A stretch of 64,000 bases of DNA. It comes from Candidatus Sulfomarinibacteraceae bacterium. Lineage in GTDB: Bacteria; Acidobacteriota; Thermoanaerobaculia; Thermoanaerobaculales; Sulfomarinibacteraceae. The number at the start of each line of letters is the position of its first letter. Positions within the stretch are counted from its first letter, which is position 1. The position numbers were made by a program, and so were the translations under genes. Below, piece after piece: positions 1 to 64,000 of the stretch. The notes under the pieces are model-generated. The model made no database searches, had not been told where the DNA came from, and was given only the letters and a program-made list of their open reading frames with translations. The stretch is from NCBI GenBank assembly GCA_963796455.1, contig CAWCLO010000003.1, forward strand, positions 32,001-96,000. Reading direction: 5' to 3'.

Positions 1-2123
1 GCTGCTCCACGGCAAAGACCAGGACAGCTACGACTGGACCCTCTCGGGCCCCGGCGGTTCGGGATCCTCTCTCAAGGACGACTCGACCCAGAACCCCGAG
101 TTCGTGCCGGATGTTTCCGGCCATTACGTGGTTGAAGTGACCGACGGTGACAGCAAGGAACTGTTGACCATGTCGGTCTATGCCGGCACATGGCTCGGTG
201 TGATCGTCGGTCAGGACGAGGATGGTCGACCCGTTTCCGACAGCGCGTGCTTGGGGTGCCACAACGACAAGGTCGCCGAGGACACCTTTGCGCTGTGGTC
301 CCAGACCGGCCACGCCGAGATCCTGACCAACAACCTCAACACCAGCACCCACTACGGTGAAAACTGTTTTGCCTGCCACACCGTCGGCTTCGACCACACC
401 GCCGACAACGACGGGATCGACGAGGCAAGCGACTACCAGGCCTTCCTCGATTCCGGGCTGATCAACAACCCCGGCGACAACTGGACGATGATGCTCGAAC
501 AGTATCCGCACTCGGCCCGCAAGGCCAACATCCAGTGTGAGAACTGCCACGGCCCGCAGACGGGCGGCGCCCACCTGCCGGCAGACCCCGATGGCACACC
601 TCGGGTGAGCCTGTCATCCGACGTCTGCGCAACCTGCCACGGCGAGCCCCTGCGACACGCCCGCTTCCAGCAGTGGCAGCTCAGTCCCCACGCCAACTAC
701 GAGCTGGCGATCGACGAGAGCTCCAGCGGCAGCTGCTCGCGCTGCCACACGGGCAATGGCTTCTTGGCATGGCTGCCGGTCTTGACCGGTGAGGAACCGG
801 GCGACCCGCTCGACAACGTCGAAGTCACCTGGACCGAGGATGAGGCCCATCCTCAGACCTGCCAGACCTGTCACGATCCGCATGCGATCGGATCCACGAC
901 CGGCACCAGCACCAACGCAACGGTTCGGATCAGCGGCGACACGCCACCGCTCATCGCCGGGTTCACCGCAACCGACGTCGGCCGCGGCGCCATCTGCATG
1001 ACCTGTCATAACAGCCGCCGAGGCCTCCGCAACGACGACACCTTCAACGATTTCTACGGCACCTCGGAGGCCGCACGTGCACCCCACGGCGGTGTTCAGG
1101 CCGATGTGTTAATGGGGCAAAACGCCTATATCGTCGACGTCGGGCAGCGCGCCAATCACTCGCTGACCGCGAATGTCCAGGACACCTGCGTCACCTGCCA
1201 CATGGAGGAGACAGAGCCACCGCCGGATCTGGCCTATAACAAAGGCGGAACCAACCATACTTTCTACGCCTCGAAGGACATCTGTCAGAACTGCCACGAG
1301 AATCTGGATGCGTCCACGATCCAGGGTCCGATCGAAGAACAGATGAACGAGCTCAAAGCGATGGTCGAGAACGGTCTTTATGACCTGATCGACCAACAGA
1401 CCGAAGCGGGGAATTCCATCGACGTCAACGGCAACGCGATGATCACCGACGCAAGTCAGATCGCCGCCATCGATTTCGGCGAGACCCGGGGCCGCCAGGC
1501 AATGGCCATCGACTTTCACCGACGGTACGTCGGTCGGGTTGACCCGTATGACTGATATCGACGTCGTACCGCCGGCTGGTTCATCGTTCCCCATCTACAA
1601 CGTCGCCAACCCATTCCTCATCAAGGCGGGGTGGAACTGGAACACTCCTGCATACAATGATGGCAGCCTCGGCGTCCACAATCCCCTCTTTGCCTTCGAC
1701 ATCCTCAGCCAATCGATGGACGCGCTGACCAGCGGGCTCGAGCCCTGCGCTCCGGACGCCGACACCATGTGTCTCCAGGGTGGACGTTTCAAGGTCGAGG
1801 TGTCCTGGATGGATCACCAGGGCAACACCGGATCGGGCGCGGTCACGGAATGCGGGTCGGACGACTCGGGCATCTTCTACTTCTTCAATGAGCAGAATTG
1901 GGAAATGCTCGTCAAGGTCCTCGACGGTTGCGCCAACAACGACCACTACTGGGTCTTTTACGCGGCAACCACCAACGTCCAGTTCACGACCAGGGTGACC
2001 GACACCCTGACCGGCATGGTCAAGACCTATGGCAAGAGCGGAGTGAGCATCGACTACGACAATCCGCTCGGTCAATCGGCAGATGCGGTAACGGATACCA
2101 CTGCCTTCGCGACCTGCCCATAA
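1..2123 (+). CDS. Multiheme c-type cytochrome (at least 9 CxxCH), 5'-truncated by the window edge, frameshifted near 1515, ending in a conserved Acidobacteria-type C-terminal domain
   Basis: Frame open from base 2. Motifs CLGCH, CFACH, CENCH, CATCH, CSRCH, CQTCH, CMTCH, CVTCH, CQNCH. Removing one base in gactttcacc (about 1514-1517) joins ORF 104-1555 to ORF 1539-2123 (AIDFTDGTSVGLTRMTD...DGSLGVHNP...AFATCP). Confidence 0.85.
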
Positions 2124-2140
2124 AACCAACTCCAAACCGA

Positions 2141-2170
2141 AAAAGCCGCCGCAAGGCGGCTTTTTCTTTT
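2141..2170 (+). terminator. Rho-independent terminator
   Basis: aaaagccgcc-gcaa-ggcggctttt followed by a T-rich tract, just after the stop at 2123. Confidence 0.85.
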
Positions 2171-2293
2171 TGTGAGGTGGCGCTACCGAGCAGTCCGATG
2201 GAGACCATGGACCCAGGCAACCGGCATTTTTTGCGGTGCCCGTTGGTTGTCAGAACGGTGGCGTCGATTTCCGATCGATCTCAAAGGAAGAAA

Positions 2294-4138
2294 ATGAGCA
2301 CAGATCCCGGCCTCAAACCGACAACCCGCGACCGCAGCAAAATCTCCACCGAGTGGACCTGGGACCTCAGTCACATCTATGCCGACTGGGCGAGCTGGGA
2401 ATCAGATCTTGACCGTCTCCAGCAAATGATGGGGGCCTACCAGGATCTCAAAGGCACCCTCGCGGAAGGATCTCAGAGAATCCTCGAGGCGAGCCGAATG
2501 TCCGATGAGCTCGGCCAACTCGCGTACCGGGTCTATCAATATCCCGGTCTGATGCAGAGCCAGGACACCCGCGACAACACGGTCCAGGGCCGCCTCGAAC
2601 AGGTTCGCCTGGCATTGGCCGCGTTCCGGCAGGCGACCGCGTGGTACACACCCGAGTTGCTCGAGATCTCCGAGGAGACCATGGCGGGCTGGCTCGACGA
2701 CACACCGGATCTCGCTCCCTACCGATTCGGTATCGAGGAGAGCTACCGGATGCAGAACCACGTCCTCGACGAGGATGGCGAACGGCTGCTCGCTTTTGCC
2801 TCGACCTTCAACGGCACGCCATCGCAGACCTACTCGATGCTGGCTGATGCCGACGTCAGCTTCCCCACCGTCACGCTTTCAGACGGCAGCGAGCTGGTGG
2901 CGAGCCACGCCAACTACTCCAACGGCCTGCACTCACTGCGCAAGCAGGAGGATCGGGAGACCCTCTTCAAGGCCCACTTTTCGGTCTTCGACGATTTTCC
3001 CAACGCCTATGCCGCAATCTACAACGGAATCCTGCAACGAGACTGGTTCACCGCCCGCGCCCGGCGCTATGAATCGGCTCTCGATGCAAAACTCGACGAC
3101 GACAATATCCCGCTATCGGTTGTCGAGAACCTGATCACGACCGCCCGTTCAGGACACCAACCTCTTCGTCGGTATCATCAGCTGCGTAAAAAAACACTGA
3201 GCCTCCAGCAATACCGCTACTTCGACGCCTACCTGCCGTTGGTCGAGTCGGACTGGCCGCTGCCCTATGGCGCCGTCGGCGAAATCCTCGTTCAGTCGTT
3301 GGCGGTGTTCGGTACGGATTATCAGCACACCGTCGAGCGCGCCTTCGACGAGCGCTGGATCGATGTTTATGAAAATGAGGGCAAACGTTCGGGAGCGTTT
3401 TCGGCCGGAGTTTACGGCGTCCACCCCTACATGCTGCTCAACTATGCCGACACCTTGAACGACGCCTTCACCGTCGCCCACGAGATGGGCCACACCATGC
3501 ACACCGTACTTTCGAATGAGACTCAGCCCTTCGCCACTTCCTCGTACTCGATCTTTGTCGCCGAGGTGGCCTCGATGACCAACGAGTCCTTCTTCCGCGA
3601 CCGTCTGTTGGCCGAAGAATCGGATCCGCTCCGCCGCATCGCGCTGTTGCAACACGCCATCGACGACATCGCCGCCGGGTTTTATCGGCAGGCGATGTTT
3701 GCCGATTTCGAACTGCGCGCCCACCAGGAGGTCGAGGAGGGCCGCCCGATCACCGCGGAAGTTCTGCAATCCACCTATCTCGGTGTGCTCGAGGGCTTTT
3801 TTGGTGACGCGCTCGACGATCAGGAGTGGTACCGCAATACCTGGGCCAGAATCCCCCACTTCTTCGGTTCGCCGTATTACGTGTTCCAGTACGCGACCTC
3901 GAAGGCGGCGGCGAGCCTGCTCCATCAGCGAATGACCAGTGGCAGTGAGGCCTCGCGGGCGACGACCGTTGACTCCTACCTTGATCTCCTGCGATCCGGC
4001 GGCAACGACCACCCCGTCAATCAGCTGCAAAAGGCCGGTGTCGACATGAACACCACCGAGCCCACCGAGGCCCTCGTGGCCGAGATGGACGGGTTGGTCA
4101 ATCAGTTGGAGGAGGAGTTGGGGAAGCTCGAAGGTTGA
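2294..4138 (+). CDS. pepF: Oligoendopeptidase F (peptidase M3B)
   Basis: TWDLSHIY N-terminus, GKRSGAFS, HEMGH zinc motif, WARIPHF, YYVFQYATS; ATG 2294 preceded by aaggaag. Confidence 0.93.
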   Translation: MSTDPGLKPTTRDRSKISTEWTWDLSHIYADWASWESDLDRLQQMMGAYQDLKGTLAEGSQRILEASRMSDELGQLAYRVYQYPGLMQSQDTRDNTVQGRLEQVRLALAAFRQATAWYTPELLEISEETMAGWLDDTPDLAPYRFGIEESYRMQNHVLDEDGERLLAFASTFNGTPSQTYSMLADADVSFPTVTLSDGSELVASHANYSNGLHSLRKQEDRETLFKAHFSVFDDFPNAYAAIYNGILQRDWFTARARRYESALDAKLDDDNIPLSVVENLITTARSGHQPLRRYHQLRKKTLSLQQYRYFDAYLPLVESDWPLPYGAVGEILVQSLAVFGTDYQHTVERAFDERWIDVYENEGKRSGAFSAGVYGVHPYMLLNYADTLNDAFTVAHEMGHTMHTVLSNETQPFATSSYSIFVAEVASMTNESFFRDRLLAEESDPLRRIALLQHAIDDIAAGFYRQAMFADFELRAHQEVEEGRPITAEVLQSTYLGVLEGFFGDALDDQEWYRNTWARIPHFFGSPYYVFQYATSKAAASLLHQRMTSGSEASRATTVDSYLDLLRSGGNDHPVNQLQKAGVDMNTTEPTEALVAEMDGLVNQLEEELGKLEG

Positions 4139-4204
4139 TGCAGGACGCAGGACGCAGGACGCAGGACGCAGGATGCTGGATGCTGGATGCTGGATGCTGG
4201 ATGC
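4139..4204. repeat. Heptamer tandem array, (GCAGGAC)4 grading into (GCTGGAT)n
   Basis: Directly visible after the pepF stop; reverse-complement units (TATCCAG, GATCCAG, CATCC) at about 5144-5162. Confidence 0.9.
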
Positions 4205-4506
4205 GCCAAAGGCGACTATTCCTGTCCCTCCCCCGTCAATCTGGGGGGTGGGGGGCGGATCCAGTATCGAGTATCACTGCTGTCCAAAACAGATCGTCAC
4301 CTGAAGTTACCCACCTGACAACACGTGGTTTACGGGTTGGTTTTTGGCATATCCGGTTCGCGGTTGGCACGTACCCGTTCCCGATCCCGAATTGCAGCGG
4401 CAGCGACAGTGTCCAGCGTCAGCGACAGGCAACAGCGAACAGGGACAGCGGTCAGTGTTCAGCGACGGAGAGCAGCGGCAGCGGTCAGGAGTACAGGCGA
4501 CGAAGT

Positions 4507-4642
4507 GGCCACCACCGGGTCGTTCAACAGAAGAGGTAGCCGGTGGGCGGCCGATGTCAAGGACAGGCAGGGTGCAGGGCATCCTTGACATCGGCCACCA
4601 CACCGGCTTGTGGGTATGGGCATGAACGACCCGGAGGTGACC
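4507..4642 (+). promoter_or_regulatory. Nested long hairpin in the leader of the four-helix-bundle gene, occluding the RBS
   Basis: 4507-4526 pairs with 4623-4642 (18/20, includes GGAGG); 4538-4545 with 4601-4608; 4549-4563 with 4582-4596 (15/15). Confidence 0.75.
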
Positions 4643-4997
4643 ATGTCCTCAGCCGCCACGAACACCAAACTCGTTGCCCACTCGAAAGCACTCGAAGCCG
4701 CAGGAATCGCGATCAAGCTCGTGATGAGGGTTCCAGCTCCTCTGAAGTCGATAGCCGATCAGGTGATCCGGTCGGCAAGTTCGCTCCCTGCGAATCTGGC
4801 AGAAGGGCACGGCCGGTTCGGTAGAGACCGGTCGAACCACTGGAGGATCGCCTACGCCTCGGCCAAAGAGGTCGACAGCCACTTGCAGCTTCTCGCTCAC
4901 GCCGGGGCGATCAGCCCGACATGGAGCCAGTAGAGCGATGAACGCCTTTGATCAGGTGCGTGCAATGACTTGGAGATTGCTCAACCCGAAGTCTTGA
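4643..4997 (+). CDS. Four helix bundle protein (23S rRNA IVS protein / Avd-like family), one extra base near 4916
   Basis: DQVIRSASSLPANLAEGHGR...WRIAYASAKEVDSHL signature; removing one C in agcccga gives 117 aa colinear with the intact paralog at 59121-59474. Confidence 0.85.
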
Positions 4998-5173
4998 TTT
5001 CAGGGCCCCATGCCAGTCAAACGTGACGCTGACTTCTGTTCGCTGACGCTGAACACTGATTGCTGTTCCCTGTCCCTGACGCTGATCGCTGTCGCCGTCC
5101 CTGAACGCCAGCCGAGACTCTGTCTTGGACAAGAGTGATCTAGTATCCAGGATCCAGCATCCGGAACCAGAAG

Positions 5174-6346
5174 CTATTTCTGCTTGTGCTTCCGCGTGCC
5201 TTCGTACATCTCGAACTTGAGCAAGCGGCACTCGATGGGGCCGTTCCACAACGGGATGCGGCGGGCCGGTTTGAGACCGATGCTCTTGGCCAGACGCGGT
5301 TCGCCGGCGAGGATCCAGGCGGTGGCTCCGGTCGCCTGGTTTTTGAGGCTGTCACCAAAACGGCGGTACAGCCCAAAAAGCTTTTCCACCTCGCTGATCC
5401 GTTTCCCGTAGGGGGGATTGGCGACGATCACGCCACCCGAGCCCCAGGGCAGCTGCAGATCCAACGCGTCGCGTTGCTCCAACTCCACCGCCCGTTCCAT
5501 CCAGGCCGCCTTGAGGTTTCGTTCGGTGGCGCGAAGCGAACGGGCGGCACGGTCGCGAGCCAGAATGGGTTGCGGCGCTTCGCGGTGGCCGTGACTCGCC
5601 TCTCGCGTCACCTCCTCGAAATTCAACAACTCGTGGACCTGCCAGCGTTCGAAGGCAAAGGCCCGATGCAGACCGGGAGGGGTCTTGGTTGCGATCAAGG
5701 CGCCTTCGACGGCAAAGGTCCCGGTGCCGCACATGGGATCGAGCAGCGGCTCGGAGCCATCGTAGCCCGCCATCAGGAGGATCCCGGCGGCCAGGGTCTC
5801 GGCCAGCGGGGCCGGGCCGCCGCGCGGGCGATATCCACGATGGGACAGGGGCTCACCCGAAGAATCCAGGCTCAGGGTGACCGGCCCACGCTCGGCGAGC
5901 CGAAGATGGATCCTGATATCCGGATCATCGCGATCCACATCCGGACGCCGACCCCCGTGTTTTGATCGCAGCCGGTCCACAACCGCATCCTTGACCACTT
6001 GACCTGCAAAGGTCGTGTTCCGGAACTCGCAGTGTTTTCCCACCACCTCGACGGCCAGGGTCTGGCCTTTTTTGAACACCTCTTCCCAGGCAACCGACGC
6101 CGCGAGATCGTAGAGGTCTTTTCTGGAGCCCACCGCCCCTTTGACGAGCGGTACCAGAATCCGCATGGCCGTACGAATTCGGAGATTGACCTGATAGACG
6201 GTTCGGAGATCACCCGCAAAACCGACCGAGCCCCGGTCGGGCGCCACCGCCGACACACCGAGGTCCCGCAACTCGTCCGCCAATACGCCTTCGAGGCCAC
6301 GTGCGCAAGTCGCCACGAGAGCCTGTTCGATACCGATCTTAATCAT
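5174..6346 (-). CDS. THUMP-domain class I SAM-dependent RNA methyltransferase (RlmL/YpsC-like)
   Basis: GLEGVLADEL, LSHRGYR, APLAETLAAG, DPMCGTGT, NPPYG motifs. Confidence 0.9.
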   Translation of the reverse strand: MIKIGIEQALVATCARGLEGVLADELRDLGVSAVAPDRGSVGFAGDLRTVYQVNLRIRTAMRILVPLVKGAVGSRKDLYDLAASVAWEEVFKKGQTLAVEVVGKHCEFRNTTFAGQVVKDAVVDRLRSKHGGRRPDVDRDDPDIRIHLRLAERGPVTLSLDSSGEPLSHRGYRPRGGPAPLAETLAAGILLMAGYDGSEPLLDPMCGTGTFAVEGALIATKTPPGLHRAFAFERWQVHELLNFEEVTREASHGHREAPQPILARDRAARSLRATERNLKAAWMERAVELEQRDALDLQLPWGSGGVIVANPPYGKRISEVEKLFGLYRRFGDSLKNQATGATAWILAGEPRLAKSIGLKPARRIPLWNGPIECRLLKFEMYEGTRKHKQK

Positions 6347-7385
6347 GGGCAATCCACTCCTCCGGCATCCCGGGAGCCTGTTGAACCAGAAACTCCGCAA
6401 GGAGACGACATCCGGTTTCGGTCAGATGGAGGCCGTCCATATAGGTCTGTTGTTCGGTCATTCGCAGATTGAGCAAATTCGTCCTGAAGTCGAAATACTC
6501 GACTCCCGCCTCGGCTATAATCGCCTCCCACACCTGTGTCAACTCGGGGTCATGGTACATCTCGAACGCGTGGGGGACGACGACGGTGGAAAATCTGGCG
6601 CCGCGGCTCTCCACCAGCGATTCCATCCGTTCGAGCAGACGGACGGCAACAAGCCTGGATTCCTCTTCCGCGATGCACCGGTCGCCGATCCAATTCGGCA
6701 GCCACTCGCTCCCCTGCGGACCCATGTGAAAGACATTCCAGGCCCAGGACCCGAGCGGGCTCGAATCGAGGTGGTTGCGAGCATCATTGGCCCTGATGGG
6801 AACCCCGGTGAGGGCAATCCCATCGCCGTCCGGCACGAAGAGCGGTTTACGTTTCCCCTCGCCGCGATTGCAGTTGATATTCCACAGATCATTGTCGGAA
6901 CAGACCACGAGAATGACCCACCTCAACTCAGGCAACAGATCCAAGCTCTGCTGCAAACGAATGTAGCTCTGGTCGGTGCCGTAGCCCGGCGCAGCGAGAT
7001 TCTGAACCTGGATTCCGCGCGGTTTGACCATTGTTTCCATCCAACCGGACGGGGTATCGCCGTTGCTGTGACCGAGCCCGAACGCCACCGAGTCGCCGAG
7101 CAGCGCGATGGTCGGAACGCCCGCCATCACCTCGGAGGATCGAAACCCCGACGAGTTGATTCGAACCTCTCCGTGACCGTGGGTGAAGTGGCCGGCGATG
7201 GGCGCCCACCCAAGCACGGGGTCAAAGCGAATTGCCGCGCCGTCGAGGATGCCCCCGTTTCGAATCCGAAACCAATGCACGCCCTCGATGACCGCGATGA
7301 CGAACACGAAAGAGAACACCGCAACCAGAAGAGAAAAGAGGAGCTTGAAGAGCTTCGACGAGAAGATACGCCGTGCAGTCACCAC
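6339..7385 (-). CDS. Membrane-anchored SGNH/GDSL hydrolase-like protein
   Basis: N-terminal TM helix; LLGDSVAFG, NLAAPGYGTDQ, DGLH motifs. Confidence 0.75.
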   Translation of the reverse strand: MVTARRIFSSKLFKLLFSLLVAVFSFVFVIAVIEGVHWFRIRNGGILDGAAIRFDPVLGWAPIAGHFTHGHGEVRINSSGFRSSEVMAGVPTIALLGDSVAFGLGHSNGDTPSGWMETMVKPRGIQVQNLAAPGYGTDQSYIRLQQSLDLLPELRWVILVVCSDNDLWNINCNRGEGKRKPLFVPDGDGIALTGVPIRANDARNHLDSSPLGSWAWNVFHMGPQGSEWLPNWIGDRCIAEEESRLVAVRLLERMESLVESRGARFSTVVVPHAFEMYHDPELTQVWEAIIAEAGVEYFDFRTNLLNLRMTEQQTYMDGLHLTETGCRLLAEFLVQQAPGMPEEWIAHD

Positions 7386-7766
7386 TCACCTTTCGATGAA
7401 CTCGATGGCGTAGCCATCCGGGTCCTTGACGAAGGCGATGACGGTGGTTCCGTGTTTCATCGGTCCCGGTTCGCGAGTCACCTCACCACCATACTCCCGT
7501 ACCCGGCCACAGGCGCCGACGATATCCTTGGCACCGATCGCAATGTGGCCGAAACCGGATCCGAGCTCGTAGCTCGAAGTCTCCCAGTTATGAGTCAACT
7601 CGATGACCGCGTTTGATTCTTCATCGCCGTATCCGACGAAGGCAAGGGTAAATTTGCCCTCGGGGTAGTCGTGTTTGCGCAACAGTTTCATCCCGAGCGC
7701 CTCGGTGTAGAAGGCGATCGATTTCTCCAAATCGCCGACTCGAATCATGGTGTGCAACAGCCTCAT
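7386..7766 (-). CDS. gloA: Lactoylglutathione lyase (glyoxalase I)
   Basis: [44 protein letters not shown]. Confidence 0.96.
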
Positions 7767-7840
7767 CGCATCCTCCTCAACCCAGATTTGAGATTCGCGT
7801 TGTGCTCCGGCCCACCGACCAGAGGGGCACGCACGGATTG

Positions 7841-7876
7841 AAACTCAAAACCCATAACTCATAACTCAAAACTCAA
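7841..7876. repeat. Heptamer array (AACTCAA/AACTCAT)
   Basis: aaactcaaaacccataactcataactcaaaactcaa at the pfk stop. Confidence 0.75.
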
Positions 7877-9078
7877 TAGTCGCTCGTCATGATAAACACC
7901 GGCGCACCCTCGAAGCGGGTGTATTTCGGACGCAGACGATCGGTGTTGTAAAACTTGCCGACATCCAGCACCTTTTTCCGACTCGTCACGACCTCGATCG
8001 GAACGTTGTCGTAGCGACCGTTGCGGATGTTGATCAACCGCCCGGCCTTTCCTTCGAGGATCAGATCCATCGCCAGGTTGCCAAAGGCCATCGGAACCAC
8101 CGAGTCGAGGGCATCCGGATCACCCGATCGCACCAGATAACCGAGGCGCTGGTTGATCACGTTGACCCGATGTCCGTTGTTGTACTTCGGAGAGATCTCC
8201 TTGAGCACCCGCGCCACCCGATCACCGATACCGCCGAGCTTTTTGTGGCCGAACATGTCTTTCTCGTGGTCCTCGAAGACCATGTCTCCCTGGCCCGTGA
8301 AGGTCGCGCCCTCAGAGACCAGCACGACGCTGTAGTTGGAGGAGTTCTTGTCACGGTCGTAGGACAGCATTTCGCAAAGGTGGTCGATGTCGAAAGTGTG
8401 CTCAGGAATCACGCAGCGGTTTCCGGCACCCGCCATGGTGGGCAGCAGCGCGGTGAAACCCGCGTAACGTCCAAAGACCTCGATCACGAGGAAGCGTTCG
8501 TGGCTGCCGGCCGAGGTCCGGAGCGCGTGTGTCATGGCGATCGTTCGAGTGACGCAGGTGGAAAAACCGATGCAGTAGTCGGTGCCCGGAACATCATTGT
8601 CCATGGTTTTCGGGATGGCGATGACCGGCACCCCTTTTTCATGCAAATGAACCCCATAGGACAGGGTGTCATCGCCACCGATCGGAATCAGGGTATCGAT
8701 CCCGAGGTGTTCGATATTGGCGAGCACTTCAGCTGTGAGATCGTTGGTTTCGCCCGTGAAACTGTCGCGGAGGTGATCTGGAACCGCCGTCTGCGGGACA
8801 TGTGAGGGCCGCGTCCGCGAGCTGTGGAGAAAGGTCCCGCCGGTGCGTCCGACCCGGTTGACGACCTCCTCGGTCAGATTCATGACAAAATCGGATCCAT
8901 TCTTCCGATCGCGGTCCATTTCGATCAATCCCGCCCAACCGCGGCGGATCCCGAGAACCCGGTAGCCCTCGCGGAGCGCACGAACGGTGACCGCACGGAT
9001 GGCAGGATTCAAACCGGGCACGTCGCCGCCACCGGTGAGGATGCCGATCGTTCCCTTGATTTTGTTGATGTTCGCCAT
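7873..9078 (-). CDS. pfkA: 6-phosphofructokinase family, likely pyrophosphate-dependent
   Basis: LTGGGDVPGLN, GGTFLHSSR, GGDDT, PKTMDND, EVFGR. Confidence 0.9.
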   Translation of the reverse strand: MANINKIKGTIGILTGGGDVPGLNPAIRAVTVRALREGYRVLGIRRGWAGLIEMDRDRKNGSDFVMNLTEEVVNRVGRTGGTFLHSSRTRPSHVPQTAVPDHLRDSFTGETNDLTAEVLANIEHLGIDTLIPIGGDDTLSYGVHLHEKGVPVIAIPKTMDNDVPGTDYCIGFSTCVTRTIAMTHALRTSAGSHERFLVIEVFGRYAGFTALLPTMAGAGNRCVIPEHTFDIDHLCEMLSYDRDKNSSNYSVVLVSEGATFTGQGDMVFEDHEKDMFGHKKLGGIGDRVARVLKEISPKYNNGHRVNVINQRLGYLVRSGDPDALDSVVPMAFGNLAMDLILEGKAGRLINIRNGRYDNVPIEVVTSRKKVLDVGKFYNTDRLRPKYTRFEGAPVFIMTSDY

Positions 9079-9158
9079 AGATGAAGCTCTCCTTGATTGT
9101 GTTCACTGACTGAGAATCGCACTCGTTGGGTGCAGATCCCCGTAGGTTTCGAGAAATG

Positions 9159-10190
9159 TTAAACGACGACCCTCCAACGGACCATCTCGCCGGCGCGAAG
9201 CGGCACCAGGTCATCCTCACCGAAAGCATAAGCCTCCGGGACCAACCAATCCACTTTTTCGAGGGTGAGGTGGCCGTTGTTGCGCGGCAGGCCATAGAAG
9301 TCGGGCCCGAAATGAGAGGCAAAATCCTCGAGCCGATCGAGCGCCCCGGCCTCATCGAAGACCTCGGCGTAGAGCTCGATCGCCGCGTGTGCGGAGAAGA
9401 TGCCGGCGCACCCGTGGGCTGCCTCCTTGGCGACCCGAGGGTGGGGTGCGCTGTCGGTGCCGAGAAAAAAGCGCGGGCTGCCGCTCGTGGCCGCCCACAA
9501 CAGGGCCTCGCGGTGGCGGCCGCGTTTGAGCACCGGGAGACAGTAGTGGTGAGGAGAAAGGCCGCCCTGAAATATCGCGTTGCGATCATAAAGAAGATGG
9601 TGCGGCGTAATCGTCGCCGCCACCGAACTCGGGCCATGTAGTACCCATTCCACCGCATCACGGGTGGTGATGTGTTCGAAAACGATCTTCAAGCCGGGAA
9701 GCCGAGCAACCAATTTCTCGAGCGTTCGATCGATAAATACCTTCTCACGATCAAAGACATCGATCCCGGGATCAGTGGATTCGCCATGAACAAGCAAAGG
9801 AAGCCCGTGTTCAGCCATTGCCTCGAGCGCCGGCATGACGCGATCGATTTCGGTGACCCCGGAATCGGAATTCGTGGTGGCGCCAGCGGGGTAGAGCTTG
9901 ACTGCAACCACCACATCGCCTGCGGCCGCCTGATCGATTTCATCACGTGACGTCAGATCGGTGAGATACAGGGTCATCAGGGGACAAAAATCCGACCCCT
10001 CCGGCAGAAGGTCCAGAATTCGCCGCCGATACGCATCCGCGTCGGCGGTCGTTGTGATCGGCGGCACCAGGTTCGGCATGACCACGGCGCGGGCAAAGGA
10101 ACGGGCCGAGTGCGCGACGATATCTTTGGTTCCCACGCCGTCGCGCAGGTGCAGGTGCCAATCGTCCGGACGCCTGATTGTCAGTTTCAT
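9159..10190 (-). CDS. pyrC: Dihydroorotase, homodimeric E. coli type
   Basis: [42 protein letters not shown]. Confidence 0.96.
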
Positions 10191-10294
10191 CACAATCCCT
10201 CTCCGCATGATCGCATATTCCCCGATTCACATTCTGTGTCTGAAACCGAGCGAAATCGGATAGAATGCTGCGGCGACTAAATTTTGGTGAGGGC

Positions 10295-11125
10295 ATGGCG
10301 AACCACATCGGCACCGAAGAACTCAAAAAGGCCGCCCGCAATCTCGAGCGGTTGTCCCAGTTCATGGGTGAGCGACGCGATTGGCTTCTCGGCATGGATG
10401 CCGAGCGCGCCGCTCTGGAAACGCGCAATTCTGCACTAGCGCTGAGCGATCTTTTGACAGCCTGGGTCGACGAAAGCGGCAACGATATCGGAATTGGTCG
10501 CGTCCGGCAGCCTCCCGGTCTGGAACCGACAGGCAAGGTCTCTGCGGGTCGACTGAGCAAATTTTCGGAATTTCTCGATCAACTCAATACCTGGTTCGAA
10601 TCCCACCGGGACGCCCCGGTTCCGCCCGATTCGGAGGAACCGATTCGATCGATTCGGGCATCTCTGAAGGCCACACACGACGCGTTGACCCGATTGCTCG
10701 GACCGGCCGCAATTCCCGGCGGAGCCAATGTCGAAAACGAGGCGACTGAGGCAGAAGAGAAAGACCCCAGGGATTTCGGCCCACTGACTGCCGATGATCT
10801 CGGGCCGGTCGCAGAAGTCGACATCAACGCACGGCTCATCCTGCACGACACCGTCAAAAAGCGGCTCCTTCAGGAATTTCGCGGGGTCAGAGAGCTGACG
10901 AAGGAAACCAGAGAACTGGTGGACGGCTTTTTCGCCAAACAGAAGGTCGAGCACTCCGACAACGAGATGCGGAAGGTCTACGACAAGGTTCAGAAATGGA
11001 TCGAGGGCACTCCGGAGGGCCGAGTCCTTGTTGTCAAGATCAGTGGTCTCTCGGGCAAACCCGAGGCCTACTCGAGTTACAGGATGGTCGAAGATATCGA
11101 AGAGCTCGGTGGCGGGAAGCATTGA
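10295..11125 (+). CDS. Hypothetical protein
   Basis: 276-aa ORF with natural codon usage filling the gap divergent from pyrC; TAGAAT upstream; no recognised motif. Confidence 0.7.
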   Translation: MANHIGTEELKKAARNLERLSQFMGERRDWLLGMDAERAALETRNSALALSDLLTAWVDESGNDIGIGRVRQPPGLEPTGKVSAGRLSKFSEFLDQLNTWFESHRDAPVPPDSEEPIRSIRASLKATHDALTRLLGPAAIPGGANVENEATEAEEKDPRDFGPLTADDLGPVAEVDINARLILHDTVKKRLLQEFRGVRELTKETRELVDGFFAKQKVEHSDNEMRKVYDKVQKWIEGTPEGRVLVVKISGLSGKPEAYSSYRMVEDIEELGGGKH

Positions 11126-11129
11126 ATCC

Positions 11130-11402
11130 ATGGTGCAAAGCACATCTCCACTGGCGGCCCTGGTGCAGCGTTTTCTGCCCAACCTGAGGTACCCCTACCT
11201 CTTTGTCATCCTGGCGGGGCTGTTTGTCCTCGATCTCGTGGTGCCGGATCCGATTCCGATGCTCGACGAAGTCCTGTTGGCGGTTCTGACTTTTGTCGCC
11301 GCATCCTTCAAGACCCGTCGTGAAGACCAACCACCGCCACGCGACGTGACCCCGCCCGACGATGACCCGAAAGAGCTCGACTCGGGAGAGCCTCCGGTCT
11401 AG
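11130..11402 (+). CDS. Small membrane protein, DUF6116-like
   Basis: LRYPYLFVILAGLFVLDLVVPDPIPMLDEVLL pattern. Confidence 0.7.
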   Translation: MVQSTSPLAALVQRFLPNLRYPYLFVILAGLFVLDLVVPDPIPMLDEVLLAVLTFVAASFKTRREDQPPPRDVTPPDDDPKELDSGEPPV

Positions 11403-11420
11403 CTCGATACTCGATGCTGG

Positions 11421-11755
11421 ATCACTCTTGTCCAAGACAGAATCTCAGACAGCGATCGGGGACAGCGTCAGTGACAGGAGTCGGCGGCAGCGACAGCGGA
11501 CAGGGTCACAGCGAACAGCACTCACTTCTTCGGGGCTCCGGCCTTTGTGGTGCGGCCGTCTCGGCCGCACGGTGTGCAGGCGAGACGCCTACACCACCAC
11601 GGCTCTTCCTTCTGTTGAACGATCCGGAGGTGGCCACGCCGTCACTGCACCTGATCGCTGACCCTGAACACTGATTGCTGCCCCCTGTCCCTGTTCGCTG
11701 TTGCCTGTCGCTGACGCTGGACACTGTCGCTGCCGCTGCAATTAGGGATCGGGAA
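11421..11755 (-). mobile_element. Four-helix-bundle element family, copy B (no gene, REP doublet in the centre)
   Basis: atcactcttgtccaagacaga at 11421; 11685-11743 is a 59/59 reverse-complement match to 4390-4448; keeps the anti-RBS arm and the ORF end (ccg aag aag tga gtgctgttcgctg). Confidence 0.75.
11547..11600. repeat. Inverted REP doublet (REPIN-like), GTGG plus palindrome
   Basis: GTGG-tgcggcc-gtctc-ggccgca and, on the opposite strand, GTGG-tgtaggc-gtctc-gcctgca; same 50 bp at 25271-25320. Confidence 0.7.
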
Positions 11756-11806
11756 GAAAGGGAGAAAGGGAGAAAGGGAGAAAGGGAGAAAGGGAGAAAG
11801 GGAGAA
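11751..11806. repeat. Octamer array (GGGAGAAA), about 6 units
   Basis: Directly visible. Confidence 0.95.
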
Positions 11807-11839
11807 CCGTACCGGAATTCCCGTTCGTGATAAGGAGCG

Positions 11840-11916
11840 CCGAACTCCGAACTCCGAACTCCGAACTCCGAACTCCGAACTCCGAACTCCGAACTCCGAA
11901 CTCCGAACTCCGAACT
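11840..11916. repeat. Perfect heptamer array (CCGAACT)11
   Basis: 11 exact units. Confidence 0.98.
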
Positions 11917-11929
11917 CCATCGAGTGCGA

Positions 11930-12463
11930 CTACTCCTCCTCGATCAAGCGCATCGAAGTCAGGAGGATCGCGCCATCAGGAGAGTCGAGCCCGGCGTCCA
12001 CCGAAAAAACGTAGTCTCCTTCGTGGCCGTGGAGCGGGAAGCGGATCCGCCCGCGGCGCTCTTGCTCCGACGACAGCTCGAGTTCGATTGCAGCCTTGAT
12101 CCCGGCGTCGTTCTCCGGCCCGTGGGCAACCGCAATCCTGGCCCGCCCACCATTGCCTTCGAATTGATAGTTCAGGACCAGCGCGTCAATCCGTTCATCC
12201 ATCGTGAAGGAGACGACAAGCTGTCCCGAAACCCGAAGCGTCACCGCCGCCGCCTCAGGATCGACCGTGATGCCGTCCACCTCACCACCGGTTGCAGATT
12301 CAGCGGCGGCTGCGGGAATGAAATCAACCTTGCCTTTTGTCAGCAATCGCGGCAAGGACTTGGCTGGGGTCCTGACAGAATCGACGAAATCTACGACAGC
12401 TACCGAGACGAACAAAAACGCGACAACCAGCGCCCACGGGCGCAAGAGCTGGCGGTAATCCAT
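11930..12463 (-). CDS. Hypothetical membrane-anchored protein
   Basis: N-terminal hydrophobic helix; ATG overlaps the upstream stop (TGATG). Confidence 0.7.
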   Translation of the reverse strand: MDYRQLLRPWALVVAFLFVSVAVVDFVDSVRTPAKSLPRLLTKGKVDFIPAAAAESATGGEVDGITVDPEAAAVTLRVSGQLVVSFTMDERIDALVLNYQFEGNGGRARIAVAHGPENDAGIKAAIELELSSEQERRGRIRFPLHGHEGDYVFSVDAGLDSPDGAILLTSMRLIEEE

Positions 12464-15400
12464 CAACTCACCGGTTTCGCACCGGGAACCCGTTTCCGCA
12501 GCCGCTCAAAAAACTCTTCGACTCGATAACCTGAAGAATCTGCGGCAGCGACAATCCAGTCGATCGCGGCCACGATCTCTTCGACGCCGGCTGCGGCATC
12601 GCCGGGGGATTGGTTGATCGTCTCCACCGAGACGGTTGTCGCGAGACCATCGGCCATCTCTTCGAAGCTCTCACGATTGAACCACAGCACGTCATCGTGG
12701 CGATGGACCCCGAGCCATCGCCGGCCCTCGGCAGATTCAAAAAGACCCTTCAAGCGATCGAACACGTCTTCGATCGGACCCTCGGTTTCTGCCTGCCGAT
12801 CCCCGGCGGGCATCAGAACATCGACAATGGCCGCCATCCGGTGCGCCTCGTCCCGTTCCTTCCCCAACTCGTGCAACACATCACCAACCGTCGACCTCAG
12901 ATGCCACGCTTCATATATCTCTTGCGGCCGATCAGCTGCATCCATGATTTCGCTCGCGGTCGCCAGGTGCCGTGCCGAGATCCAGGCGATTAATACCGCC
13001 CACCCCTCGGGCGTTCCCAGAGTGCGCAGGAGAGGCCCCTCAGGAGTGCTGGCGTCATCACCTGAAGAATCGCGATCGAGCACACTGTCGCGCAGGGCGA
13101 GGGCTGCCTCGAGATCGGTCAAGATCAGACGTTCGGTGTCGGCGCCGGAGCCCTCCGTTTCCAGATGCTCCATGACGGCGTCGACAAAACGGGGCACCAC
13201 ATCGACCGCGGTTTTGCGCAACCGGTCTCCCGCGGCTTCGCCAACCCGGGCAAGCTTCTGCAGCATCACCGGATCGATCAGCTCCCGAAATGGGTCGAGC
13301 ACCGGCGCCAGCACCAACTGGGCAACGGCCTGCTCGACGCTGGGCACACCGCGATCTCCCAGACGGCTGGCGAGTTGGTCCCAGGGGTGCTGCTCGTCAG
13401 TTGTCACGACACGGAATTCCAGAAAGCAGTGCAGTCGGTAAGGGTCGAGATGGAACTCGAAACCATCCGACCGAATCCTCCCACAGGAGCGCAGGTACTG
13501 GAGGCCCGTCACCCCGTCCCTGACGATCAGCCAGGTATCGTCGCCGCCGAGCCCCAGTCCGTCGGCAATTCCGGTACGGATGAGGTCGGGTGGGGAAGAT
13601 TCCGAGCGCCGGGCAACAGCGGTCGAAAGCCTCAGACGGCCGCGGCTCTCGCCGTGGTGGTTGTGGTACACGACGAGGCTTCGTTCGCCGTCGATCTCGT
13701 TGGAATAGGCAAAGACGTTTTCATCGACACCGCCGTCAGCGGTTTCGAAGTCGTAGAGGAGGAAGTTGTCGACCTCCGAGAAGATGCGCCGTTTGTTGAG
13801 CAGCGGAAACACCTGCAGTTCGTGGCGCCACACCAGGCCCTCGTTGGGTTTCTCATCCCAACGTGGGCGGTGAAATTCCATCCCGTATTTTTCGGCCAAT
13901 CCTTCGATCTGCCCATGCCCGAGCATCGGTAAACCGGGCATGGTGGCCATCATGGTCATCACGCCGAAGTATTTGTCGCCGGTCCCGAATTGATCGACCG
14001 CGGTCCGTTCGTCGGGGTTCGACATGAAGTTGACATAACGCTTGAGGATCTGAGGATCGAACTCGAGAGTCGATCGAATGAGTTGCCGGTACTCCGCGTT
14101 GCGCTCGTCGCGCAACATATTCATGAAGGCCGAGTTGTAGACCCGGTGCATCCCGAGGGTCCGTACGAAGTAGCCCTCGAGGAGCCAGAAGGCCTCCGCC
14201 AGAAGCAGCGTGTCGGGTGCCTCCAACGCAACCCTTTCCACCACTTCCCGCCAGAATTCGCGCGGCATGGCGGCGTCGAAATCGGCCTTGGGCATTCCGA
14301 AGGCCGCCCGTGAAGGGACCGCGCCGGCTGCGCCCGGCTCCGGGAACCACAACCGATGATAGTGCTGGCGAGCGAGTGTCATGGCGGCATCGAAGCGGAT
14401 GACCGGCGACCGTCTCGCGACGGCGAGAATGGTCTGGATCACCCCTTCGCGCACCTCGGGGTTGAGATAGTCGAGCTGCGCGGTGTCGTTCCACGGCATC
14501 GAGGTGCCGTCGTTGCCGTGATAGATGTAGCGCGCATCGCCGGTCAAACGGTCGAGTCGTTTGAAAACCACGGCGGCGTCGCTTTTTTCCCAGTATTTGT
14601 CCTCGATGAAGATCCCGACGCGGTCATCATCGGACAGATCCGGACCATCAAAGCGATAACCCGGGTACGGTGGCTCGTCGACCGACAGGAACCAATCGGG
14701 GTGCTCGATCAGCCACCGAGAATCGATGCCCATGTGGTTCGGCACCATATCGGTCGACAGCCGGATGTCGAATGCATCGGCTCGTGCTCTGAGATTCTCG
14801 TAAGCCGGCTCACCACCAAGGGCATCGGCAATCCGGTAATCTTGAAGGGAGTACGCCGAAGCAACTGCGTCCTCATCCCCCATCATTCGTTTGATGCGCT
14901 CGGAGGCGCGGCTGCGCTCCCAAACCCCGATCAGCCAGAGACCCGTGATGCCCCAAGCCTTCAGGCGAGCGAGCTCCTCGTCGGGGATCTCGTCGAGGGT
15001 GGAGATCTTGCGCCCGTATTTGTCTCCCAACTGCGCCAACCACACATAAGCATTCTTGGCCAGAAGAACGAGCTGAGGCATCCACTCCTGGTCGGCGGAG
15101 TATCGCTCTCCGGTCTCCGCCAGGACCCGGTAGTCCGGTGGCTCGACCGGGCCGGGGCCGGGCGGAAAAACAACCCGATGCTCCTCGGCCATCAAGTCGA
15201 GACTGCCAAGCACCCGGTGCAGATCCGGCCCCAACAAATCGATCCAACTGGCGCGAAGGAACTCGAGCTGTCCCTCGAGTGACTGCGGCGCCGCGCGCAT
15301 CGGCGCATACAGGAGATCGAGCAGCGTCGAGCCCTCGACACCGGTCGATGGCACATCTCCGAGAATCTTCTCGGTGGTCTCGAGAGCGGGGACATAGGAT

Positions 15401-15981
15401 GTTTCGTTGCGCAGCACCTCATCGTTAAAAAGTTCTCGAAATTCATCGAAAGCCGGGTTCCGATTGGCCAACCACAACAGCAGCATCTCTTCGAGGACAA
15501 GCTCGCGATGGGCGACACCCGCGGTGGCGCCAGCCAGATAGGCCTCGGGTGTTACCTCTCCTCGATAGACCGCGGCCGACGGAAACTCCTCGACAAAAGC
15601 ACGCAACAGCCGCGCGACCGCTTCAGCTCCCAGATCTTGCTCGAGCCGCGCCAGGGAATCGCGCCACAGAGACGGCGCCTTCTCACGACGGTGGCGTGCC
15701 ACCAAAAGGTGGAGAATCTCATCGATGAGCCCGAGCGCATAGATCTTCGAGGCGCTGATGGCCCGCTCCGGATACCGTTCGAGATCGAGTTGCTCGTTGA
15801 TACGGTGGGCAAAGAGCTGCGCGGCGCGAAAATCCGCAAAGACGACGTTGCCGGTCAGCCCGAAAAGCGAATCCGGCATCCCGTAAGAATCTCGTGCGCG
15901 CCGCGACACGTGAAATTCGCGCGGCGCACGATCGACGAAAAAGGGCTCAGATGTTCTCATCAAAAAATCCGGAGCCATCAT
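12463..15981 (-). CDS. Large alpha-amylase family (GH13) protein
   Basis: DMVPNH, RFDAAM and AEAFW conserved regions; 1172 aa. Confidence 0.88.
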   Translation of the reverse strand: MMAPDFLMRTSEPFFVDRAPREFHVSRRARDSYGMPDSLFGLTGNVVFADFRAAQLFAHRINEQLDLERYPERAISASKIYALGLIDEILHLLVARHRREKAPSLWRDSLARLEQDLGAEAVARLLRAFVEEFPSAAVYRGEVTPEAYLAGATAGVAHRELVLEEMLLLWLANRNPAFDEFRELFNDEVLRNETSYVPALETTEKILGDVPSTGVEGSTLLDLLYAPMRAAPQSLEGQLEFLRASWIDLLGPDLHRVLGSLDLMAEEHRVVFPPGPGPVEPPDYRVLAETGERYSADQEWMPQLVLLAKNAYVWLAQLGDKYGRKISTLDEIPDEELARLKAWGITGLWLIGVWERSRASERIKRMMGDEDAVASAYSLQDYRIADALGGEPAYENLRARADAFDIRLSTDMVPNHMGIDSRWLIEHPDWFLSVDEPPYPGYRFDGPDLSDDDRVGIFIEDKYWEKSDAAVVFKRLDRLTGDARYIYHGNDGTSMPWNDTAQLDYLNPEVREGVIQTILAVARRSPVIRFDAAMTLARQHYHRLWFPEPGAAGAVPSRAAFGMPKADFDAAMPREFWREVVERVALEAPDTLLLAEAFWLLEGYFVRTLGMHRVYNSAFMNMLRDERNAEYRQLIRSTLEFDPQILKRYVNFMSNPDERTAVDQFGTGDKYFGVMTMMATMPGLPMLGHGQIEGLAEKYGMEFHRPRWDEKPNEGLVWRHELQVFPLLNKRRIFSEVDNFLLYDFETADGGVDENVFAYSNEIDGERSLVVYHNHHGESRGRLRLSTAVARRSESSPPDLIRTGIADGLGLGGDDTWLIVRDGVTGLQYLRSCGRIRSDGFEFHLDPYRLHCFLEFRVVTTDEQHPWDQLASRLGDRGVPSVEQAVAQLVLAPVLDPFRELIDPVMLQKLARVGEAAGDRLRKTAVDVVPRFVDAVMEHLETEGSGADTERLILTDLEAALALRDSVLDRDSSGDDASTPEGPLLRTLGTPEGWAVLIAWISARHLATASEIMDAADRPQEIYEAWHLRSTVGDVLHELGKERDEAHRMAAIVDVLMPAGDRQAETEGPIEDVFDRLKGLFESAEGRRWLGVHRHDDVLWFNRESFEEMADGLATTVSVETINQSPGDAAAGVEEIVAAIDWIVAAADSSGYRVEEFFERLRKRVPGAKPVS

Positions 15982-15984
15982 AGA

Positions 15985-16070
15985 CCGAATTCGGAGTTCG
16001 GAATTCGGAATTCGGAGTTTTTGCGCACCTCACGGAGCGACAGGTGGCCGATTCAGAATTCCGAACTCTG
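15985..16070. repeat. Heptamer array (TTCGGAA/TTCGGAG) with an inverted partner
   Basis: ttcggagttcggaattcggaattcggagtt ... attcagaattccgaactc. Confidence 0.8.
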
Positions 16071-17105
16071 CGTTTCGGGCTGCGCATCGCGCAGCTCGAA
16101 GGTCAGGGGACAATGATCGGAGACATCCCAGAAGGTCCCATCCTCTTCTCCCGGCCGCGAGACGATCTCCTTGCATTGGGAGCGAGCGCAGTGGAGCCAG
16201 GCCTGAAGGGGAACCGTCACCAGCCTCGAGTTGAATCCTCGCAGAAATACATGATCGAGCATCGATGGCACCTGGATGCCGTCGCGCTCGCCCCGCCCTT
16301 CCCAGTATGAGGAGCACCCGGTGGTATTGGCCAATCGCATCAATTCGGCCTCGCCGAGAATGGCGTCGATGGACTGCAATTCGCCGTCAAAACCACCACG
16401 CGGCGAACCCGCGGTGTTGAAATCGCCCGCGACAATGACGTCCGGGTCGTCGATCTCCTCGACCCTGGCAGCGATCCATTCGGCCAGGGCCCGGTTCTGA
16501 CGCCGGCGATCGGCGAAGCCCTTGACGGTCGACTCGTGGTGCACCGTCACAAAGGTGAAGTCGAGACCACCGGTTTTCAGGCTCCGGAAATAAGCCGCAT
16601 AGGCGGGACGCATCCCGGGCTCCATGGCCACCGCGGCGATCTCGATCGGTTCTCCCACCAACTCGAGCACATCGGCGTCCCAGGCGATGGCCAGGTGTTG
16701 CCCGTGGCGGCCACCGTTGGAGGAGTAGCGCACTTCCATGCTGCGTTCGCCCGTGGCGCGCCGCAAAATCGGCCCGAAACGGCGGATATCGTTGACCTCC
16801 TGCAATGCCCACAGGTCGCCGTCGAGCCCACGGAACACCTCCTCGAAGTCGCAGATATTGGTGCGGCGCGAATAGGCCAGATCGGCGTCTTGCGGCCGCT
16901 CGTCAAGCGGAAAGTTGCGCACGTTCCAGGCCACGATCCGCAGATCGCTTTCGGAGTCCGGAGTGCTCGGCAGGTCGGCGGCCGTTACGCCCGGACCGGG
17001 AAAACCGGCGCACCGGAGCTGGTGCCGCAACACGATGGACATCACCGCGATGCATGTGATCGCGCACACCACCAAAAAGACTGTGAACTTGGATCTGTTT
17101 GCCAT
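16053..17105 (-). CDS. Exported endonuclease/exonuclease/phosphatase family protein
   Basis: VAWNVRNF, ALQEV, AGDFN, LDHVF, SDHCP; N-terminal TM or signal segment; start approximate. Confidence 0.88.
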   Translation of the reverse strand: MANRSKFTVFLVVCAITCIAVMSIVLRHQLRCAGFPGPGVTAADLPSTPDSESDLRIVAWNVRNFPLDERPQDADLAYSRRTNICDFEEVFRGLDGDLWALQEVNDIRRFGPILRRATGERSMEVRYSSNGGRHGQHLAIAWDADVLELVGEPIEIAAVAMEPGMRPAYAAYFRSLKTGGLDFTFVTVHHESTVKGFADRRRQNRALAEWIAARVEEIDDPDVIVAGDFNTAGSPRGGFDGELQSIDAILGEAELMRLANTTGCSSYWEGRGERDGIQVPSMLDHVFLRGFNSRLVTVPLQAWLHCARSQCKEIVSRPGEEDGTFWDVSDHCPLTFELRDAQPETQSSEF

Positions 17106-17537
17106 GCGGGCCATGGTGCCGTGGACTGACCAACAACGCAATGCCAACGGAGCCAGATAGAAATTGAACACGCGTCTCATTACGCTTGGGGTGATGAGAA
17201 CACTCCTCGTGAGCAAATTCCCCATTCGCAACATGTTGCATCCAATGATTCAATCGACGTAGAGGAAAAACACAATGTGAACACTTGCGTTTTTGCTCAA
17301 TAGAGTTGACATTCGCCCGAAGATCTACGATTCTACGAAATGTAATGAGAGCGTCACACGACCCGCATCCGTTGATATCTGGCGGTCCGTCCCGCTCTCG
17401 GCGAATATCCAAAAAATGAATGAGATCACTCACCCCCACCATCCGATGCGAGGCCAGGAACCGCCCGGCCGCGCCCGCCGGGTTTTGGGGAGAAAAATTG
17501 AGAAGGCAAACTCCAAACTGGAGAAGGAGGCACGAAG

Positions 17538-19580
17538 ATGATCACGCTCATGAAGACCCTGGTGGTTCTGGCGACTGCAGGTGCAACGGCTGTCCCGATG
17601 GTCAAAGCACCGGCGACCCGCATGGTCCCGAGTCACCCGACCCAGGAGGTGCAATACACCTCCAACCAAAAAGAGTTCTACATGACCGAAGAGGAAAAAA
17701 ACTATGCTCGCCCGGGTTTGACGGTTGAAATCGTCAACGTCGAGATTTCGGCCGATCGCCATCCGGTGGTCGAGCTCAAGTATTACGACGATCTCGGTGC
17801 ACCGCTGGATCGAGCCGGCGTTGTGACGCCGGGTACGATCGGCTTCAGCTTTGTCTTTGCCTGGTATGACGGCGCCATCAACCAGTACACCGCCTATACC
17901 GTCCGGCCCGCCGGCGACTACGAGCAGGCGACCTCCGATTCCGGTGGAAGCTGGGAAGATGTGACGATCGGTCATTCCTTCTACACCTTCGGCACTCAGC
18001 TGCCCGAGGGTTATGACATGACCAAGACCCACACGATGTATACCTACGCCACCCGGGAGACCGCGGAAATCCTCGGCAAGACCTACTACTCCGATCCGAC
18101 CTACGATTTCCGGCCGGACGGCGTGGAGGCGACCGAGCTCTGGGGCTCGATGCTCGAGTCCACCTGCAACAGCTGCCACCACGACCTCGCGCTTCACGGA
18201 AGTCGTCGGCGTGCTCTCAAGGGCTGCATGATGTGCCACAGCCCGCAGTCGACCGATCCCGAGAGCGGCAACACGGTCAACATGAAGGAGATGGCCCACA
18301 AGATCCATATGGGCGCCAATCTTCCCAGCGTGCAGGCCGGAATTCCCTACCAGATCATCGGTTACCGCGGCGCGGTCCACGACTACTCCGGAGTCATCTT
18401 CCCGCAGGACATCCGTAACTGCGAGACCTGCCACAAATCGGATGCACCCAAGGGCTTCCGTTTTATGACCGCCCCATCAAGGGCCGCGTGCGGCAGCTGC
18501 CACGACAACATCGTCTGGGAGACCGGCGAGGGCCATCCGGTGCCTCAATTTGACGACACTCTGTGCGCTGCGTGCCACGTTCCCGAGGGTGAGAGCGAGT
18601 TCGACATCTCGGTCACGGGCGCCCACACGATTCCGCTCAAATCGAGCCAATTGACCGGTGTGAACATGGACATCACCGATGTCACCAATGTGGCCCCCGG
18701 CGATACTCCGACTGTCTATTTCACGCTCACAACCGACGATGGTTCGACCATTTCGCCGATCTCCGGTCTCCGCACCCTCACCCTGAGGGCCGCTGGTCCG
18801 CAGGGCGAGACCATCGACCACACGATTGACATGTCTCAGGACGCACGCGGTGCAACCATGGTCGGTGACGAGTACATGGCCACCTTCGGCACCGCCCTTC
18901 CCGAGGATGCCACCGGCACCTGGACCTTCAGCGCCGATGTCCGCCGCGAAGAACTGATCGACGACGGTTCGGTCGACGGTCTCGTCGTTACCGTTGGGGC
19001 GTTCAACCCGACGTTCTATGCGTCCGTGACCGACAGCGAAGCCGACCCGCGGCGCACGGTGGTTGCGATCGACAAATGCAACGTTTGCCACGACTCGCTG
19101 GCGCTTCACGGCGGTCAGCGCTTCAACACCCAGGAATGCGTGATGTGCCACCGGCCCAACAACGACGATTCGCCGGTCCGGCCCGAAGAGGACAACCCGC
19201 CGGAGTCGATCGATATGCGCTGGCTCATTCACCGCATCCACACTGGCGCGGAGCTCGATGTCGACTTCACGGTCTATGGCTACCGCAGCTCGGTCCACAA
19301 CTACAACGAAGTGGTTTACCCGGGTAACCTCCGCAATTGCGTCGCATGCCACGACTCCGGAACCTATGGGGTGCCGGCGCCCGAGGGATCGCAGGAAGTG
19401 ATCACCCAGCGCAGCTACTACTCGCCCACCCAGCCGGCAGCAGCCGCCTGTCTGGCGTGCCACAGCAGCGTCGACGCGGCCGCACACGCCTATACCAACA
19501 CGGCGTTCTTCGGCGAGTCCTGCGCGGCATGCCACGGTGACGGCCGCGATTACTCGGTGGACGAAGTCCACGCGAACTAA
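17538..19580 (+). CDS. OmcA/MtrC-family decaheme c-type cytochrome
   Basis: 10 CxxCH in two groups of five separated by a beta-rich domain; LALHG, AHKIHMG, FPQDIRNC, IHRIHTG motifs; RBS aaggagg. Confidence 0.9.
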   Translation: MITLMKTLVVLATAGATAVPMVKAPATRMVPSHPTQEVQYTSNQKEFYMTEEEKNYARPGLTVEIVNVEISADRHPVVELKYYDDLGAPLDRAGVVTPGTIGFSFVFAWYDGAINQYTAYTVRPAGDYEQATSDSGGSWEDVTIGHSFYTFGTQLPEGYDMTKTHTMYTYATRETAEILGKTYYSDPTYDFRPDGVEATELWGSMLESTCNSCHHDLALHGSRRRALKGCMMCHSPQSTDPESGNTVNMKEMAHKIHMGANLPSVQAGIPYQIIGYRGAVHDYSGVIFPQDIRNCETCHKSDAPKGFRFMTAPSRAACGSCHDNIVWETGEGHPVPQFDDTLCAACHVPEGESEFDISVTGAHTIPLKSSQLTGVNMDITDVTNVAPGDTPTVYFTLTTDDGSTISPISGLRTLTLRAAGPQGETIDHTIDMSQDARGATMVGDEYMATFGTALPEDATGTWTFSADVRREELIDDGSVDGLVVTVGAFNPTFYASVTDSEADPRRTVVAIDKCNVCHDSLALHGGQRFNTQECVMCHRPNNDDSPVRPEEDNPPESIDMRWLIHRIHTGAELDVDFTVYGYRSSVHNYNEVVYPGNLRNCVACHDSGTYGVPAPEGSQEVITQRSYYSPTQPAAAACLACHSSVDAAAHAYTNTAFFGESCAACHGDGRDYSVDEVHAN

Positions 19581-19596
19581 CGAACGATCAAACCTA

Positions 19597-19622
19597 CGAC
19601 CCCCGGCGCGAGCCGGGGGTCG
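19597..19622 (+). promoter_or_regulatory. Intercistronic GC hairpin with a GNRA loop and no U-tract
   Basis: cgacccccggc-gcga-gccgggggtcg, perfect 11-bp stem. Confidence 0.7.
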
Positions 19623-19649
19623 CAGCGTAGCGTGAAAGGTGGGTCGGGC

Positions 19650-20518
19650 ATGAGACAGATGAGTCGACTGCTGAGCTATGGCGCCCTGCTCCTATTGCTC
19701 GGTGTCACGGGAGTTGGAGAGACCGCAGACGGCGACCGCGAGGCGTCGGAGATGTGTGCGGTCTGCCACGACACCGTCGCCGAGGAATTCAATCAAACAA
19801 TCCACGCCCCGAATCGGGCCAACGCACCATCGTGCGTGACGTGCCACGGCGACGGCGCCGAGCACATGGAAAACGACGGTGATCCGGCATTCATGGACGT
19901 CCCGCGAGGTGCTTCCGCCGCGGCGACCTGCATGCAGTGCCACGGGCAGATTCAGACGATGTTCTCGAATCGTTCAGCTCACGCCGACAGCGGCGTGCAC
20001 TGCGATTCGTGCCACGCGGTCCACTCGACGGACCAGGCGCAGCCGATGCAGCTCGCCAAGGCAGCCAACCAACTCTGTGCGGACTGCCACTCATCCGAGA
20101 CGAGCTCATTCAAAAAGCCCTTCGGTCATGATCTCGATCGCGGCGGGCTCCAGTGCATCTCGTGCCACAACCCGCAGGCGGCGGCGGCGATGCGAGCCTC
20201 AAGGTCGATCGTTCGGGCGAGGCTGTCTGCGTTTCGTGCCATGCCGAGAAGAGAGGGCCCTTCGTCTATCCTCACGTGAGCGACGTCGCCGGTACCTGCA
20301 TGAGCTGTCACGAGCCGCACGGTTCGACCAACCCGTTGGCGCTCAAGAGATCGCAGGTGGCTCAGCTCTGCCTCGAGTGCCACAGCGTCTTTGACGGCCA
20401 GACCTTCGGGTCGCAACCGCCGTCCTTCCACGATCTCCGGAGCCCGCGGTATCAAAACTGCACGACCTGTCACGTCACGGTGCACGGTTCGAACACCTCA
20501 CCGCTGTTGTTGAAGTAG
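19650..20518 (+). CDS. DmsE/MtrA-family decaheme cytochrome c, one base missing near 20176
   Basis: 6 CxxCH in ORF 19632-20279 plus 4 in ORF 20153-20518; adding one C restores CISCHNPHG; HAEKRGPF, CHEPHGS, HGSN motifs. Confidence 0.88.
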
Positions 20519-20529
20519 GGGGTGAGACG

Positions 20530-22467
20530 ATGAAAACACTCCGTCTTTCAATCGCCACACTCTTCATCATCGCCGCCGGCTCGATGGTCTTTGCCCAATC
20601 GACCGCCTTCGATGTCGAACTCGGGTATCAGGACGTCGACGTCAACGGCAACGAGGACATGTTCCGGACTCAGATCAACCAGGACAGCGGCTTTGTCCTG
20701 CGGAATCTCTCGATCAACTACATCGATCCGACCGGGGAGTCGTCCTTTGCCGACCGTCTGCGGATCGACGCCTCCGGTTTCGGCGGCAATCCCGCTGGTC
20801 GGTTGCGTCTCGACATGGGCCGCGACAAGACCTACCGGTTGCGTCTCTTCTACCAGGAGTTCAAGACCTACAGCGCCCTCCCGGCCTATGCCAATCCCCT
20901 GCTCGATGACGGGGTGACGCCGGGTCAGCACACCTGGGATCGCACCCGCAACGTCCTCGACATCCAACTCGAGTTTCCGATCTGGAAATCGATCACGCCG
21001 CTCGTCGGCTACCGTTGGAACCGCTATGAGGGACCCGGGCAGACCACCTACAGCGTAGGCCAGGACGAGTTCCGTGTCTCCTCCGACCTCGAGCAGACCG
21101 AGTCCGAGTTCTACGTCGGTCTGAATTTTCAAACCGACGCGATCAATGGATCCTTTACCCAGGGTTGGCGCAACTTCGATGGCAAGAGCAGCCAAAGCCT
21201 CGCTCCGGGCGAAGGCGTCGGGAACAATCCCGGCGACACCCTTGGACAACCGGTGGAGCTCGACTCCTTCGATCGCACCACCAGGACCGACGCCGAAACG
21301 CCGGTCACGACCTTCCATATCGCCGCGCGGGCCAGCGATAACGTCCGCCTGGTCGGGTCCTATGTGCGCGCCGACTACGACGGCGACACCTCGATGGACG
21401 AGATGCTCTCGGGAAGCCTCGTTTCGTTCCAACTGTCGCGCTTCTTCCAGGGCCTCGACCAGACCATCGAAAGTCGCACCGAGAACCCCTTCTACCGTGC
21501 CGAAGCACGAGCCGAGTTCGATCTCAGCCACAAGGTAGGGCTCAAGGTCGGGTATCAGGCACGCCACCGTGAGCTCGAAGGTTGGTCGATGGTATCGAGC
21601 CTCTTCATGGACACGCTCAATTTCGGCGGCTTCGATCCACGGGACATCGAGGTCCTGGTGGAGACCCAATCGGGTTACGAACGCGATGACAAGATCGCGA
21701 ATCTCCGTTTTGATTTCCGAGATCTCGGCAAGTTCTCCCTGTGGGCCGAATACGGGGCCAACAATCAGAGCCTCAGCGTCTCACAGGATGTTGCCCAGAT
21801 CGTGCTCCCCGGTGGGCAACAGGGCGACTTCAGCCGCCGGATCAATATGTATGACCTCGGCGGGAGGTTGGATCTCGGCAACGCAAAAATCATCCTCGAC
21901 TTCACCGGTCAGGACTCGGACGAGATCATCATGCGGACCGATTACAACGATCGCAGCCGGATCCGCGGCCGGGTGGACTGGAAAATCAGCCGCATGTTCC
22001 GGGTGCTCGCCACCGCCGAGAAGATCGACACCGACAACAATTCGTCGGGAGTCGGATACGAGGCGCAGACCGAGCGCTTTGCAATCGACGTCGATTTCAC
22101 GCCGAGCGAGAACTTCATGCTCGGAGTGGCCTGGGACTCTTACGATACGGACACCGAGATTCCCTACCGGGTTCCCCAAACTCTGGGCACGGCTCAGTCG
22201 ATCTACGCCGAAGAGGGCGAAGTATTGACGGGTGATCTGCGGTGGATGGTCTCGATCCTCACCATTGACGCGGCGTATTCGACCTTCGAGAACGAGGGTA
22301 GCTTCCCCTTCAAAATGGATCGCGCCTTCGCCCGGCTCGCAGTCGATTTCAGCAAGAACTGGGCCGCCGCACTGGAATACGAAAGCTGGGACTACAGCGA
22401 AAACCTGTTCCCGATTGCAGATTATGACGCCACCCGATACGGCGTTTATTTGCGCTGGCACCAATAG
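20530..22467 (+). CDS. MtrB/PioB-like outer-membrane beta-barrel porin
   Basis: Signal peptide, alternating amphipathic strands, aromatic C-terminus (YGVYLRWHQ), directly after the MtrA-like gene. Confidence 0.8.
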   Translation: MKTLRLSIATLFIIAAGSMVFAQSTAFDVELGYQDVDVNGNEDMFRTQINQDSGFVLRNLSINYIDPTGESSFADRLRIDASGFGGNPAGRLRLDMGRDKTYRLRLFYQEFKTYSALPAYANPLLDDGVTPGQHTWDRTRNVLDIQLEFPIWKSITPLVGYRWNRYEGPGQTTYSVGQDEFRVSSDLEQTESEFYVGLNFQTDAINGSFTQGWRNFDGKSSQSLAPGEGVGNNPGDTLGQPVELDSFDRTTRTDAETPVTTFHIAARASDNVRLVGSYVRADYDGDTSMDEMLSGSLVSFQLSRFFQGLDQTIESRTENPFYRAEARAEFDLSHKVGLKVGYQARHRELEGWSMVSSLFMDTLNFGGFDPRDIEVLVETQSGYERDDKIANLRFDFRDLGKFSLWAEYGANNQSLSVSQDVAQIVLPGGQQGDFSRRINMYDLGGRLDLGNAKIILDFTGQDSDEIIMRTDYNDRSRIRGRVDWKISRMFRVLATAEKIDTDNNSSGVGYEAQTERFAIDVDFTPSENFMLGVAWDSYDTDTEIPYRVPQTLGTAQSIYAEEGEVLTGDLRWMVSILTIDAAYSTFENEGSFPFKMDRAFARLAVDFSKNWAAALEYESWDYSENLFPIADYDATRYGVYLRWHQ

Positions 22468-22509
22468 GGCAAGCGCTTCAGAACAGACTCCCCAGGGGGG
22501 AGGAGGAGG

Positions 22510-22535
22510 AAGGGGGCCGGAAGGCCCCCTTTTTT
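22510..22535 (+). terminator. Rho-independent terminator
   Basis: aagggggcc-ggaa-ggcccccttttt. Confidence 0.88.
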
Positions 22536-22536
22536 A

Positions 22537-22649
22537 ATTTTGGATTTGCGGATTTGGGATTTGGGATTTGAACACGGGTTTCCTTCGCCAGAATTCCTAC
22601 AGCCGGCCGGGCCGAAATTTCGAAATCCAAAATCCGAAATCCGAAATCT
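22537..22649. repeat. Inverted pair of heptamer arrays (TTGGGAT)n ... (AAATCCG)n
   Basis: ttttggatttgcggatttgggatttgggattt ... aaatttcgaaatccaaaatccgaaatccgaaatc. Confidence 0.85.
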
Positions 22650-22669
22650 GGTGCTATCCTCCCCTGCCG

Positions 22670-23968
22670 ATGCAGGACGAGACGGTCACCCTCCCGCGCG
22701 TTTTTCGCTTCTGGCTGCCGCTGGCGGCCACGTGGCTGATGATGGCGGTCGAGGGGCCGTTCCTGGCCGCGATCATCGCCCGTCTGGCTGAACCGACCTA
22801 TAACCTTGCCGCCTATGGGGTGGCCTACTCGCTGGCGCTGGTGATCGAAGCGCCGGTGATCATGTTCATGAGCGCCTCCACCGCCCTCGCCCGCAACCGC
22901 CTGTCCTATTTGCGGCTGCGCAACTTCACCCATGCCATCAACATCGGTGTCACCGTGGCGATGGCGCTGGTGCTGGTACCGCCGGTTTTTCGCTGGTTTG
23001 CAGGGGACGTGATCGGTCTCCCGCCCGATGTCGCTTCGAGAACCCACATTGCCCTGCTCATCCTCCTACCGTGGCCTGCGACCATCGGTTTTCGACGTTT
23101 CTACCAGGGCGTTTTGATCCGCCACGATCTGACGCGCTGGGTGGCCTACGGCACCATCGTTCGGCTGGTGGCCATGTTCGGCACAGCCATCGCGCTCGCC
23201 CTCGACGGGCGGCTTGAAGGCGCCTATGTCGGGGCAGCTGCTCTGACCGCCGGCGTTTCAGCAGAGGCCGTCACCGCAGCGATCATGGCCAGGGGCCCTG
23301 TCAGCAGCCTGCTCCGCGATGTCTCAGAACCCACCGGCGCCGCCACAAGCTACTCGGGCCTGGCAAAGTTCTACTATCCTTTGGCGCTGACCACCATGCT
23401 CAGTCTCGGCATCCACCCGGTGGTCACCTTCTTTGTCGGCAACAGCCGGGCCCCCCTCGAGTCCCTGGCGGTTCTGCCGGTGGTGGGCTCGCTTGTTTTT
23501 GTTTTTCGAAGCCTCGGGCTCGCCTATCAGGAGGTGGTGATCGCCCTCATCGGCGACAACCACCAGAATTACCGTTGTCTCCGTCGATTCGGTATGGCCC
23601 TCGGGCTGGCGGTCGTCGGGGGTCTCGCGCTGATCGCCTGGACCCCCCTTGCAGGCGTCTGGTTTCGCACTCTCTCCGGGCTCTCACCGGAGCTCGCTGA
23701 ATTCGCCCTCGCTCCAACCCGGATTCTGACGATCATCCCGGGGCTGTCCGCATTGTTGTCATTTCAACGGGCGATCGCCGTCGTCCGGCAGACCACCGAT
23801 TCGATCACCTGGGCCACTCTCATCGAGGTCGTTGTCGTTGTGGCGGTCCTGTGGCTCGCGATCACCCGACTCGATGCCGTCGGTGCGGTGGCTGCGGCAA
23901 CAGCGCTGGTGATCGGGCGGCTCGGGGCCAATGCGTGGTTGGTGCCGACGCTCAAAGAGAAGGCTTGA
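22670..23968 (+). CDS. MATE/MOP-superfamily (ANKH-like) membrane transporter
   Basis: About 12 TM segments, internal two-fold repeat (FWLPLAAT / FYYPLALT), RRFYQGVLIR. Confidence 0.75.
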   Translation: MQDETVTLPRVFRFWLPLAATWLMMAVEGPFLAAIIARLAEPTYNLAAYGVAYSLALVIEAPVIMFMSASTALARNRLSYLRLRNFTHAINIGVTVAMALVLVPPVFRWFAGDVIGLPPDVASRTHIALLILLPWPATIGFRRFYQGVLIRHDLTRWVAYGTIVRLVAMFGTAIALALDGRLEGAYVGAAALTAGVSAEAVTAAIMARGPVSSLLRDVSEPTGAATSYSGLAKFYYPLALTTMLSLGIHPVVTFFVGNSRAPLESLAVLPVVGSLVFVFRSLGLAYQEVVIALIGDNHQNYRCLRRFGMALGLAVVGGLALIAWTPLAGVWFRTLSGLSPELAEFALAPTRILTIIPGLSALLSFQRAIAVVRQTTDSITWATLIEVVVVVAVLWLAITRLDAVGAVAAATALVIGRLGANAWLVPTLKEKA

Positions 23969-24062
23969 GACCTGAGGCCTGAGGCTTGGGGCCTGGGGCC
24001 TGGGGCTTGGGGCTTGGCCTGATACCGGACGATCAGCAATTCCTCAAGCCCCGACCCCAAGC
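23962..24062. repeat. Heptamer array (GGCCTGA/GGCCTGG/GGCTTGG) with a short inverted partner
   Basis: Starts at the stop codon; inverted caagccccgaccccaagc at about 24045-24062. Confidence 0.85.
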
Positions 24063-24313
24063 GCCGTTATTGCGCCCCTGACCCAACCTCCGCAGCGCTC
24101 TGCCAATCCACCCCGTTTCTGCTCGGAAGCGCCCTCCACGCGAACAGAAACAAAACTCAGTCTCAAAAAAAGATCCTGTAACAAAGGCTTTGTTTCGAAA
24201 TCCTCATGATATTCTCCCGCCGAGAACTCACCTCCGCTCCGGGGAGCATCCAAACAACTCCGGGCTGGGTGGTCCCCGAGGCCATCCTCCCAGGAACTCT
24301 CAGGGAGGTATGA

Positions 24314-24955
24314 ATGGCCAAGAAGATTCTTCTCGTTGTCGCGGTGGCGCTCCTCGTCCTGCCTGCGCTCGCAGAGGCGCAGGGGAACTGGATCTTCCGG
24401 GTTCGAGGCATCAACGTCTCACCCAATGACTCGAGTTCGGAGATCCTCGACACCGGCACTCATATCACTGTCGCTTCCAGATCGAGTTTCGAGATTGACG
24501 TCACCTATATGTTTTCCGAACATGTCGGATTGGAGGTCATCGCAGCCACCACCCGCCATGATCTGGCGACATCCGGAGGCGCGTTGGGCGGAGCAAACGC
24601 CGGATCGGTCAAGGTGTTGCCACCGACCATCACACTGCAATATCACTTTGGCGGCGGATCGATTCGTCCCTACGCCGGGATCGGTCTCAACTTCACCTAT
24701 TTTTACAGCTACGATCTGTCCGACGATCTGGCTGACCTCGGGATTACCGATGTCGGCTTTTCGAACTCCTTCGGGCTCGCCGGCGATATCGGCCTCGACT
24801 TCGGCCTCGGCGACAATTGGCTTGTCAACCTCGACGTCAAATACATCATGATATCGACCGACGCCAGACTGAAGGTGGGTTCCGACACTCTGGATACGGT
24901 GAAGGTCGATATCAATCCATGGGTCTTCGGCGTCGGCATCGGGTACCGCTTCTGA
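24314..24955 (+). CDS. ompW: OmpW-family outer membrane protein
   Basis: Signal peptide; LPPTITLQYHF, IRPYAGIGLNFT, INPWVFGVGIGYRF. Confidence 0.92.
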   Translation: MAKKILLVVAVALLVLPALAEAQGNWIFRVRGINVSPNDSSSEILDTGTHITVASRSSFEIDVTYMFSEHVGLEVIAATTRHDLATSGGALGGANAGSVKVLPPTITLQYHFGGGSIRPYAGIGLNFTYFYSYDLSDDLADLGITDVGFSNSFGLAGDIGLDFGLGDNWLVNLDVKYIMISTDARLKVGSDTLDTVKVDINPWVFGVGIGYRF

Positions 24956-25140
24956 CGCACGATTCGGTCGCTTCGCTCCCTGGCTGAGGAGGGCATTCGG
25001 TCCGCGCCGGCGATGCCGGCGCGTGGCTGATGCCAGCGCTGAAAGCGCAGAGGCTTGCGGCTTCGGGATGAAACGCCCATCCACGCTGCAGACCGCAGAT
25101 ATGAAATCAAATCCACTTTCATGAATCCTTGAACCGCATG

Positions 25141-25443
25141 CACTCTTGGCCAAGGCAAAGTCTCGGATACCCTCCAGGGACAGCGTCAGCAAACAGGAAT
25201 CAGGGGCAGCAATCAGGTGCAGTGACGGCGTGGTCACCTCCGGGTCGTTCAACAGAAGGAACAGCCGCTGTGGTGTAGGCGTCTCGCCTGCACACCGTGC
25301 GGCCGAGACGGCCGCACCACCAAGCCCGGATCCCCGAAGAAATGAGCGCTGTTCACTGTCCCGGCCGCTGACCGCTGACGCTGATGACTGAACACTGCCG
25401 CTGTCCCTGATCGCTGTCCGAAACTCTGTCTTGGACAAGAGTG
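25141..25443 (+). mobile_element. Four-helix-bundle element family, copy C (303 bp, both terminal repeats, REP doublet centre; MITE-like)
   Basis: Left cactcttggccaaggcaaagtctcgga...cagggacagcg versus right cgctgtccctga...tccgaaactctgtcttggacaagagtg; central 50 bp identical to copy B. Confidence 0.78.
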
Positions 25444-25571
25444 ATCGAGTATCGAGCATCGTGTTGCGCGTTCTCCCTTTCCCCCTTTCACCCTTTCACC
25501 CCTGCCCCTCTGCCATGGGGCGGCTCGTGCTCCCATTCGGGATCGGGATCAGGATCGGAACGGTCGTTCAA

Positions 25572-25727
25572 GATGTCATCCTGAGCGAAGTGCCTTTGGC
25601 GCGAAGTCGAAGGACCCGTTCGACTCGCGTTGCTCGCTCAGGGCAGGTTCTGCGGCTTGAGATGGTTGCGGTCCGTCTCATAGATCCTTCGACTACGCCC
25701 CTGTGGGGCTCCGCTCAGGATGACATC
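25572..25727. repeat. Palindromic REP-like element, TGTCATCCTGAGCG...CGCTCAGGATGACA, copy 1
   Basis: Terminal inverted repeat gatgtcatcctgagcg / cgctcaggatgacatc; close copy at 32687-32838. Confidence 0.85.
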
Positions 25728-25769
25728 GGGGGGCGACATTCCCATGCGCGAGAAACCGGTGCCGAACGG

Positions 25770-25900
25770 TTCTCCCTTTCTCCCTTGCCCCCTTTCTCCC
25801 TTTCTCCCTTTCCCCCTTTCTCTCCCTTTCTCCCTTGCTCCCTTTCTCCCTTTCCCCCCTGCCCCTCTGCCCCTCTGCTCCTCTGCCCCTCTGCCCCTCT
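25770..25900. repeat. Pyrimidine-rich octamer arrays (TTTCTCCC)n then (CCCCTCTG)n
   Basis: Directly visible, about 16 degenerate 8-nt units. Confidence 0.9.
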
Positions 25901-25974
25901 GTCATATTCGGGCGCGGACGCGGACACGGGACGAAGGTTTCGATAGAATCAACGGTCCTGAAAGGAGCACCGCG

Positions 25975-26967
25975 ATGGAATACCGCTTTCTCGGCAATTC
26001 GGGTCTCAAGGTCTCGGCATTGAGCTTTGGGGCATGGGTCACCTTCGGCCCGCAGATGAATGAGGAAATCGCCGCCGAGTGCATGCACGCCGCCTGGGAA
26101 GCGGGGGTCAATTTCTTTGACAACGCCGAGGTCTATGCCGCCGGGGTGGCGGAGCAGATCATGGGCTCGGTGCTCGCCAAATCCGGCTGGAAACGATCGG
26201 ATTTCGTCGTCTCGACCAAGATCTACTGGGGTGGTGAGGGCCCGAATGACCGGGGCTTGTCGAGAAAACACATCGTCGAAGGCACCGATGCCGCCCTCGC
26301 CCGTCTCCAACTCGACTATGTGGATCTGATCTTCTGCCACCGGGCCGATCTCCATACCCCGGTCGAGGAGACTGTTCGCGCAATGAACCACGTGATCGAC
26401 CACGGCAAGGCCCTCTACTGGGGAACCAGCGAGTGGCCGGCCGAGCGGATCCTCGAGGCCTATCACGTGGCCCGCCGCGAACACCTGGTGCCGCCGCTCA
26501 TGGAGCAGCCGCAGTACAACCTCTTTCACCGCGATCGCGTCGAGCGCGAGTACGCTCCTTTGTTTGAACGCATCGGCCTCGGATCCACCATCTGGAGCCC
26601 ACTTGCCAGCGGTCTCCTCACCGGCAAGTACAACGACGGAATCCCTCCCGGGACCCGTAGCACCCTCGAAGGATACGAGTTCCTCCGATCACGCCTGGAA
26701 GGATCACAGGCCGAAGAAAAGATCGCCAAGGTCCGGGAGTTGACTGGAGTCGCCACAGAACTCGGTTGCACCATGGCCCAACTGGCGATTGCCTGGTGTC
26801 TCGCCAACCCGAACGTGAGCACCGCCATCACCGGCGCCTCACGCCCCGAACAGGTCCGCGAGAACATGAAGGCGATGGAGGTCTTCGAACAACTGACGCC
26901 CGAAATTCTCAACCGCATCGAAAACATCGTGGGCAACAAGCCCGAGCCCGAACAGGACTGGCGCTGA
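25975..26967 (+). CDS. Aldo/keto reductase (Kv-beta-like subfamily)
   Basis: [46 protein letters not shown] aaggag. Confidence 0.93.
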
Positions 26968-27008
26968 GCGTCCTGACCGCCGAGTCATCGCCAATTGGAG
27001 GTATCGAC

Positions 27009-28547
27009 GTGCCCGAAAACCTGGCCCTCGCCAACCCACTGACCGTGCTCCTGGACAAGAACAGAACCGATTTCACCCGCGCCGACATGTTGCGTGTCAT
27101 CAAAGAGCGCGGTATCGAACGATTGACCTTCCACTACACGAGCCTGGATGGAAAGTTTCGCGAACTGAAACTCCCGGTCAGCGATTTTGACCAGGCCGAG
27201 AGAGTTCTGGCATCGGGCGAACGGGTTGACGGATCGTCCCTCTTTCCGGGTCTTGTCGACACCGCCTCGTCAGATCTTTATGTCGTGCCCAGCTACAGCA
27301 GCGCGTTTTTCAGCCCCTTCGACAACTGCAGCCTCAACTTCATCTGTCGCTTTCTCGACCGGGACGGCGAGCTCGCGCCCTTCACTCCGGACAATATTCT
27401 GACCCTCGCCCACCGGAGATTCCAGGAACGCACCGGGCTCGAGTTGCACGCTCTCGGTGAGCTCGAGTTCTTCCTGGTTCGGGAAGGTGGCCCCGAGAAT
27501 TTCGCAGCCAATCGCCAGACCGGCTATCACGCGTCTTCTCCTTTCTTCAAGGGCGGCGACATCGTCAATGAAATGGTTCGGTGCCTCACCCAGATCACCG
27601 GCGCGGTCAAATACGCTCACGCCGAGGTCGGATATATCGATTCGGTGCGTTCGAACCTTCCTTTGTTGAAAGGAAGACGGGCCGAACAGCACGAGATCGA
27701 GTTGCTGACGCGCCCGATCGAGGAGATGGGTGACTATATCGGCCTGTCGCGCTGGATCATCCGCAACGTCGCCCACCGCAACGGCATGCTGGCCACCTTT
27801 GCACCAAAGATCGAGGAAGGGGTGGCCGGCAACGGCCTCCATTTCCATCTCGAGCTGGTCAAGGACGGTCAGAACATCATGTCCGCCAAGGACGGTGGTC
27901 TGACGGAAGAAGCCCGAAAGCTGATCGCGGGTCTGGTGCACTACGCTTCCACCCTCTCGGCTTTCGGCAACACAGTCGCCTCGTCGTTTCTCCGGCTGGT
28001 CCCCAACCAGGAGGCACCGACCCGTATCTGTTGGAGCAACAACAACCGCTCCGCCCTGATCCGGGTGCCCCTCGGCTGGTCGCAAAAAAGCCACCTCGCG
28101 AGAGTGGTCAACCCTGTTGACGCCGACGAATATGTGGATTCGCGCGGCCGGCAGACCGTCGAGATCCGCTCACCGGACGGTTCAGCGTCCTTTCACCTGC
28201 TCCTGGCCGGTCTCGCCACCGCCGCAGAGTACGGTCTGACCCACGAGGCGATGCTCGATCTGGCAAAGAAGACATACGTCGACGGCAACGTCTTTTCTGA
28301 TGAGAAAAAGATGAAACACCTCGAGGCACTACCGGCCAGCTGTGTTCGGTGCGCGGGCCTGCTGGAAGAGCGCCGTGGGATGTACGAGGACTTCGGAGTC
28401 TTTCCGGCAGCGGTCATCGATCACCAGATCCGGCTGCTTCGCAAAGAAAACGACGAGCACCTCAACTCAGATTTTTCCAAGCTCCCCGCCGAAGAACGAC
28501 TCACGGCCACCCGGGAACTGATGCACAAGGATATTCACCGGCACTAA
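27009..28547 (+). CDS. Glutamine synthetase family protein
   Basis: DGSSL, ELEFF, HAEVG, EQHEIE, GNGLHFH, RLVPNQEAP, NRSALIRVP, EIRSPD; GTG after ggaggt. Confidence 0.88.
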   Translation: MPENLALANPLTVLLDKNRTDFTRADMLRVIKERGIERLTFHYTSLDGKFRELKLPVSDFDQAERVLASGERVDGSSLFPGLVDTASSDLYVVPSYSSAFFSPFDNCSLNFICRFLDRDGELAPFTPDNILTLAHRRFQERTGLELHALGELEFFLVREGGPENFAANRQTGYHASSPFFKGGDIVNEMVRCLTQITGAVKYAHAEVGYIDSVRSNLPLLKGRRAEQHEIELLTRPIEEMGDYIGLSRWIIRNVAHRNGMLATFAPKIEEGVAGNGLHFHLELVKDGQNIMSAKDGGLTEEARKLIAGLVHYASTLSAFGNTVASSFLRLVPNQEAPTRICWSNNNRSALIRVPLGWSQKSHLARVVNPVDADEYVDSRGRQTVEIRSPDGSASFHLLLAGLATAAEYGLTHEAMLDLAKKTYVDGNVFSDEKKMKHLEALPASCVRCAGLLEERRGMYEDFGVFPAAVIDHQIRLLRKENDEHLNSDFSKLPAEERLTATRELMHKDIHRH

Positions 28548-28594
28548 GGCTTGGGGCTTGGGGCTTGGGTCTCAGGGCGTGAGGCTTGTGGCTC
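28546..28594. repeat. Heptamer array (GGCTTGG)n
   Basis: aaggcttggggcttggggcttgggtctcagggcgtgaggcttg at the stop codon. Confidence 0.8.
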
Positions 28595-28632
28595 CGAGCC
28601 AGTGGCTTGAGACTGAGTTTAAAGAAACGGGA

Positions 28633-28691
28633 AATCAACAGGTTAAGGCAATCTCGAGTCTGTTGACGGGCTTCGGAGGTCACCGTAGCAT
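28633..28691 (+). promoter_or_regulatory. Sigma70-type promoter with an upstream IHF-consensus site
   Basis: TTGACG (28663-28668), 17 nt, TAGCAT (28686-28691); AATCAAcaggTTA (28633-28645) fits WATCAANNNNTTR. Confidence 0.6.
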
Positions 28692-28744
28692 GAGGCGTCA
28701 TTCATCGGGATCGCGACATCGATCGCGCGAGAAGGAGGCTTGAT

Positions 28745-30043
28745 GTGATTGCCACGAATCGCAGACGTTTCTTCATGGTGGCGGCAATGCTCTTGATTGT
28801 GCCTTCGATGAGCTTTGGTTCAGGATTCGCGCTCTTCGAGCACGGCAACCGGGGCATGGCCATGGCCGGAGCCATGACAGCGGTTGCCGACGACCCCTCG
28901 GCCCTGTTCTGGAATCCCGCAGGGATGGCCTTCCAAACCGATGAAGGAATCCAACTCATGGTGGGTGTCACCCTGATCCAGGTCGATCAGACCTTCTACG
29001 GCGAGGCGCCCTATCCCGGCGACGGTTATCTTGCCGAGCTCAAAGAGCAGACCTTCACACCGATCCACCTCTATCTCGGGATACCGGTCAACGACCGGCT
29101 CGAGGTGAGTTTTTCGATCAACAACCCCTGGGGCCTGGGCACCTACTGGGACGACGATTTCCTCGGTCGATACATCTCGACCAAGGCGGACATTGAAGGC
29201 TGGAACCTCGGGCTGAGCATGGCTTACAAGCTGTCGGAGAGTTTTGCCTTCGGCCTCGGCTTTGACATCGCCTATTCGACGATCCAACTCCGGCGGACCG
29301 CCGGGCTGATCAACCCCTACAACCAGCGTCTGACGGACGTGGCCGATGCGTTCCTCCGGACCACCGGTTCCGGCAACACCGGTTTCGCCTGGAACGCGGG
29401 TCTGCTTTGGAAGATGGGGTCCGGGTTCCAGCTCGGAGCCCTGTACAGGTCGGGCTACCAGATCGACTTCGAGGGCAAGGGATCCTTCAACCAGATCCCC
29501 ACAGGCTACCCCGAGTTCGACGCGTTGCTCGGAACGGTCTTCCCATTCGGCAGCGATACGCCGATCACCACGACCCTCGAATATCCGGATTTCTGGACCA
29601 TCGGTCTTTCGTGGCAGAACGAGCGCTGGACGGTCTCCGGACAGTACGGAGTCATGGGTTGGGCCGTTTTCGATGAGCTCTCGATCGTTTTCCCCGAACA
29701 ACCACAGTTCAGCCAGGTCGTCCGCGAAGACTATGAAGATGCCGCCCAGTGGCGCATCGGCGCCGAGCTTCGCGCCAGCCAGCACTGGGCCCTCCAAGCG
29801 GGTTATCTCTTCGACGAGACCGGGCAACCGATCGAATCGATGTCGCCGCTGCTGGGCGACGGCGACCGGACCGGCTACTGCGCCGGCATCAGCTATTACA
29901 CCGACAGCTTCCGATTGGACATCGGATACATGAGACTTGAATTCGACGGTCGTTCAACCGAGGGCACCGCGTGGGACGGCTTTGACGGCACCTACGACGG
30001 GTCGGCAAATCTCGGCGGCGCCACCTTCACCTTCAAGTTTTAG
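28745..30043 (+). CDS. FadL/OmpP1-family outer-membrane long-chain fatty acid transporter
   Basis: SGFALFEHG...GMAMAGAMTAVADDPSALFWNPAG plug motif; C-terminal FKF. Confidence 0.9.
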   Translation: MIATNRRRFFMVAAMLLIVPSMSFGSGFALFEHGNRGMAMAGAMTAVADDPSALFWNPAGMAFQTDEGIQLMVGVTLIQVDQTFYGEAPYPGDGYLAELKEQTFTPIHLYLGIPVNDRLEVSFSINNPWGLGTYWDDDFLGRYISTKADIEGWNLGLSMAYKLSESFAFGLGFDIAYSTIQLRRTAGLINPYNQRLTDVADAFLRTTGSGNTGFAWNAGLLWKMGSGFQLGALYRSGYQIDFEGKGSFNQIPTGYPEFDALLGTVFPFGSDTPITTTLEYPDFWTIGLSWQNERWTVSGQYGVMGWAVFDELSIVFPEQPQFSQVVREDYEDAAQWRIGAELRASQHWALQAGYLFDETGQPIESMSPLLGDGDRTGYCAGISYYTDSFRLDIGYMRLEFDGRSTEGTAWDGFDGTYDGSANLGGATFTFKF

Positions 30044-30057
30044 AAAGGGAGGACGAC

Positions 30058-31436
30058 ATGAAAAAGATCATCTTTGCAACCTGCCTGGTCGCCCTCCTGA
30101 CGGCCACACCGGCGTTGGCACAGGCCGATTTCTCCAATTACGTCGCCCTCGGCGACAGCTTGACCGCAGGCTTCGCCTCCGGGTCACTCATGAGCTGGTA
30201 CCAGATGCGGTCCTACCCGGCGATTCTTGCCCAGCAGGGGGAGCTCGACCTTCGAGATGCCATTGGTTTCTGAGCCCGGCTTTCCGCCGATTCTCGAATT
30301 GGTGAGCCTGCAGGGACCGATCATCGCGCCGGTCAGCCTGATTCCAGGTCTTCCGGCCAACGCCGAGTACCCGGGTATCTACAACAACCTCGGGATCCCC
30401 AGCCGCGACTCTCGAAGAGATGATCTTCCAGACCGGTGACATCGGCAATCTGATCCAGGGAAATTTTGATACCGTGATGTTCGATATCGTACTGCGAAAC
30501 GGCATCAGCACCGCACTCGAGCAGGCGATCGTCGCGCAACCGACATTTTTGACCGTCTGGATCGGCAACAACGACATCCTCCCTGCGGGTCTCGCGGCGA
30601 CTCCGATTGACGGCATCACCATGACCCCGGTCGATGTCTTTGCCGCGCTTTATAACAATGCGATCGGTGTGCTGGCGACAAATACCGATGCCGAGATCGT
30701 GCTCATCAACATCCCCGATCGACTCCCCTTCTTTACGACCGTGCCGCCGCTGGTGGAGATACCGGGATTCGGCATCGTACCGCTGATGGCCGACACCGGC
30801 CCGCTCGGCCCCAACGACTGGGTCAATCTTTCGGCCGGCGCACTGATCAACGCGGGCTACGGCCTCCCGGGCGGTCCGCCACTGCCGGACAATCTCGATC
30901 TGTTCACCGGGGCACCCGGATACGTCCTGCGCGAAGCGGAGCAGGACATCATCGAAGACAGGATCGCCGAATACAACGCCGTCATCGCGGCTGCGGCCGA
31001 GACCTATGGCCTGGTGGTCGTCGACGCCAATGCGCTGTTCCGCTCCTGGGCTGGCGATAACCCACCCGAACTCGGAGGTATCACCCTGAACGCCGACTTC
31101 CTGACCGGGGGCATCTTCTCCTACGACGGGATCCACCTCCAGAACATCGGTCAGGCCCTGGTTGCCGACGAGATCATCCGCGTGATCAACACCGAGTTCG
31201 GCGCCCATATCCCACCGGTGGACTTGGTGACCACCCTCTATGAAGGCGACTGGCAGGACCCGGGCGTCGAACCGTATAAAATCGAGGATGTGACCTTTTC
31301 CGAGGAGGCCTTCGAGCAGCTGTACGAGCTCTTCAAACCGAAAACCACCCGTCAGCCGCGCGTCCGCCGGATCGAGGACAGACAACCCGCAGCACCCCAA
31401 CTCCAGACGCGGCGTCGACCGAACGGCACGCCCTGA
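30058..31436 (+). CDS. Secreted SGNH/GDSL lipase, two frameshifts (about 30240 and 30403)
   Basis: YVALGDSLTAG, YNNLGIP, WIGNND and FSYDGIH blocks fall in three successive frames; each junction is repaired by deleting one base. Confidence 0.82.
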
Positions 31437-31456
31437 GCTCATGTGCATCAGACAAC

Positions 31457-31487
31457 AAACCCGGGCTTCGGCCCGGGTTTTCTTTTT
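31457..31487 (+). terminator. Rho-independent terminator
   Basis: aaacccgggc-ttcg-gcccgggttt followed by tcttttt. Confidence 0.9.
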
Positions 31488-31554
31488 GCCGGTGCCTGGC
31501 ATCACGAGCACAACGCAATCGGATTCGGGCGGATTGAAAGCTGGGAGACGGAGT

Positions 31555-31628
31555 AACCGCAGATCACGCAGATGAACGCAGATCAACTCGGACTCGACAA
31601 TCTGCGCCTCTCTGCATTTTCTGCGGTT
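31555..31628. repeat. Inverted (CGCAGAT)3 miniature repeat element
   Basis: aaccgcagatcacgcagatgaacgcagat ... atctgcgcctctctgcattttctgcggtt. Confidence 0.75.
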
Positions 31629-31701
31629 GTTAGATTGGAGTGGGCGGGTGGTCTCTCGGGCCCCTTTTCTCCCTTTCTCCCTTTCTCCCTTTCTCCCTTT
31701 C

Positions 31702-32487
31702 TCAGTGAATGTACTCGTCGTCCTTGCCGCCATCGATCACATCGAATTTGCGTTTTTTCTTCAGACGATCGAGGCGCTTTTGCAGGACAAAGGCCTCGGC
31801 CCTCTTGCGCCAGGTGTGCGCGACCTTACCGGCGCCACCCCGCTGAAAACCGGTGTAGGTCAGGAACACGGCACCGCAGATCCCACAAAACCCTGCAAAA
31901 TCTTTGCTCTCCAGGAATCCGATGAAGGCGAAAAGGATCTCGAGCCACAAAAACCATCGTGCTTTGATTGGCAGCACGAAGAAGAGCAGAATCGTCGCAT
32001 CGCCCCACAGGGTGGCAAAGGCGGCGATGATGATAGCGAGCAGAATCTGCTGTCCCTGCATGAGTTGAAACGCACCCGGTCCTGCTCCGGCGAAACCCGG
32101 CAAGATTCATCACCAGCTGCACCACCACGGCGATCACGGCGGCCCCGATCGTCCCTCGGGCCAACATCAGCCAGAAACGCTTTCGTCCGATCCTCCAGAA
32201 CACGTCGCGGCCAAACCAGAACAGGATCAGCAGTGCCAGGAGAAACCAGATTCCTGAGGCGCCCCAGCCGACAAAGGGATAGGTCAAGGGCTGCCACACA
32301 AATCCGCGAAAGACGTCCTGGGTCAGGCGAAGACCACCGGGATGATCGCGGTGCTTTGAAAGAACTGGAGCGAGAAGGTGACAAAGAGCGCGGCCAGGAT
32401 CCCGATCACATCCTTCGAAACCGGCATTCCCGAGCCTCCGATGCCGCCAAATCCGCTGCCACTTTGTTGTGTCGGTCGGTAGATCAA
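31702..32487 (-). CDS. Rhomboid-like membrane protein, two frameshifts (about 32330 and 32095)
   Basis: ggaggaata-TTG start; VWQPLTYPF, LFWFGRDV and ILLFFVLPIKARW segments lie in three frames; no catalytic GxSG seen. Confidence 0.65.
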
Positions 32488-32533
32488 TATTCCTCCGGCT
32501 GTGAATGGTAGCAGGCGCGTGGAAGGTTCAATA

Positions 32534-32945
32534 GGGAAAGGGAGAAAGGGGGCATGGGAGAAAGGGAGATCGGCCGGACGGTGGATGCTGGATTCCCAAA
32601 CCCCATGGCAGAGGGGCAGAGGTGCAAGGGGGCAAGGGAGAACCGTTCGGCACCGGTTTCGCACGTATGCGAGTGTCGCCCCCCGAATGTCATCCTGAGC
32701 GGAGCGCCTTCGGCGCGTAGTCGAGACCGTTCGACTCGCGTTGCTCGCTCAGGCAGGATCTGCGGAACCGAAAGTTGTTCCGTTCATCTCATAGATCCTT
32801 CGACTGCGCCCCTGTGGGGGCTCCGCTCAGGATGACATCGGGAAGCGACGTTCCCATTCAGGAGAGATCGATGCCGAGAGATTCTCCCTTTCTCCCTTTC
32901 CCCCTTTCTCCCTTTCGGGAGCGGGTGCGGGTGCGGGTGCGGATA
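32534..32945. repeat. REP-like palindrome copy 2 (32687-32838) inside extended inverted arms with octamer tails
   Basis: atgtcatcctgagcggag...ctccgctcaggatgacat; flanks gggagaaccgttcggcaccggtttc...gtcgcccccc and cgggaagcgac...ttctccctttctccc resemble the 25728-25800 flank. Confidence 0.8.
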
Positions 32946-33031
32946 GGGTGGACTGGCGATTTACCTGTCCCCGTTTCTCCCCTGCGCCTCTGCTCCTCTG
33001 CTCCTCGAAAAACCCTCGCCAAATCGAGAAT

Positions 33032-33124
33032 TTCCTGAATATTCGGGAATATGACAACAATATACTCAGGTTTACGTAATTACCCGCGTCAGGGCCTTGA
33101 CCTGACGGGTACCGGGCCGCATCT
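33032..33124 (+). promoter_or_regulatory. lon promoter region: near-perfect palindrome and heat-shock-like promoter
   Basis: ttcctgaatattcgggaa (33032-33049); TATACT at 33061; CTTGAC, 15 nt, CCGCATCT (33096-33124). Confidence 0.45.
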
Positions 33125-33166
33125 TGAAACAACGCGGTGGCAAGAAACACCGCAGGAGGATAAAAC

Positions 33167-35623
33167 ATGACCAACGTCACCACCTTGCCCGTGATACCGC
33201 TTCGCGAGGCAGTGCTCTTCCCCGAAGTCACCTCGCCCATCGCGGCCGGTCGCCCGGGGACCCTTCGCGCCATCGAGGCCGCTCTGCGAACCGAAGACAA
33301 ACAGATCTTTGTTGTTTCCCAACGGGAAAACCTCGAGGACGTCACACCGGAGATTCTCTACACCATGGGCACGGTCGCGACGATCGGCCCGGTCCAGCGC
33401 GGGCCATCGGGTATGCGCCTGTTGCTCAACGGCGACTACCGGGCCGTGGCGGTTCGTTATGAGGAGCAGGACGAATACCTGGTAGCAGCGATCCACGAAG
33501 CCGAAGAAATGCCGCCGATCGATGTCGAGGCTCCAACCTTCACCGCGCTCTATCGCGAGACCCGCGAACGGGCCGCCGAACTCGGCCGCCGCGCCGGCAT
33601 GCCAAAGGAAGCGGTGCAGCAGTTTCTCGCCGAAACGACCGAGCCTGGTCGGTTCGCCGATCTGGTGGCCGGCCATCTCGATCTCAAACCCGGCGAGGCG
33701 CAACGACTGCTCGAGGCGCTGTCGGTTGAAGACCGGTTGCGTTCGGTCCTACTTCACATCCAACGCCAGGTTTCCGTGCTCGACGCCCAGGAAGACATCA
33801 AGAGCCAGGTTCAGGAAGAGCTTGGTGACCGGCAACGCGAGATGTTCCTGCGCCAGCAGCTCAAAGCCATCCAGAAGGAACTCGGTGAGGACGGCGGCCG
33901 CGAAGATCTCGAGGAGCTGCGCGAAAAAATCGAGGCCCTCGTACTTCCTGAAGCGGCGCGCAAGGAAGTCGACCGCGAGCTCAACCGTCTCGAGCGGATG
34001 GGGCCCGAAGGCATGGAGGCCCAGGTCATTCGCACCTATCTCGAGACCATCTGCGAGTTGCCGTGGACCGAGCGTTCCGAAGAACGCCTCGATGTCCAGG
34101 CGGCATCGGCAATCCTCGAAGAGGATCACTACGCCCTCGGCGACGTCAAAGACCGGATTCTGGAATTCCTCTCGGTTCGAGTCCTGCAGCAGCGCTCGGA
34201 AGAACTGCTCGAAAACAACGAGAAGGAAGTCGAGAAAGAGGCACCCACGTCGATCCACGACACGGTCGGCCGCAACCCGATTCTGCTTTTTGCCGGCCCT
34301 CCGGGAGTCGGGAAGACCTCGGTCGCCAAATCGATCGCCCGTGCAATGGGTCGTGAATACGTCAGGATCTCGCTCGGTGGAGTCCGCGACGAGGCTGACG
34401 TGCGTGGTCACCGACGGACCTATGTCGGTGCGATGCCGGGCCGGATCATCCAGGGCATGAAGCAAGCCGGATCCAAAAACCCGGTCTTCTTGCTCGACGA
34501 AGTGGACAAGCTCGGCGCCTCCTATCAGGGTGATCCCGGTGCAGCATTGCTCGAGGTTCTCGACCCGGCGCAGAACGACACCTTCACCGACCACTATCTG
34601 GGAGTGCCCTTCGATCTGTCGGAGGTTCAGTTCATCTGCACCGCCAATTTCCTCCAGAACATCCCGGGTCCGCTCCAGGACCGGATGGAGGTTGTGGATT
34701 TCGCCGGCTACACCGAAGCGGAAAAGCTCGAGATCGCAAAACGATATCTGACGCCAAGGCAGGTCAAACAGACCGGTCTCTCGGATGAGCAGATCACCAT
34801 CAACGACGAGGCCGTGAGCGCGGTCATCAGCCGCTACACTCGCGAGTCGGGCGTTCGCCAACTCGAGCGCGAGATCGGCCGGCTGGCACGCAAGGTGGCG
34901 CGCAAGATCGCCGCTGAGGAACTGGCCGCGATGGACATCGGTGCCGATGAGGTCGCCGAACTTCTCGGTCGGCCCAAGGTTCACCCCGAGGAGGCAGCCG
35001 ATGCCGACCAGGTCGGGGTGGCCACGGGGATGTTCTATACACCGGTGGGTGGCGACATCATGTTTGTCGAGACCTCGCCGATGCCCGGCAAGGGGAACCT
35101 CGTCCTCACCGGCCAGTTGGGCGATGTGATGAAGGAGTCGGCGCAGGCCGCGTGGACCTACGCCAAGGCCCATGCCGACGAGCTCTACATTCCGTCCGAC
35201 GCTTTCAAGCAGGATGTTCACATCCACGTTCCCGCGGGCGCGATTCCAAAGGACGGCCCCTCTGCAGGCGTCACGATGGCAACCGCACTGGTTTCGGCCC
35301 TCTCCGGACGCCCGGCCCGCCACGATGTCTCGATGACCGGCGAGATCACCCTCTCCGGGCGCGTCCTGCCGATCGGCGGCCTCAAGGAGAAGGTGCTCGG
35401 TGCGGTTCGTGCCGGAATCACGACGGTGGTCCTGCCCAAAGCCAATGAATCCGACCTTGAGGATCTGCCCGAAGAGATCCGGAAAGGCCTCAAGTTTCAC
35501 ATGGTGGAGGAACTCGGTGAGGCGCTGGCCCATACCCTCCGTGGCGGAGTGTACCGTGAAGGACGACTCCAGTTCACCGGCTCATTGCCGAAGAAAGCTG
35601 GAGGTCGCAACCTCCAACACTGA
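33167..35623 (+). CDS. lon: ATP-dependent protease La
   Basis: LPVIPLR N-domain, [23 protein letters not shown] catalytic Ser, IGGLKEK. Confidence 0.97.
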
Positions 35624-35629
35624 CCGGTT

Positions 35630-35716
35630 ATACGAATCGCTATGGGGATCGCTCTCGATGATTTCCCGTCAAAGTGAAACCATTCGATAGCGATTCCGGT
35701 GGCGGGAGCGATGGCC
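35630..35716. repeat. Inverted hexamer arrays (ATCGCT)n ... (AGCGAT)n
   Basis: acgaatcgctatggggatcgctctcgat ... tcgatagcgattccggtggcgggagcgat; same family at 56117-56213 and 59714-59801. Confidence 0.65.
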
Positions 35717-35826
35717 AGTGACTGGCTAGCGCAACGGTCACTCCTGGTGACGAATCCTCGATCGACAGTGCCCTGGGGCAGCGCCGGTTCGACAACCGGC
35801 GTTGCATCTCCGTCTATAGTTGGATG

Positions 35827-37752
35827 ATGGCTCTCACCGAGGGAATGTCTTCCTCTGCCCAACGAGTCCGCTCAGGCCGCACCGAAATCGTGGCCGGTAT
35901 CGGCCTCATTCTCGTGCTGTCCTTCATCACGCTCCGCGGGATCTACCTGCCGCTCGGCCCGCCCGGGATCGACCCGGGTTGGCAGTGGGCCGTGAATCAG
36001 GCAGCCCAATCGGGTCAGATCTTCGGACGCGACATCGTTTTCACCTATGGACCGCTGGCCTTCCTCGCCGTCCCAATGGATTTTTCGAACAATCTCGTCC
36101 TCGGAAACATCTTTCTGATCATCGTCCAGATCGCCTTTGCCGCAGCTCTCATCGGTCTGTTTCTCCGCACCCGGAGCCTCGTGTCACTTGCGGCCTTTGC
36201 GGTTCTTTATCTCGTCGCCGATCACCAGGGCCTTGCGCTCGAGGCTTTTTTCCTGATTGTGGTGGCGCTGCTCGCCCTCGACGCCGTCGCTTCCGACCGG
36301 CTGTTGCCCGTTGCCACGGCCTCCGTGTTGAGCGGCATGCTGCTCTTCACCAAAATCACCCTCGGCGTCGGAGCGACCGTCATTCTCCTGGCTTCGCTTG
36401 CCGTCTCGAAGCTGCTGCTCAAGCGCTCAGCGCGCTTTGCCGTCGGTCTTATCCCACTCCCTCTGGTCATCGCCGCTGTGGCACTGCTCTCATTCGACTC
36501 TCCCGCGAGTTTTTTCAACTGGCTGGTCCTCTCCGCCGATATCATCTCCGGCTACAGTTCGGCCAACAGCATCATCGGCGCGAGTTCGGAGCTCGTCGCG
36601 GGAGCGTCGATGGTCGCCGCCTGGATGCTGGCAATGATCCTGATTCGTTCGAACCGGCCGCTTTTTGTTTTCATGATCGTCCTGACACCCCTGGTACTGA
36701 TCCAGTTCCGGCTCGGGTTTGTTCGTCAGGACACCCACCAATATCATTTCGTGCCCTTTATGCTCGCCGTGATCGCACTGTCGATACTCTTTTCCAACCG
36801 GCCCCGGAAAATCTGGGTTCATCTGGGTGCCTATGCCGCGGTTCTGGCACTGGGATCGTCGACCCTCCTCGTCGAACCCATGAAACAGGGTTTTGTTCAT
36901 TCGGAGCTCATGAGCGGGGGACGGGGCGCAACTGCCGTGGCGAGTTTGATCCACCTCGACCAGACCCGCCGCAACCTCGCCATTCTGAGTGAGCGGAATC
37001 TCGAAGCCCTGCGGCTCAGCGACGCGTGGCTCCCCGTACTCAAGGATTCCAAAAACGGCGTCGGTACCTTGCCTTGGGAAATTCAGTACTCCCCGGCAAA
37101 CGACCTGACCTGGAACCCGACACCAACTCTTCAAATCTATTCCGCCTACACCAGGCGTCTCGACGACTGGACCGCCGCCCACTATCGTGGGGAGAATGCC
37201 CCGCAATTCATCATCAACCAGTTTGCTGCCGTGGGAACCCGGCGACAGCTCTTTGACGCACCCGCCACCTGGCGGACTCTTTTCGTCAACTATCGTCTGC
37301 GGTCGGCGGTCATGGGCTTCGAACCGCTCCTTCTCCTGGAACGCAGAACCGAAGAGAGAGAATTCTCATATGCCGAAGTCCAACGGGACACCATCCGGCT
37401 CGAGGAGACCGGAGTTGAAGTTCCACGATCCGACGCCCTGGTCTTTGCCGAGATCGATCTCCGCCCGAATCTGGTTGGAAGGATGCAAAAATCGTTTTTC
37501 CGGGTCCCGCTGATCTTCGCAATCATGACCCACGCGTCCGGTCACGTCTCACACTTTCGGTTGATACCGGGAACTTCTGACAACGGCGTTTTGATTAACC
37601 GATTTCCACGCGATTTTCGTGGTTATCGTCGCCTCTGGCAGGATGTTCCCGACGATCCCGTCATCCGCCTCGCTCTCACCGGACCGGGCACGGCCTTTTT
37701 CCACAGCGAGGCCGAAATCGTCTGGCGAGAGCTTCTTTTCGACTCTCAATAG
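35827..37752 (+). CDS. Polytopic membrane protein with a C-terminal extracytoplasmic domain (possibly GT-C-like)
   Basis: About 11 TM helices; IDPGWQWA...FGRDIVFTYGPL first-loop motif. Confidence 0.7.
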   Translation: MALTEGMSSSAQRVRSGRTEIVAGIGLILVLSFITLRGIYLPLGPPGIDPGWQWAVNQAAQSGQIFGRDIVFTYGPLAFLAVPMDFSNNLVLGNIFLIIVQIAFAAALIGLFLRTRSLVSLAAFAVLYLVADHQGLALEAFFLIVVALLALDAVASDRLLPVATASVLSGMLLFTKITLGVGATVILLASLAVSKLLLKRSARFAVGLIPLPLVIAAVALLSFDSPASFFNWLVLSADIISGYSSANSIIGASSELVAGASMVAAWMLAMILIRSNRPLFVFMIVLTPLVLIQFRLGFVRQDTHQYHFVPFMLAVIALSILFSNRPRKIWVHLGAYAAVLALGSSTLLVEPMKQGFVHSELMSGGRGATAVASLIHLDQTRRNLAILSERNLEALRLSDAWLPVLKDSKNGVGTLPWEIQYSPANDLTWNPTPTLQIYSAYTRRLDDWTAAHYRGENAPQFIINQFAAVGTRRQLFDAPATWRTLFVNYRLRSAVMGFEPLLLLERRTEEREFSYAEVQRDTIRLEETGVEVPRSDALVFAEIDLRPNLVGRMQKSFFRVPLIFAIMTHASGHVSHFRLIPGTSDNGVLINRFPRDFRGYRRLWQDVPDDPVIRLALTGPGTAFFHSEAEIVWRELLFDSQ

Positions 37753-37776
37753 CGAAAATTTTCCTCAGCCATTCAA

Positions 37777-37800
37777 AATCTGGAATTTGTTTTCCAGATT
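37777..37800. promoter_or_regulatory. Candidate Rrf2 operator
   Basis: AATCTGGAA-N6-TTCCAGATT, perfect 9-bp inverted repeat 30 nt before the Rrf2 gene. Confidence 0.6.
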
Positions 37801-37830
37801 CGCTGTTGCCCGCTTCGAAGGAGCGGACGG

Positions 37831-38301
37831 GTGAGGATTTCCAAACACGAAGAATACGGCCTCCGTCTCGTGGCGCAACTCGCCGAACGAGACGACCAGG
37901 TCGCCATTCGAGAAATGGCCGACCATGAAGGCCTGCCGGAGACAACCGTCGCCAAGGTGGTGGCCAGGCTCCGGAATGCGGGGCTCGTGACCGCCGAACG
38001 GGGTCGCAACGGTGGATATTCGCTGGTCCTACCGGCTCACGAAATCACTCTCGCCGCGGTGGTGGAGGCATTCGGAAACGGTGTTTATGACGGGGACTTC
38101 TGTGCTCGCATGAGTTCCGGAGGCGACTGCGCCCACGATCGATCCTGCGGCCTTCGGCCGGTGTGGCACGGTCTCGGTGCCGTGATCGGAAATTTCCTCG
38201 CCGGAATGACCGTTGCAGACCTCGTTCGAGGCGATTTGAAAACTCATCGCCTCACTGACACAAAGGACAATTTGCCGGTAGTTGACAACTGCACCGGCTG
38301 A
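37831..38301 (+). CDS. Rrf2-family transcriptional regulator (IscR/SufR-like)
   Basis: [19 protein letters not shown], three Cys (C-x8-C-x5-C). Confidence 0.92.
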
Positions 38302-38354
38302 ATCGAAAGCTGACAGCGCGGTCCTGCCGACCGGGTTGCAGATCAGGGGCAAGC

Positions 38355-39800
<1,446 letters not shown>

Positions 39801-39879
39801 AAACCCCCGTCCGAATCCCCGTCTGTGAACGCGACCGATTCGGACGCGGATGCGGATGCGTACGAAATGAGGAGCAAAA

Positions 39880-40650
39880 ATGTCACTACTCAAAATGAAG
39901 AACCTCCACGTCTCGGTCGCTGGCACCGAGATTCTCAAAGGCATCGATCTCACGATCAACCCCGGTGAGGTCCACGCCATCATGGGACCGAACGGATCCG
40001 GCAAGAGCACTTTGGCGAACGTGCTCGCCGGTCGCGAAGAATACGAAGTGACCGCCGGCGAGGTCGTGTTTTCCGGTGAAGATCTACTCGACCTCGAGGC
40101 CGAGGAACGCGCCCACAAGGGCCTCTTTCTGGCTTTCCAATATCCGGTCGAGATCCCCGGCGTCGGCAACACCTATTTTCTCCGCACCGCCCTCAACGCG
40201 ATCCGCGCCAAAAGGGGTGAGGACGATATGGACGCTATGGATTTCCTGTCCCTGGCGCGCGAAAAGGCGGAGTTGGTCAAGCTCGATCCGAAGTTGCTCA
40301 AGCGACCTGTAAACGACGGTTTCTCCGGTGGCGAGAAAAAGCGCAATGAGATCTTTCACATGGCGGTGCTCGAACCACGCCTGGCGATCCTCGACGAGAC
40401 TGATTCCGGTCTTGACATCGATGCTCTGAAGACCGTAGCCGACGGAGTCAATTCCTTGCGAGATGACACACGGTCGTTTTTGGTCATCACCCATTACCAG
40501 AGACTGCTCAACTACATCGAACCGGATTTCGTGCATGTGCTCATGGACGGCCGGATCGTCCAGTCGGGTGGACGCGAGCTGGCGCTCAAACTCGAAGACC
40601 AGGGCTACGAGTGGCTCGAAGAGGCTCCGGTCCAGACGGCCGGCGTGTAA
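39880..40650 (+). CDS. sufC: Fe-S cluster assembly ATPase SufC
   Basis: GPNGSGKST, FSGGEKKRNE, LDETDSGLDID, ITHYQRLL. Confidence 0.98.
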   Translation: MSLLKMKNLHVSVAGTEILKGIDLTINPGEVHAIMGPNGSGKSTLANVLAGREEYEVTAGEVVFSGEDLLDLEAEERAHKGLFLAFQYPVEIPGVGNTYFLRTALNAIRAKRGEDDMDAMDFLSLAREKAELVKLDPKLLKRPVNDGFSGGEKKRNEIFHMAVLEPRLAILDETDSGLDIDALKTVADGVNSLRDDTRSFLVITHYQRLLNYIEPDFVHVLMDGRIVQSGGRELALKLEDQGYEWLEEAPVQTAGV

Positions 40651-40661
40651 CGGAGAATACC

Positions 40662-41969
40662 GTGACAACCTCGACAGCCCCATTTGCAGACGCCTTCGCT
40701 GCCGCGGCGCAAACACCCGCTCCCGGCGTGCTCGCCGAGTTGCGGAGCCGCGGCCGAAAGACCTTCACAGCCCTCGGGCTGCCCAACCGGCAGCAGGAGG
40801 AATGGCGTTTCACCCGCCTCAAGACCCTCACAGAGACCACGTTTGAAGCCCCCTCACCGGTCGCCTCGAGGGTCGATCTCGATCAGGTCATGCTTCCCGG
40901 AGCGCACCTCCTCGTTTTTGTCGACGGGGTCTACGATGACACCCTTTCCGATGTGACGAACCTGCCCGACGGTGTGGTAGTTACCAGCCTGGTGCTGGCC
41001 GCCGCATCCGGATCGGAAGTGATCGACCGCTACCTCGGATCGCTAGCCCCCCTCGAGGACCACGCCTTTGCGGCCCTCAACTCGGCCGTCTTTTCCGATG
41101 GTGCGGTGATCCACCTGCCTGCCGGCAGCCGGCTCGAAAGACCCATCCAGCTGATCAACGCAACCGGATCCGACGGCCGCCCGATTCTGGCGGCGCCGCG
41201 TATCCTCGTGGTCGCCGAGGAGAAATCCACTGCCACGATCGTCGAGACCCATTTCGCATCAAGGGGCCACGCCCTGAGTTGCCCTGTGACCGAGATCATC
41301 ATCGGCGAAGCCGCGCAGATCGAGCATGTGGTCCATACCGAGGGCGGTAAAAACAACAGTCATCTGGCGGTACGTCAGGTTCGACTGGCCGCCGACAGCC
41401 GCTACACCTCGCAGACGATCTCCCTGGATGGTGATCTGGTTCGCTCGGACATCGGGGTTTCGCTCGAGGGAGAAAATGCCGAAGCGGTTCTCGATGGTCT
41501 GTATCTCACCGACGACCGGCAACAGGCCGACACCCACCTCGTGATGCGTCACAAGGTTCCCAATTGCAATAGCCACCAGCTCTTCAAGGGAGTGCTCAGT
41601 GGACGTTCGCGGGCGGTTTTCAACGGGACCATCGTGGTCGATCAGGATGCGCAGAAAACCGATGCTAAACAATCCAACCGAAACCTTTTGTTATCCGACG
41701 ATGCGGTGGTCAATTCCAACCCACAACTCGAGATATTTGCCGACGATGTGCGCTGCACCCACGGTTCCACCGTCGGCCGTCTCGACGACGAAGCCATTTT
41801 CTACCTCCGGTCGCGCGGCATCGAGAAAGAGGCGGCACGGCGGATGCTGACCCTGGCCTTTGCCGGTGAAATTCTCGATCGGGTGACGATCGAGGCGCTA
41901 CGAAACCGTTTGCAGACGGAAATTGCCTCTCGCCTGGATGGCAGGTCCGCACCTGGAGGATCGGAGTGA
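40662..41969 (+). CDS. sufD: Fe-S cluster assembly protein SufD
   Basis: EEWRFT, AQKTDAKQ, PQLEIFADDVRCTHG, FYLRSRGI; start approximate. Confidence 0.95.
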   Translation: MTTSTAPFADAFAAAAQTPAPGVLAELRSRGRKTFTALGLPNRQQEEWRFTRLKTLTETTFEAPSPVASRVDLDQVMLPGAHLLVFVDGVYDDTLSDVTNLPDGVVVTSLVLAAASGSEVIDRYLGSLAPLEDHAFAALNSAVFSDGAVIHLPAGSRLERPIQLINATGSDGRPILAAPRILVVAEEKSTATIVETHFASRGHALSCPVTEIIIGEAAQIEHVVHTEGGKNNSHLAVRQVRLAADSRYTSQTISLDGDLVRSDIGVSLEGENAEAVLDGLYLTDDRQQADTHLVMRHKVPNCNSHQLFKGVLSGRSRAVFNGTIVVDQDAQKTDAKQSNRNLLLSDDAVVNSNPQLEIFADDVRCTHGSTVGRLDDEAIFYLRSRGIEKEAARRMLTLAFAGEILDRVTIEALRNRLQTEIASRLDGRSAPGGSE

Positions 41970-43210
41970 CAACCCGCACCGAAGTCGCGGTCGGACTCGA
42001 TATCGACGCGATCCGCGCCGACTTCCCCGCCCTCCACCAGGAGGTGCACGGGAAACCCCTCGTCTACCTCGACAACGCCGCGACGACCCAGAAACCTCTG
42101 CCGGTCATCGACGCGGTGAGGGGTTTCTACGAACGCGATTGTTCCAATGTCCACCGCGGGGTCCACGCCCTGTCACAGCGCGCCACCGTCGCCTACGAAC
42201 AGGCCCGGACCACGGTCAAAGACCACCTCGGCGCGGCCGACAGCCGCGAGATCGTCTTTACGCGATCCACCACAGAGGGCATCAATCTGGTGGCCTCGAG
42301 CTTTGTCAGGCCCCGTCTGAGCGAGGGTGACGAGGTGCTGATCTCGGCCATGGAACATCATTCGAACATTGTCCCCTGGCAGATGCTGTGCAAGGCGGTC
42401 GGCGCCAACCTGCGCGTGATCCCGATTGACGACCGTGGCGATATCGAACTCGATGTCTACGAAAACCTGCTTTCAGACCGCACCAAGATCGTCGCCATCG
42501 TTCACGTCTCGAACGCTTTAGGCACGGTCAACCCGGTGCGCGACATGGTGAAATCAGCCCACGAACGTGGTATTCCGGTCCTGGTGGACGGCGCCCAGGC
42601 AGTGCCGCACCTCGGGGTCGACGTTCGCGATCTCGATTGTGATTTTTATGTCTTTTCCGCCCACAAGGTCTATGGGCCGACCGGGATTGGCGCCCTTTAT
42701 GCAAAACGTGAACACCTCCTGGAGATGATTCCCTACCAGGGCGGCGGCGACATGATTTTGTCGGTCACCTTCGAGGCGACAAAATTCAACGATCCGCCGC
42801 ATCGCTTCGAGGCAGGCACCCCGAATATCGAGGGCGCAATCGGTCTCGCTGCGGCGCTCGACTATCTCGAGGGGCTGGGCATCGACAAGGTGGCGGAACA
42901 CGAGAACAATCTTCTGGATCAGGCAACCGAGGCGGTCCTCGCAATCCCGGGGGTACGGCTTGTCGGCAATGCACGGCAACGGGCCTCGGCCCTGTCATTC
43001 GTCATGAGCGGCATTCACCCCCATGACATCGGCACGATCCTCGACTCCGAAGGCGTTGCCGTTCGCGCCGGTCACCACTGCGCGCAACCGGTGATGGCCC
43101 GCTACGGCGTCTCGGCGACGGTCCGGGCGTCCTTCGCCGCCTACAACACCTCCGATGAGGTGAAGGTTTTGGTGCACGGTCTGAAAAAAGTACGGGAGGT
43201 CTTCGGCTGA
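41966..43210 (+). CDS. sufS: Cysteine desulfurase SufS
   Basis: YLDNAATTQKP, SAHKVYGPTG, FEAGTP, RAGHHCA. Confidence 0.97.
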   Translation: MTTRTEVAVGLDIDAIRADFPALHQEVHGKPLVYLDNAATTQKPLPVIDAVRGFYERDCSNVHRGVHALSQRATVAYEQARTTVKDHLGAADSREIVFTRSTTEGINLVASSFVRPRLSEGDEVLISAMEHHSNIVPWQMLCKAVGANLRVIPIDDRGDIELDVYENLLSDRTKIVAIVHVSNALGTVNPVRDMVKSAHERGIPVLVDGAQAVPHLGVDVRDLDCDFYVFSAHKVYGPTGIGALYAKREHLLEMIPYQGGGDMILSVTFEATKFNDPPHRFEAGTPNIEGAIGLAAALDYLEGLGIDKVAEHENNLLDQATEAVLAIPGVRLVGNARQRASALSFVMSGIHPHDIGTILDSEGVAVRAGHHCAQPVMARYGVSATVRASFAAYNTSDEVKVLVHGLKKVREVFG

Positions 43211-43656
43211 TGTCGGATATGCGTGAGCTCTATCAAGAGGTCATCCTCGATCACAACAAAAAACCGCGGAACTGTTATGCGATGGATTGCGCAAATCGTT
43301 CGGCCGACGGCCACAACCCCCTGTGCGGAGACACGGTCAAGGTCTATCTCCGGATCGAAGCCGGGGTCATCGAGGAGATCAGCTTCGAGGGTGAAGGCTG
43401 CGCCATCTGCACGGCCTCCACTTCGTTGATGACCGAATCGGTCAAGGGCAAGTCGGTCGCTGAGGTCAAAGAGATCTTTGACGGTTTTCACGATATGTTG
43501 ACGGGTGTCGCGGCCGAACAGGGCGTCGAACTCGGCAAGCTCAAGATCTTCGAAGGCGTTCGTGAGTACCCCGTTCGCGTCAAGTGCGCCACCCTGGCGT
43601 GGCATACGCTCAATGCAGCGATGGATGGGGACGACGATTCGGTAACAACGGAATGA
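43210..43656 (+). CDS. sufU: SUF system NifU-family protein SufU
   Basis: LYQEVILDH, NPLCGD, GCAIC, RVKCATL. Confidence 0.95.
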   Translation: MSDMRELYQEVILDHNKKPRNCYAMDCANRSADGHNPLCGDTVKVYLRIEAGVIEEISFEGEGCAICTASTSLMTESVKGKSVAEVKEIFDGFHDMLTGVAAEQGVELGKLKIFEGVREYPVRVKCATLAWHTLNAAMDGDDDSVTTE

Positions 43657-43760
43657 GTTCTGAGTTCGGAGTTCTGAGTTCGGAGTTTTGGACTGGGGTG
43701 CCGGCCACAGGGTCTTGGTGGACGGGCATTCCGAATTCCGAATTCCGAATTCCGAACTCA
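43655..43760. repeat. Inverted heptamer arrays (GAGTTCT/GAGTTCG)n ... (ATTCCGA)n inside the suf operon
   Basis: Directly visible between sufU and sufT; a further (GATTTCG)n array at 44082-44116. Confidence 0.88.
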
Positions 43761-43774
43761 GGATTGGCGGGCAC

Positions 43775-44083
43775 ATGAGTACAACAATTCGCGATCAAGT
43801 CATCGAGATTCTCAAAGGCATCTACGACCCCGAAATCCCGGTCAACATCTGGGAAATGGGTCTGATCTACGAGGTCACCATCGACGCGGACAACGAAGCC
43901 TTTGTCCTGATGACGCTGACCTCGCCCAGTTGTCCGGTAGCGGAGAGCCTACCGCCCGAGGTCCAGGACAAGGTTGCCGCCGTCGAAGGGGTTTCAAGAG
44001 CTTCTGTCGAGATCACCTGGGACCCGCCGTGGGACCCGGAGATGATGAGCGAAGCCGCAAAACTGGAACTGGGTATGTATTGA
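43775..44083 (+). CDS. sufT: SUF system FeS assembly protein (SufT/DUF59/MIP18)
   Basis: YDPEIPVNIWEMGLIY, MTLTSPSCPVA, WDPPW, MSEAAKLELG. Confidence 0.92.
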   Translation: MSTTIRDQVIEILKGIYDPEIPVNIWEMGLIYEVTIDADNEAFVLMTLTSPSCPVAESLPPEVQDKVAAVEGVSRASVEITWDPPWDPEMMSEAAKLELGMY

Positions 44084-44271
44084 TTTCGGAATTCGAATTT
44101 CGGATTTCGGATTTTCCACGCCAGCGTCCCCAGTTCTGGCAAAACGCTCCGACAAGAACGCGTGTCTTCAGCTATCGCAGGGTGCCGACTTTCATATTGT
44201 GACGCCATGATACTCGGTGGCGCCAGCGATCTCACCCGCACTCAACACGGAAGTTGATTCCCAGTTGATCC

Positions 44272-44562
44272 TCACATCTCATCGTCGTCGGTCGAAGCCA
44301 GTCGATCGAGGACCCACCCGGAGCTCTCGCCCGCTATCTGATTGATCGCACGGATTCCGCCATAGGTGATCGAAAGCACTCCATCGTGAATTCCCCGCAC
44401 AACCCGCGCCGGCCCGGCGATCGCAGCGATGGATTGCAGCACACGAAAGGGCTTTTCGGCTGCCTGGCGGTGGTGCTTCTCCACAAAGTCGGCACCAATC
44501 CTGACGCCATCGTTAATCAATCGATTCAGGCCGCTGAGTCGTTTCCAGTCTTCGTTATTCAT
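44272..44562 (-). CDS. Small hypothetical protein resembling the N-terminal helical region of PGAP1-like lipases
   Basis: ATG overlaps the hydrolase 3' end; LSGLNRLINDGV...VEKHH...IHDGVLSITYGGIR. Confidence 0.6.
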   Translation of the reverse strand: MNNEDWKRLSGLNRLINDGVRIGADFVEKHHRQAAEKPFRVLQSIAAIAGPARVVRGIHDGVLSITYGGIRAINQIAGESSGWVLDRLASTDDDEM

Positions 44563-45523
44563 CTTCGGTCACCCACTGTTCGACAGCCTCGCAGACAGCT
44601 GGATTCCTGGCCAATGCCAGGTGGTCGAGCCCATCCATGACCCGAACATCGGAGCCCGCCGGCGGGCCGGGTTGAGAACCGAGAGCCCGGCCCGCGGCGC
44701 TGTCCCGCTGCACCATCACGTCCCCAACCGCCTCCACACCGGGCAGAGGCAGACCGACAGCGAAATGATGACGCGCGGTGGCCAGCCACGGAATGGGTAC
44801 GCGGCGATTATTCATCAGTTCGTCAGGATCGAATTCGAACCAGTCCTCTTCGACCAGGTTGCCGAAACGCAGATCCTTGATCCCTTGACTGCGGGTGTTC
44901 AGCAGATCACTCAGAACCCTAGTTGCCGTGGTGGGCAAGAGACCGAGCACCTTGCTCGCCACATTGGTGGCTCTCTCGAGAGGTGCCCCCAGATGGGGCG
45001 ATCCCAGGTAGACGGCGTGACGCACCCGCGAAACCCAGGCGTGGCCGGATTGGCTGCCAACGTGACAGGCGCTGCGGATCACCAAACCTCCCTGGCTGTG
45101 TCCGATGAGCAGCAGTTCCTCGATGGCTGCCTCGTGGTGGACGCAGAGCTGCTCCAGAAGAGCGGCCAATAGTTGGCCGTTTTCGGAAACACGGAGCCCA
45201 GTATTGAATCGGAGATAGAGCGGCGAAAAACCACAGTTCCGCTGCAACTGCTCCCCGAAGCTGCCGCCACCAACCGAGGCGGGGAAGTTCCAGAGTGACT
45301 CATTGCATCCGAGCCCATGCACAAAAACGCAGATCTTGCCGGCTGTTGGTGCCGAGATATCTCGCGGGGCTACGGATTGGTTCTCATGAAAAAAACCCAT
45401 CGGTTGCTGCAACTCGTTATCGACCTGGGAGAGGTAGTCGCCAATCCAGGCGTTGAGCCCGCTGAGTAGGTGTTCCACCAATCCCGGCGATCGACTGGCC
45501 GCTCTTCGGGTCTGTTCTGCCAT
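44555..45523 (-). CDS. Alpha/beta hydrolase (PGAP1-like lipase)
   Basis: FVHGLG, GHSQGG nucleophile elbow, LGSPHLGAPLE, GDVMV, DHLAL. Confidence 0.88.
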   Translation of the reverse strand: MAEQTRRAASRSPGLVEHLLSGLNAWIGDYLSQVDNELQQPMGFFHENQSVAPRDISAPTAGKICVFVHGLGCNESLWNFPASVGGGSFGEQLQRNCGFSPLYLRFNTGLRVSENGQLLAALLEQLCVHHEAAIEELLLIGHSQGGLVIRSACHVGSQSGHAWVSRVRHAVYLGSPHLGAPLERATNVASKVLGLLPTTATRVLSDLLNTRSQGIKDLRFGNLVEEDWFEFDPDELMNNRRVPIPWLATARHHFAVGLPLPGVEAVGDVMVQRDSAAGRALGSQPGPPAGSDVRVMDGLDHLALARNPAVCEAVEQWVTEDE

Positions 45524-45565
45524 GGGCGCGAGGCTAGCACATGGTGGTGGAGACGTCTGCAAAGA

Positions 45566-46258
45566 TCACAACTGGAGCAAATAGCCCACACCGTGTTTGG
45601 TCAGGATATGACGCGGGTCGGCAGGATCCGTCTCCAGCTTTTGCCGCAGCGATCGGATGAAGTTGTCCACCGTCCGTGAAGAGCCCTCGAAGTCCCAACC
45701 CCACACATGGTTGAGGATTTCTTCGCGGGTTCTGGGCCGACCCGGAACACTCAACAAGAAACAGAGGAGATCAAATTCTTTGGCCGACATGGGAACTTCG
45801 CCACCACGTAGGCTGACCCGGCGGTTGGCGCGATCGAGCAAGACCTCGCCGAAGGTCAGGGCACGCTCCGTGGGCTTTTCAACCCTGCTCCGCCTGAGCA
45901 TGGCCTCGACCCGGGCCAACAGCTCGCTCAAATCGAAGGGTTTTGCCAGGTAGTCGTCGGCACCGATGTTGAGACCCTCGACCTTGTTTTCGATGCTGCC
46001 GCGGGCGGAGAGGATCAGCACCGGCACATTCTCGCTGTGGAGACGCAACTCGGCCAGAATATCGAGGCCGCTGTATCCCGGGAGCATGATGTCGAGCACG
46101 ATGAGATCCGGACGGAGGTTGAAGGCTTTCTGCATGCCATCGAAACCATCTGTCGCCGTCGCCACCCGGTAGCCGTGGAGCTCGAAGTTGAGCAACAACC
46201 CATCACGAAGCGCACGGTCATCTTCTATCACGAGGATGGTTGCGCCATTGCCTGTCAT
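45566..46258 (-). CDS. OmpR-family response regulator
   Basis: IEDD, LDIMLP, GADDYLAKPF, RTVDNFI, winged-helix tail. Confidence 0.95.
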   Translation of the reverse strand: MTGNGATILVIEDDRALRDGLLLNFELHGYRVATATDGFDGMQKAFNLRPDLIVLDIMLPGYSGLDILAELRLHSENVPVLILSARGSIENKVEGLNIGADDYLAKPFDLSELLARVEAMLRRSRVEKPTERALTFGEVLLDRANRRVSLRGGEVPMSAKEFDLLCFLLSVPGRPRTREEILNHVWGWDFEGSSRTVDNFIRSLRQKLETDPADPRHILTKHGVGYLLQL

Positions 46259-47310
46259 CGGACGATCGCCTCGGAGTCGTCGGCCGGGGCCACCGGAAGC
46301 CTCACGATCATGCGGGTCCCCCCTGCCTCGCGGCTGTGGGCTTCAATCGTTCCACCATGGGCAAGGACCAGCGCCTTGGAAATCGCAAGCCCGAGGCCGG
46401 CTCCGGAGGACCTTGCACGCAATCTGTCATCAACTCGATAGAAGGGCTCGAATATTTTGCGACGGTCTCTGGGTGGAATCCCGATCCCGTTGTCCTCCAC
46501 TTCCAGAACCACCTCGCCGGCCACATCGTAGGCCCTGACTGCGATGAGTTTGTCTTTGCCCGAGTACTTGTATGCATTGACCAACAGATTGAGCAACACG
46601 GTGACGATTCCATTCGGATCGTGCGCAACAGGCGCGGTAGAGGACACATCGACCGAGAGCTCCACTTCGCCGGGAACCATCAGCAGAGAGAATCGATCGA
46701 GGGCCGTTTGAACGGCCGCGGTCAACGGCGCCACTCGAAGCTCGATGACCAGCCGGTCCTTGGCCGCACTGCGCCAGGTGAGGACACGATCGACCATCGT
46801 CTCGAGCCACTCGGTCTCGCGAACGATGGTGGCGAGACTCTCCTTGATCTTCTGCGGGTCCTCGTTCAACCGACCGGTCTGCAGCGTCTGTGCGTACATC
46901 CGGATGGCGGACAGCGGTGTTCGAAGCTCGTGGCTGACATTGGCGAGGAAATCAGCCTGCAGCCTGGCGGTGCGCGCTTTGCGGCCGAGCAGGACGGTGG
47001 CTGTGACCGCACCGCCGATCGATGCGACCGCAAAACAAATCACCAATACCCCGACAACTAGATTATTGGTTCGCTCACCCAGGGCGATTGTGACGATACC
47101 GACCGAGGTGGAGAGGATGACCGGCAGAATCACGCCAACGGCCAGGGTCACGATCACTCCGGTCAGACTCAGATTGGGGCCGAGCTTTCGGAGCCGGGTC
47201 ACGACCTGGGCGGGACGGTCGCCGAGAGCGTCCGAGGCCAGCGCCGAGATCCGGGCCCGCGTGGTCGCCGCCTGGTCTCCTTTGGAGGAATGATCAGGTC
47301 CTGATTCCAT
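46255..47310 (-). CDS. Sensor histidine kinase with two closely spaced TM helices
   Basis: SHELRTPL H-box, NLLVNAYKY, DNGIGI, GAGLGL; start approximate. Confidence 0.92.
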   Translation of the reverse strand: MESGPDHSSKGDQAATTRARISALASDALGDRPAQVVTRLRKLGPNLSLTGVIVTLAVGVILPVILSTSVGIVTIALGERTNNLVVGVLVICFAVASIGGAVTATVLLGRKARTARLQADFLANVSHELRTPLSAIRMYAQTLQTGRLNEDPQKIKESLATIVRETEWLETMVDRVLTWRSAAKDRLVIELRVAPLTAAVQTALDRFSLLMVPGEVELSVDVSSTAPVAHDPNGIVTVLLNLLVNAYKYSGKDKLIAVRAYDVAGEVVLEVEDNGIGIPPRDRRKIFEPFYRVDDRLRARSSGAGLGLAISKALVLAHGGTIEAHSREAGGTRMIVRLPVAPADDSEAIVR

Positions 47311-47379
47311 CACCCACAGTATTGCGCCCTTCGGCGCCGTTGTCACAACCTTCCCGGTCGATCATCGAGCTCCGGCCCG

Positions 47380-47397
47380 TCATGACATTTTCATGAC
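47380..47397. promoter_or_regulatory. Candidate OmpR/PhoB-type binding site
   Basis: TCATGAC direct repeat with 11-bp period in the divergent spacer. Confidence 0.5.
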
Positions 47398-47465
47398 CTC
47401 TGTTTCATAGGCTCGGTTGAATGGGTCGCCAATGCGCGGCCACAAGAATCGGACGGGAGCCGGGC

Positions 47466-49211
47466 ATGGGATCGTGTCAGGAAGTTCAAAGACCTCGAAA
47501 AATCCTTCTCAGCGGTGTCTTCGGGCCCTACGGCGTGGACGACGAGTTCGGCCGCAAAGAAAACATCATGGAGCTCTACCACAATCAGGTGACGAAGGCT
47601 CAGGGGCCCGCATCCTTCCGCTTTCACCACCGTTCTTTCGGGCTCTATTTCATTGCCGCCAACATCGATGCCGATGTGACGATCCTGGATTTTCCGAGTC
47701 GGAGGCGTTTTGCCCGCGAAGTCGAACGTGGCGACTACGACATGGTGGGGATCTCTTTCATCATGCCGAATATGGACAAAGCTCGCGAAATGGCCCGAGT
47801 GGTTCGGGAAAAAGCGCCAACCGCCGAAATCATCCTCGGCGGACACGGTGCGGCCATCGAAGGAGTCGAGCAGCTGATCGACTGCGACCACGTGGTCAAA
47901 GGTGAAGGCATCCGTTGGATGCGCGAGCACCTGGGCCAGAACACCGAGGCGCCCATCCAACACCCCGCACTGCCGAGCGCCGAGTGGATGAGTATCCTCG
48001 GCGTGCCCCTGGTGGGTTCAGCATCCAGCCTGCTGGTTCCTGGTGTCGGATGTGTCAATGGGTGCAGCTTCTGCTCCACCTCCCATTTTTTCAGCAAGCG
48101 CTACACCCCTTTCCTCGACTCCGGCAAAGATCTGTTCGAAACCGCCTGCCGGGTGGCCGACCAACGCGGCACCGACAGCTTCTTTGTCATGGACGAGAAC
48201 TTCCTCAAGGATCGCGACCGGGCCCTTTCGTTGTTGTCGTGCATGGAGCAACATCAACGTTTCTTCCGTTTCCATATCTTCTCCTCGGCGGAGGCCATTA
48301 CCGCCTTTGGTCTCGACAACCTGGTCCGGCTCGGAGTGGATCTGGTGTGGATCGGTTTTGAAAGCAGCAGCCGCCAGTCTGCCTTTACCAAGAATCACGG
48401 TATCGATGCCCGTCGGCTGGTCCAGGATCTGAGGAATCGCGGCATCGCGGTGCTTGCGTCCGGCATTCTGTGCATGGAACATCACACCCCCGACAACATG
48501 CAGGAGGACATCGACTTTCTGGTCGATCTCGAAGCGGATTTTGTTCAGTTCATGCTCCTGACGCCGATCCCGGTGACTGCGCTGTACGAGGATCACAAGC
48601 GTCGCGGGTTGCTGCGGATGGATCTTCCCTTCCAGGAATGGCACGGCCAGAAACGTCTCAGCTACCGTCATCCTGCCTTCAATGACGATGAATCGGAAGC
48701 ATGGATCAACCGCGCCTTCCGCCAGGACTACGAGCAGAACTCGAGCTCCATGTTCCGCATGGCGGAAACGGCCATCCGTGGCTCCGAGCACCTTGCAGAG
48801 ATGACCTCCCGCGACGCCTGTCTCGAGACACGGCTCGCGCAATGCATGGACAAGGCGAAGAGCTGGAGTCTGATTCTCCCGGCCGTTGCCCACAACGCGG
48901 TCAATCCACTGGAAAAAAGAAGAGCAACAGACCTTTACGACCGTGCGCATCAGCTCTTCGGTCGCCGTCTGTGGGAGCGCGCCGCAGGTCTCGGCACCAT
49001 CGCCCTGGCCGGTCTGTGGAAGCTCCGAATCAAGATTTTTGGCGACCGCCTGCAGCCGAGGACCATCGTGACCCGCTACCCCGCTGTGGCGGCGAAAGGC
49101 AAGCTGGCCCATCGGAGGACCACTTTAGATATGGGGCCAACCGGAGTGCAGAAGCTGCCCCCGGCTGCCGCCGCCGTGTCACCGGTTTCGATACTGATCG
49201 GCGAGCGGTGA
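47466..49211 (+). CDS. B12-binding domain radical SAM protein
   Basis: VGISF and IILGGHG cobalamin-binding region; GCVNGCSFC (CxxxCxxC); MDENF, IGFES. Confidence 0.9.
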   Translation: MGSCQEVQRPRKILLSGVFGPYGVDDEFGRKENIMELYHNQVTKAQGPASFRFHHRSFGLYFIAANIDADVTILDFPSRRRFAREVERGDYDMVGISFIMPNMDKAREMARVVREKAPTAEIILGGHGAAIEGVEQLIDCDHVVKGEGIRWMREHLGQNTEAPIQHPALPSAEWMSILGVPLVGSASSLLVPGVGCVNGCSFCSTSHFFSKRYTPFLDSGKDLFETACRVADQRGTDSFFVMDENFLKDRDRALSLLSCMEQHQRFFRFHIFSSAEAITAFGLDNLVRLGVDLVWIGFESSSRQSAFTKNHGIDARRLVQDLRNRGIAVLASGILCMEHHTPDNMQEDIDFLVDLEADFVQFMLLTPIPVTALYEDHKRRGLLRMDLPFQEWHGQKRLSYRHPAFNDDESEAWINRAFRQDYEQNSSSMFRMAETAIRGSEHLAEMTSRDACLETRLAQCMDKAKSWSLILPAVAHNAVNPLEKRRATDLYDRAHQLFGRRLWERAAGLGTIALAGLWKLRIKIFGDRLQPRTIVTRYPAVAAKGKLAHRRTTLDMGPTGVQKLPPAAAAVSPVSILIGER

Positions 49212-49240
49212 GGACGACGAACACATCCTCCCGATGGCAC

Positions 49241-49476
49241 CACTCTTGTCCAAGACAGAGCCTCGGATAGCGTTCAGGGACAGCGGCGGGGAACCGCGGC
49301 CGACCACCGGCTACCCCTTCTGTTGAACGGCCCGAAGTTGCCCCTTCACCGCCTGGACTCCTGACCGCTGCCGCCGAACACTGATCGCCGCTCCCTGTCG
49401 CTGACGCGGGACACTGTCGCTGCCGCTGCAATACGGGTACGGACGCGGGCAACCTCGAACCCGGATATGCCAAAAA
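49241..49476 (-). mobile_element. Four-helix-bundle element family, copy D (internally deleted, empty)
   Basis: Reverse complement aligns to 4341-4553 (tttttggcatatccgg...ggtagccggtgg) joined directly to the 5092-5137 right end (gtccctgaacgc...ctctgtcttggacaagagtg). Confidence 0.78.
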
Positions 49477-49524
49477 GACCCCCAGCGCCCCCTGTTAATC
49501 TGTTGCCGAAACAAGGAGGCATCC

Positions 49525-51210
49525 ATGAGGACAGGTTTCGATCGCAGGCGATTTGTGGCATTGCTTTCGAGCTTTGGTGTGGTCGGAGCGGCGGCCGATC
49601 GCCTCTGGGCGGCTGCCGAAGAAGGGCCAGTCACCGCAAACGATCTCGCCCACGCCGAGAAGATCGCGGGTCTGCAATTCAGCGAAACCGAGCGTAAGCT
49701 CATGGTCGAGGGCATCAACGATCTCAGAGAGGATTTCGAGGCTCTGCGAGAGGTTCCGCTGCCCAATTCAATCTCACCGGCACTGTCCTTCGATCCACGA
49801 CCGGCCGGCTTCGTCTACGACCCTGAGTCGCGGTGCTTCCGTCCATCCCGGCCGGAGGCCGCTGAGCGCCCTGACGATCTCGAGGAGCTGGCGTTCCTTC
49901 CTGTGACCCAGCTCGCCGCCCTCGTGCGGACCCGTCGCGTCTCATCGGTCGAACTGACGAAGATGTACCTCGAGCGCCTCAGACGCCACGGCCCCAAGCT
50001 CCTCTGCGTCATCACCCTCACCGAGGAGCGGGCCCTCGCCAAGGCGCAACGCGCTGATCGCGAGATTGCCACCGGAATCTACCGGGGCCCGCTGCACGGA
50101 ATCCCGTGGGGAGCAAAGGACCTGCTGGCTGTCCGTGGTTACCCCACAACCTGGGGCGCCACTCCCTTCAAAGATCAACATTTTGATGAGGATGCAACGG
50201 TGGTCAAAAGGCTCGACGAGGCGGGTGCGGTGCTCGTCGCCAAGCTCACCATGGGCGCGCTGGCCAACGGCGATGTCTGGTTTGGCGGCAAAACCCGCAA
50301 CCCGTGGAATCCGGAACAAGGATCCCGAGGCTCGTCGGCCGGGTCGGCCTCGGCGGTGGCCGCCGGCCTCGTGGCTTTCGCCATCGGCACCGAAACCCGA
50401 GGATCGATTCTCTCACCATGCACACGCTGTGGCGCGACCGGTCTCCGACCCACCTTCGGACTGGTCAGCAGGCACGGCGCCATGGCCCTCTCCTGGTCGA
50501 TGGACAAGATCGGTCCCATCTGTCGCGCGGTGGAGGATTGCGTTCTGGTTTTCGATGCGATCAACGGTCCGGACGGCCGCGACGAGACCGTGATCGACAT
50601 GCCCTTCTCCTGGCAGGCGGATCGGGACCCCCGCGAGCTTCGGGTCGGCTATCTCCGCTCGGCTTTTGAAACCGAACCGAGCGAAAATCAGCGCGAATGG
50701 AACGATTTCAATCTGGCCACCCTCGAGACCGTGAGGTCGATGGGCATCGAATTGGTGCCCCTCGAACTGCCGGAGTTACCGGTCGGCGCCCTGGGGTTCA
50801 TTCTGAGGGTCGAGGCCGCTGCCGCCTTCGACGAAATGACGCGGACGAATGTCGACGACGAACTGGTGCGCCAGGACCCGAGCGCGTGGCCGAACCGCCT
50901 CCGCACCGCACGCACGGTCCCGGCGGTGGAGTACATACAGGCCAATCGCGTCCGGCGGATCGCCATGCGAGAGATGGCCCGCATCCTCGACGGTATCGAT
51001 GTCTATCTCTCTCCCACCAGGGGCGACAATCTGCGCATCACGAACCTCACCGGCCACCCTGCGGTGGTGTTGCCCAACGGCTTTCGCGCCAACGGCACAC
51101 CGACAAGCATCACTTTTTGCGGCAATCTCTTCCGTGATTCCGAAGCCATGCTGCTGGCCAGGGCCTACCAGGAGGCCACCGACTTCCACCTCCGTCATCC
51201 AGGTATCTAA
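49525..51210 (+). CDS. Amidase-signature family enzyme with a Tat signal
   Basis: DRRRFVALL; GPLHGIPWGAKD, GSSAGS, GTETRGSI. Confidence 0.92.
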   Translation: MRTGFDRRRFVALLSSFGVVGAAADRLWAAAEEGPVTANDLAHAEKIAGLQFSETERKLMVEGINDLREDFEALREVPLPNSISPALSFDPRPAGFVYDPESRCFRPSRPEAAERPDDLEELAFLPVTQLAALVRTRRVSSVELTKMYLERLRRHGPKLLCVITLTEERALAKAQRADREIATGIYRGPLHGIPWGAKDLLAVRGYPTTWGATPFKDQHFDEDATVVKRLDEAGAVLVAKLTMGALANGDVWFGGKTRNPWNPEQGSRGSSAGSASAVAAGLVAFAIGTETRGSILSPCTRCGATGLRPTFGLVSRHGAMALSWSMDKIGPICRAVEDCVLVFDAINGPDGRDETVIDMPFSWQADRDPRELRVGYLRSAFETEPSENQREWNDFNLATLETVRSMGIELVPLELPELPVGALGFILRVEAAAAFDEMTRTNVDDELVRQDPSAWPNRLRTARTVPAVEYIQANRVRRIAMREMARILDGIDVYLSPTRGDNLRITNLTGHPAVVLPNGFRANGTPTSITFCGNLFRDSEAMLLARAYQEATDFHLRHPGI

Positions 51211-51251
51211 GGAGGATTTATCCCCCTCGCTCGGATCTTGCCCACAGCGGT

Positions 51252-52070
51252 TCAGCCCTCCGATTTAAAGAGTCTCTCCAACTCAGCAAGTTCCCTCGGA
51301 CCAAGACCACCCGAGCGGTGACCGGCGGCCCGGCACAGCATGGCCACCTTCGCCGCTTTGTTCGCCGTGTCGATTCGGTCGAAGGCCTCGGCGGGGGTGG
51401 CGCCGATCGCCAGACACCCATGGAACTGCCATAGCGCCACCGTGTGGCCCTGACGGATCTTCTTCTCAGTTTCCTTGGCCAATGCATCGGAGCCGGGAGG
51501 CTTGTAGCGCACGAGCCCGACTCCCCGCGGCAGATAGACCTTCACCTCGGGGATCATCGACCACAGGATCTGATTGAGACGCGCCTCGTTGCGGCCATCC
51601 GGAAGGTGGGTCAAGGCGATGAGCTCGGTCGGGTGGGTGTGCAGCACCACATTGTGGGGCGAGTCATTTTCGATCATCGAGCTGTGAAGCCTCAAGTGGG
51701 CCGGGAGCTCCGAGGTCGGCCGAAAATGTGGCACCTCGAGCCCACCAAAGATCACCGAGTAGCTCCCGCCATGACCATCGAGCCTCAGCAACTGGCTGTT
51801 GTGTTCGGCATCGCGCGAAAAGTCGCGAAACCGCCGGCCGCTCCCTGTCACCAACAAGGTCCTCCCCGCCAGCAAAGGAAATGCTTCGGGAAGACGCTCG
51901 CCAGACGTCATGGGCGGCGCCGCGATTCCGGCGCAGGCTTTGCTCACATCGATGGACAGATTGCCGGCGTTGCTTTCGGCCCATCCCCGATCCCACAAAT
52001 ATCCCGACACTTCCTGCGCATCACGGATGACCTGCGCAATGGGTGACTGGCCTGTGAGATCGATCATCAT
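51252..52070 (-). CDS. rhaD: Rhamnulose-1-phosphate aldolase (class II aldolase)
   Basis: GWAESNAGNLS, TGSGRRFR, PTSELPAH, HTHPTELIA, WQFHG, AFDRID. Confidence 0.85.
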   Translation of the reverse strand: MMIDLTGQSPIAQVIRDAQEVSGYLWDRGWAESNAGNLSIDVSKACAGIAAPPMTSGERLPEAFPLLAGRTLLVTGSGRRFRDFSRDAEHNSQLLRLDGHGGSYSVIFGGLEVPHFRPTSELPAHLRLHSSMIENDSPHNVVLHTHPTELIALTHLPDGRNEARLNQILWSMIPEVKVYLPRGVGLVRYKPPGSDALAKETEKKIRQGHTVALWQFHGCLAIGATPAEAFDRIDTANKAAKVAMLCRAAGHRSGGLGPRELAELERLFKSEG

Positions 52071-52129
52071 GGCTCCTCGAATAGGGCGAAAACTCACGCC
52101 AGGATACCCGATCGCGTTACGATGGGCAC

Positions 52130-52894
52130 TTGAAGAATCGTCCTCTATTCCGACCCCGCCTCTACGGCCACCGCGGCGCGCCGGCGCATCTGCCTGAAAA
52201 TACGATGGCGGCCTTCGAACGGGCGCTGGCCGATGGCGCCAATGCGCTCGAGCTCGACGTACATCCAACCGTCGACGGACATTTCATGGTCGCCCACGAT
52301 GCCGACGGCCTGAGGATGGCCGGTGAAGCGGAGGAGATCCGCGCCCTCCCGCTCGATCGTGTGCGGTGCTGGAAGATCGGTGGCTGCCATCAGGTCCCGA
52401 TCCTCACCGAAGTACTCGAGGCTTTTCCCGGCGTTCCGATGAGCATCGATCTCAAACCGGACGACCCCGATGCGGTTCCCGCTCTGCTCGAGGTCATCGC
52501 CCGTCACGGTGCCGAAAATCGGGTAACCCTGGCCAGCTTCAGCACACCGGTGGTGCAACGGATCCGCAGCCTTGGATACACCGGACGCACGACCCTTTCA
52601 AAGCAGGAGGTGGCCCTGCTTCGCTTCTTACCGGCGGTCATTGCGAGACGCTACGTCCACGGCGATGCCGCTCACATCCCGACTCATTCCGGACCGATCC
52701 GCCTCGACAACACTGCATTCATCAACCGTTGCCGGGCCCTGGATTTACGGATCGAGTACTGGGTGGTGGATGATCCCGTCGAAGCCCGCCGCCTGCTCGA
52801 GCTCGGCGCAACCGGCATCATGACCGACGATCCCGCCGCCATCGCACCAATTTTTCGCGATTTTGCCCCTGGGGGGCCTGAGAGACTCGCCTGA
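52130..52894 (+). CDS. Glycerophosphodiester phosphodiesterase family protein
   Basis: GHRGA, PENTMAAF, ELDVH, AHD, GIMTD. Confidence 0.92.
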   Translation: MKNRPLFRPRLYGHRGAPAHLPENTMAAFERALADGANALELDVHPTVDGHFMVAHDADGLRMAGEAEEIRALPLDRVRCWKIGGCHQVPILTEVLEAFPGVPMSIDLKPDDPDAVPALLEVIARHGAENRVTLASFSTPVVQRIRSLGYTGRTTLSKQEVALLRFLPAVIARRYVHGDAAHIPTHSGPIRLDNTAFINRCRALDLRIEYWVVDDPVEARRLLELGATGIMTDDPAAIAPIFRDFAPGGPERLA

Positions 52895-52955
52895 GGCCAG
52901 CTCTCTGCCAACTCTGCGAACGATCATGAAAACGGTGAAGAGATAATATGACCCC

Positions 52956-53399
52956 ATGAAAAAAATCAGCGGTCCACCGTCTCCTTCCGACCCAGACACC
53001 GGGTTCTGGCAGGGGCGATCGATCGCGCGGGTCGCCACCAGTCCCGATGGGATGACCGTTCTGGTCGGGCGCACCGCACGCGACAACGATGTGTTGTCGA
53101 TCAAGGTCGCAGCACCGCGGGACTTCTGGTTTCACGTTGCCGGTGAGTCCGGCTCCCACGTGGTGGTGCGCAACCCCGACAAGCTCGAGGCACTGCCGCG
53201 CGAGACCAAGCGTTTTGCGGCCTCGCTCGCCGCCGGCTACTCCAAGGCGCGCCGCGGCGGCAAGGTGGCGGTCCATATGGCCCGGGCGGGAGACGTTTCG
53301 AAGGCTCGTGGCCTCGCCCCTGGAAAAGTCCATCTGCGTCGCTTTCAGACCGTTCACGCGAGCCCTCTAAGGCTTGAAGAAGACGGAGAACAACCATGA
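52956..53399 (+). CDS. Stand-alone NFACT-R (DUF814) RNA-binding domain protein
   Basis: VGRTARDND, DFWFHV, GSHVV, AASLAAGYSK. Confidence 0.88.
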   Translation: MKKISGPPSPSDPDTGFWQGRSIARVATSPDGMTVLVGRTARDNDVLSIKVAAPRDFWFHVAGESGSHVVVRNPDKLEALPRETKRFAASLAAGYSKARRGGKVAVHMARAGDVSKARGLAPGKVHLRRFQTVHASPLRLEEDGEQP

Positions 53400-54262
53400 A
53401 GACTTACGGATCACAGAGCATGGTCGGAGAACTCAAGCGGGTGCTCGTTCGGCGTCCGGATGAGGCCTTTGGCAACGCCGATCCCGGTCGATGGCACTAC
53501 GTCGCCCAACCCGATCTCGATCAGGCGCAACGCGAACACGACGATTTCGTGGCCATATTGCGCGACAGCGGTTGTGACGTGCTCTATCACGATGCCCCGA
53601 TGCCGGACCACGCGGATGCGATTTTCACCCACGACCCGGTCATCGTGACCGACGAAGGAGCCATCGTCCTGCGTATGGGCAAGGAACTCCGGCGGGGAGA
53701 AGAGACGGCAATCGCCGACTCCCTCGAGCGACATGATGTCCCGATTTTTGCGACCCTCGAGGACGACGCGACCGCCGAGGGTGGCGACCTTCTGTGGTTA
53801 GACCACGAGACTCTTGCGGTCGGTCGCGGATACCGTACCAATGGCGAAGGACTGCGACAGCTCACGGCCGCGCTGCGCCCCATCGGGGTGGACTGTATCG
53901 AGGTCCAGTTGCCGCACGGCGACGGCCCTGATTCTTGTCTCCACCTCATGTCCCTGATCTCGATGCTCGATCACGATCTGGCTGTTGTCTACCCGCCGCT
54001 GATGCCGGTGCCTTTCTTCGAAGTCCTCAAAGACCGGGGCGTCACGGTGATCGAGGTTCCGGAGGAGGAGTATCCGACCATGGGGCCGAATGTGCTCGCG
54101 CTCGGCCCGAGACGTTGCCTTTCAATCGACGGCAATCCGGTAACCAGGAGGCGGATGGAGGCAGCCGGTTGTGAGGTTCTCACCTACCGGGGCTACGAAC
54201 TCTCGCTGAAGGCCGAGGGAGGCGCCACCTGTCTGACGCGGCCGGTCCTGCGCGCTCGATAG
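53396..54262 (+). CDS. Amidinotransferase / dimethylargininase / arginine deiminase family protein
   Basis: FTHDP, RRGE, EGGD, RTN, LHL, GGATCLT. Confidence 0.88.
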   Translation: MKTYGSQSMVGELKRVLVRRPDEAFGNADPGRWHYVAQPDLDQAQREHDDFVAILRDSGCDVLYHDAPMPDHADAIFTHDPVIVTDEGAIVLRMGKELRRGEETAIADSLERHDVPIFATLEDDATAEGGDLLWLDHETLAVGRGYRTNGEGLRQLTAALRPIGVDCIEVQLPHGDGPDSCLHLMSLISMLDHDLAVVYPPLMPVPFFEVLKDRGVTVIEVPEEEYPTMGPNVLALGPRRCLSIDGNPVTRRRMEAAGCEVLTYRGYELSLKAEGGATCLTRPVLRAR

Positions 54263-54275
54263 GGCCCGCCACGAG

Positions 54276-54317
54276 TTGACCGAAGTCAAGGCAAGACACC
54301 GTCCAACCTGCAAGAAT
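54276..54317 (+). promoter_or_regulatory. FNR/Crp-family box with class II promoter geometry
   Basis: TTGAC-cgaa-GTCAA (54276-54289) and -10-like AAGAAT (54312-54317). Confidence 0.68.
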
Positions 54318-54340
54318 CGGTCAAAAGCGAGGCATGAAAA

Positions 54341-54895
54341 ATGGATCCGATCGAAGCGCTCAGAAACGAGCACGTGTTGATCCGGCAATTCGTCGACCTC
54401 CTGTCGGTGGCGGTCGAGCGCCTCGAGATCGAAGAACCTCCACCCCGAGCCTTCTTCGACAACGGCATCGATTTTGTCCGCGGCTTTTCCGACGGTTTCC
54501 ACCACAAAAAGGAAGAGCTGGTGATGTTCCGGCAGTTGGCACAAAAAAAGAACGGCGCCATCGACGGTCAGATCGAGGCCCTCCGGTATCAGCACGATCA
54601 AGGCCGGAGCTTCATTCAGGCCATCGCCGGCGCCCTCGACGGTTATGCCGCTGGTGACCCGGGCGATGGGTCGATCGTGCGGGAGAACGCCGCCGCCTTC
54701 GCATCACTGCTGAAACACCACATCCACATCGAGGACCACATCTTCTTTCCCATGTCACAGGAGGAGATGAGCCCCCAAGAGCTCGAGGAGCTGGGTCTCA
54801 AGTTTGAAAAGGTGCAGAAAAAGCACGGATCGGACACCTTCGAGCGTTATCGCAAGCTTGTCAACGATCTCGACGAGATGCTCGGTGAACGATGA
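54341..54895 (+). CDS. Hemerythrin-domain protein
   Basis: NEH, FHHKKEE, QH, HIHIEDHIFFP. Confidence 0.9.
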   Translation: MDPIEALRNEHVLIRQFVDLLSVAVERLEIEEPPPRAFFDNGIDFVRGFSDGFHHKKEELVMFRQLAQKKNGAIDGQIEALRYQHDQGRSFIQAIAGALDGYAAGDPGDGSIVRENAAAFASLLKHHIHIEDHIFFPMSQEEMSPQELEELGLKFEKVQKKHGSDTFERYRKLVNDLDEMLGER

Positions 54896-55515
54896 ATCGC
54901 TCGGCCGACGAACTCGCCGAACAGGCCGGAGATTGGGCCCTGATGCGATTGTTACTGGCTCGACCCAATGAAGACTGGAAACGGGATCTGCTCCACTTTT
55001 CCACCGACACGGTCGACCCGGAGCTCACCAGTGCTGTCCAGATGGCCCAGGCCGAGGGCAACGACTACTTCCACCAGGCTCTTTTCGGAGTCGAGGGCCT
55101 CCTGACCTCGAGGGAATCGGAGTATCGTTTCGAGCGTGATCGAGGCGCGGTCCTGGCAGATCTCGAAGGGATGAGAGAGCGTTTTTCATTTTCCTGGGGC
55201 GGCGCCGAACCGGCCGACCACATTCTGGCCATGGTCGGATTGATGGCGCACATCCTCGACCTTCAGGCACGGGCTCTTCGTGACGATCAGATCGGCGAGG
55301 CCCTCTACCTCGAAGGCATCGCCGAATGGCTCAGGAGAGGCCATCTCGCGTGGTTTGCCGAGCAGATCGCCTCCGCCTTGAACTCGACTCAAGTCTGCTA
55401 TTTATCGCACGTGGCGCACGCACTCGAACAACGCGTCCTACCCGCCGGCGAGCGTGGGAAACCGGCACGCCGCCCGTCGGAATCGATCCGAGACCACGAA
55501 CCGACAAAAACCTGA
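54892..55515 (+). CDS. TorD/DmsD-like redox-enzyme maturation chaperone
   Basis: RESEY, LADLEG, EPADHI and HLAWF motifs; helical, about 200 aa. Confidence 0.65.
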   Translation: MNRSADELAEQAGDWALMRLLLARPNEDWKRDLLHFSTDTVDPELTSAVQMAQAEGNDYFHQALFGVEGLLTSRESEYRFERDRGAVLADLEGMRERFSFSWGGAEPADHILAMVGLMAHILDLQARALRDDQIGEALYLEGIAEWLRRGHLAWFAEQIASALNSTQVCYLSHVAHALEQRVLPAGERGKPARRPSESIRDHEPTKT

Positions 55516-55524
55516 GGAGGCATC

Positions 55525-56082
55525 ATGGACCCGATCGAGACCCTGACCAACGAGCACGGATTGATCCGACAATTTCTCGATACCCTGGCCCTGGCGGCGG
55601 AAAAAATCGAAAACGGGTCCCGCCCATCGTCGGCGTTCTTTGAAAAGGGGGTGGATTTTGCCCGGACGTTCGCCGACAAGTACCACCATTTCAAAGAGGA
55701 GCACGTCCTTTTTCTCCAACTCGCGCAGAAAAAGCAGGGTGAGGTGGATGCCCAACTCGAGGCCCTCCGATATGAGCATGAGCGCGGTCGTTCATTGGTC
55801 ACCGGAATCGAAAGTGCGCTCGAAGGATACGAAAAAAACGACCCGATCAAAACCGGTGAACTGCTCGAGAACGTGGCCGCGTATGTCTCGCTACTGCGCC
55901 ACCACATCCACGTCGAAGACCATGTGTTCTACCCGATGGCGCGAAAGACCCTGACCGCGGATGAGTTCGAGGCGCTGACCCCGGAATTCAAGAAGGCCCA
56001 CGACCGATACGGCTCCGACACCTTCGAACGCTGCCACAAAACCGTGGTGGATATGGGTTCGATCGTGACGCATATGCGGTGA
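55525..56082 (+). CDS. Hemerythrin-domain protein (paralog of 54341-54895)
   Basis: NEH, HHFKEE, EHERGR, HIHVEDHVFYP. Confidence 0.9.
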   Translation: MDPIETLTNEHGLIRQFLDTLALAAEKIENGSRPSSAFFEKGVDFARTFADKYHHFKEEHVLFLQLAQKKQGEVDAQLEALRYEHERGRSLVTGIESALEGYEKNDPIKTGELLENVAAYVSLLRHHIHVEDHVFYPMARKTLTADEFEALTPEFKKAHDRYGSDTFERCHKTVVDMGSIVTHMR

Positions 56083-56116
56083 ACGACCGCAGAACGAAGA
56101 GCGTCTCAAGAGCTGG

Positions 56117-56213
56117 GATGCGAATCGCAATCGCTATCGGGATCGCTATCGCTACGATCTGGCTTGATGGCCTACGGTCGTCGATAGCGATTCCGATAGC
56201 GATGGCGATAGCG
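56117..56213. repeat. Inverted hexamer arrays (ATCGCT)n ... (AGCGAT)n between convergent genes
   Basis: cgaatcgcaatcgctatcgggatcgctatcgctacgat ... tcgatagcgattccgatagcgatggcgatagcga. Confidence 0.85.
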
Positions 56214-56249
56214 ACCGGCCCGAAAGTCAGCGCGCTTGCGTCCGCCCAC

Positions 56250-57275
56250 TCAACTCCAAAAACCCACTCCAACCTTTGCGGGAGCCCCAGGCACCTCTCG
56301 CACGAGACGCGGGACCAGATAGCCCGGCAGTCGCGCGCACAGGTTCTCGAAGATGCTTTTTGCCTCAGCTTCAGGGACATCGAAGTGGGCCGCTCCAGCT
56401 ACAGGGTCGAGCATGTGGAGGTAGTAGGGCAGCACCCCGGCGGCAAAAAGCTCCTCGCTGAGTTCTGCGAGAACGTCAACCGAGTCGTTGACCCCACGCA
56501 AAAGCACCGATTGGTTGAGGAGGGTGATCTCGGTCGCACCCAGGGCGGCCAGGGCGCGGCGAACATCAGCATCGATTTCGTTGCGGTGATTGACGTGCAG
56601 CACCATCACCGTGGGCAACCCGAGCCCGCCGATCCACGAGGTCAATGCTCCGTCGACCCGCTGCGGTAGGACGATCGGCAGACGGGTGTGAATCCGTAAC
56701 CTTTTCAACTGCGGCAGCGCCGCCAACTTGCGAGCCAGCACTTCCAGCCGGGAGTCCGGCACCGACAACGGATCGCCGCCCGAGAGGATGACTTCGACGA
56801 TGGCGGGATCCGAGCCTATTCGATCGACGACGTCGTCCCACCCTGGTGGTACGGGTCCCTGGTCGGAGTACGGAAAATGACGCCGAAAACAATATCGGCA
56901 ATGAACGGCACAGGCGCCGGTCACCATCACCAGCGCCCGCCCGTGGTACTTGTGAAGCAAACCACCGGTGGGTGGATCCTGGAGCTCAGCGACCGGGTCA
57001 TTTCCAAAGCCCGGAACCGGCTTCGTCTCGAGGCCGATCGGCAATATCTGTCGGAGCAGGGGATCATCCGGATCACCACGATGTATGCGACTCACAAAGC
57101 CCCGTGGTACCCTGAGCCCGAAGCTGTCAGCGGCCTGAATCGCCTCGGCCCGAACGCCGAGGGACGAAGCGTTCAAGCCGAGCAACCCGAGCAACTCGTC
57201 GAGATCGGTGACCGCGTCGGCGAGGTGTTTCTTCCAGGCTCCAATCGGCCAAGGGGCATTTGATATCGTGCTCAT
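56250..57275 (-). CDS. epmB: EF-P beta-lysylation protein EpmB (KamA family)
   Basis: [48 protein letters not shown]; divergent from efp. Confidence 0.93.
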
Positions 57276-57328
57276 CCGGCGCAGTCTCGCAGTTTCGGTA
57301 TGATCGATGCAAGCAAGGAGATCGTAAA

Positions 57329-57892
57329 ATGGCTACCTACAACCTGAATCAGGTCAAAGTCGGGCTCAAAATCATGGTCGACGGCGACCCCTGTGTCATC
57401 GTCGGGGCGGAGTTCGTCAAACCCGGCAAGGGGCAGGCTTTCACCAAAGTCAAATACAAGAACTACAAGACTGAACGGGTCAATGAAAAGACCCTCAAGG
57501 CCTCGGATACTTTCGAAGGGGCCGATGTCGTCGACAAAGAAATGCAGTATCTCTACACCGACGGCCGAACCTTCACCTTCATGGATCAGAACACCTATGA
57601 GCAGGTCGAGGCCAATGTCGAGGCGCTCGGCAACTCGCAACAGTTCCTGAAGGAAGAAGACCTGTGCATCGTCACCCTGCTCGAGGGCAATCCGATTGTG
57701 GTCACGCCGCCGAATTTCGTCGTCCTCGAGGTCACCGAAACCGACCCGGGGGTCAAGGGTGACACCTCGGGCGGCGGCAACAAGCCGGCGACCTGCGAAA
57801 CCGGCGCCGTGATCCGGGTGCCCCTCTTTGTCCAGCAGGGCGAAAAGGTCAAGGTGGACACTCGCACGGGAGAATATGTCTCGAGGGCTTGA
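57329..57892 (+). CDS. efp: Elongation factor P
   Basis: [37 protein letters not shown]. Confidence 0.98.
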
Positions 57893-58034
57893 CCCCGCGT
57901 CCGAGTCCGCGTCCGCGTCCGTGACCGACTCGTATTCAGAGTTCGGAGTTCGGATTTCGGAGTTGCCACCAGCCAACCCCCCGAAACGGGACCGCGGGCG
58001 GAAACTCAAAACTCAAAACTCAAAACTCAAAACT
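57893..58034. repeat. Composite array: (GCGTCC)n hexamers, (GAGTTCG)n and (AAACTCA)4-5 heptamers
   Basis: Directly visible between efp and epmA. Confidence 0.88.
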
Positions 58035-58051
58035 GATCCCCGGTCTACGTT

Positions 58052-59027
58052 ATGACTTCGGCCCGAGACGATTGGCGCCCCACAGCATCCATCGAAATGC
58101 TTCGCCTCCGCGCCGAGGTGCTCTCCGTGATCCGCACGTTTTTTGCCGAACGTGGGGTGCTCGAGGTGGAGACTCCCCTGCTTGCTGCCGCGCCGGTCAC
58201 CGATGTCCACCTCAGCGCGCTGCGGAGCCGCTACCGGGGGCCGGGAGCCGACGACGGTCGCGAGCTCTTTCTTCAGACATCCCCCGAATTTGCCATGAAG
58301 AGGCTTCTGGCGGCCGGCTCCGGGCCCATCTACCAACTCTGTAAGGCCTTTCGCAACGGTGAGGCGGGCGGCATGCACAATCCGGAGTTCACGATGCTCG
58401 AGTGGTACCGCCCGGGTTGGGACCACCACAAACTGATGACCGAGATCGACCAACTCCTCTATGCGATTCTCGGTGTCCCCGAGGCCGAACGTCTGACCTA
58501 TGGCGAGGCCTTCCAAAGCCGTATCGATTTCGACCCCCACTCCATCTCGATTGAGGAGTTGCGGCAGCAGGTCTCGAAACTCGGGGTCGACGACCCCGAG
58601 GGGCTCGACCGCGACGATTTGTTGGATCTCGCCCTAACCCACATCGTCATGCCCACGCTCGGCCACGATCGACCAACCGTCATCCACGACTACCCCGCCT
58701 CTCAGGCTGCCCTCGCACGAACCCGGCCCGGTCCACCGCCGGTGGCCGAGCGTTTCGAGTTTTTTGTAGAAGGCGTCGAACTCGCAAACGGCTACCACGA
58801 ACTGGTGGATCCAGCCGAACAGCGGCGGCGCTTCGAAGCGGACCTTGAGCGCACGACGCAAGGCCGGTCTGGCAGAGGTCCCGATCGACCAACGGCTCCT
58901 GGCCGCCCTTGACGATGGTCTGCCCGACTGTGCTGGCGTGGCACTCGGGGTGGATCGTTTGGTGATGCTCAAAGCGGGAGCCCGTGAGATCTCCGAGGTC
59001 ATCGCGTTCCCGATCGACAGGGCGTAG
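58052..59027 (+). CDS. epmA: EF-P lysine aminoacylase EpmA, frameshift near 58850
   Basis: [41 protein letters not shown]; motif 3 (GVALGVDRL) lies in ORF 58845-59027. Confidence 0.92.
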
Positions 59028-59029
59028 CT

Positions 59030-59735
59030 CGGGAACAACGAACAGTAAACGGCGACAGCGGACAGCGTCAGCCAACAGAGGTCAGCGGCAGCGACAGTGG
59101 TCGGCGTCAGCGAACAGCACTCACATTTTCGGGTTCAACAGCCGCCAGGTCATGGCACGGACCTGATCGAAGGCGTTCATCGCGTCGCAGGCGGCTGTCC
59201 GACTGATAGCCCCCGCGTGGGCGAGAAGCTTCAAGTGGCTGTCGACCTCTTTGGCCGAGGCGTAGGCGATTCTCCAGTGGTTCGACCGGTCTCTACCGAA
59301 TCGGCCGTGCCCTTCCGCCAGATTCGCAGGGACTGAACTCGCCGACCGGATCACCTGATCGGCTATCGACTTCAACGGAGCTGGAACCCTCATCACAAGC
59401 TTTATCGCGATTCCCGCGGCTTCGAGGGCTTTCGAGTGGGCAACGAGGTTGGTGTTCGGGACGGCGTTGGACATGGTCACCTCCGGGTCGTTCATGCCTA
59501 TACCCACAAGCCGGTGTGGCGGGCGATGTCAAGGGTGCCCTGCACCCTGCCTGCCCTTGACATCGGTCGCCCACCGGCTACGCCTTCCGTTGAACGACCC
59601 GGAGGTGGCCACTTCGCCGCCTGGATTCCTGACCGCTGCTGCCGATCGCTGAACGCTGTTTCCGGTCGCTGTTCCCTGCCGCTGACGCTGGACACTGTCG
59701 CTGCCGCTGAATTTCGGGATCGGGATCGGGATCGC
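59030..59735 (-). mobile_element. Four-helix-bundle element family, copy E (intact gene, terminal 21-bp motif not seen)
   Basis: CAGCGN arms on both sides; leader hairpin 59475-59610 homologous to 4507-4642. Confidence 0.7.
59121..59474 (-). CDS. Four helix bundle protein (23S rRNA IVS protein / Avd-like family), 117 aa
   Basis: RBS ggaggtgacc-ATG; DQVIRSASSVPANLAEGHGR...IAYASAKEVDSHL. Confidence 0.9.
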   Translation of the reverse strand: MSNAVPNTNLVAHSKALEAAGIAIKLVMRVPAPLKSIADQVIRSASSVPANLAEGHGRFGRDRSNHWRIAYASAKEVDSHLKLLAHAGAISRTAACDAMNAFDQVRAMTWRLLNPKM

Positions 59736-59822
59736 TATCTAAGAATTCCGCCTCCGACCAGCCAGTCGATAGCGATAGCGAAGGCGATTCCGATAGCGAT
59801 TGACAAGCGCTATACTCCCCCC

Positions 59823-60500
59823 ATGACTCTCACATTGATCGTGGTGTTTTCGGCGCTCTTTGTAATGACCCACATCGGAATGAGCCACGGCTCCATCCGC
59901 CAGGGCCTGGTGGACAAAATGGGCCAGTGGCCGTTCCGTGGCCTGTATTCACTGGTGGCCTTCCTCACAATTGGGCCGGCCGCGGTCCTGTGGTGGCAAA
60001 ATCGCCATCTCGGCCCGGTCCTCTGGGAGCTGCCGTTCTGGGGTGAAAAGATCATCACCGGTGTGCTGGTGCTCGGCGGCTTCCTGCTGCTCTTCCAGCT
60101 GCTGGCAGACCCGAGTCCCGCCAGCATGATCCCGGCCAAGATCGAGGCCAGGGGTGTTCTCCGTATCACCCGCCATCCCATGAACATGGGAATCGCCCTG
60201 TGGGCGCTGGGCCACCTACTGGCCAACGGCATGGTGGGCGATGTGGCCTTTTTCGGTTCGTTTTTTCTGGTTGGGATGATCGGTCCGTACCAGATGGACG
60301 CACGCCTGAAGCGGCAGAAGGGCCAAGATTTCGTGGAATTCTGCAAACAGACATCCGTGATTCCCTTTTCGGCAATCCTCGGCCGCCGCAACCGCCTCGC
60401 CCTCGATGAGCTCTCGTTACCGTTGATCATCCTCGCCGTGGCCGCCTTCGTCGCACTGGCATTTTTCCACGGCAACTTGTTCGGTGGAGAGGTGTATTAG
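59823..60500 (+). CDS. NnrU-family membrane protein
   Basis: FRGLYSLVA, GVLRITRHPM, WALGHLLANG, TSVIPF. Confidence 0.88.
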   Translation: MTLTLIVVFSALFVMTHIGMSHGSIRQGLVDKMGQWPFRGLYSLVAFLTIGPAAVLWWQNRHLGPVLWELPFWGEKIITGVLVLGGFLLLFQLLADPSPASMIPAKIEARGVLRITRHPMNMGIALWALGHLLANGMVGDVAFFGSFFLVGMIGPYQMDARLKRQKGQDFVEFCKQTSVIPFSAILGRRNRLALDELSLPLIILAVAAFVALAFFHGNLFGGEVY

Positions 60501-60692
60501 GGGCACCGAGAATCAGGTTTCACCGTTCGCATTGATTGGCCGCGGATCACGCGGTCGAAAACAGACGAGGCCACCCCTTCCTGGCTGCACCGATTGGCGC
60601 CTCGAGCCTCGGCTGCGTTGGCCGGTCAACGGCATCTCGATTTCCGAGTTCCCAATTCCTGATTCCCAATTCTGCAGAGCTATACTCTTGCG

Positions 60693-61424
60693 GTGACAAC
60701 AGCTGCTGCAATCATCATCGGTGACGAAATTCTCTCGGGCAAGGTTCGCGATGCCAATGCACCGCCACTGATTGATCTGTTCTCCGAGATGGGGGTCGAT
60801 CTGCGAAAGGTCTCCTTCATCAGCGACGAGGACGAGGACATCATTGCCGAAGTCCGCGCCTGTTCGGAACTCTACGACGTGGTCATCACCTCGGGAGGCG
60901 TCGGTCCGACCCACGACGACCGAACGGTCGACGCCATCGCCGCGGCATTCGGAGTCGGGGTGTTGCTCCACCCGGATCTCGAAAGAATGATCCGGGCGTG
61001 GTGGGGAGAACGCTTCACCGAAGCTGCTCTGAGAATAGGCCGCGTGCCCGAGGGCAGCCGATTGGTTTATTCAGGCGATGGCCTGATCCCTCTCGTGGTC
61101 TTTCAGAACATCTATATCTTCCCGGGCATCCCCCGTCTCTTTGCCGCGAAGATCGTTGGTCTCCGTGACGAAATCGAAGGTGCCGAACGAACTCTTGTCA
61201 ATCTCTTTTTGAGCCCCGACGAAAGCGCGATTGCCGAGAGGCTGGCTGCGGTCGACAGCGAGATTCCCGATGTCAAGATCGGCAGCTACCCGCGGTCCGA
61301 GGGTGAGGACCACCGGGTGTGGGTCACGGTGGAGGCCGCCGAAAAAGAGACCGTCGAGGCAACCATCGCACGCCTTCTCGAACTCCTCGACGACGACGAA
61401 ATCGTCCGGATCGAGAGACCCTGA
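60693..61424 (+). CDS. Molybdopterin-binding domain protein (CinA N-terminal-like)
   Basis: IIIGDEILSGKVRDAN, TSGGVGPTHDD, FPGIP, IGSYP. Confidence 0.9.
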   Translation: MTTAAAIIIGDEILSGKVRDANAPPLIDLFSEMGVDLRKVSFISDEDEDIIAEVRACSELYDVVITSGGVGPTHDDRTVDAIAAAFGVGVLLHPDLERMIRAWWGERFTEAALRIGRVPEGSRLVYSGDGLIPLVVFQNIYIFPGIPRLFAAKIVGLRDEIEGAERTLVNLFLSPDESAIAERLAAVDSEIPDVKIGSYPRSEGEDHRVWVTVEAAEKETVEATIARLLELLDDDEIVRIERP

Positions 61425-61476
61425 TCCGTGAGTTTCGAACGCCCTTCGGTGGACGGCGGCCGCACGAGAGTCAGTT

Positions 61477-63438
61477 ATGGGTGCTGATCCACAAACCGAA
61501 CGTTGGCACCTCTATCTCGCCGATCTTCAGGATCGACCGGACGCATCCTTCACCGAGCAGGAAGATCGATTCAACTCGATCTTCGACAATCGTGATCCGG
61601 CTCTACCGCCCCCACCCATCTGGATCCCCGACGCCGATCGACTGATCAACAGCAATCTCGGGCACCTGATGCAGGAACTCGGATTCGAGACCTACCGCGA
61701 GCTCCATAGCTGGTCGACCCGGCAGCGCGGCGATTTCTGGCGGCGCGCTGTGGACCGGCTCGGCATCATCTTCAGCCGACAACCGGAGCGGATCCTCGAT
61801 CACTCGGGGGGCACGACCCACCCGGTTTGGTTGCCCGGCGCTCAACTCAACATCGTCGACAGTTGTTTTCAGGCTGAAGGTGACAGGGTCGCAGTCGCGC
61901 TGGGAGGAGAAGGAAGCGACGGCATCCAAACCCACACCTACGGTGAACTCGAGACCCTCGTCAATCGAATCGCCAACGGACTTCTGAAACACGGATTCGC
62001 GGCAGGGGACGCGATTGCACTTTACATGCCGATGAATCTGGAATGCGTGGCCGCCTATCTGGCGATCATCCGGTCGGGCTGCGTCGTCGTTTCTATCGCC
62101 GACAGTTTTGCGCCACCCGAAGTCTCCCGAAGGCTCGAGATCGCCGCGGCGGTCGGAGTGATCACGGTCGACAACTTCAGCCGCGGCGGCAGGACGATTT
62201 CGTTGTATGACAAGGTCCGGGCCGCCGGCGCTCCAAGGACCGTCGTGATCCAGGCAGGCGGCGGGGCCGCCATTGACCTGCGCGACGGAGATCTCCTGTG
62301 GCGGGACCTGCTGAGCGACGATCCCAGCTTCGAGAGTGTGCCGGCTCCTCCCACCGGCATCACCAATGTGTTGTTTTCATCAGGGACCACCGGCGATCCC
62401 AAGGCCATACCCTGGACCCAGCTCACGCCCATCAAATGTGCGGTGGACGGCCACTTCCACCAGGACATCCACCCTGGAAACGTGCTTGCTTGGCCGACCA
62501 ACATCGGTTGGATGATGGGGCCTTGGCTGATCTACGCGGCGCTCATCAACCGCGCTTGTATCGCGCTCTTCGAGGGCCTTCCCACGGGTCGCGATTTCAC
62601 CGAATTTGTTCAAAATGCCGGGGTGACGATGCTCGGTGTCGTGCCCTCATTGGTTCGCGCCTGGCGCGAATCGGGGGCCTGCGAGGGCACGGACTGGACC
62701 GGCATCCGCGTCTTCAGTTCCACCGGCGAACCTTCAAACCGTGTCGACTCTCTGTGGTTGATGAGCCGGGCCGGCTATCAGGCTCCGATCATCGAGTACT
62801 GCGGGGGAACCGAGATTGGCGGCGGCCATCTCACCGGCACCGTCGTGCAACCGGCATCGCCGGCCGCATTTTCGACTCCGGCACTAGGACTCGATCTGGT
62901 CGTGCTCGACGACAACGGACAGATAGTGGAAGTAGGTTCCGAAGGCGAGGTCTTTTTGGTGCCTCCGTCGATCGGGTTGTCGCAGAGCTTGCTCAACCGC
63001 GATCACGATTCGATCTACTACGCCGACTGCCCCACCGGTCTCCAGGGAGAGGCTCTTCGCCGCCACGGAGACCAGGTCGCACGTCTGCCCGGCGGCTATT
63101 TCCGGGCGCAGGGCCGTGCGGATGACACCATGAATCTCGGCGGAATCAAGGTCTCATCACTCGAACTCGAGCGGGTCGTGGAACAACACCCCGCGGTCTT
63201 CGAGGCGGCGGCGGTAGCGGTCCAGCCCGATGGCGAGGGAGCGGAGGCACTGGTGATCTTTGTAGTTCTCTCCGCCGCAACGGACGCTGACGATCTCCAG
63301 CGGGATCTCGGCAGGGCCATCACCAAGGAGCTCAATCCATTGTTCAAGATCCACGATCTGGTGGTGGTGGAATCCCTCCCCAGGACGGCTTCGAACAAGT
63401 TGATGCGGCGCTTGCTGAGAAAACAGTATGCTCGTTGA
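61477..63438 (+). CDS. AMP-binding acyl-CoA synthetase (acetyl-CoA synthetase-like)
   Basis: FSSGTTGDPK, YCGGTEIGG, GRADD, PRTASNKLMRR. Confidence 0.9.
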   Translation: MGADPQTERWHLYLADLQDRPDASFTEQEDRFNSIFDNRDPALPPPPIWIPDADRLINSNLGHLMQELGFETYRELHSWSTRQRGDFWRRAVDRLGIIFSRQPERILDHSGGTTHPVWLPGAQLNIVDSCFQAEGDRVAVALGGEGSDGIQTHTYGELETLVNRIANGLLKHGFAAGDAIALYMPMNLECVAAYLAIIRSGCVVVSIADSFAPPEVSRRLEIAAAVGVITVDNFSRGGRTISLYDKVRAAGAPRTVVIQAGGGAAIDLRDGDLLWRDLLSDDPSFESVPAPPTGITNVLFSSGTTGDPKAIPWTQLTPIKCAVDGHFHQDIHPGNVLAWPTNIGWMMGPWLIYAALINRACIALFEGLPTGRDFTEFVQNAGVTMLGVVPSLVRAWRESGACEGTDWTGIRVFSSTGEPSNRVDSLWLMSRAGYQAPIIEYCGGTEIGGGHLTGTVVQPASPAAFSTPALGLDLVVLDDNGQIVEVGSEGEVFLVPPSIGLSQSLLNRDHDSIYYADCPTGLQGEALRRHGDQVARLPGGYFRAQGRADDTMNLGGIKVSSLELERVVEQHPAVFEAAAVAVQPDGEGAEALVIFVVLSAATDADDLQRDLGRAITKELNPLFKIHDLVVVESLPRTASNKLMRRLLRKQYAR

Positions 63439-63489
63439 TTCCTTCCGGTTCGCAGCAAGGGAGCCCCAGTCAGCCGAATCTTGAGATTT

Positions 63490-63531
63490 CGCTCTCCCCT
63501 TCCCCCTTTCTCCCTTTCTCCATTTCTCTCA
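63490..63531. repeat. Octamer array (TTTCTCCC)n
   Basis: ctctccccttccccctttctccctttctccatttctc. Confidence 0.75.
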
Positions 63532-63562
63532 TTCGTGGCTCCTCCGGTGGTACTCTGTCGCC

Positions 63563-64000
63563 GTGCTGATCAACGACCTTCCGACACCCAGCGCGCTCGT
63601 CGATCTCGATCGGCTCGAGCACAACGCCTCACGGATCGCCGACAAGGCACGACGGCTCGGCGTGCGTCTCCGACCCCACGTCAAAACCCACAAAAGCGTC
63701 GAGGCCGCCCGCATCCAGACCGACCTCCACTTCGGCGGCGTCACAGTATCGACCATGGCCGAGGCGCGGGGCTTTGCCGCCGGGGGATTCTCCAACATCA
63801 CCTACGCGGTGCCGATCGCTCCGCAGAAAATCCTGGAGGCCGCGGATCTCCACGTCGAAATCGACGCCTTCAACATCCTGGTCGACAGTATCGACACGAC
63901 CCGCGCGATCGAGGAATTCACGAATTCGAATGAAATCATCCTGCCCGTCTATCTCGAGATCGACTGCGGCGGCGGGCGCACCGGTGTCGACCCCGTAAGC
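63563..64000 (+). CDS. DSD1-family PLP-dependent enzyme (alanine racemase fold), 3'-truncated; absent from the ORF track
   Basis: Manual translation from GTG 63563: MLINDLPTPSALVDLDRLEHN...LRPHVKTHK...VSTMAEA...YLEIDCGGGRTGV. Confidence 0.88.
   Translation, partial: MLINDLPTPSALVDLDRLEHNASRIADKARRLGVRLRPHVKTHKSVEAARIQTDLHFGGVTVSTMAEARGFAAGGFSNITYAVPIAPQKILEAADLHVEIDAFNILVDSIDTTRAIEEFTNSNEIILPVYLEIDCGGGRTGVDPVS

Follow-up and report, generated by a model that had tools for sequence, protein, structure and literature searches.

The five related loci A to E in the window, the whole 64,000-nucleotide stretch analysed here, belong to a large family of transposase-less cassettes that we read, with a probability of roughly 0.82, as mobilised by IS4 ends and carrying a selected cargo independent of its chassis. 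On sequence grounds, the combination of IS4-family ends, a 9-bp target duplication, preferred target sites and absence from relatives' spacers identifies the cassette as a non-autonomous mobile insertion cassette (an IS4-derived MIC or MITE), and its mode of movement belongs to a type already known. The original prediction described five loci with common parts. All are present, and the family is far larger and far beyond chance: the genome of the window (G000; 5 Mb, assembly 90.5% complete; other G-numbers denote relatives) holds 175 catalogued copies, and the tip pattern has 145 matches there against none for a reversed control pattern. These copies comprise 58 with a full ORF, 5 frameshifted, 29 partial, 61 REP-centred and 22 without an ORF.

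Copy A, on the plus strand, displays the architecture. It lies between a left target-site duplication ATCGAGTAT (4266..4274), situated within a heptamer array, and a right one ATCTAGTAT (5138..5146) with one mismatch. Its IS4-type right end (4275..4372) consists of the tip CACTGCTGTCCAAAACAGA and about 80 nt of subterminal DNA alignable with the corresponding end of the intact IS4 in a congener. This is followed by a left arm of CCCGAT and then CAGCGN hexamer units (4373..4505), a nested hairpin (4506..4645; folding prediction, z -7.0), the four-helix-bundle gene (4643..4997), a right, inverted hexamer arm (4998..5118) and the IS4-type left-end tip TCTGTCTTGGACAAGAGTG (5119..5137). The two arms are predicted to pair, so that the whole copy folds with a complementary terminal stem around the ORF (z -7.2). 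What had been taken for a free 'core' arm (4510-4526) is the 5' strand of the ~140-nt hairpin; it forms the outer stem with the strand at 4623-4645, which holds the Shine-Dalgarno sequence GGAGGTG and the ATG start codon, and the inner stem joins TGTCAAGG (4555-4562) to CCTTGACA (4583-4590). The nested hairpin is thus predicted to hide the ribosome-binding site, and across lineages both strands of the stem change together. We rejected the peptide 'MNDPEVT' as the protein N-terminus, as that stretch is the outer stem's 3' strand, in which the Shine-Dalgarno sequence lies. A leftward sigma-70 promoter seen by eye in the hairpin (TTGACA, 16-19 nt, TA) is not claimed because its -10 box lacks a conserved final T. 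The gene of copy A is not the intact 117-codon frame first proposed: one extra base near 4921 leads to a stop at 4931-4933. An error in the assembly could explain this frameshift, given that epmA in the window likewise looks shifted.

The remaining copies are derivatives of this arrangement. Copy E (59030..59735, minus strand) is a module with arms and hairpin (59472-59607) and both IS tips missing; its intact 117-aa ORF (59121..59474, minus strand) matches PF05635/TIGR02436, as expected of a four-helix-bundle gene, and is identical to that of copy A at 310 of 354 bases (88%, against an earlier hand count of about 90%). Copies B (11423..11755, minus strand) and C (25141..25443, plus strand) carry the anticipated REP doublet at their centre (11550-11592 and 25275-25317, respectively). 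Copy B is gene-less and retains a single tip at 11423, its other end having been lost, whereas copy C has the same tip type at both ends and no target duplication, with mismatches at 7 of 9 positions. Copy D (49241..49476, minus strand) is a deletion derivative with a tip at 49241, an IS subterminal remnant at 49461-49476, and the hairpin and gene deleted; its membership of the family stands, but it is not simply empty, as part of the IS end and the hairpin base are retained. The terminal motif was found in A to D and is missing from E, and the stretch common to A and B is exactly 59 bases long, both as described beforehand. An Rfam scan of the window gave no matches.

Target-site duplications had been reported as absent. 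Copy A (4275-5137) is nonetheless flanked by one, and 9-bp duplications occur across the family: of the 81 copies with two ends, 21 have an exact one (shuffled mean 2.2, maximum 6) and 40 have one with at most one mismatch (shuffled 8.1, maximum 14), while other lengths from 3 to 15 gave no more than three exact matches each. The preferred target is ATSCWGSAT, mostly within heptamer arrays. The arrays themselves were rejected as footprints of 9-bp duplication, their period being 7 and not 9, and at sites outside them 9 of 28 duplications match within one base. The other 41 two-ended copies differ by at least two bases, a divergence beyond that expected from 1.8 private changes per ORF, and explaining it requires recombination or array slippage. 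Near-identical copies occupy unrelated sites; copy A and C7:250697, for example, are 98.5% identical and have different target duplications.

Both asymmetric cassette tips match intact NF033592 elements. Among 60 metagenome loci with the tip, 12 are two-ended elements of 1.4-1.6 kb with a long ORF; exact 9-bp duplications flank two of these (L031 and L050), whose ORFs are NF033592 IS4 transposases above cut-off, and none of the other ten. In the congener G017, an intact IS4 has the two types of tip and a Y-R-E-K motif; its right end aligns with the first 100 nt of copy A beyond the tip, and it has no duplication of its own. For comparison, IS4Sa elements as summarised in one table of De Palmenaer 2008 (PMC2266710, Table 1) have CA------T ends, 8-10-bp repeats, lengths of 1150-1750 bp and the YREK motif. 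The cassette ends likewise start with CA and have T at position 9, the duplication is 9 bp, and the cognate intact elements are of similar size with an NF033592 transposase and the Y-R-E-K motif, whereas the cassette encodes no transposase. From the ends and the duplication length only, the cognate IS is placed in the IS4Sa subgroup.

Searches with NF033590, NF033592 and the congener's IS4 protein found no IS4 transposase in the 90.5%-complete G000 assembly, and PF01610 found no ISL3 transposase there. No IS4 transposase was found in G006, a genome with a recent burst, and among 25 genomes of the genus only 2 carry one that passes the cut-off. The single PF01609 gene of G000 was considered as the mover and rejected, since it resembles IS5/IS1182, scores below cut-offs and is flanked by neither type of tip. 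An IS4-family transposase acting in trans is the likely mover of the cassettes. Of the original suggestions, a mobile family that includes derivatives and a mobilising factor encoded elsewhere are supported; 'autonomous' does not describe the gene-bearing copies. The original prediction had regarded a match of the ends to a known IS as evidence against it, and such a match is what we found, with the IS4 transposase accounting for the 9-bp duplication.

Comparison of orthologous spacers, proposed earlier as a check, is consistent with insertion. Module and tips are missing from the pepF/rlmL spacer in 5/5 congeners keeping the gene pair, from the spacer between epmA and the next gene in 2/2, and from the radical SAM/amidase spacer in 1/1. 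These are absences at the level of the spacer: none of the congeners compared showed a nucleotide-exact empty allele, because they are only about 70-79% identical in genes, and the spacer of copy B has no usable orthologous match in congeners.

The gene is partly or wholly lost in 112 of the 175 copies, and the gene-less REP-centred form is about as numerous (61 copies) as the gene-bearing one. Its junctions with the cassette are uniform in 60/61 and 59/61 copies. As this derivative spread equally well, the protein is not needed in cis, and the family is not organised around it in the manner first envisaged. REP doublets are not dispersed as independent units: 61 of the 76 in G000 lie inside IS4-ended cassettes at one fixed junction, which points to the IS4 route, and not a REP-associated tyrosine transposase (RAYT), as the most likely means of their amplification. 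The suggested check for co-occurring RAYT genes was positive, with the B/C-type REP flanking 2 of the 6 Y1-transposase loci of G000; one of the two was tested and scores as a RAYT just over the cut-off. The cassette thus resembles REP/RAYT systems (REPINs, BIMEs) in that some copies have a GTAG-type REP doublet which is found beside RAYT-like genes of this genome as well, and differs from them in the fixed position of the doublets, which are not free units.

To our knowledge, two structures of PF05635/S23p proteins have been solved and the family has no known function. The copy E protein scores over the cut-off for both PF05635 and TIGR02436 HMMs, and its model has a four-helix fold that matches 2GSC and 2RLD (TM about 0.82) and Avd (TM 0.79, identity 7-8%). 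By analogy, and drawing on the description of 2GSC in PMC4990558, the protein is predicted to be an Avd-like pentamer. The gene is under purifying selection, with omega about 0.15. The dN/dS comparison of paralogs called for earlier gave 0.15-0.19 for variants shared within G000, and omega was 0.12-0.18 between genomes (3 of 10 pairs that could be anchored; seven dropped). Private variants in the G006 burst number 18 synonymous and 13 nonsynonymous and are synonymous-rich (p 0.0004-0.013; p 0.026 for only-new alleles). Of the roles that the protein may have, that of a trans-acting nucleic-acid-binding helper common to the copies appears likeliest. Two results count against it: the private variants of G000 could be neutral (omega 0.71, p 0.10), and the 61 gene-less copies show that the gene is dispensable in cis.

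Two other readings of the gene have to be weighed. It may be a passenger useful to the host, such as an RNA-binding or chaperone pentamer, with host-level selection acting on pooled copies, possibly through bad subunits that poison a homo-oligomer, and gene conversion homogenising them. The synonymous-rich burst in G006 would fit, as would the open frame in 58 of 59 full-length copies and the mosaicism between copies, in which linkage decays within 30-60 bp. We consider this rather unlikely, however, as copy number in congeners ranges from 0 to about 100 matches (none in 3/18 with the query used), the predicted fold buries the ribosome-binding site, and the family recurs on selfish elements and not in fixed operons. 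We give similarly little credence to a silent hitchhiker, whose synonymous bias is inherited, or recombined in from functional alleles elsewhere, while local copies decay neutrally. Such a gene would account for the private variants of G000, which are indistinguishable from neutral ones, and the widespread gene loss; moreover, 12 of the 18 synonymous private variants of G006 are alleles also present in other lineages, and PMC4990558 reports the Coxiella IVS homologue to be decaying and probably not expressed. Against it, low omega values hold both within and between lineage-specific bursts, the subfamily has no single-copy 'master' gene that was seen in a non-mobile context, and the strands of the hairpin stem co-vary across lineages.

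The cargo module of hexamer arms, nested hairpin and gene appears, from its distribution, to be older than the IS4 ends. The G000 and G006 copies, which are IS4-ended, form one clade (support 100/99), and G006 holds 29 copies at least 95% (mostly ~99%) identical in the ORF. In a chassis survey of 40 loci from nine other congeners, 22 have both ISL3-type ends and none has IS4 tips; the 8-bp duplications of these 22 are exact in 8 and have at most one mismatch in 15. The ISL3-ended module with 8-bp duplications was seen in five congeners, and an intact ISL3 with those ends is present in G017. A second ISL3-plus-module composite at G017:C613 was rejected, being an intact ISL3 beside a separate cassette.

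A further possibility is that the inner module (arms, hairpin and gene) is itself mobile, for example through an HUH/RAYT enzyme recognising a TAG-headed hairpin, and that the IS ends are secondary. The module is order-wide and occurs tip-less in G003, G004, G010, G013, G015, G018 and the sister family G023/G030; recognisable IS tips are missing from 7 of the 58 full-ORF copies in G000 and from 12 of the 66 relative copies in the tree set. TAG lies directly 5' of the inner stem in 68 of 69 hairpins, which we take to resemble GTAG-type REPs, and the genome has RAYT-like genes flanked by the very REP that replaces the centre. Four unrelated four-helix-bundle genes in G000 are, in addition, each boxed by their own inverted 6-8-nt repeats. 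We nevertheless regard this route as improbable: the near-identical multi-copy sets examined (G006, G008, G016 and the A subfamily) are all bounded by IS tips, and the tip-less copies are ragged-ended, with no defined module-only junction or duplication seen.

Least probable is that the element acts at the RNA level, in the manner of an rRNA intervening sequence, its long arms letting RNase III excise it from host transcripts: the arm-to-arm fold of copy A and the Coxiella IVS, which PMC4990558 describes as cut out by RNase III and as having GACAGAT heptamers before its ORF, speak for it, but none of the 175 copies lies within the single rRNA locus located (the nearest is 2.2 kb from the 16S motif), crude gene calls show the two orientations in balance overall (36 sense, 36 antisense) and an enrichment between convergent genes (65/175 versus 343/2072), cleavage without ligation would split the mRNA, and excision could be a side property that leaves mobility unexplained. 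Copies with an intact gene are more often antisense than sense (17 versus 7; Fisher p 0.024 in comparison with the other forms), but we claim no orientation bias from this, because the gene calls are crude and the comparison is one among several.

These data allow us to propose how IS4-mobilised cassettes with a selected cargo could have arisen. IS4 ends would have been acquired once, around the pre-existing module, in the lineage leading to G000 and G006, and a cognate transposase, since lost or unassembled, would have inserted the copies. Recombination between copies and between inverted arms would then have generated mosaic, deleted and symmetric forms. If the ribosome-binding site is concealed by the hairpin, read-through transcripts would yield the protein in small amounts or only under certain conditions. 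The predicted pentamer may bind the nucleic acid of the module's repeat arms or hairpin and aid spread or persistence of the family in trans; this step is the weakest, and we put it somewhat short of even odds.

MIC231 carries a passenger gene and no transposase, between direct repeats of about one helical turn. The present cassette shares these properties and the IS4-family ends, but its ends are IS4Sa-like (CA..., 9 bp) and not IS231-type (CAT..., 10-12 bp). It further differs in its ~175 copies, in a conserved hairpin-gated four-helix-bundle cargo that is ISL3-ended in congeners, and in its mosaicism by recombination and REP-centred sister subfamily. According to PMC6542083 and PMC2266710, MIC231 of Bacillus cereus (IS231/IS4 family) has IS4-family ends, a passenger gene and a transposase supplied in trans, on which the present cassette would likewise depend. 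The 23S rRNA IVSs with S23p of Coxiella and Leptospira (2GSC, 2RLD) encode the same protein family and fold and likewise have an ORF inside a long predicted stem, short CAG-containing repeats upstream and a poorly accessible ribosome-binding site. In contrast to them, the cassettes lie outside rRNA genes, are multi-copy and IS-bounded with target duplications, have an extra nested hairpin, and carry a gene under purifying selection where the IVS gene is under reductive evolution. Avd of diversity-generating retroelements (4DWL, 8UB7) has the same fold and an accessory, non-catalytic role on a mobile system, to which the cassette protein may be likened; unlike in those systems, the suggested companion, a reverse transcriptase (PF00078), was not found in the G000 assembly. 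We found no description of the element in the literature searched, which mostly excluded subscription papers.

That intervening sequences are past or present mobile elements is an old and unproven hypothesis, discussed in PMC4990558. Here a free-standing S23p relative is found with target duplications, between-species presence and absence, named transposase families, bursts and purifying selection, and a single genus carries the orthologous module on two IS chassis that are unrelated to each other. The two chassis, the natural gene-less control offered by the REP subfamily and the intact cognate IS4 in a congener make the role of the protein testable in a laboratory strain. More speculatively, and we hold this as doubtful, the repeat-armed, hairpin-gated module may be a chassis-independent selfish unit captured between unrelated IS ends (IS4, ISL3) that target the same short-repeat arrays. 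Its Avd-like pentamer would bind the module's own repeat arms and serve generally, in trans, in mobility or in the protection of RNA, and every protein subfamily would have a repeat unit to match. If true, this would provide a function for the S23p/IVS family and explain the kinship of rRNA intervening sequences and the Avd of diversity-generating retroelements.

All five intergenic loci of the original prediction (A, 4275-5137, +; B, 11423-11755, -; C, 25141-25443, +; D, 49241-49476, -; E, 59030-59735, -) exist in outline as described, including the 59 identical bases common to A and B. The ORFs of A and E agree at 310 of 354 bases, in line with the approximately 90% identity claimed for them. 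The 117-aa gene assigned to both copies is intact in E, where it encodes a PF05635/TIGR02436 protein, but in A it is broken by one surplus base near 4921 that leads to a stop at 4931-4933. The base is missing from a 98.5%-identical sibling at C7:250697, so the frameshift either arose privately in A or reflects misassembly. A single-sequence model of the copy E protein (pLDDT 90.8, two of five models confident) resembles XCC0516 (2GSC) and BT_0352 (2RLD) at a TM-score of about 0.82, and Avd at 0.79; homology between Avd and PF05635 is stated in PMC10053308. Beside copy E, the epmA ORF (58052-59026) ends at 58912 and orthologue similarity runs on to about 59026, a frameshift possibly caused by assembly error.

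The family proves much larger than the five copies originally proposed. In the assembly (5.02 Mb, 10 contigs, 90.5% complete), the core motif has 255 matches, and a CAG arm lies upstream of 175. These 175 cassettes comprise 58 with full ORFs, 5 frameshifted, 29 partial, 61 REP-centred (a REP doublet at the centre in place of the gene) and 22 without an ORF. An independent search at the protein level yielded 59 matches of full length, 58 of them open, and 15 of the 18 congeneric genomes drawn contain between 1 and 52 matches each. The junctions of the REP-centred form are uniform (60/61 on one side, 59/61 on the other), which indicates that a single gene-less derivative attained the same copy level as the gene-bearing form. 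Its REP adjoins two of the six Y1-transposase loci in the genome. Some copies (C1:331407, C10:353248 and window 25141-25443) are symmetric, their two ends sharing one type of arm or tip, which suggests copying between inverted arms.

The cassette ends are sharp: one carries CACTGCTGTCCAAAACAGA, the other TCTGTCTTGGACAAGAGTG. Allowing up to four mismatches we counted 279 such tips, of which 162 pair into 81 two-ended elements. The original prediction saw no target-site duplication; a 9-bp duplication is in fact exact in 21/81 elements and within one mismatch in 40/81, against 2.2 and 8.1 in a control that swaps flanks between elements and does not keep local array type. Outside heptamer arrays, 9 of 28 sites match within one base, which is not expected by chance. 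Counting against a clean 9-bp duplication, 41/81 show at least two mismatches. The target consensus, ATSCWGSAT, is symmetric. A tip lies no more than 25 nt from 78 of the 161 heptamer arrays of this type.

In each of the six genomes compared, the pepF/rlmL spacer contains heptamer arrays that face each other (window 4139-4275 and 5138-5170; L166-L170), with a repeat unit that varies by genome, and copy A is located within one arm. Intergenic tandem arrays built of various heptamer and octamer units also occur at window positions 7840-7873, 11835-11918, 15987-16021, 22536-22649, 23958-24016, 28544-28616, 43655-43760 and 57932-58034. A second, REP-like repeat family (GGGGCTCCGCTCAGGATGAC...), followed by CCCTTTCT octamer arrays, is found at 25705-25804 and 32817-32916; elsewhere in the genome it interrupts cassettes.

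The cassette family is real and mobile. Comparison of orthologous spacers, as originally proposed, showed module and tips to be absent from pepF/rlmL in 5/5 congeners, from epmA/next gene in both loci keeping the pair (five compared) and from radical SAM/amidase in the one locus keeping it (three compared), these being absences at the level of the spacer rather than exact empty alleles. Near-identical copies carry different duplications, both in the ORF form (98.5%) and in the REP form (97.9%, no gaps). In congener G006, the 41 loci retrieved include 33 full-length ORFs, 29 of which share 95% identity or more, and by this measure the genome holds a recent burst.

The candidate mover is an IS4 element. 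The tip occurs at 60 metagenome loci examined, 12 of which hold an element of 1.4-1.6 kb with two ends and a long ORF; two of these 12 have exact 9-bp duplications, and the ORFs of both score above the cut-off as IS4 transposases. Congener G017 has, on C434, an intact IS4 carrying both tip types within heptamer arrays, with no duplication visible, and its right end is alignable to the first 100 nt of copy A. The cognate IS agrees with subgroup IS4Sa in Table 1 of PMC2266710 in its ends, length, duplication and Y-R-E-K motif. In other taxa, gene-less MITEs of 123-409 bp also end in this tip; those of 123-311 bp from several taxa (L014, L017, L026, L028, L029, L055, L083, L088) mostly have 9-bp duplications. 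A transposase of this type was found neither in the genome under study (90.5% complete) nor in G006, and 2/25 genus genomes have an IS4 transposase over the cut-off (one copy in G031).

Two known systems can be set aside. No catalogued copy lies in the one rRNA locus located, which sets the cassette apart from the intervening sequences of 23S rRNA; a co-occurring reverse transcriptase, which the original prediction proposed to look for, was not found in the assembly (90.5% complete), and hence neither is it a diversity-generating retroelement. The present cassette works like the mobile insertion cassettes of PMC6542083 and shows the sequence features by which such elements are tested; MIC231 served as the example for comparison. 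With the Coxiella intervening sequence (PMC4990558) it shares the protein family, an enclosing stem and CAG-containing repeats. The mechanism of mobility is of a known type, that of the mobile insertion cassette, and a literature search largely outside subscription journals found no published description of this element.

Within the module, the core forms the 5′ side of a predicted 140-nt nested hairpin (z -7.0) whose opposite 3′ strand bears GGAGGTG and the start ATG; arm-to-arm pairing is predicted for the whole of copy A (z -7.2). Among 17 non-redundant hairpins, both strands of the inner stem vary in concert around a constant TGTCAAGG/CCTTGACA core, a pattern that could come from selection for the structure or from one inverted repeat being copied onto the other. 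TAG directly precedes the inner stem in 68/69 hairpins. In a G006 subfamily (L095, L104, L109, L110, L111) another, common insert replaces the hairpin region after the first core bases, leaving the ORF intact, and in L208 (G001:C3) a 165-nt inverted-repeat element lies within the hairpin loop. Four unrelated four-helix-bundle genes (L180-L183; C4:1278094, C1:983149, C9:2726, C10:733004) are each boxed by their own inverted short repeats, with units of 8, 7, 7 and 6 nt that recur across the window as gene-less arrays. The genome also has GxxExxY (TIGR04256) genes at C1:453966 and C1:748395-750487, two intact and one split.

The module reaches the sister family, there with other hexamer units. 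Nine other congeners yielded 40 module loci, none with IS4 tips; at 22 of them both ends are of another type (GGYTCATCCGGAA), that of an intact ISL3, in AACGTT heptamer arrays, and 8-bp duplications are exact in 8 of these 22 and within one mismatch in 15. In a midpoint-rooted tree of 78 ORFs, copies from the genome under study (12 drawn at random and labelled IS4 by default) form one clade with those of G006 (100/99) amid ISL3-ended and tip-less copies, the relatives being best-scoring matches. Most likely, an old module of repeat arms, RBS-hiding hairpin and four-helix-bundle gene gained IS4 ends here and ISL3 ends in other lineages. Heptamer arrays are insertion sites of either IS type, and this would favour such capture. 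IS4 transposase would then have multiplied the cassette in trans, with recombination diversifying the copies afterwards. Linkage decays with distance, r2 being 0.17 for sites up to 10 bp apart and about 0.03 for those more than 60 bp apart (permutation p 0.002), which indicates that the copies are mosaics.

Mean pairwise pN/pS is 0.17 across 59 ORFs of this genome, and omega is 0.19 for variants common to two or three copies and 0.15 for those common to four or more. Private variants give 0.71 (p 0.10 versus neutral), a figure biased upward by synonymous-site saturation. Those of the G006 burst number 18 synonymous versus 13 nonsynonymous, and 12 of the 18 are alleles also present in other lineages that may be imported. 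The gene could conceivably be a passenger useful to the host, although we doubt it, and a silent hitchhiker is an equally doubtful reading. We rank above both, at a tentative probability of about 0.4, a putative trans-acting helper that binds nucleic acid. The four-helix-bundle protein is conserved, yet dispensable in cis.

Follow-up and report, generated by a model that had tools for sequence, protein, structure and literature searches.

What does the long hairpin do that directly precedes a small four-helix-bundle gene in this DNA, and in which nucleic acid is it read? Copy A of the hairpin lies at 4507..4642 on the plus strand of the window, the whole 64-kb stretch analysed here, and copy E, the same hairpin, lies at 59475..59610 on the minus strand. 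The initial annotation had described a nested inverted repeat and proposed a selected structure that silences translation from read-through transcripts. We found that the repeat is real and reads as described. The outer stem of copy A pairs 4507-4526 with 4623-4642 at 18 of 20 positions, with mismatches C4509.A4640 and A4514.A4635, and that of copy E pairs at 19 of 20. The inner stem (4553-4563 with 4582-4592) encloses an 18-nt terminal loop (4564-4581) with the same letters in copy E, and this inner element (4553..4592) carries TTGACA on both strands (4585-4590, plus; 4555-4560, minus). The predicted RNA folds reach -84.9 kcal/mol for copy A and -88.1 kcal/mol for copy E, with z-scores of -7.60 and -7.39 (about -7.5), and none of 200 shuffles equalled either. 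Folded as DNA, the template strand also forms a stable stem-loop directly upstream of the gene (-54.0 and -57.9 kcal/mol, z about -10.7).

Both leader copies noted at first are genuine, but the genome of the window (5.0 Mb, 90.5% complete), whose closest named relatives are MAGs of the Thermoanaerobaculia / Sulfomarinibacteraceae, contains 68 full hairpin leaders before a PF05635 gene. The compensatory inner pair seen between the two, A4563:T4582 in copy A and G:C in copy E (inner hairpin 59525-59564, minus strand), does exist in copy E, but G:C was found in just that one of the 68 genome copies, while 66 have A:T and one has A.C. Among 53 relatives, which do covary, the same pair is G:C in 49, A:U in three and another combination in one, so copy E carries the family state. 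This set of relatives was built from 188 upstream regions from 200 loci. The distinct regions numbered 160; 130 were parsed by anchors and 30 without anchors were dropped. Clustering at 86% gave 55 rows, and the removal of two rows of a back-to-back locus (L122) left 53 leaders. The TTGAC and ATGAAC anchors were partly required for parsing the leaders, while TA was no anchor.

Covariation was then checked in these 53 relatives. RNAalifold recovered all three tiers, with two-sided changes in 26 of 40 pairs. In a 49-pair structure, 94.5% of cells were paired (shuffles gave 85.1 +/- 0.3%, slid controls 25-46%), and 31 of the 49 pairs had changed on both sides (shuffles 15.8 +/- 2.0; 0 of 500 as high), although the leaders are related and such counts overstate their independence. 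Covariation was seen in 12 of the 22 outer-stem pairs and is free along the spacer stem; A53:T152 (the -12 pair) and GTCAA/TTGAC are nearly fixed. The terminal loop is variable in length and sequence. The proposal of a selected structure was thus borne out by the paired cells and the two-sided changes, and the pattern of substitutions marks the hairpin as a real and strongly selected structure.

Other cargo behind the same layout was also considered. A genome-wide search for paired TA-GTCAA-TTGAC gave 65 matches, of which 62 were known copies, two were truncated copies and one was unrelated; four distant PF05635 genes in the same genome were absent from these matches. At the level of the phylum, whose tallies are the only ones to include the unpublished genome G064, a protein query at 1e-16 matched 2 of 401 genomes, both from the same family as the genome of the window. 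The 30 loci checked among the phylum pattern matches were ordinary unpaired promoter pairs, with at most 10/18 paired. A DNA match to the core was found in 29 of 36 family relatives. The inner segment lies the same way round in all 68 full copies, and an invertible switch was ruled out. At one locus (L122:1027-1853, genome G220), two four-helix-bundle genes stand back to back around a single palindromic leader made of two 3' arms, without any TA arm; this leader probably arose by recombination in the centre of the hairpin. In relatives, a different, longer leader with GGTTGGCTTACGGCCAC-like hairpins stands before some copies of the gene (L034, L041, L056, L061 and L144).

The gene downstream belongs to PF05635/TIGR02436, with profile scores above the curated cut-offs (55.1 bits vs 33.8 and 55.9 vs 24, respectively). 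Intact copies encode 117 aa. Copy A (4643..4933, plus strand) encodes 96 aa by a frameshift: it has one extra base relative to a sister copy near 4916-4922 and stops at 4933, possibly through real decay or an assembly error. Copy E (59121..59474, minus strand) is intact and has an upstream in-frame ATG at 59495. Overall, 57 of the 68 genes are intact and pN/pS is 0.16, a ratio by which the gene is judged to be under purifying selection.

Hairpin and gene are carried on a cassette, which in copy A spans 863 bp (4275..5137, plus strand) and has IS4-type terminal inverted repeats with facing end motifs. The closest copies, at unrelated loci, share 98-99% identity over about 4273-5138, stopping at the cassette ends. 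The left end block (4275..4380, plus) shows homology to the 3' end of an insertion sequence of the IS4 family in the relative G017, and the right terminal inverted repeat is an 18-bp end (5120..5137, minus). Compared with the IS4 transposase element in G017, the ends match at 18/18 and 15/18 positions and the next 100 bases align with the left block. That element (L391:1016-2426) looks intact and lies between heptamer arrays, and its flanks are not direct repeats. A degenerate tract of CAG-led 6-7-mers (4396..4490, plus, limits approximate) is roughly complementary to a tract at about 5029-5105. Copy A is flanked by a 9-bp direct repeat (left 4266..4274, right 5138-5146; 8/9 identical), which is likely a target-site duplication. 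For 31 pairs of flanks outside arrays, the 9-bp identity was 0.64 vs 0.33 +/- 0.03 in shuffles, and only at k=9, with mostly imperfect repeats (perfect in 21 of 92 end pairs in the genome of the window and in 1 of 31 outside arrays). Most cassettes were observed within heptamer arrays, and the 9-bp flanking repeat corresponds to one heptamer plus two bases; we speculate that repeated insertion and loss could lengthen such arrays.

No match to the partner IS4 transposase was found in the genome (90.5% complete). The only PF01609 element there was ruled out as the partner by its different ends, and an IS256 transposase was ruled out as the mover, none having matched. A reverse transcriptase was ruled out as well, with no RVT_1 match in the same 90.5% complete genome. 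The ends and content of the cassette suggest an IS4-derived, non-autonomous element without a transposase. The IS4-type end motif was found in 8 of 24 genus relatives, compared with the family-wide occurrence of the core given above, and the hairpin-gene core is therefore wider than the IS4 shell. Copies are dispersed between chromosomal genes, for example those for oligopeptidase F and RlmL. A blastn search of the leader against 72,556 plasmids gave no match, and none of 28 pattern matches in viruses was a paired hairpin with a four-helix-bundle gene.

Several derivatives and repeats accompany the full cassettes. Gene-less derivatives (76 in the genome; in the window at 11635, minus, and 25232, plus) have the same ends and 5' arm, another internal hairpin and the last bases of the gene. 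Many copies share an internal deletion that fuses the leader, from position 47-48, to the gene at about codon 56, with a short GGCCG match at the junction (C1:999983, C1:391089, C1:1137328, C3:98094, C10:438253 and others in the genome; 49343, minus, in the window), and other copies are broken at the same leader position. Tandem arrays of 7-8 bases fill gaps of the window at 11740-11918, 25455-25900, 31652-31706, 32520-32590 and 63484-63560, and a second repeated block occurs in intergenic gaps at 25705-25804 and 32817-32916.

We then considered the first explanation offered for the hairpin, the silencing of read-through transcripts. The Shine-Dalgarno sequence GGAGG (4633..4637, plus) lies inside the outer stem, 5 nt before the ATG at 4643, and this spacing is shared by 109 of the 111 metagenome copies with an ATG here, among the matches listed. 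In read-through RNA, the 5' arm of the outer stem (4507..4526, plus) acts as an anti-RBS arm in the predicted fold, and the predicted cost of opening the RBS is 23.6 (A) and 31.1 (E) kcal/mol. For RNA starting at 4622 it falls to 9.8 (A) and 8.6 (E) kcal/mol. The position of the Shine-Dalgarno sequence, these opening costs and a lack of strand preference in the outer stem (below) make burial of the RBS plausible for that stem. By our own gene calls, a same-strand upstream gene is present in only 37 of 68 copies and 31 have none; convergent gaps are enriched (26 of 68 copies vs 187 of 974), and in 46 of 68 copies the next gene downstream runs on the other strand. The silencing claim is therefore upheld in part and as a prediction: the opening costs agree with it, but it fits the outer stem only and nearly half of the copies (31/68) have no same-strand gene to read through from. 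RBS burial accounts for the outer stem alone. It leaves unexplained the near-invariant TTGAC and its distance of 16-17 bp from a conserved opposite-strand TA, as well as a conserved pyrimidine-A at 4621-4622 and a template-strand wobble bias in the inner stem.

These remaining features were found to fall into place when the template strand is folded on itself. The -35 hexamer TTGACA (4555..4560, minus) lies on the template strand and is paired with 4585-4590 in the fold. It is followed by a spacer arm of 16 bp in copy A (17 in most relatives; 4539..4554, minus), which covaries with 4591-4607, and then by the non-template side of a predicted bubble (4527..4538, minus), where T-12, opposite A4538, is the last pair and A-11, opposite T4537, is the first unpaired base. 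The template side of the bubble is predicted at 4609..4623 (plus), with a start at C4621/A4622, and the 5' arm of the outer stem would form the non-template side of the downstream duplex. A TA after a 16-17 bp spacer from the template-strand TTGAC was found in 50 of 53 leaders. The distance from T-12 to the conserved A on the other arm is 11 nt in 32 of 53 and 11-13 nt in 51 of 53. This A is preceded by a pyrimidine in 51 of 53 leaders, pairing resumes two bases later, and the bubble comprises about 13 nt with duplex again at about +3. Copies in the genome of the window depart from the family mode, with a 16-bp spacer and a 13-nt gap. Transcription usually starts at a purine that follows a pyrimidine. 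In the sigma70 open complex, as described in the available text of PMC4496690, the -35 element is duplex, A-11 is flipped at the bubble edge and 12-14 bp are open. The predicted fold of the template strand matches this layout, with the -35 element, spacer, T-12 and A-11 all present at sigma70 spacing. T-7 is absent (the -10 hexamer of copy A, within 4527..4538 on the minus strand, is TACCTC), so the -10 element is not canonical.

A second set comprised at least 117 distinct metagenome copies, found with a pattern in which anchors and spacings were set in advance; for this reason, just the free positions were counted. Among the matches listed, the -1 base is a pyrimidine in 116 of 117, spacer cells are paired in 1917 of 2106 and bubble cells in 249 of 1287, and the downstream protein belongs to the PF05635 cassette family in 103 of 117, the rest being mostly truncated or frameshifted. 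The predicted start A is the first base of an ATG (4622..4624, plus) in 51 of 53 leaders, in frame with the main ATG and 21 nt before it in 49 of 53. A Shine-Dalgarno sequence before this +1 ATG is absent in 55 of 117 metagenome copies and only 2-3 nt away in 48 of 117, among the matches listed. A Shine-Dalgarno-led start at +1 was ruled out, most copies having no correctly spaced sequence of this kind. In the relative G052, four copies carry the +1 ATG but lack another one 21 nt further along. An in-frame ATG at +1 without a well-spaced Shine-Dalgarno sequence fits a start that may also be readable leaderless.

The same motifs were compared with the promoters of the host in linear duplex DNA. 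Host promoters follow TTGAC-17-TANNNT: the TA upstream of genes peaks at 68 for spacer 17 vs 4-26 at other spacers, genome-wide TTGAC-TA counts are 96 at spacer 17 vs 16-36 at others, and T-7 is present at 79 of 111 upstream sites. The outward-facing motif of the leader has T-7 in only 4 of 52 relatives, in 0 of 66 parsed copies of the genome of the window, and in 0 of 117 metagenome copies among the matches listed (0 of 51 after thinning). Facing the gene, position -11 is A in 0 of 53 relatives and in 0 of 117 metagenome copies among the matches listed, and a scan of the leader for a linear internal promoter in this direction gave 0 consensus sites. Judged against these host sequences, both linear directions look crippled in duplex DNA. 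The loss of T-7 could also weaken the folded form: according to the available text of PMC3753650, it weakens binding even to pre-melted forks, by 2.4- to 710-fold depending on context, and non-consensus bases at -10 to -8 weaken A-11 recognition. Among the metagenome matches listed, T is rare at -8 (7 of 117) and C at -13 is invariant (117 of 117), and CTAYYCG could therefore itself be a positive signal with another purpose. It is possible that CTAYYCG is read by a different factor; no host promoter class with this -10 was found outside the copies (4 at spacer 17 vs 2-8 at others).

The two strands of the hairpin could be distinguished by their wobble pairs. In the inner stems, wobbles favour template-strand over coding-strand pairing by 25 to 6 in the 53 relatives and by 69 to 18 in the metagenome copies among the matches listed (34 to 11 after thinning). 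Copies in the genome of the window show 15 distinct wobble events for the template vs 5 for the coding strand over all stems. The outer stem shows no strand bias in relatives (25 vs 20), as expected if it serves both strands. Computed with DNA energies, folding is better for the template strand in 38 of 53 relatives and 61 of 68 genome copies, while RNA energies put the strands about equal (template better in 29 of 53, coding better in 23 of 53).

These results bear on an explanation by RNA alone, in which the read-through fold hides the RBS and TTGAC-17-TA is a weak outward duplex promoter whose antisense RNA, pairing with the anti-RBS arm, could free it. The high opening cost in read-through RNA, the covariation of the outer stem without strand bias and the RNA energies that favour neither strand all agree with this explanation. 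Back-to-back TTGAC pairs are also common at ordinary divergent promoters among the phylum pattern matches, and the invariant C-13 would be compatible with an alternative sigma factor, the genome having 22 sigma70-family matches. However, it does not explain the gene-side pyrimidine-A at open-complex distance, the wobble bias of the inner stems or the stop of pairing exactly at -12. Host promoters have the T-7 that these leaders almost always lack, the -10 has no host class of its own, and the 31 copies without a same-strand upstream gene again stand against it. We consider RNA-only control unlikely.

We favour the reading that the hairpin is a single-strand promoter resembling Frpo, with RBS burial as a second lock, and consider it probable on the basis of the sequence comparisons above. 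The template strand would fold on itself into a sigma70 promoter that is already open and faces the gene, and RNA polymerase would take the -35 and -10 from the far arm of the fold while copying the near arm. Sense RNA of the gene would start at or near A4622. Such RNA would have the Shine-Dalgarno sequence and the ATG at 4643 and would lack the anti-RBS arm, and would therefore be translated. In duplex DNA the gene would be kept off by two locks, because the gene-facing promoter has no A-11 and read-through RNA would fold the outer stem over the RBS. A fuller claim is that the cassettes carry a pre-melted sigma70 promoter that works only in single strands and is silent both ways in duplex, so that an Avd-like protein is made only when cassette DNA is single-stranded; this we put forward tentatively, giving it slightly less than an even chance. 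Candidate occasions for a single strand are entry by horizontal transfer, repair gaps and cruciform extrusion. IS4 elements themselves move as duplex DNA. Exposure on the lagging strand was without support: by a hand tally of the 68 copies, 40 are co-oriented with replication and 28 are head-on, with no head-on enrichment.

The geometry that suggests a single-strand promoter would be the same if the folded strand bound polymerase mainly to make a second-strand primer, as at ssi sites, or as a decoy, rather than to make mRNA. Frpo transcripts can prime second-strand synthesis, according to the available text of 10.64898/2026.01.09.698686. The predicted RNA, however, begins with an in-frame ATG and has a correctly spaced Shine-Dalgarno sequence, and the gene is under selection, which makes a primer or decoy role improbable.

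We also considered that antisense read-through RNA might fold into a mimic of the open complex that polymerase binds or copies, as with 6S RNA. 6S RNA has a similar arrangement of closing stem, central bubble and inner stem, and the 46 of 68 copies with an opposite-strand downstream gene could supply such RNA. In Rfam, nothing matched the leader at the gathering score, 6S included, and the 7 matches seen were at chance level and of miRNA type. The strict TTGAC and 17-bp spacing would further point to base-specific reading of B-form DNA, and we regard a 6S-like RNA as very improbable.

The four-helix-bundle protein or a single-strand transposase could instead bind or cut the hairpin, whose likeness to a promoter would then be incidental. 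Avd, a relative of the PF05635 protein, is a pentamer acting with RNA and a reverse transcriptase in the available text of PMC7826257, and the PDB relatives 2gsc and 2rld of the PF05635 protein have five chains. In addition, 70 of the 76 gene-less derivatives retain the anti-RBS 5' arm without its partner, and the genome has 6 Y1-transposase matches. Against these observations, the 90.5% complete genome has no RVT_1 match, the IS4-type ends of the cassette lie away from the hairpin, and too many promoter features coincide, so we hold this explanation to be highly unlikely.

A single-strand promoter makes a prediction about the timing of expression and the start site of the RNA, and would give a direct handle on the role of PF05635 proteins outside diversity-generating retroelements. 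If the reading is true, these widespread cassettes would pass through a single-stranded stage that has stayed hidden, and the long-orphan PF05635 family would be expected to have a role in handling single-stranded cassette DNA. In a literature search that took in few subscription papers, we found no report of a single-strand promoter in connection with this gene family or with a cassette in a chromosome.

Parts of the arrangement can be compared with known systems. The cassette resembles IS4-derived MITE or MIC cassettes in its IS4-type ends, 9-bp flanking repeats and missing transposase, and differs from IS4-derived non-autonomous cassettes in that its hairpin-gene core is more widespread than its IS4 shell. 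It shares the PF05635 gene with 23S rRNA intervening sequences but is not located in rRNA. Transcripts that enter IS10, IS50 and IS200 from outside include an upstream arm that pairs with the RBS; RNA started inside lacks this arm. The cassette RBS is likewise predicted to be sequestered in read-through RNA and free in internally started RNA; unlike these elements, the cassette has no visible working linear internal promoter, with 0 consensus sites and no gene-facing A-11. 6S RNA and the minus-strand origin of filamentous phages are hairpins that imitate an open promoter by means of a central bubble, whereas the predicted product of the cassette is the mRNA of the adjacent gene.

The closest likeness is to the Frpo/ssi single-stranded-DNA promoters described, in the available text of PMC9849209, PMC12672017 and PMC11541004, from the conjugative plasmids F, ColIb-P9 and pESBL (classes 1-3). 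As in those promoters, a long intergenic stem-loop of the template strand lies before a gene and is predicted to be off in duplex; where those promoters rebuild -35 and -10 boxes, the cassette fold would rebuild a -35 and a -10 that is not canonical, a comparison drawn from the published text. In contrast, the cassette is chromosomal, has 68 dispersed copies without a transposase, and its leader has no DNA similarity to any of the plasmids searched, so that membership of Frpo/ssi, as far as sequences can tell, fails on location and sequence. Three further features appear to set the cassette leader apart: the bubble that opens at -11, the missing T-7 of its -10 and the second lock, which covers the RBS. 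The single-strand promoters tested to date come from the leading regions of plasmids, and a chromosomal, multicopy version whose layout is exactly that of an open complex would be a compact sensor of single-stranded DNA.
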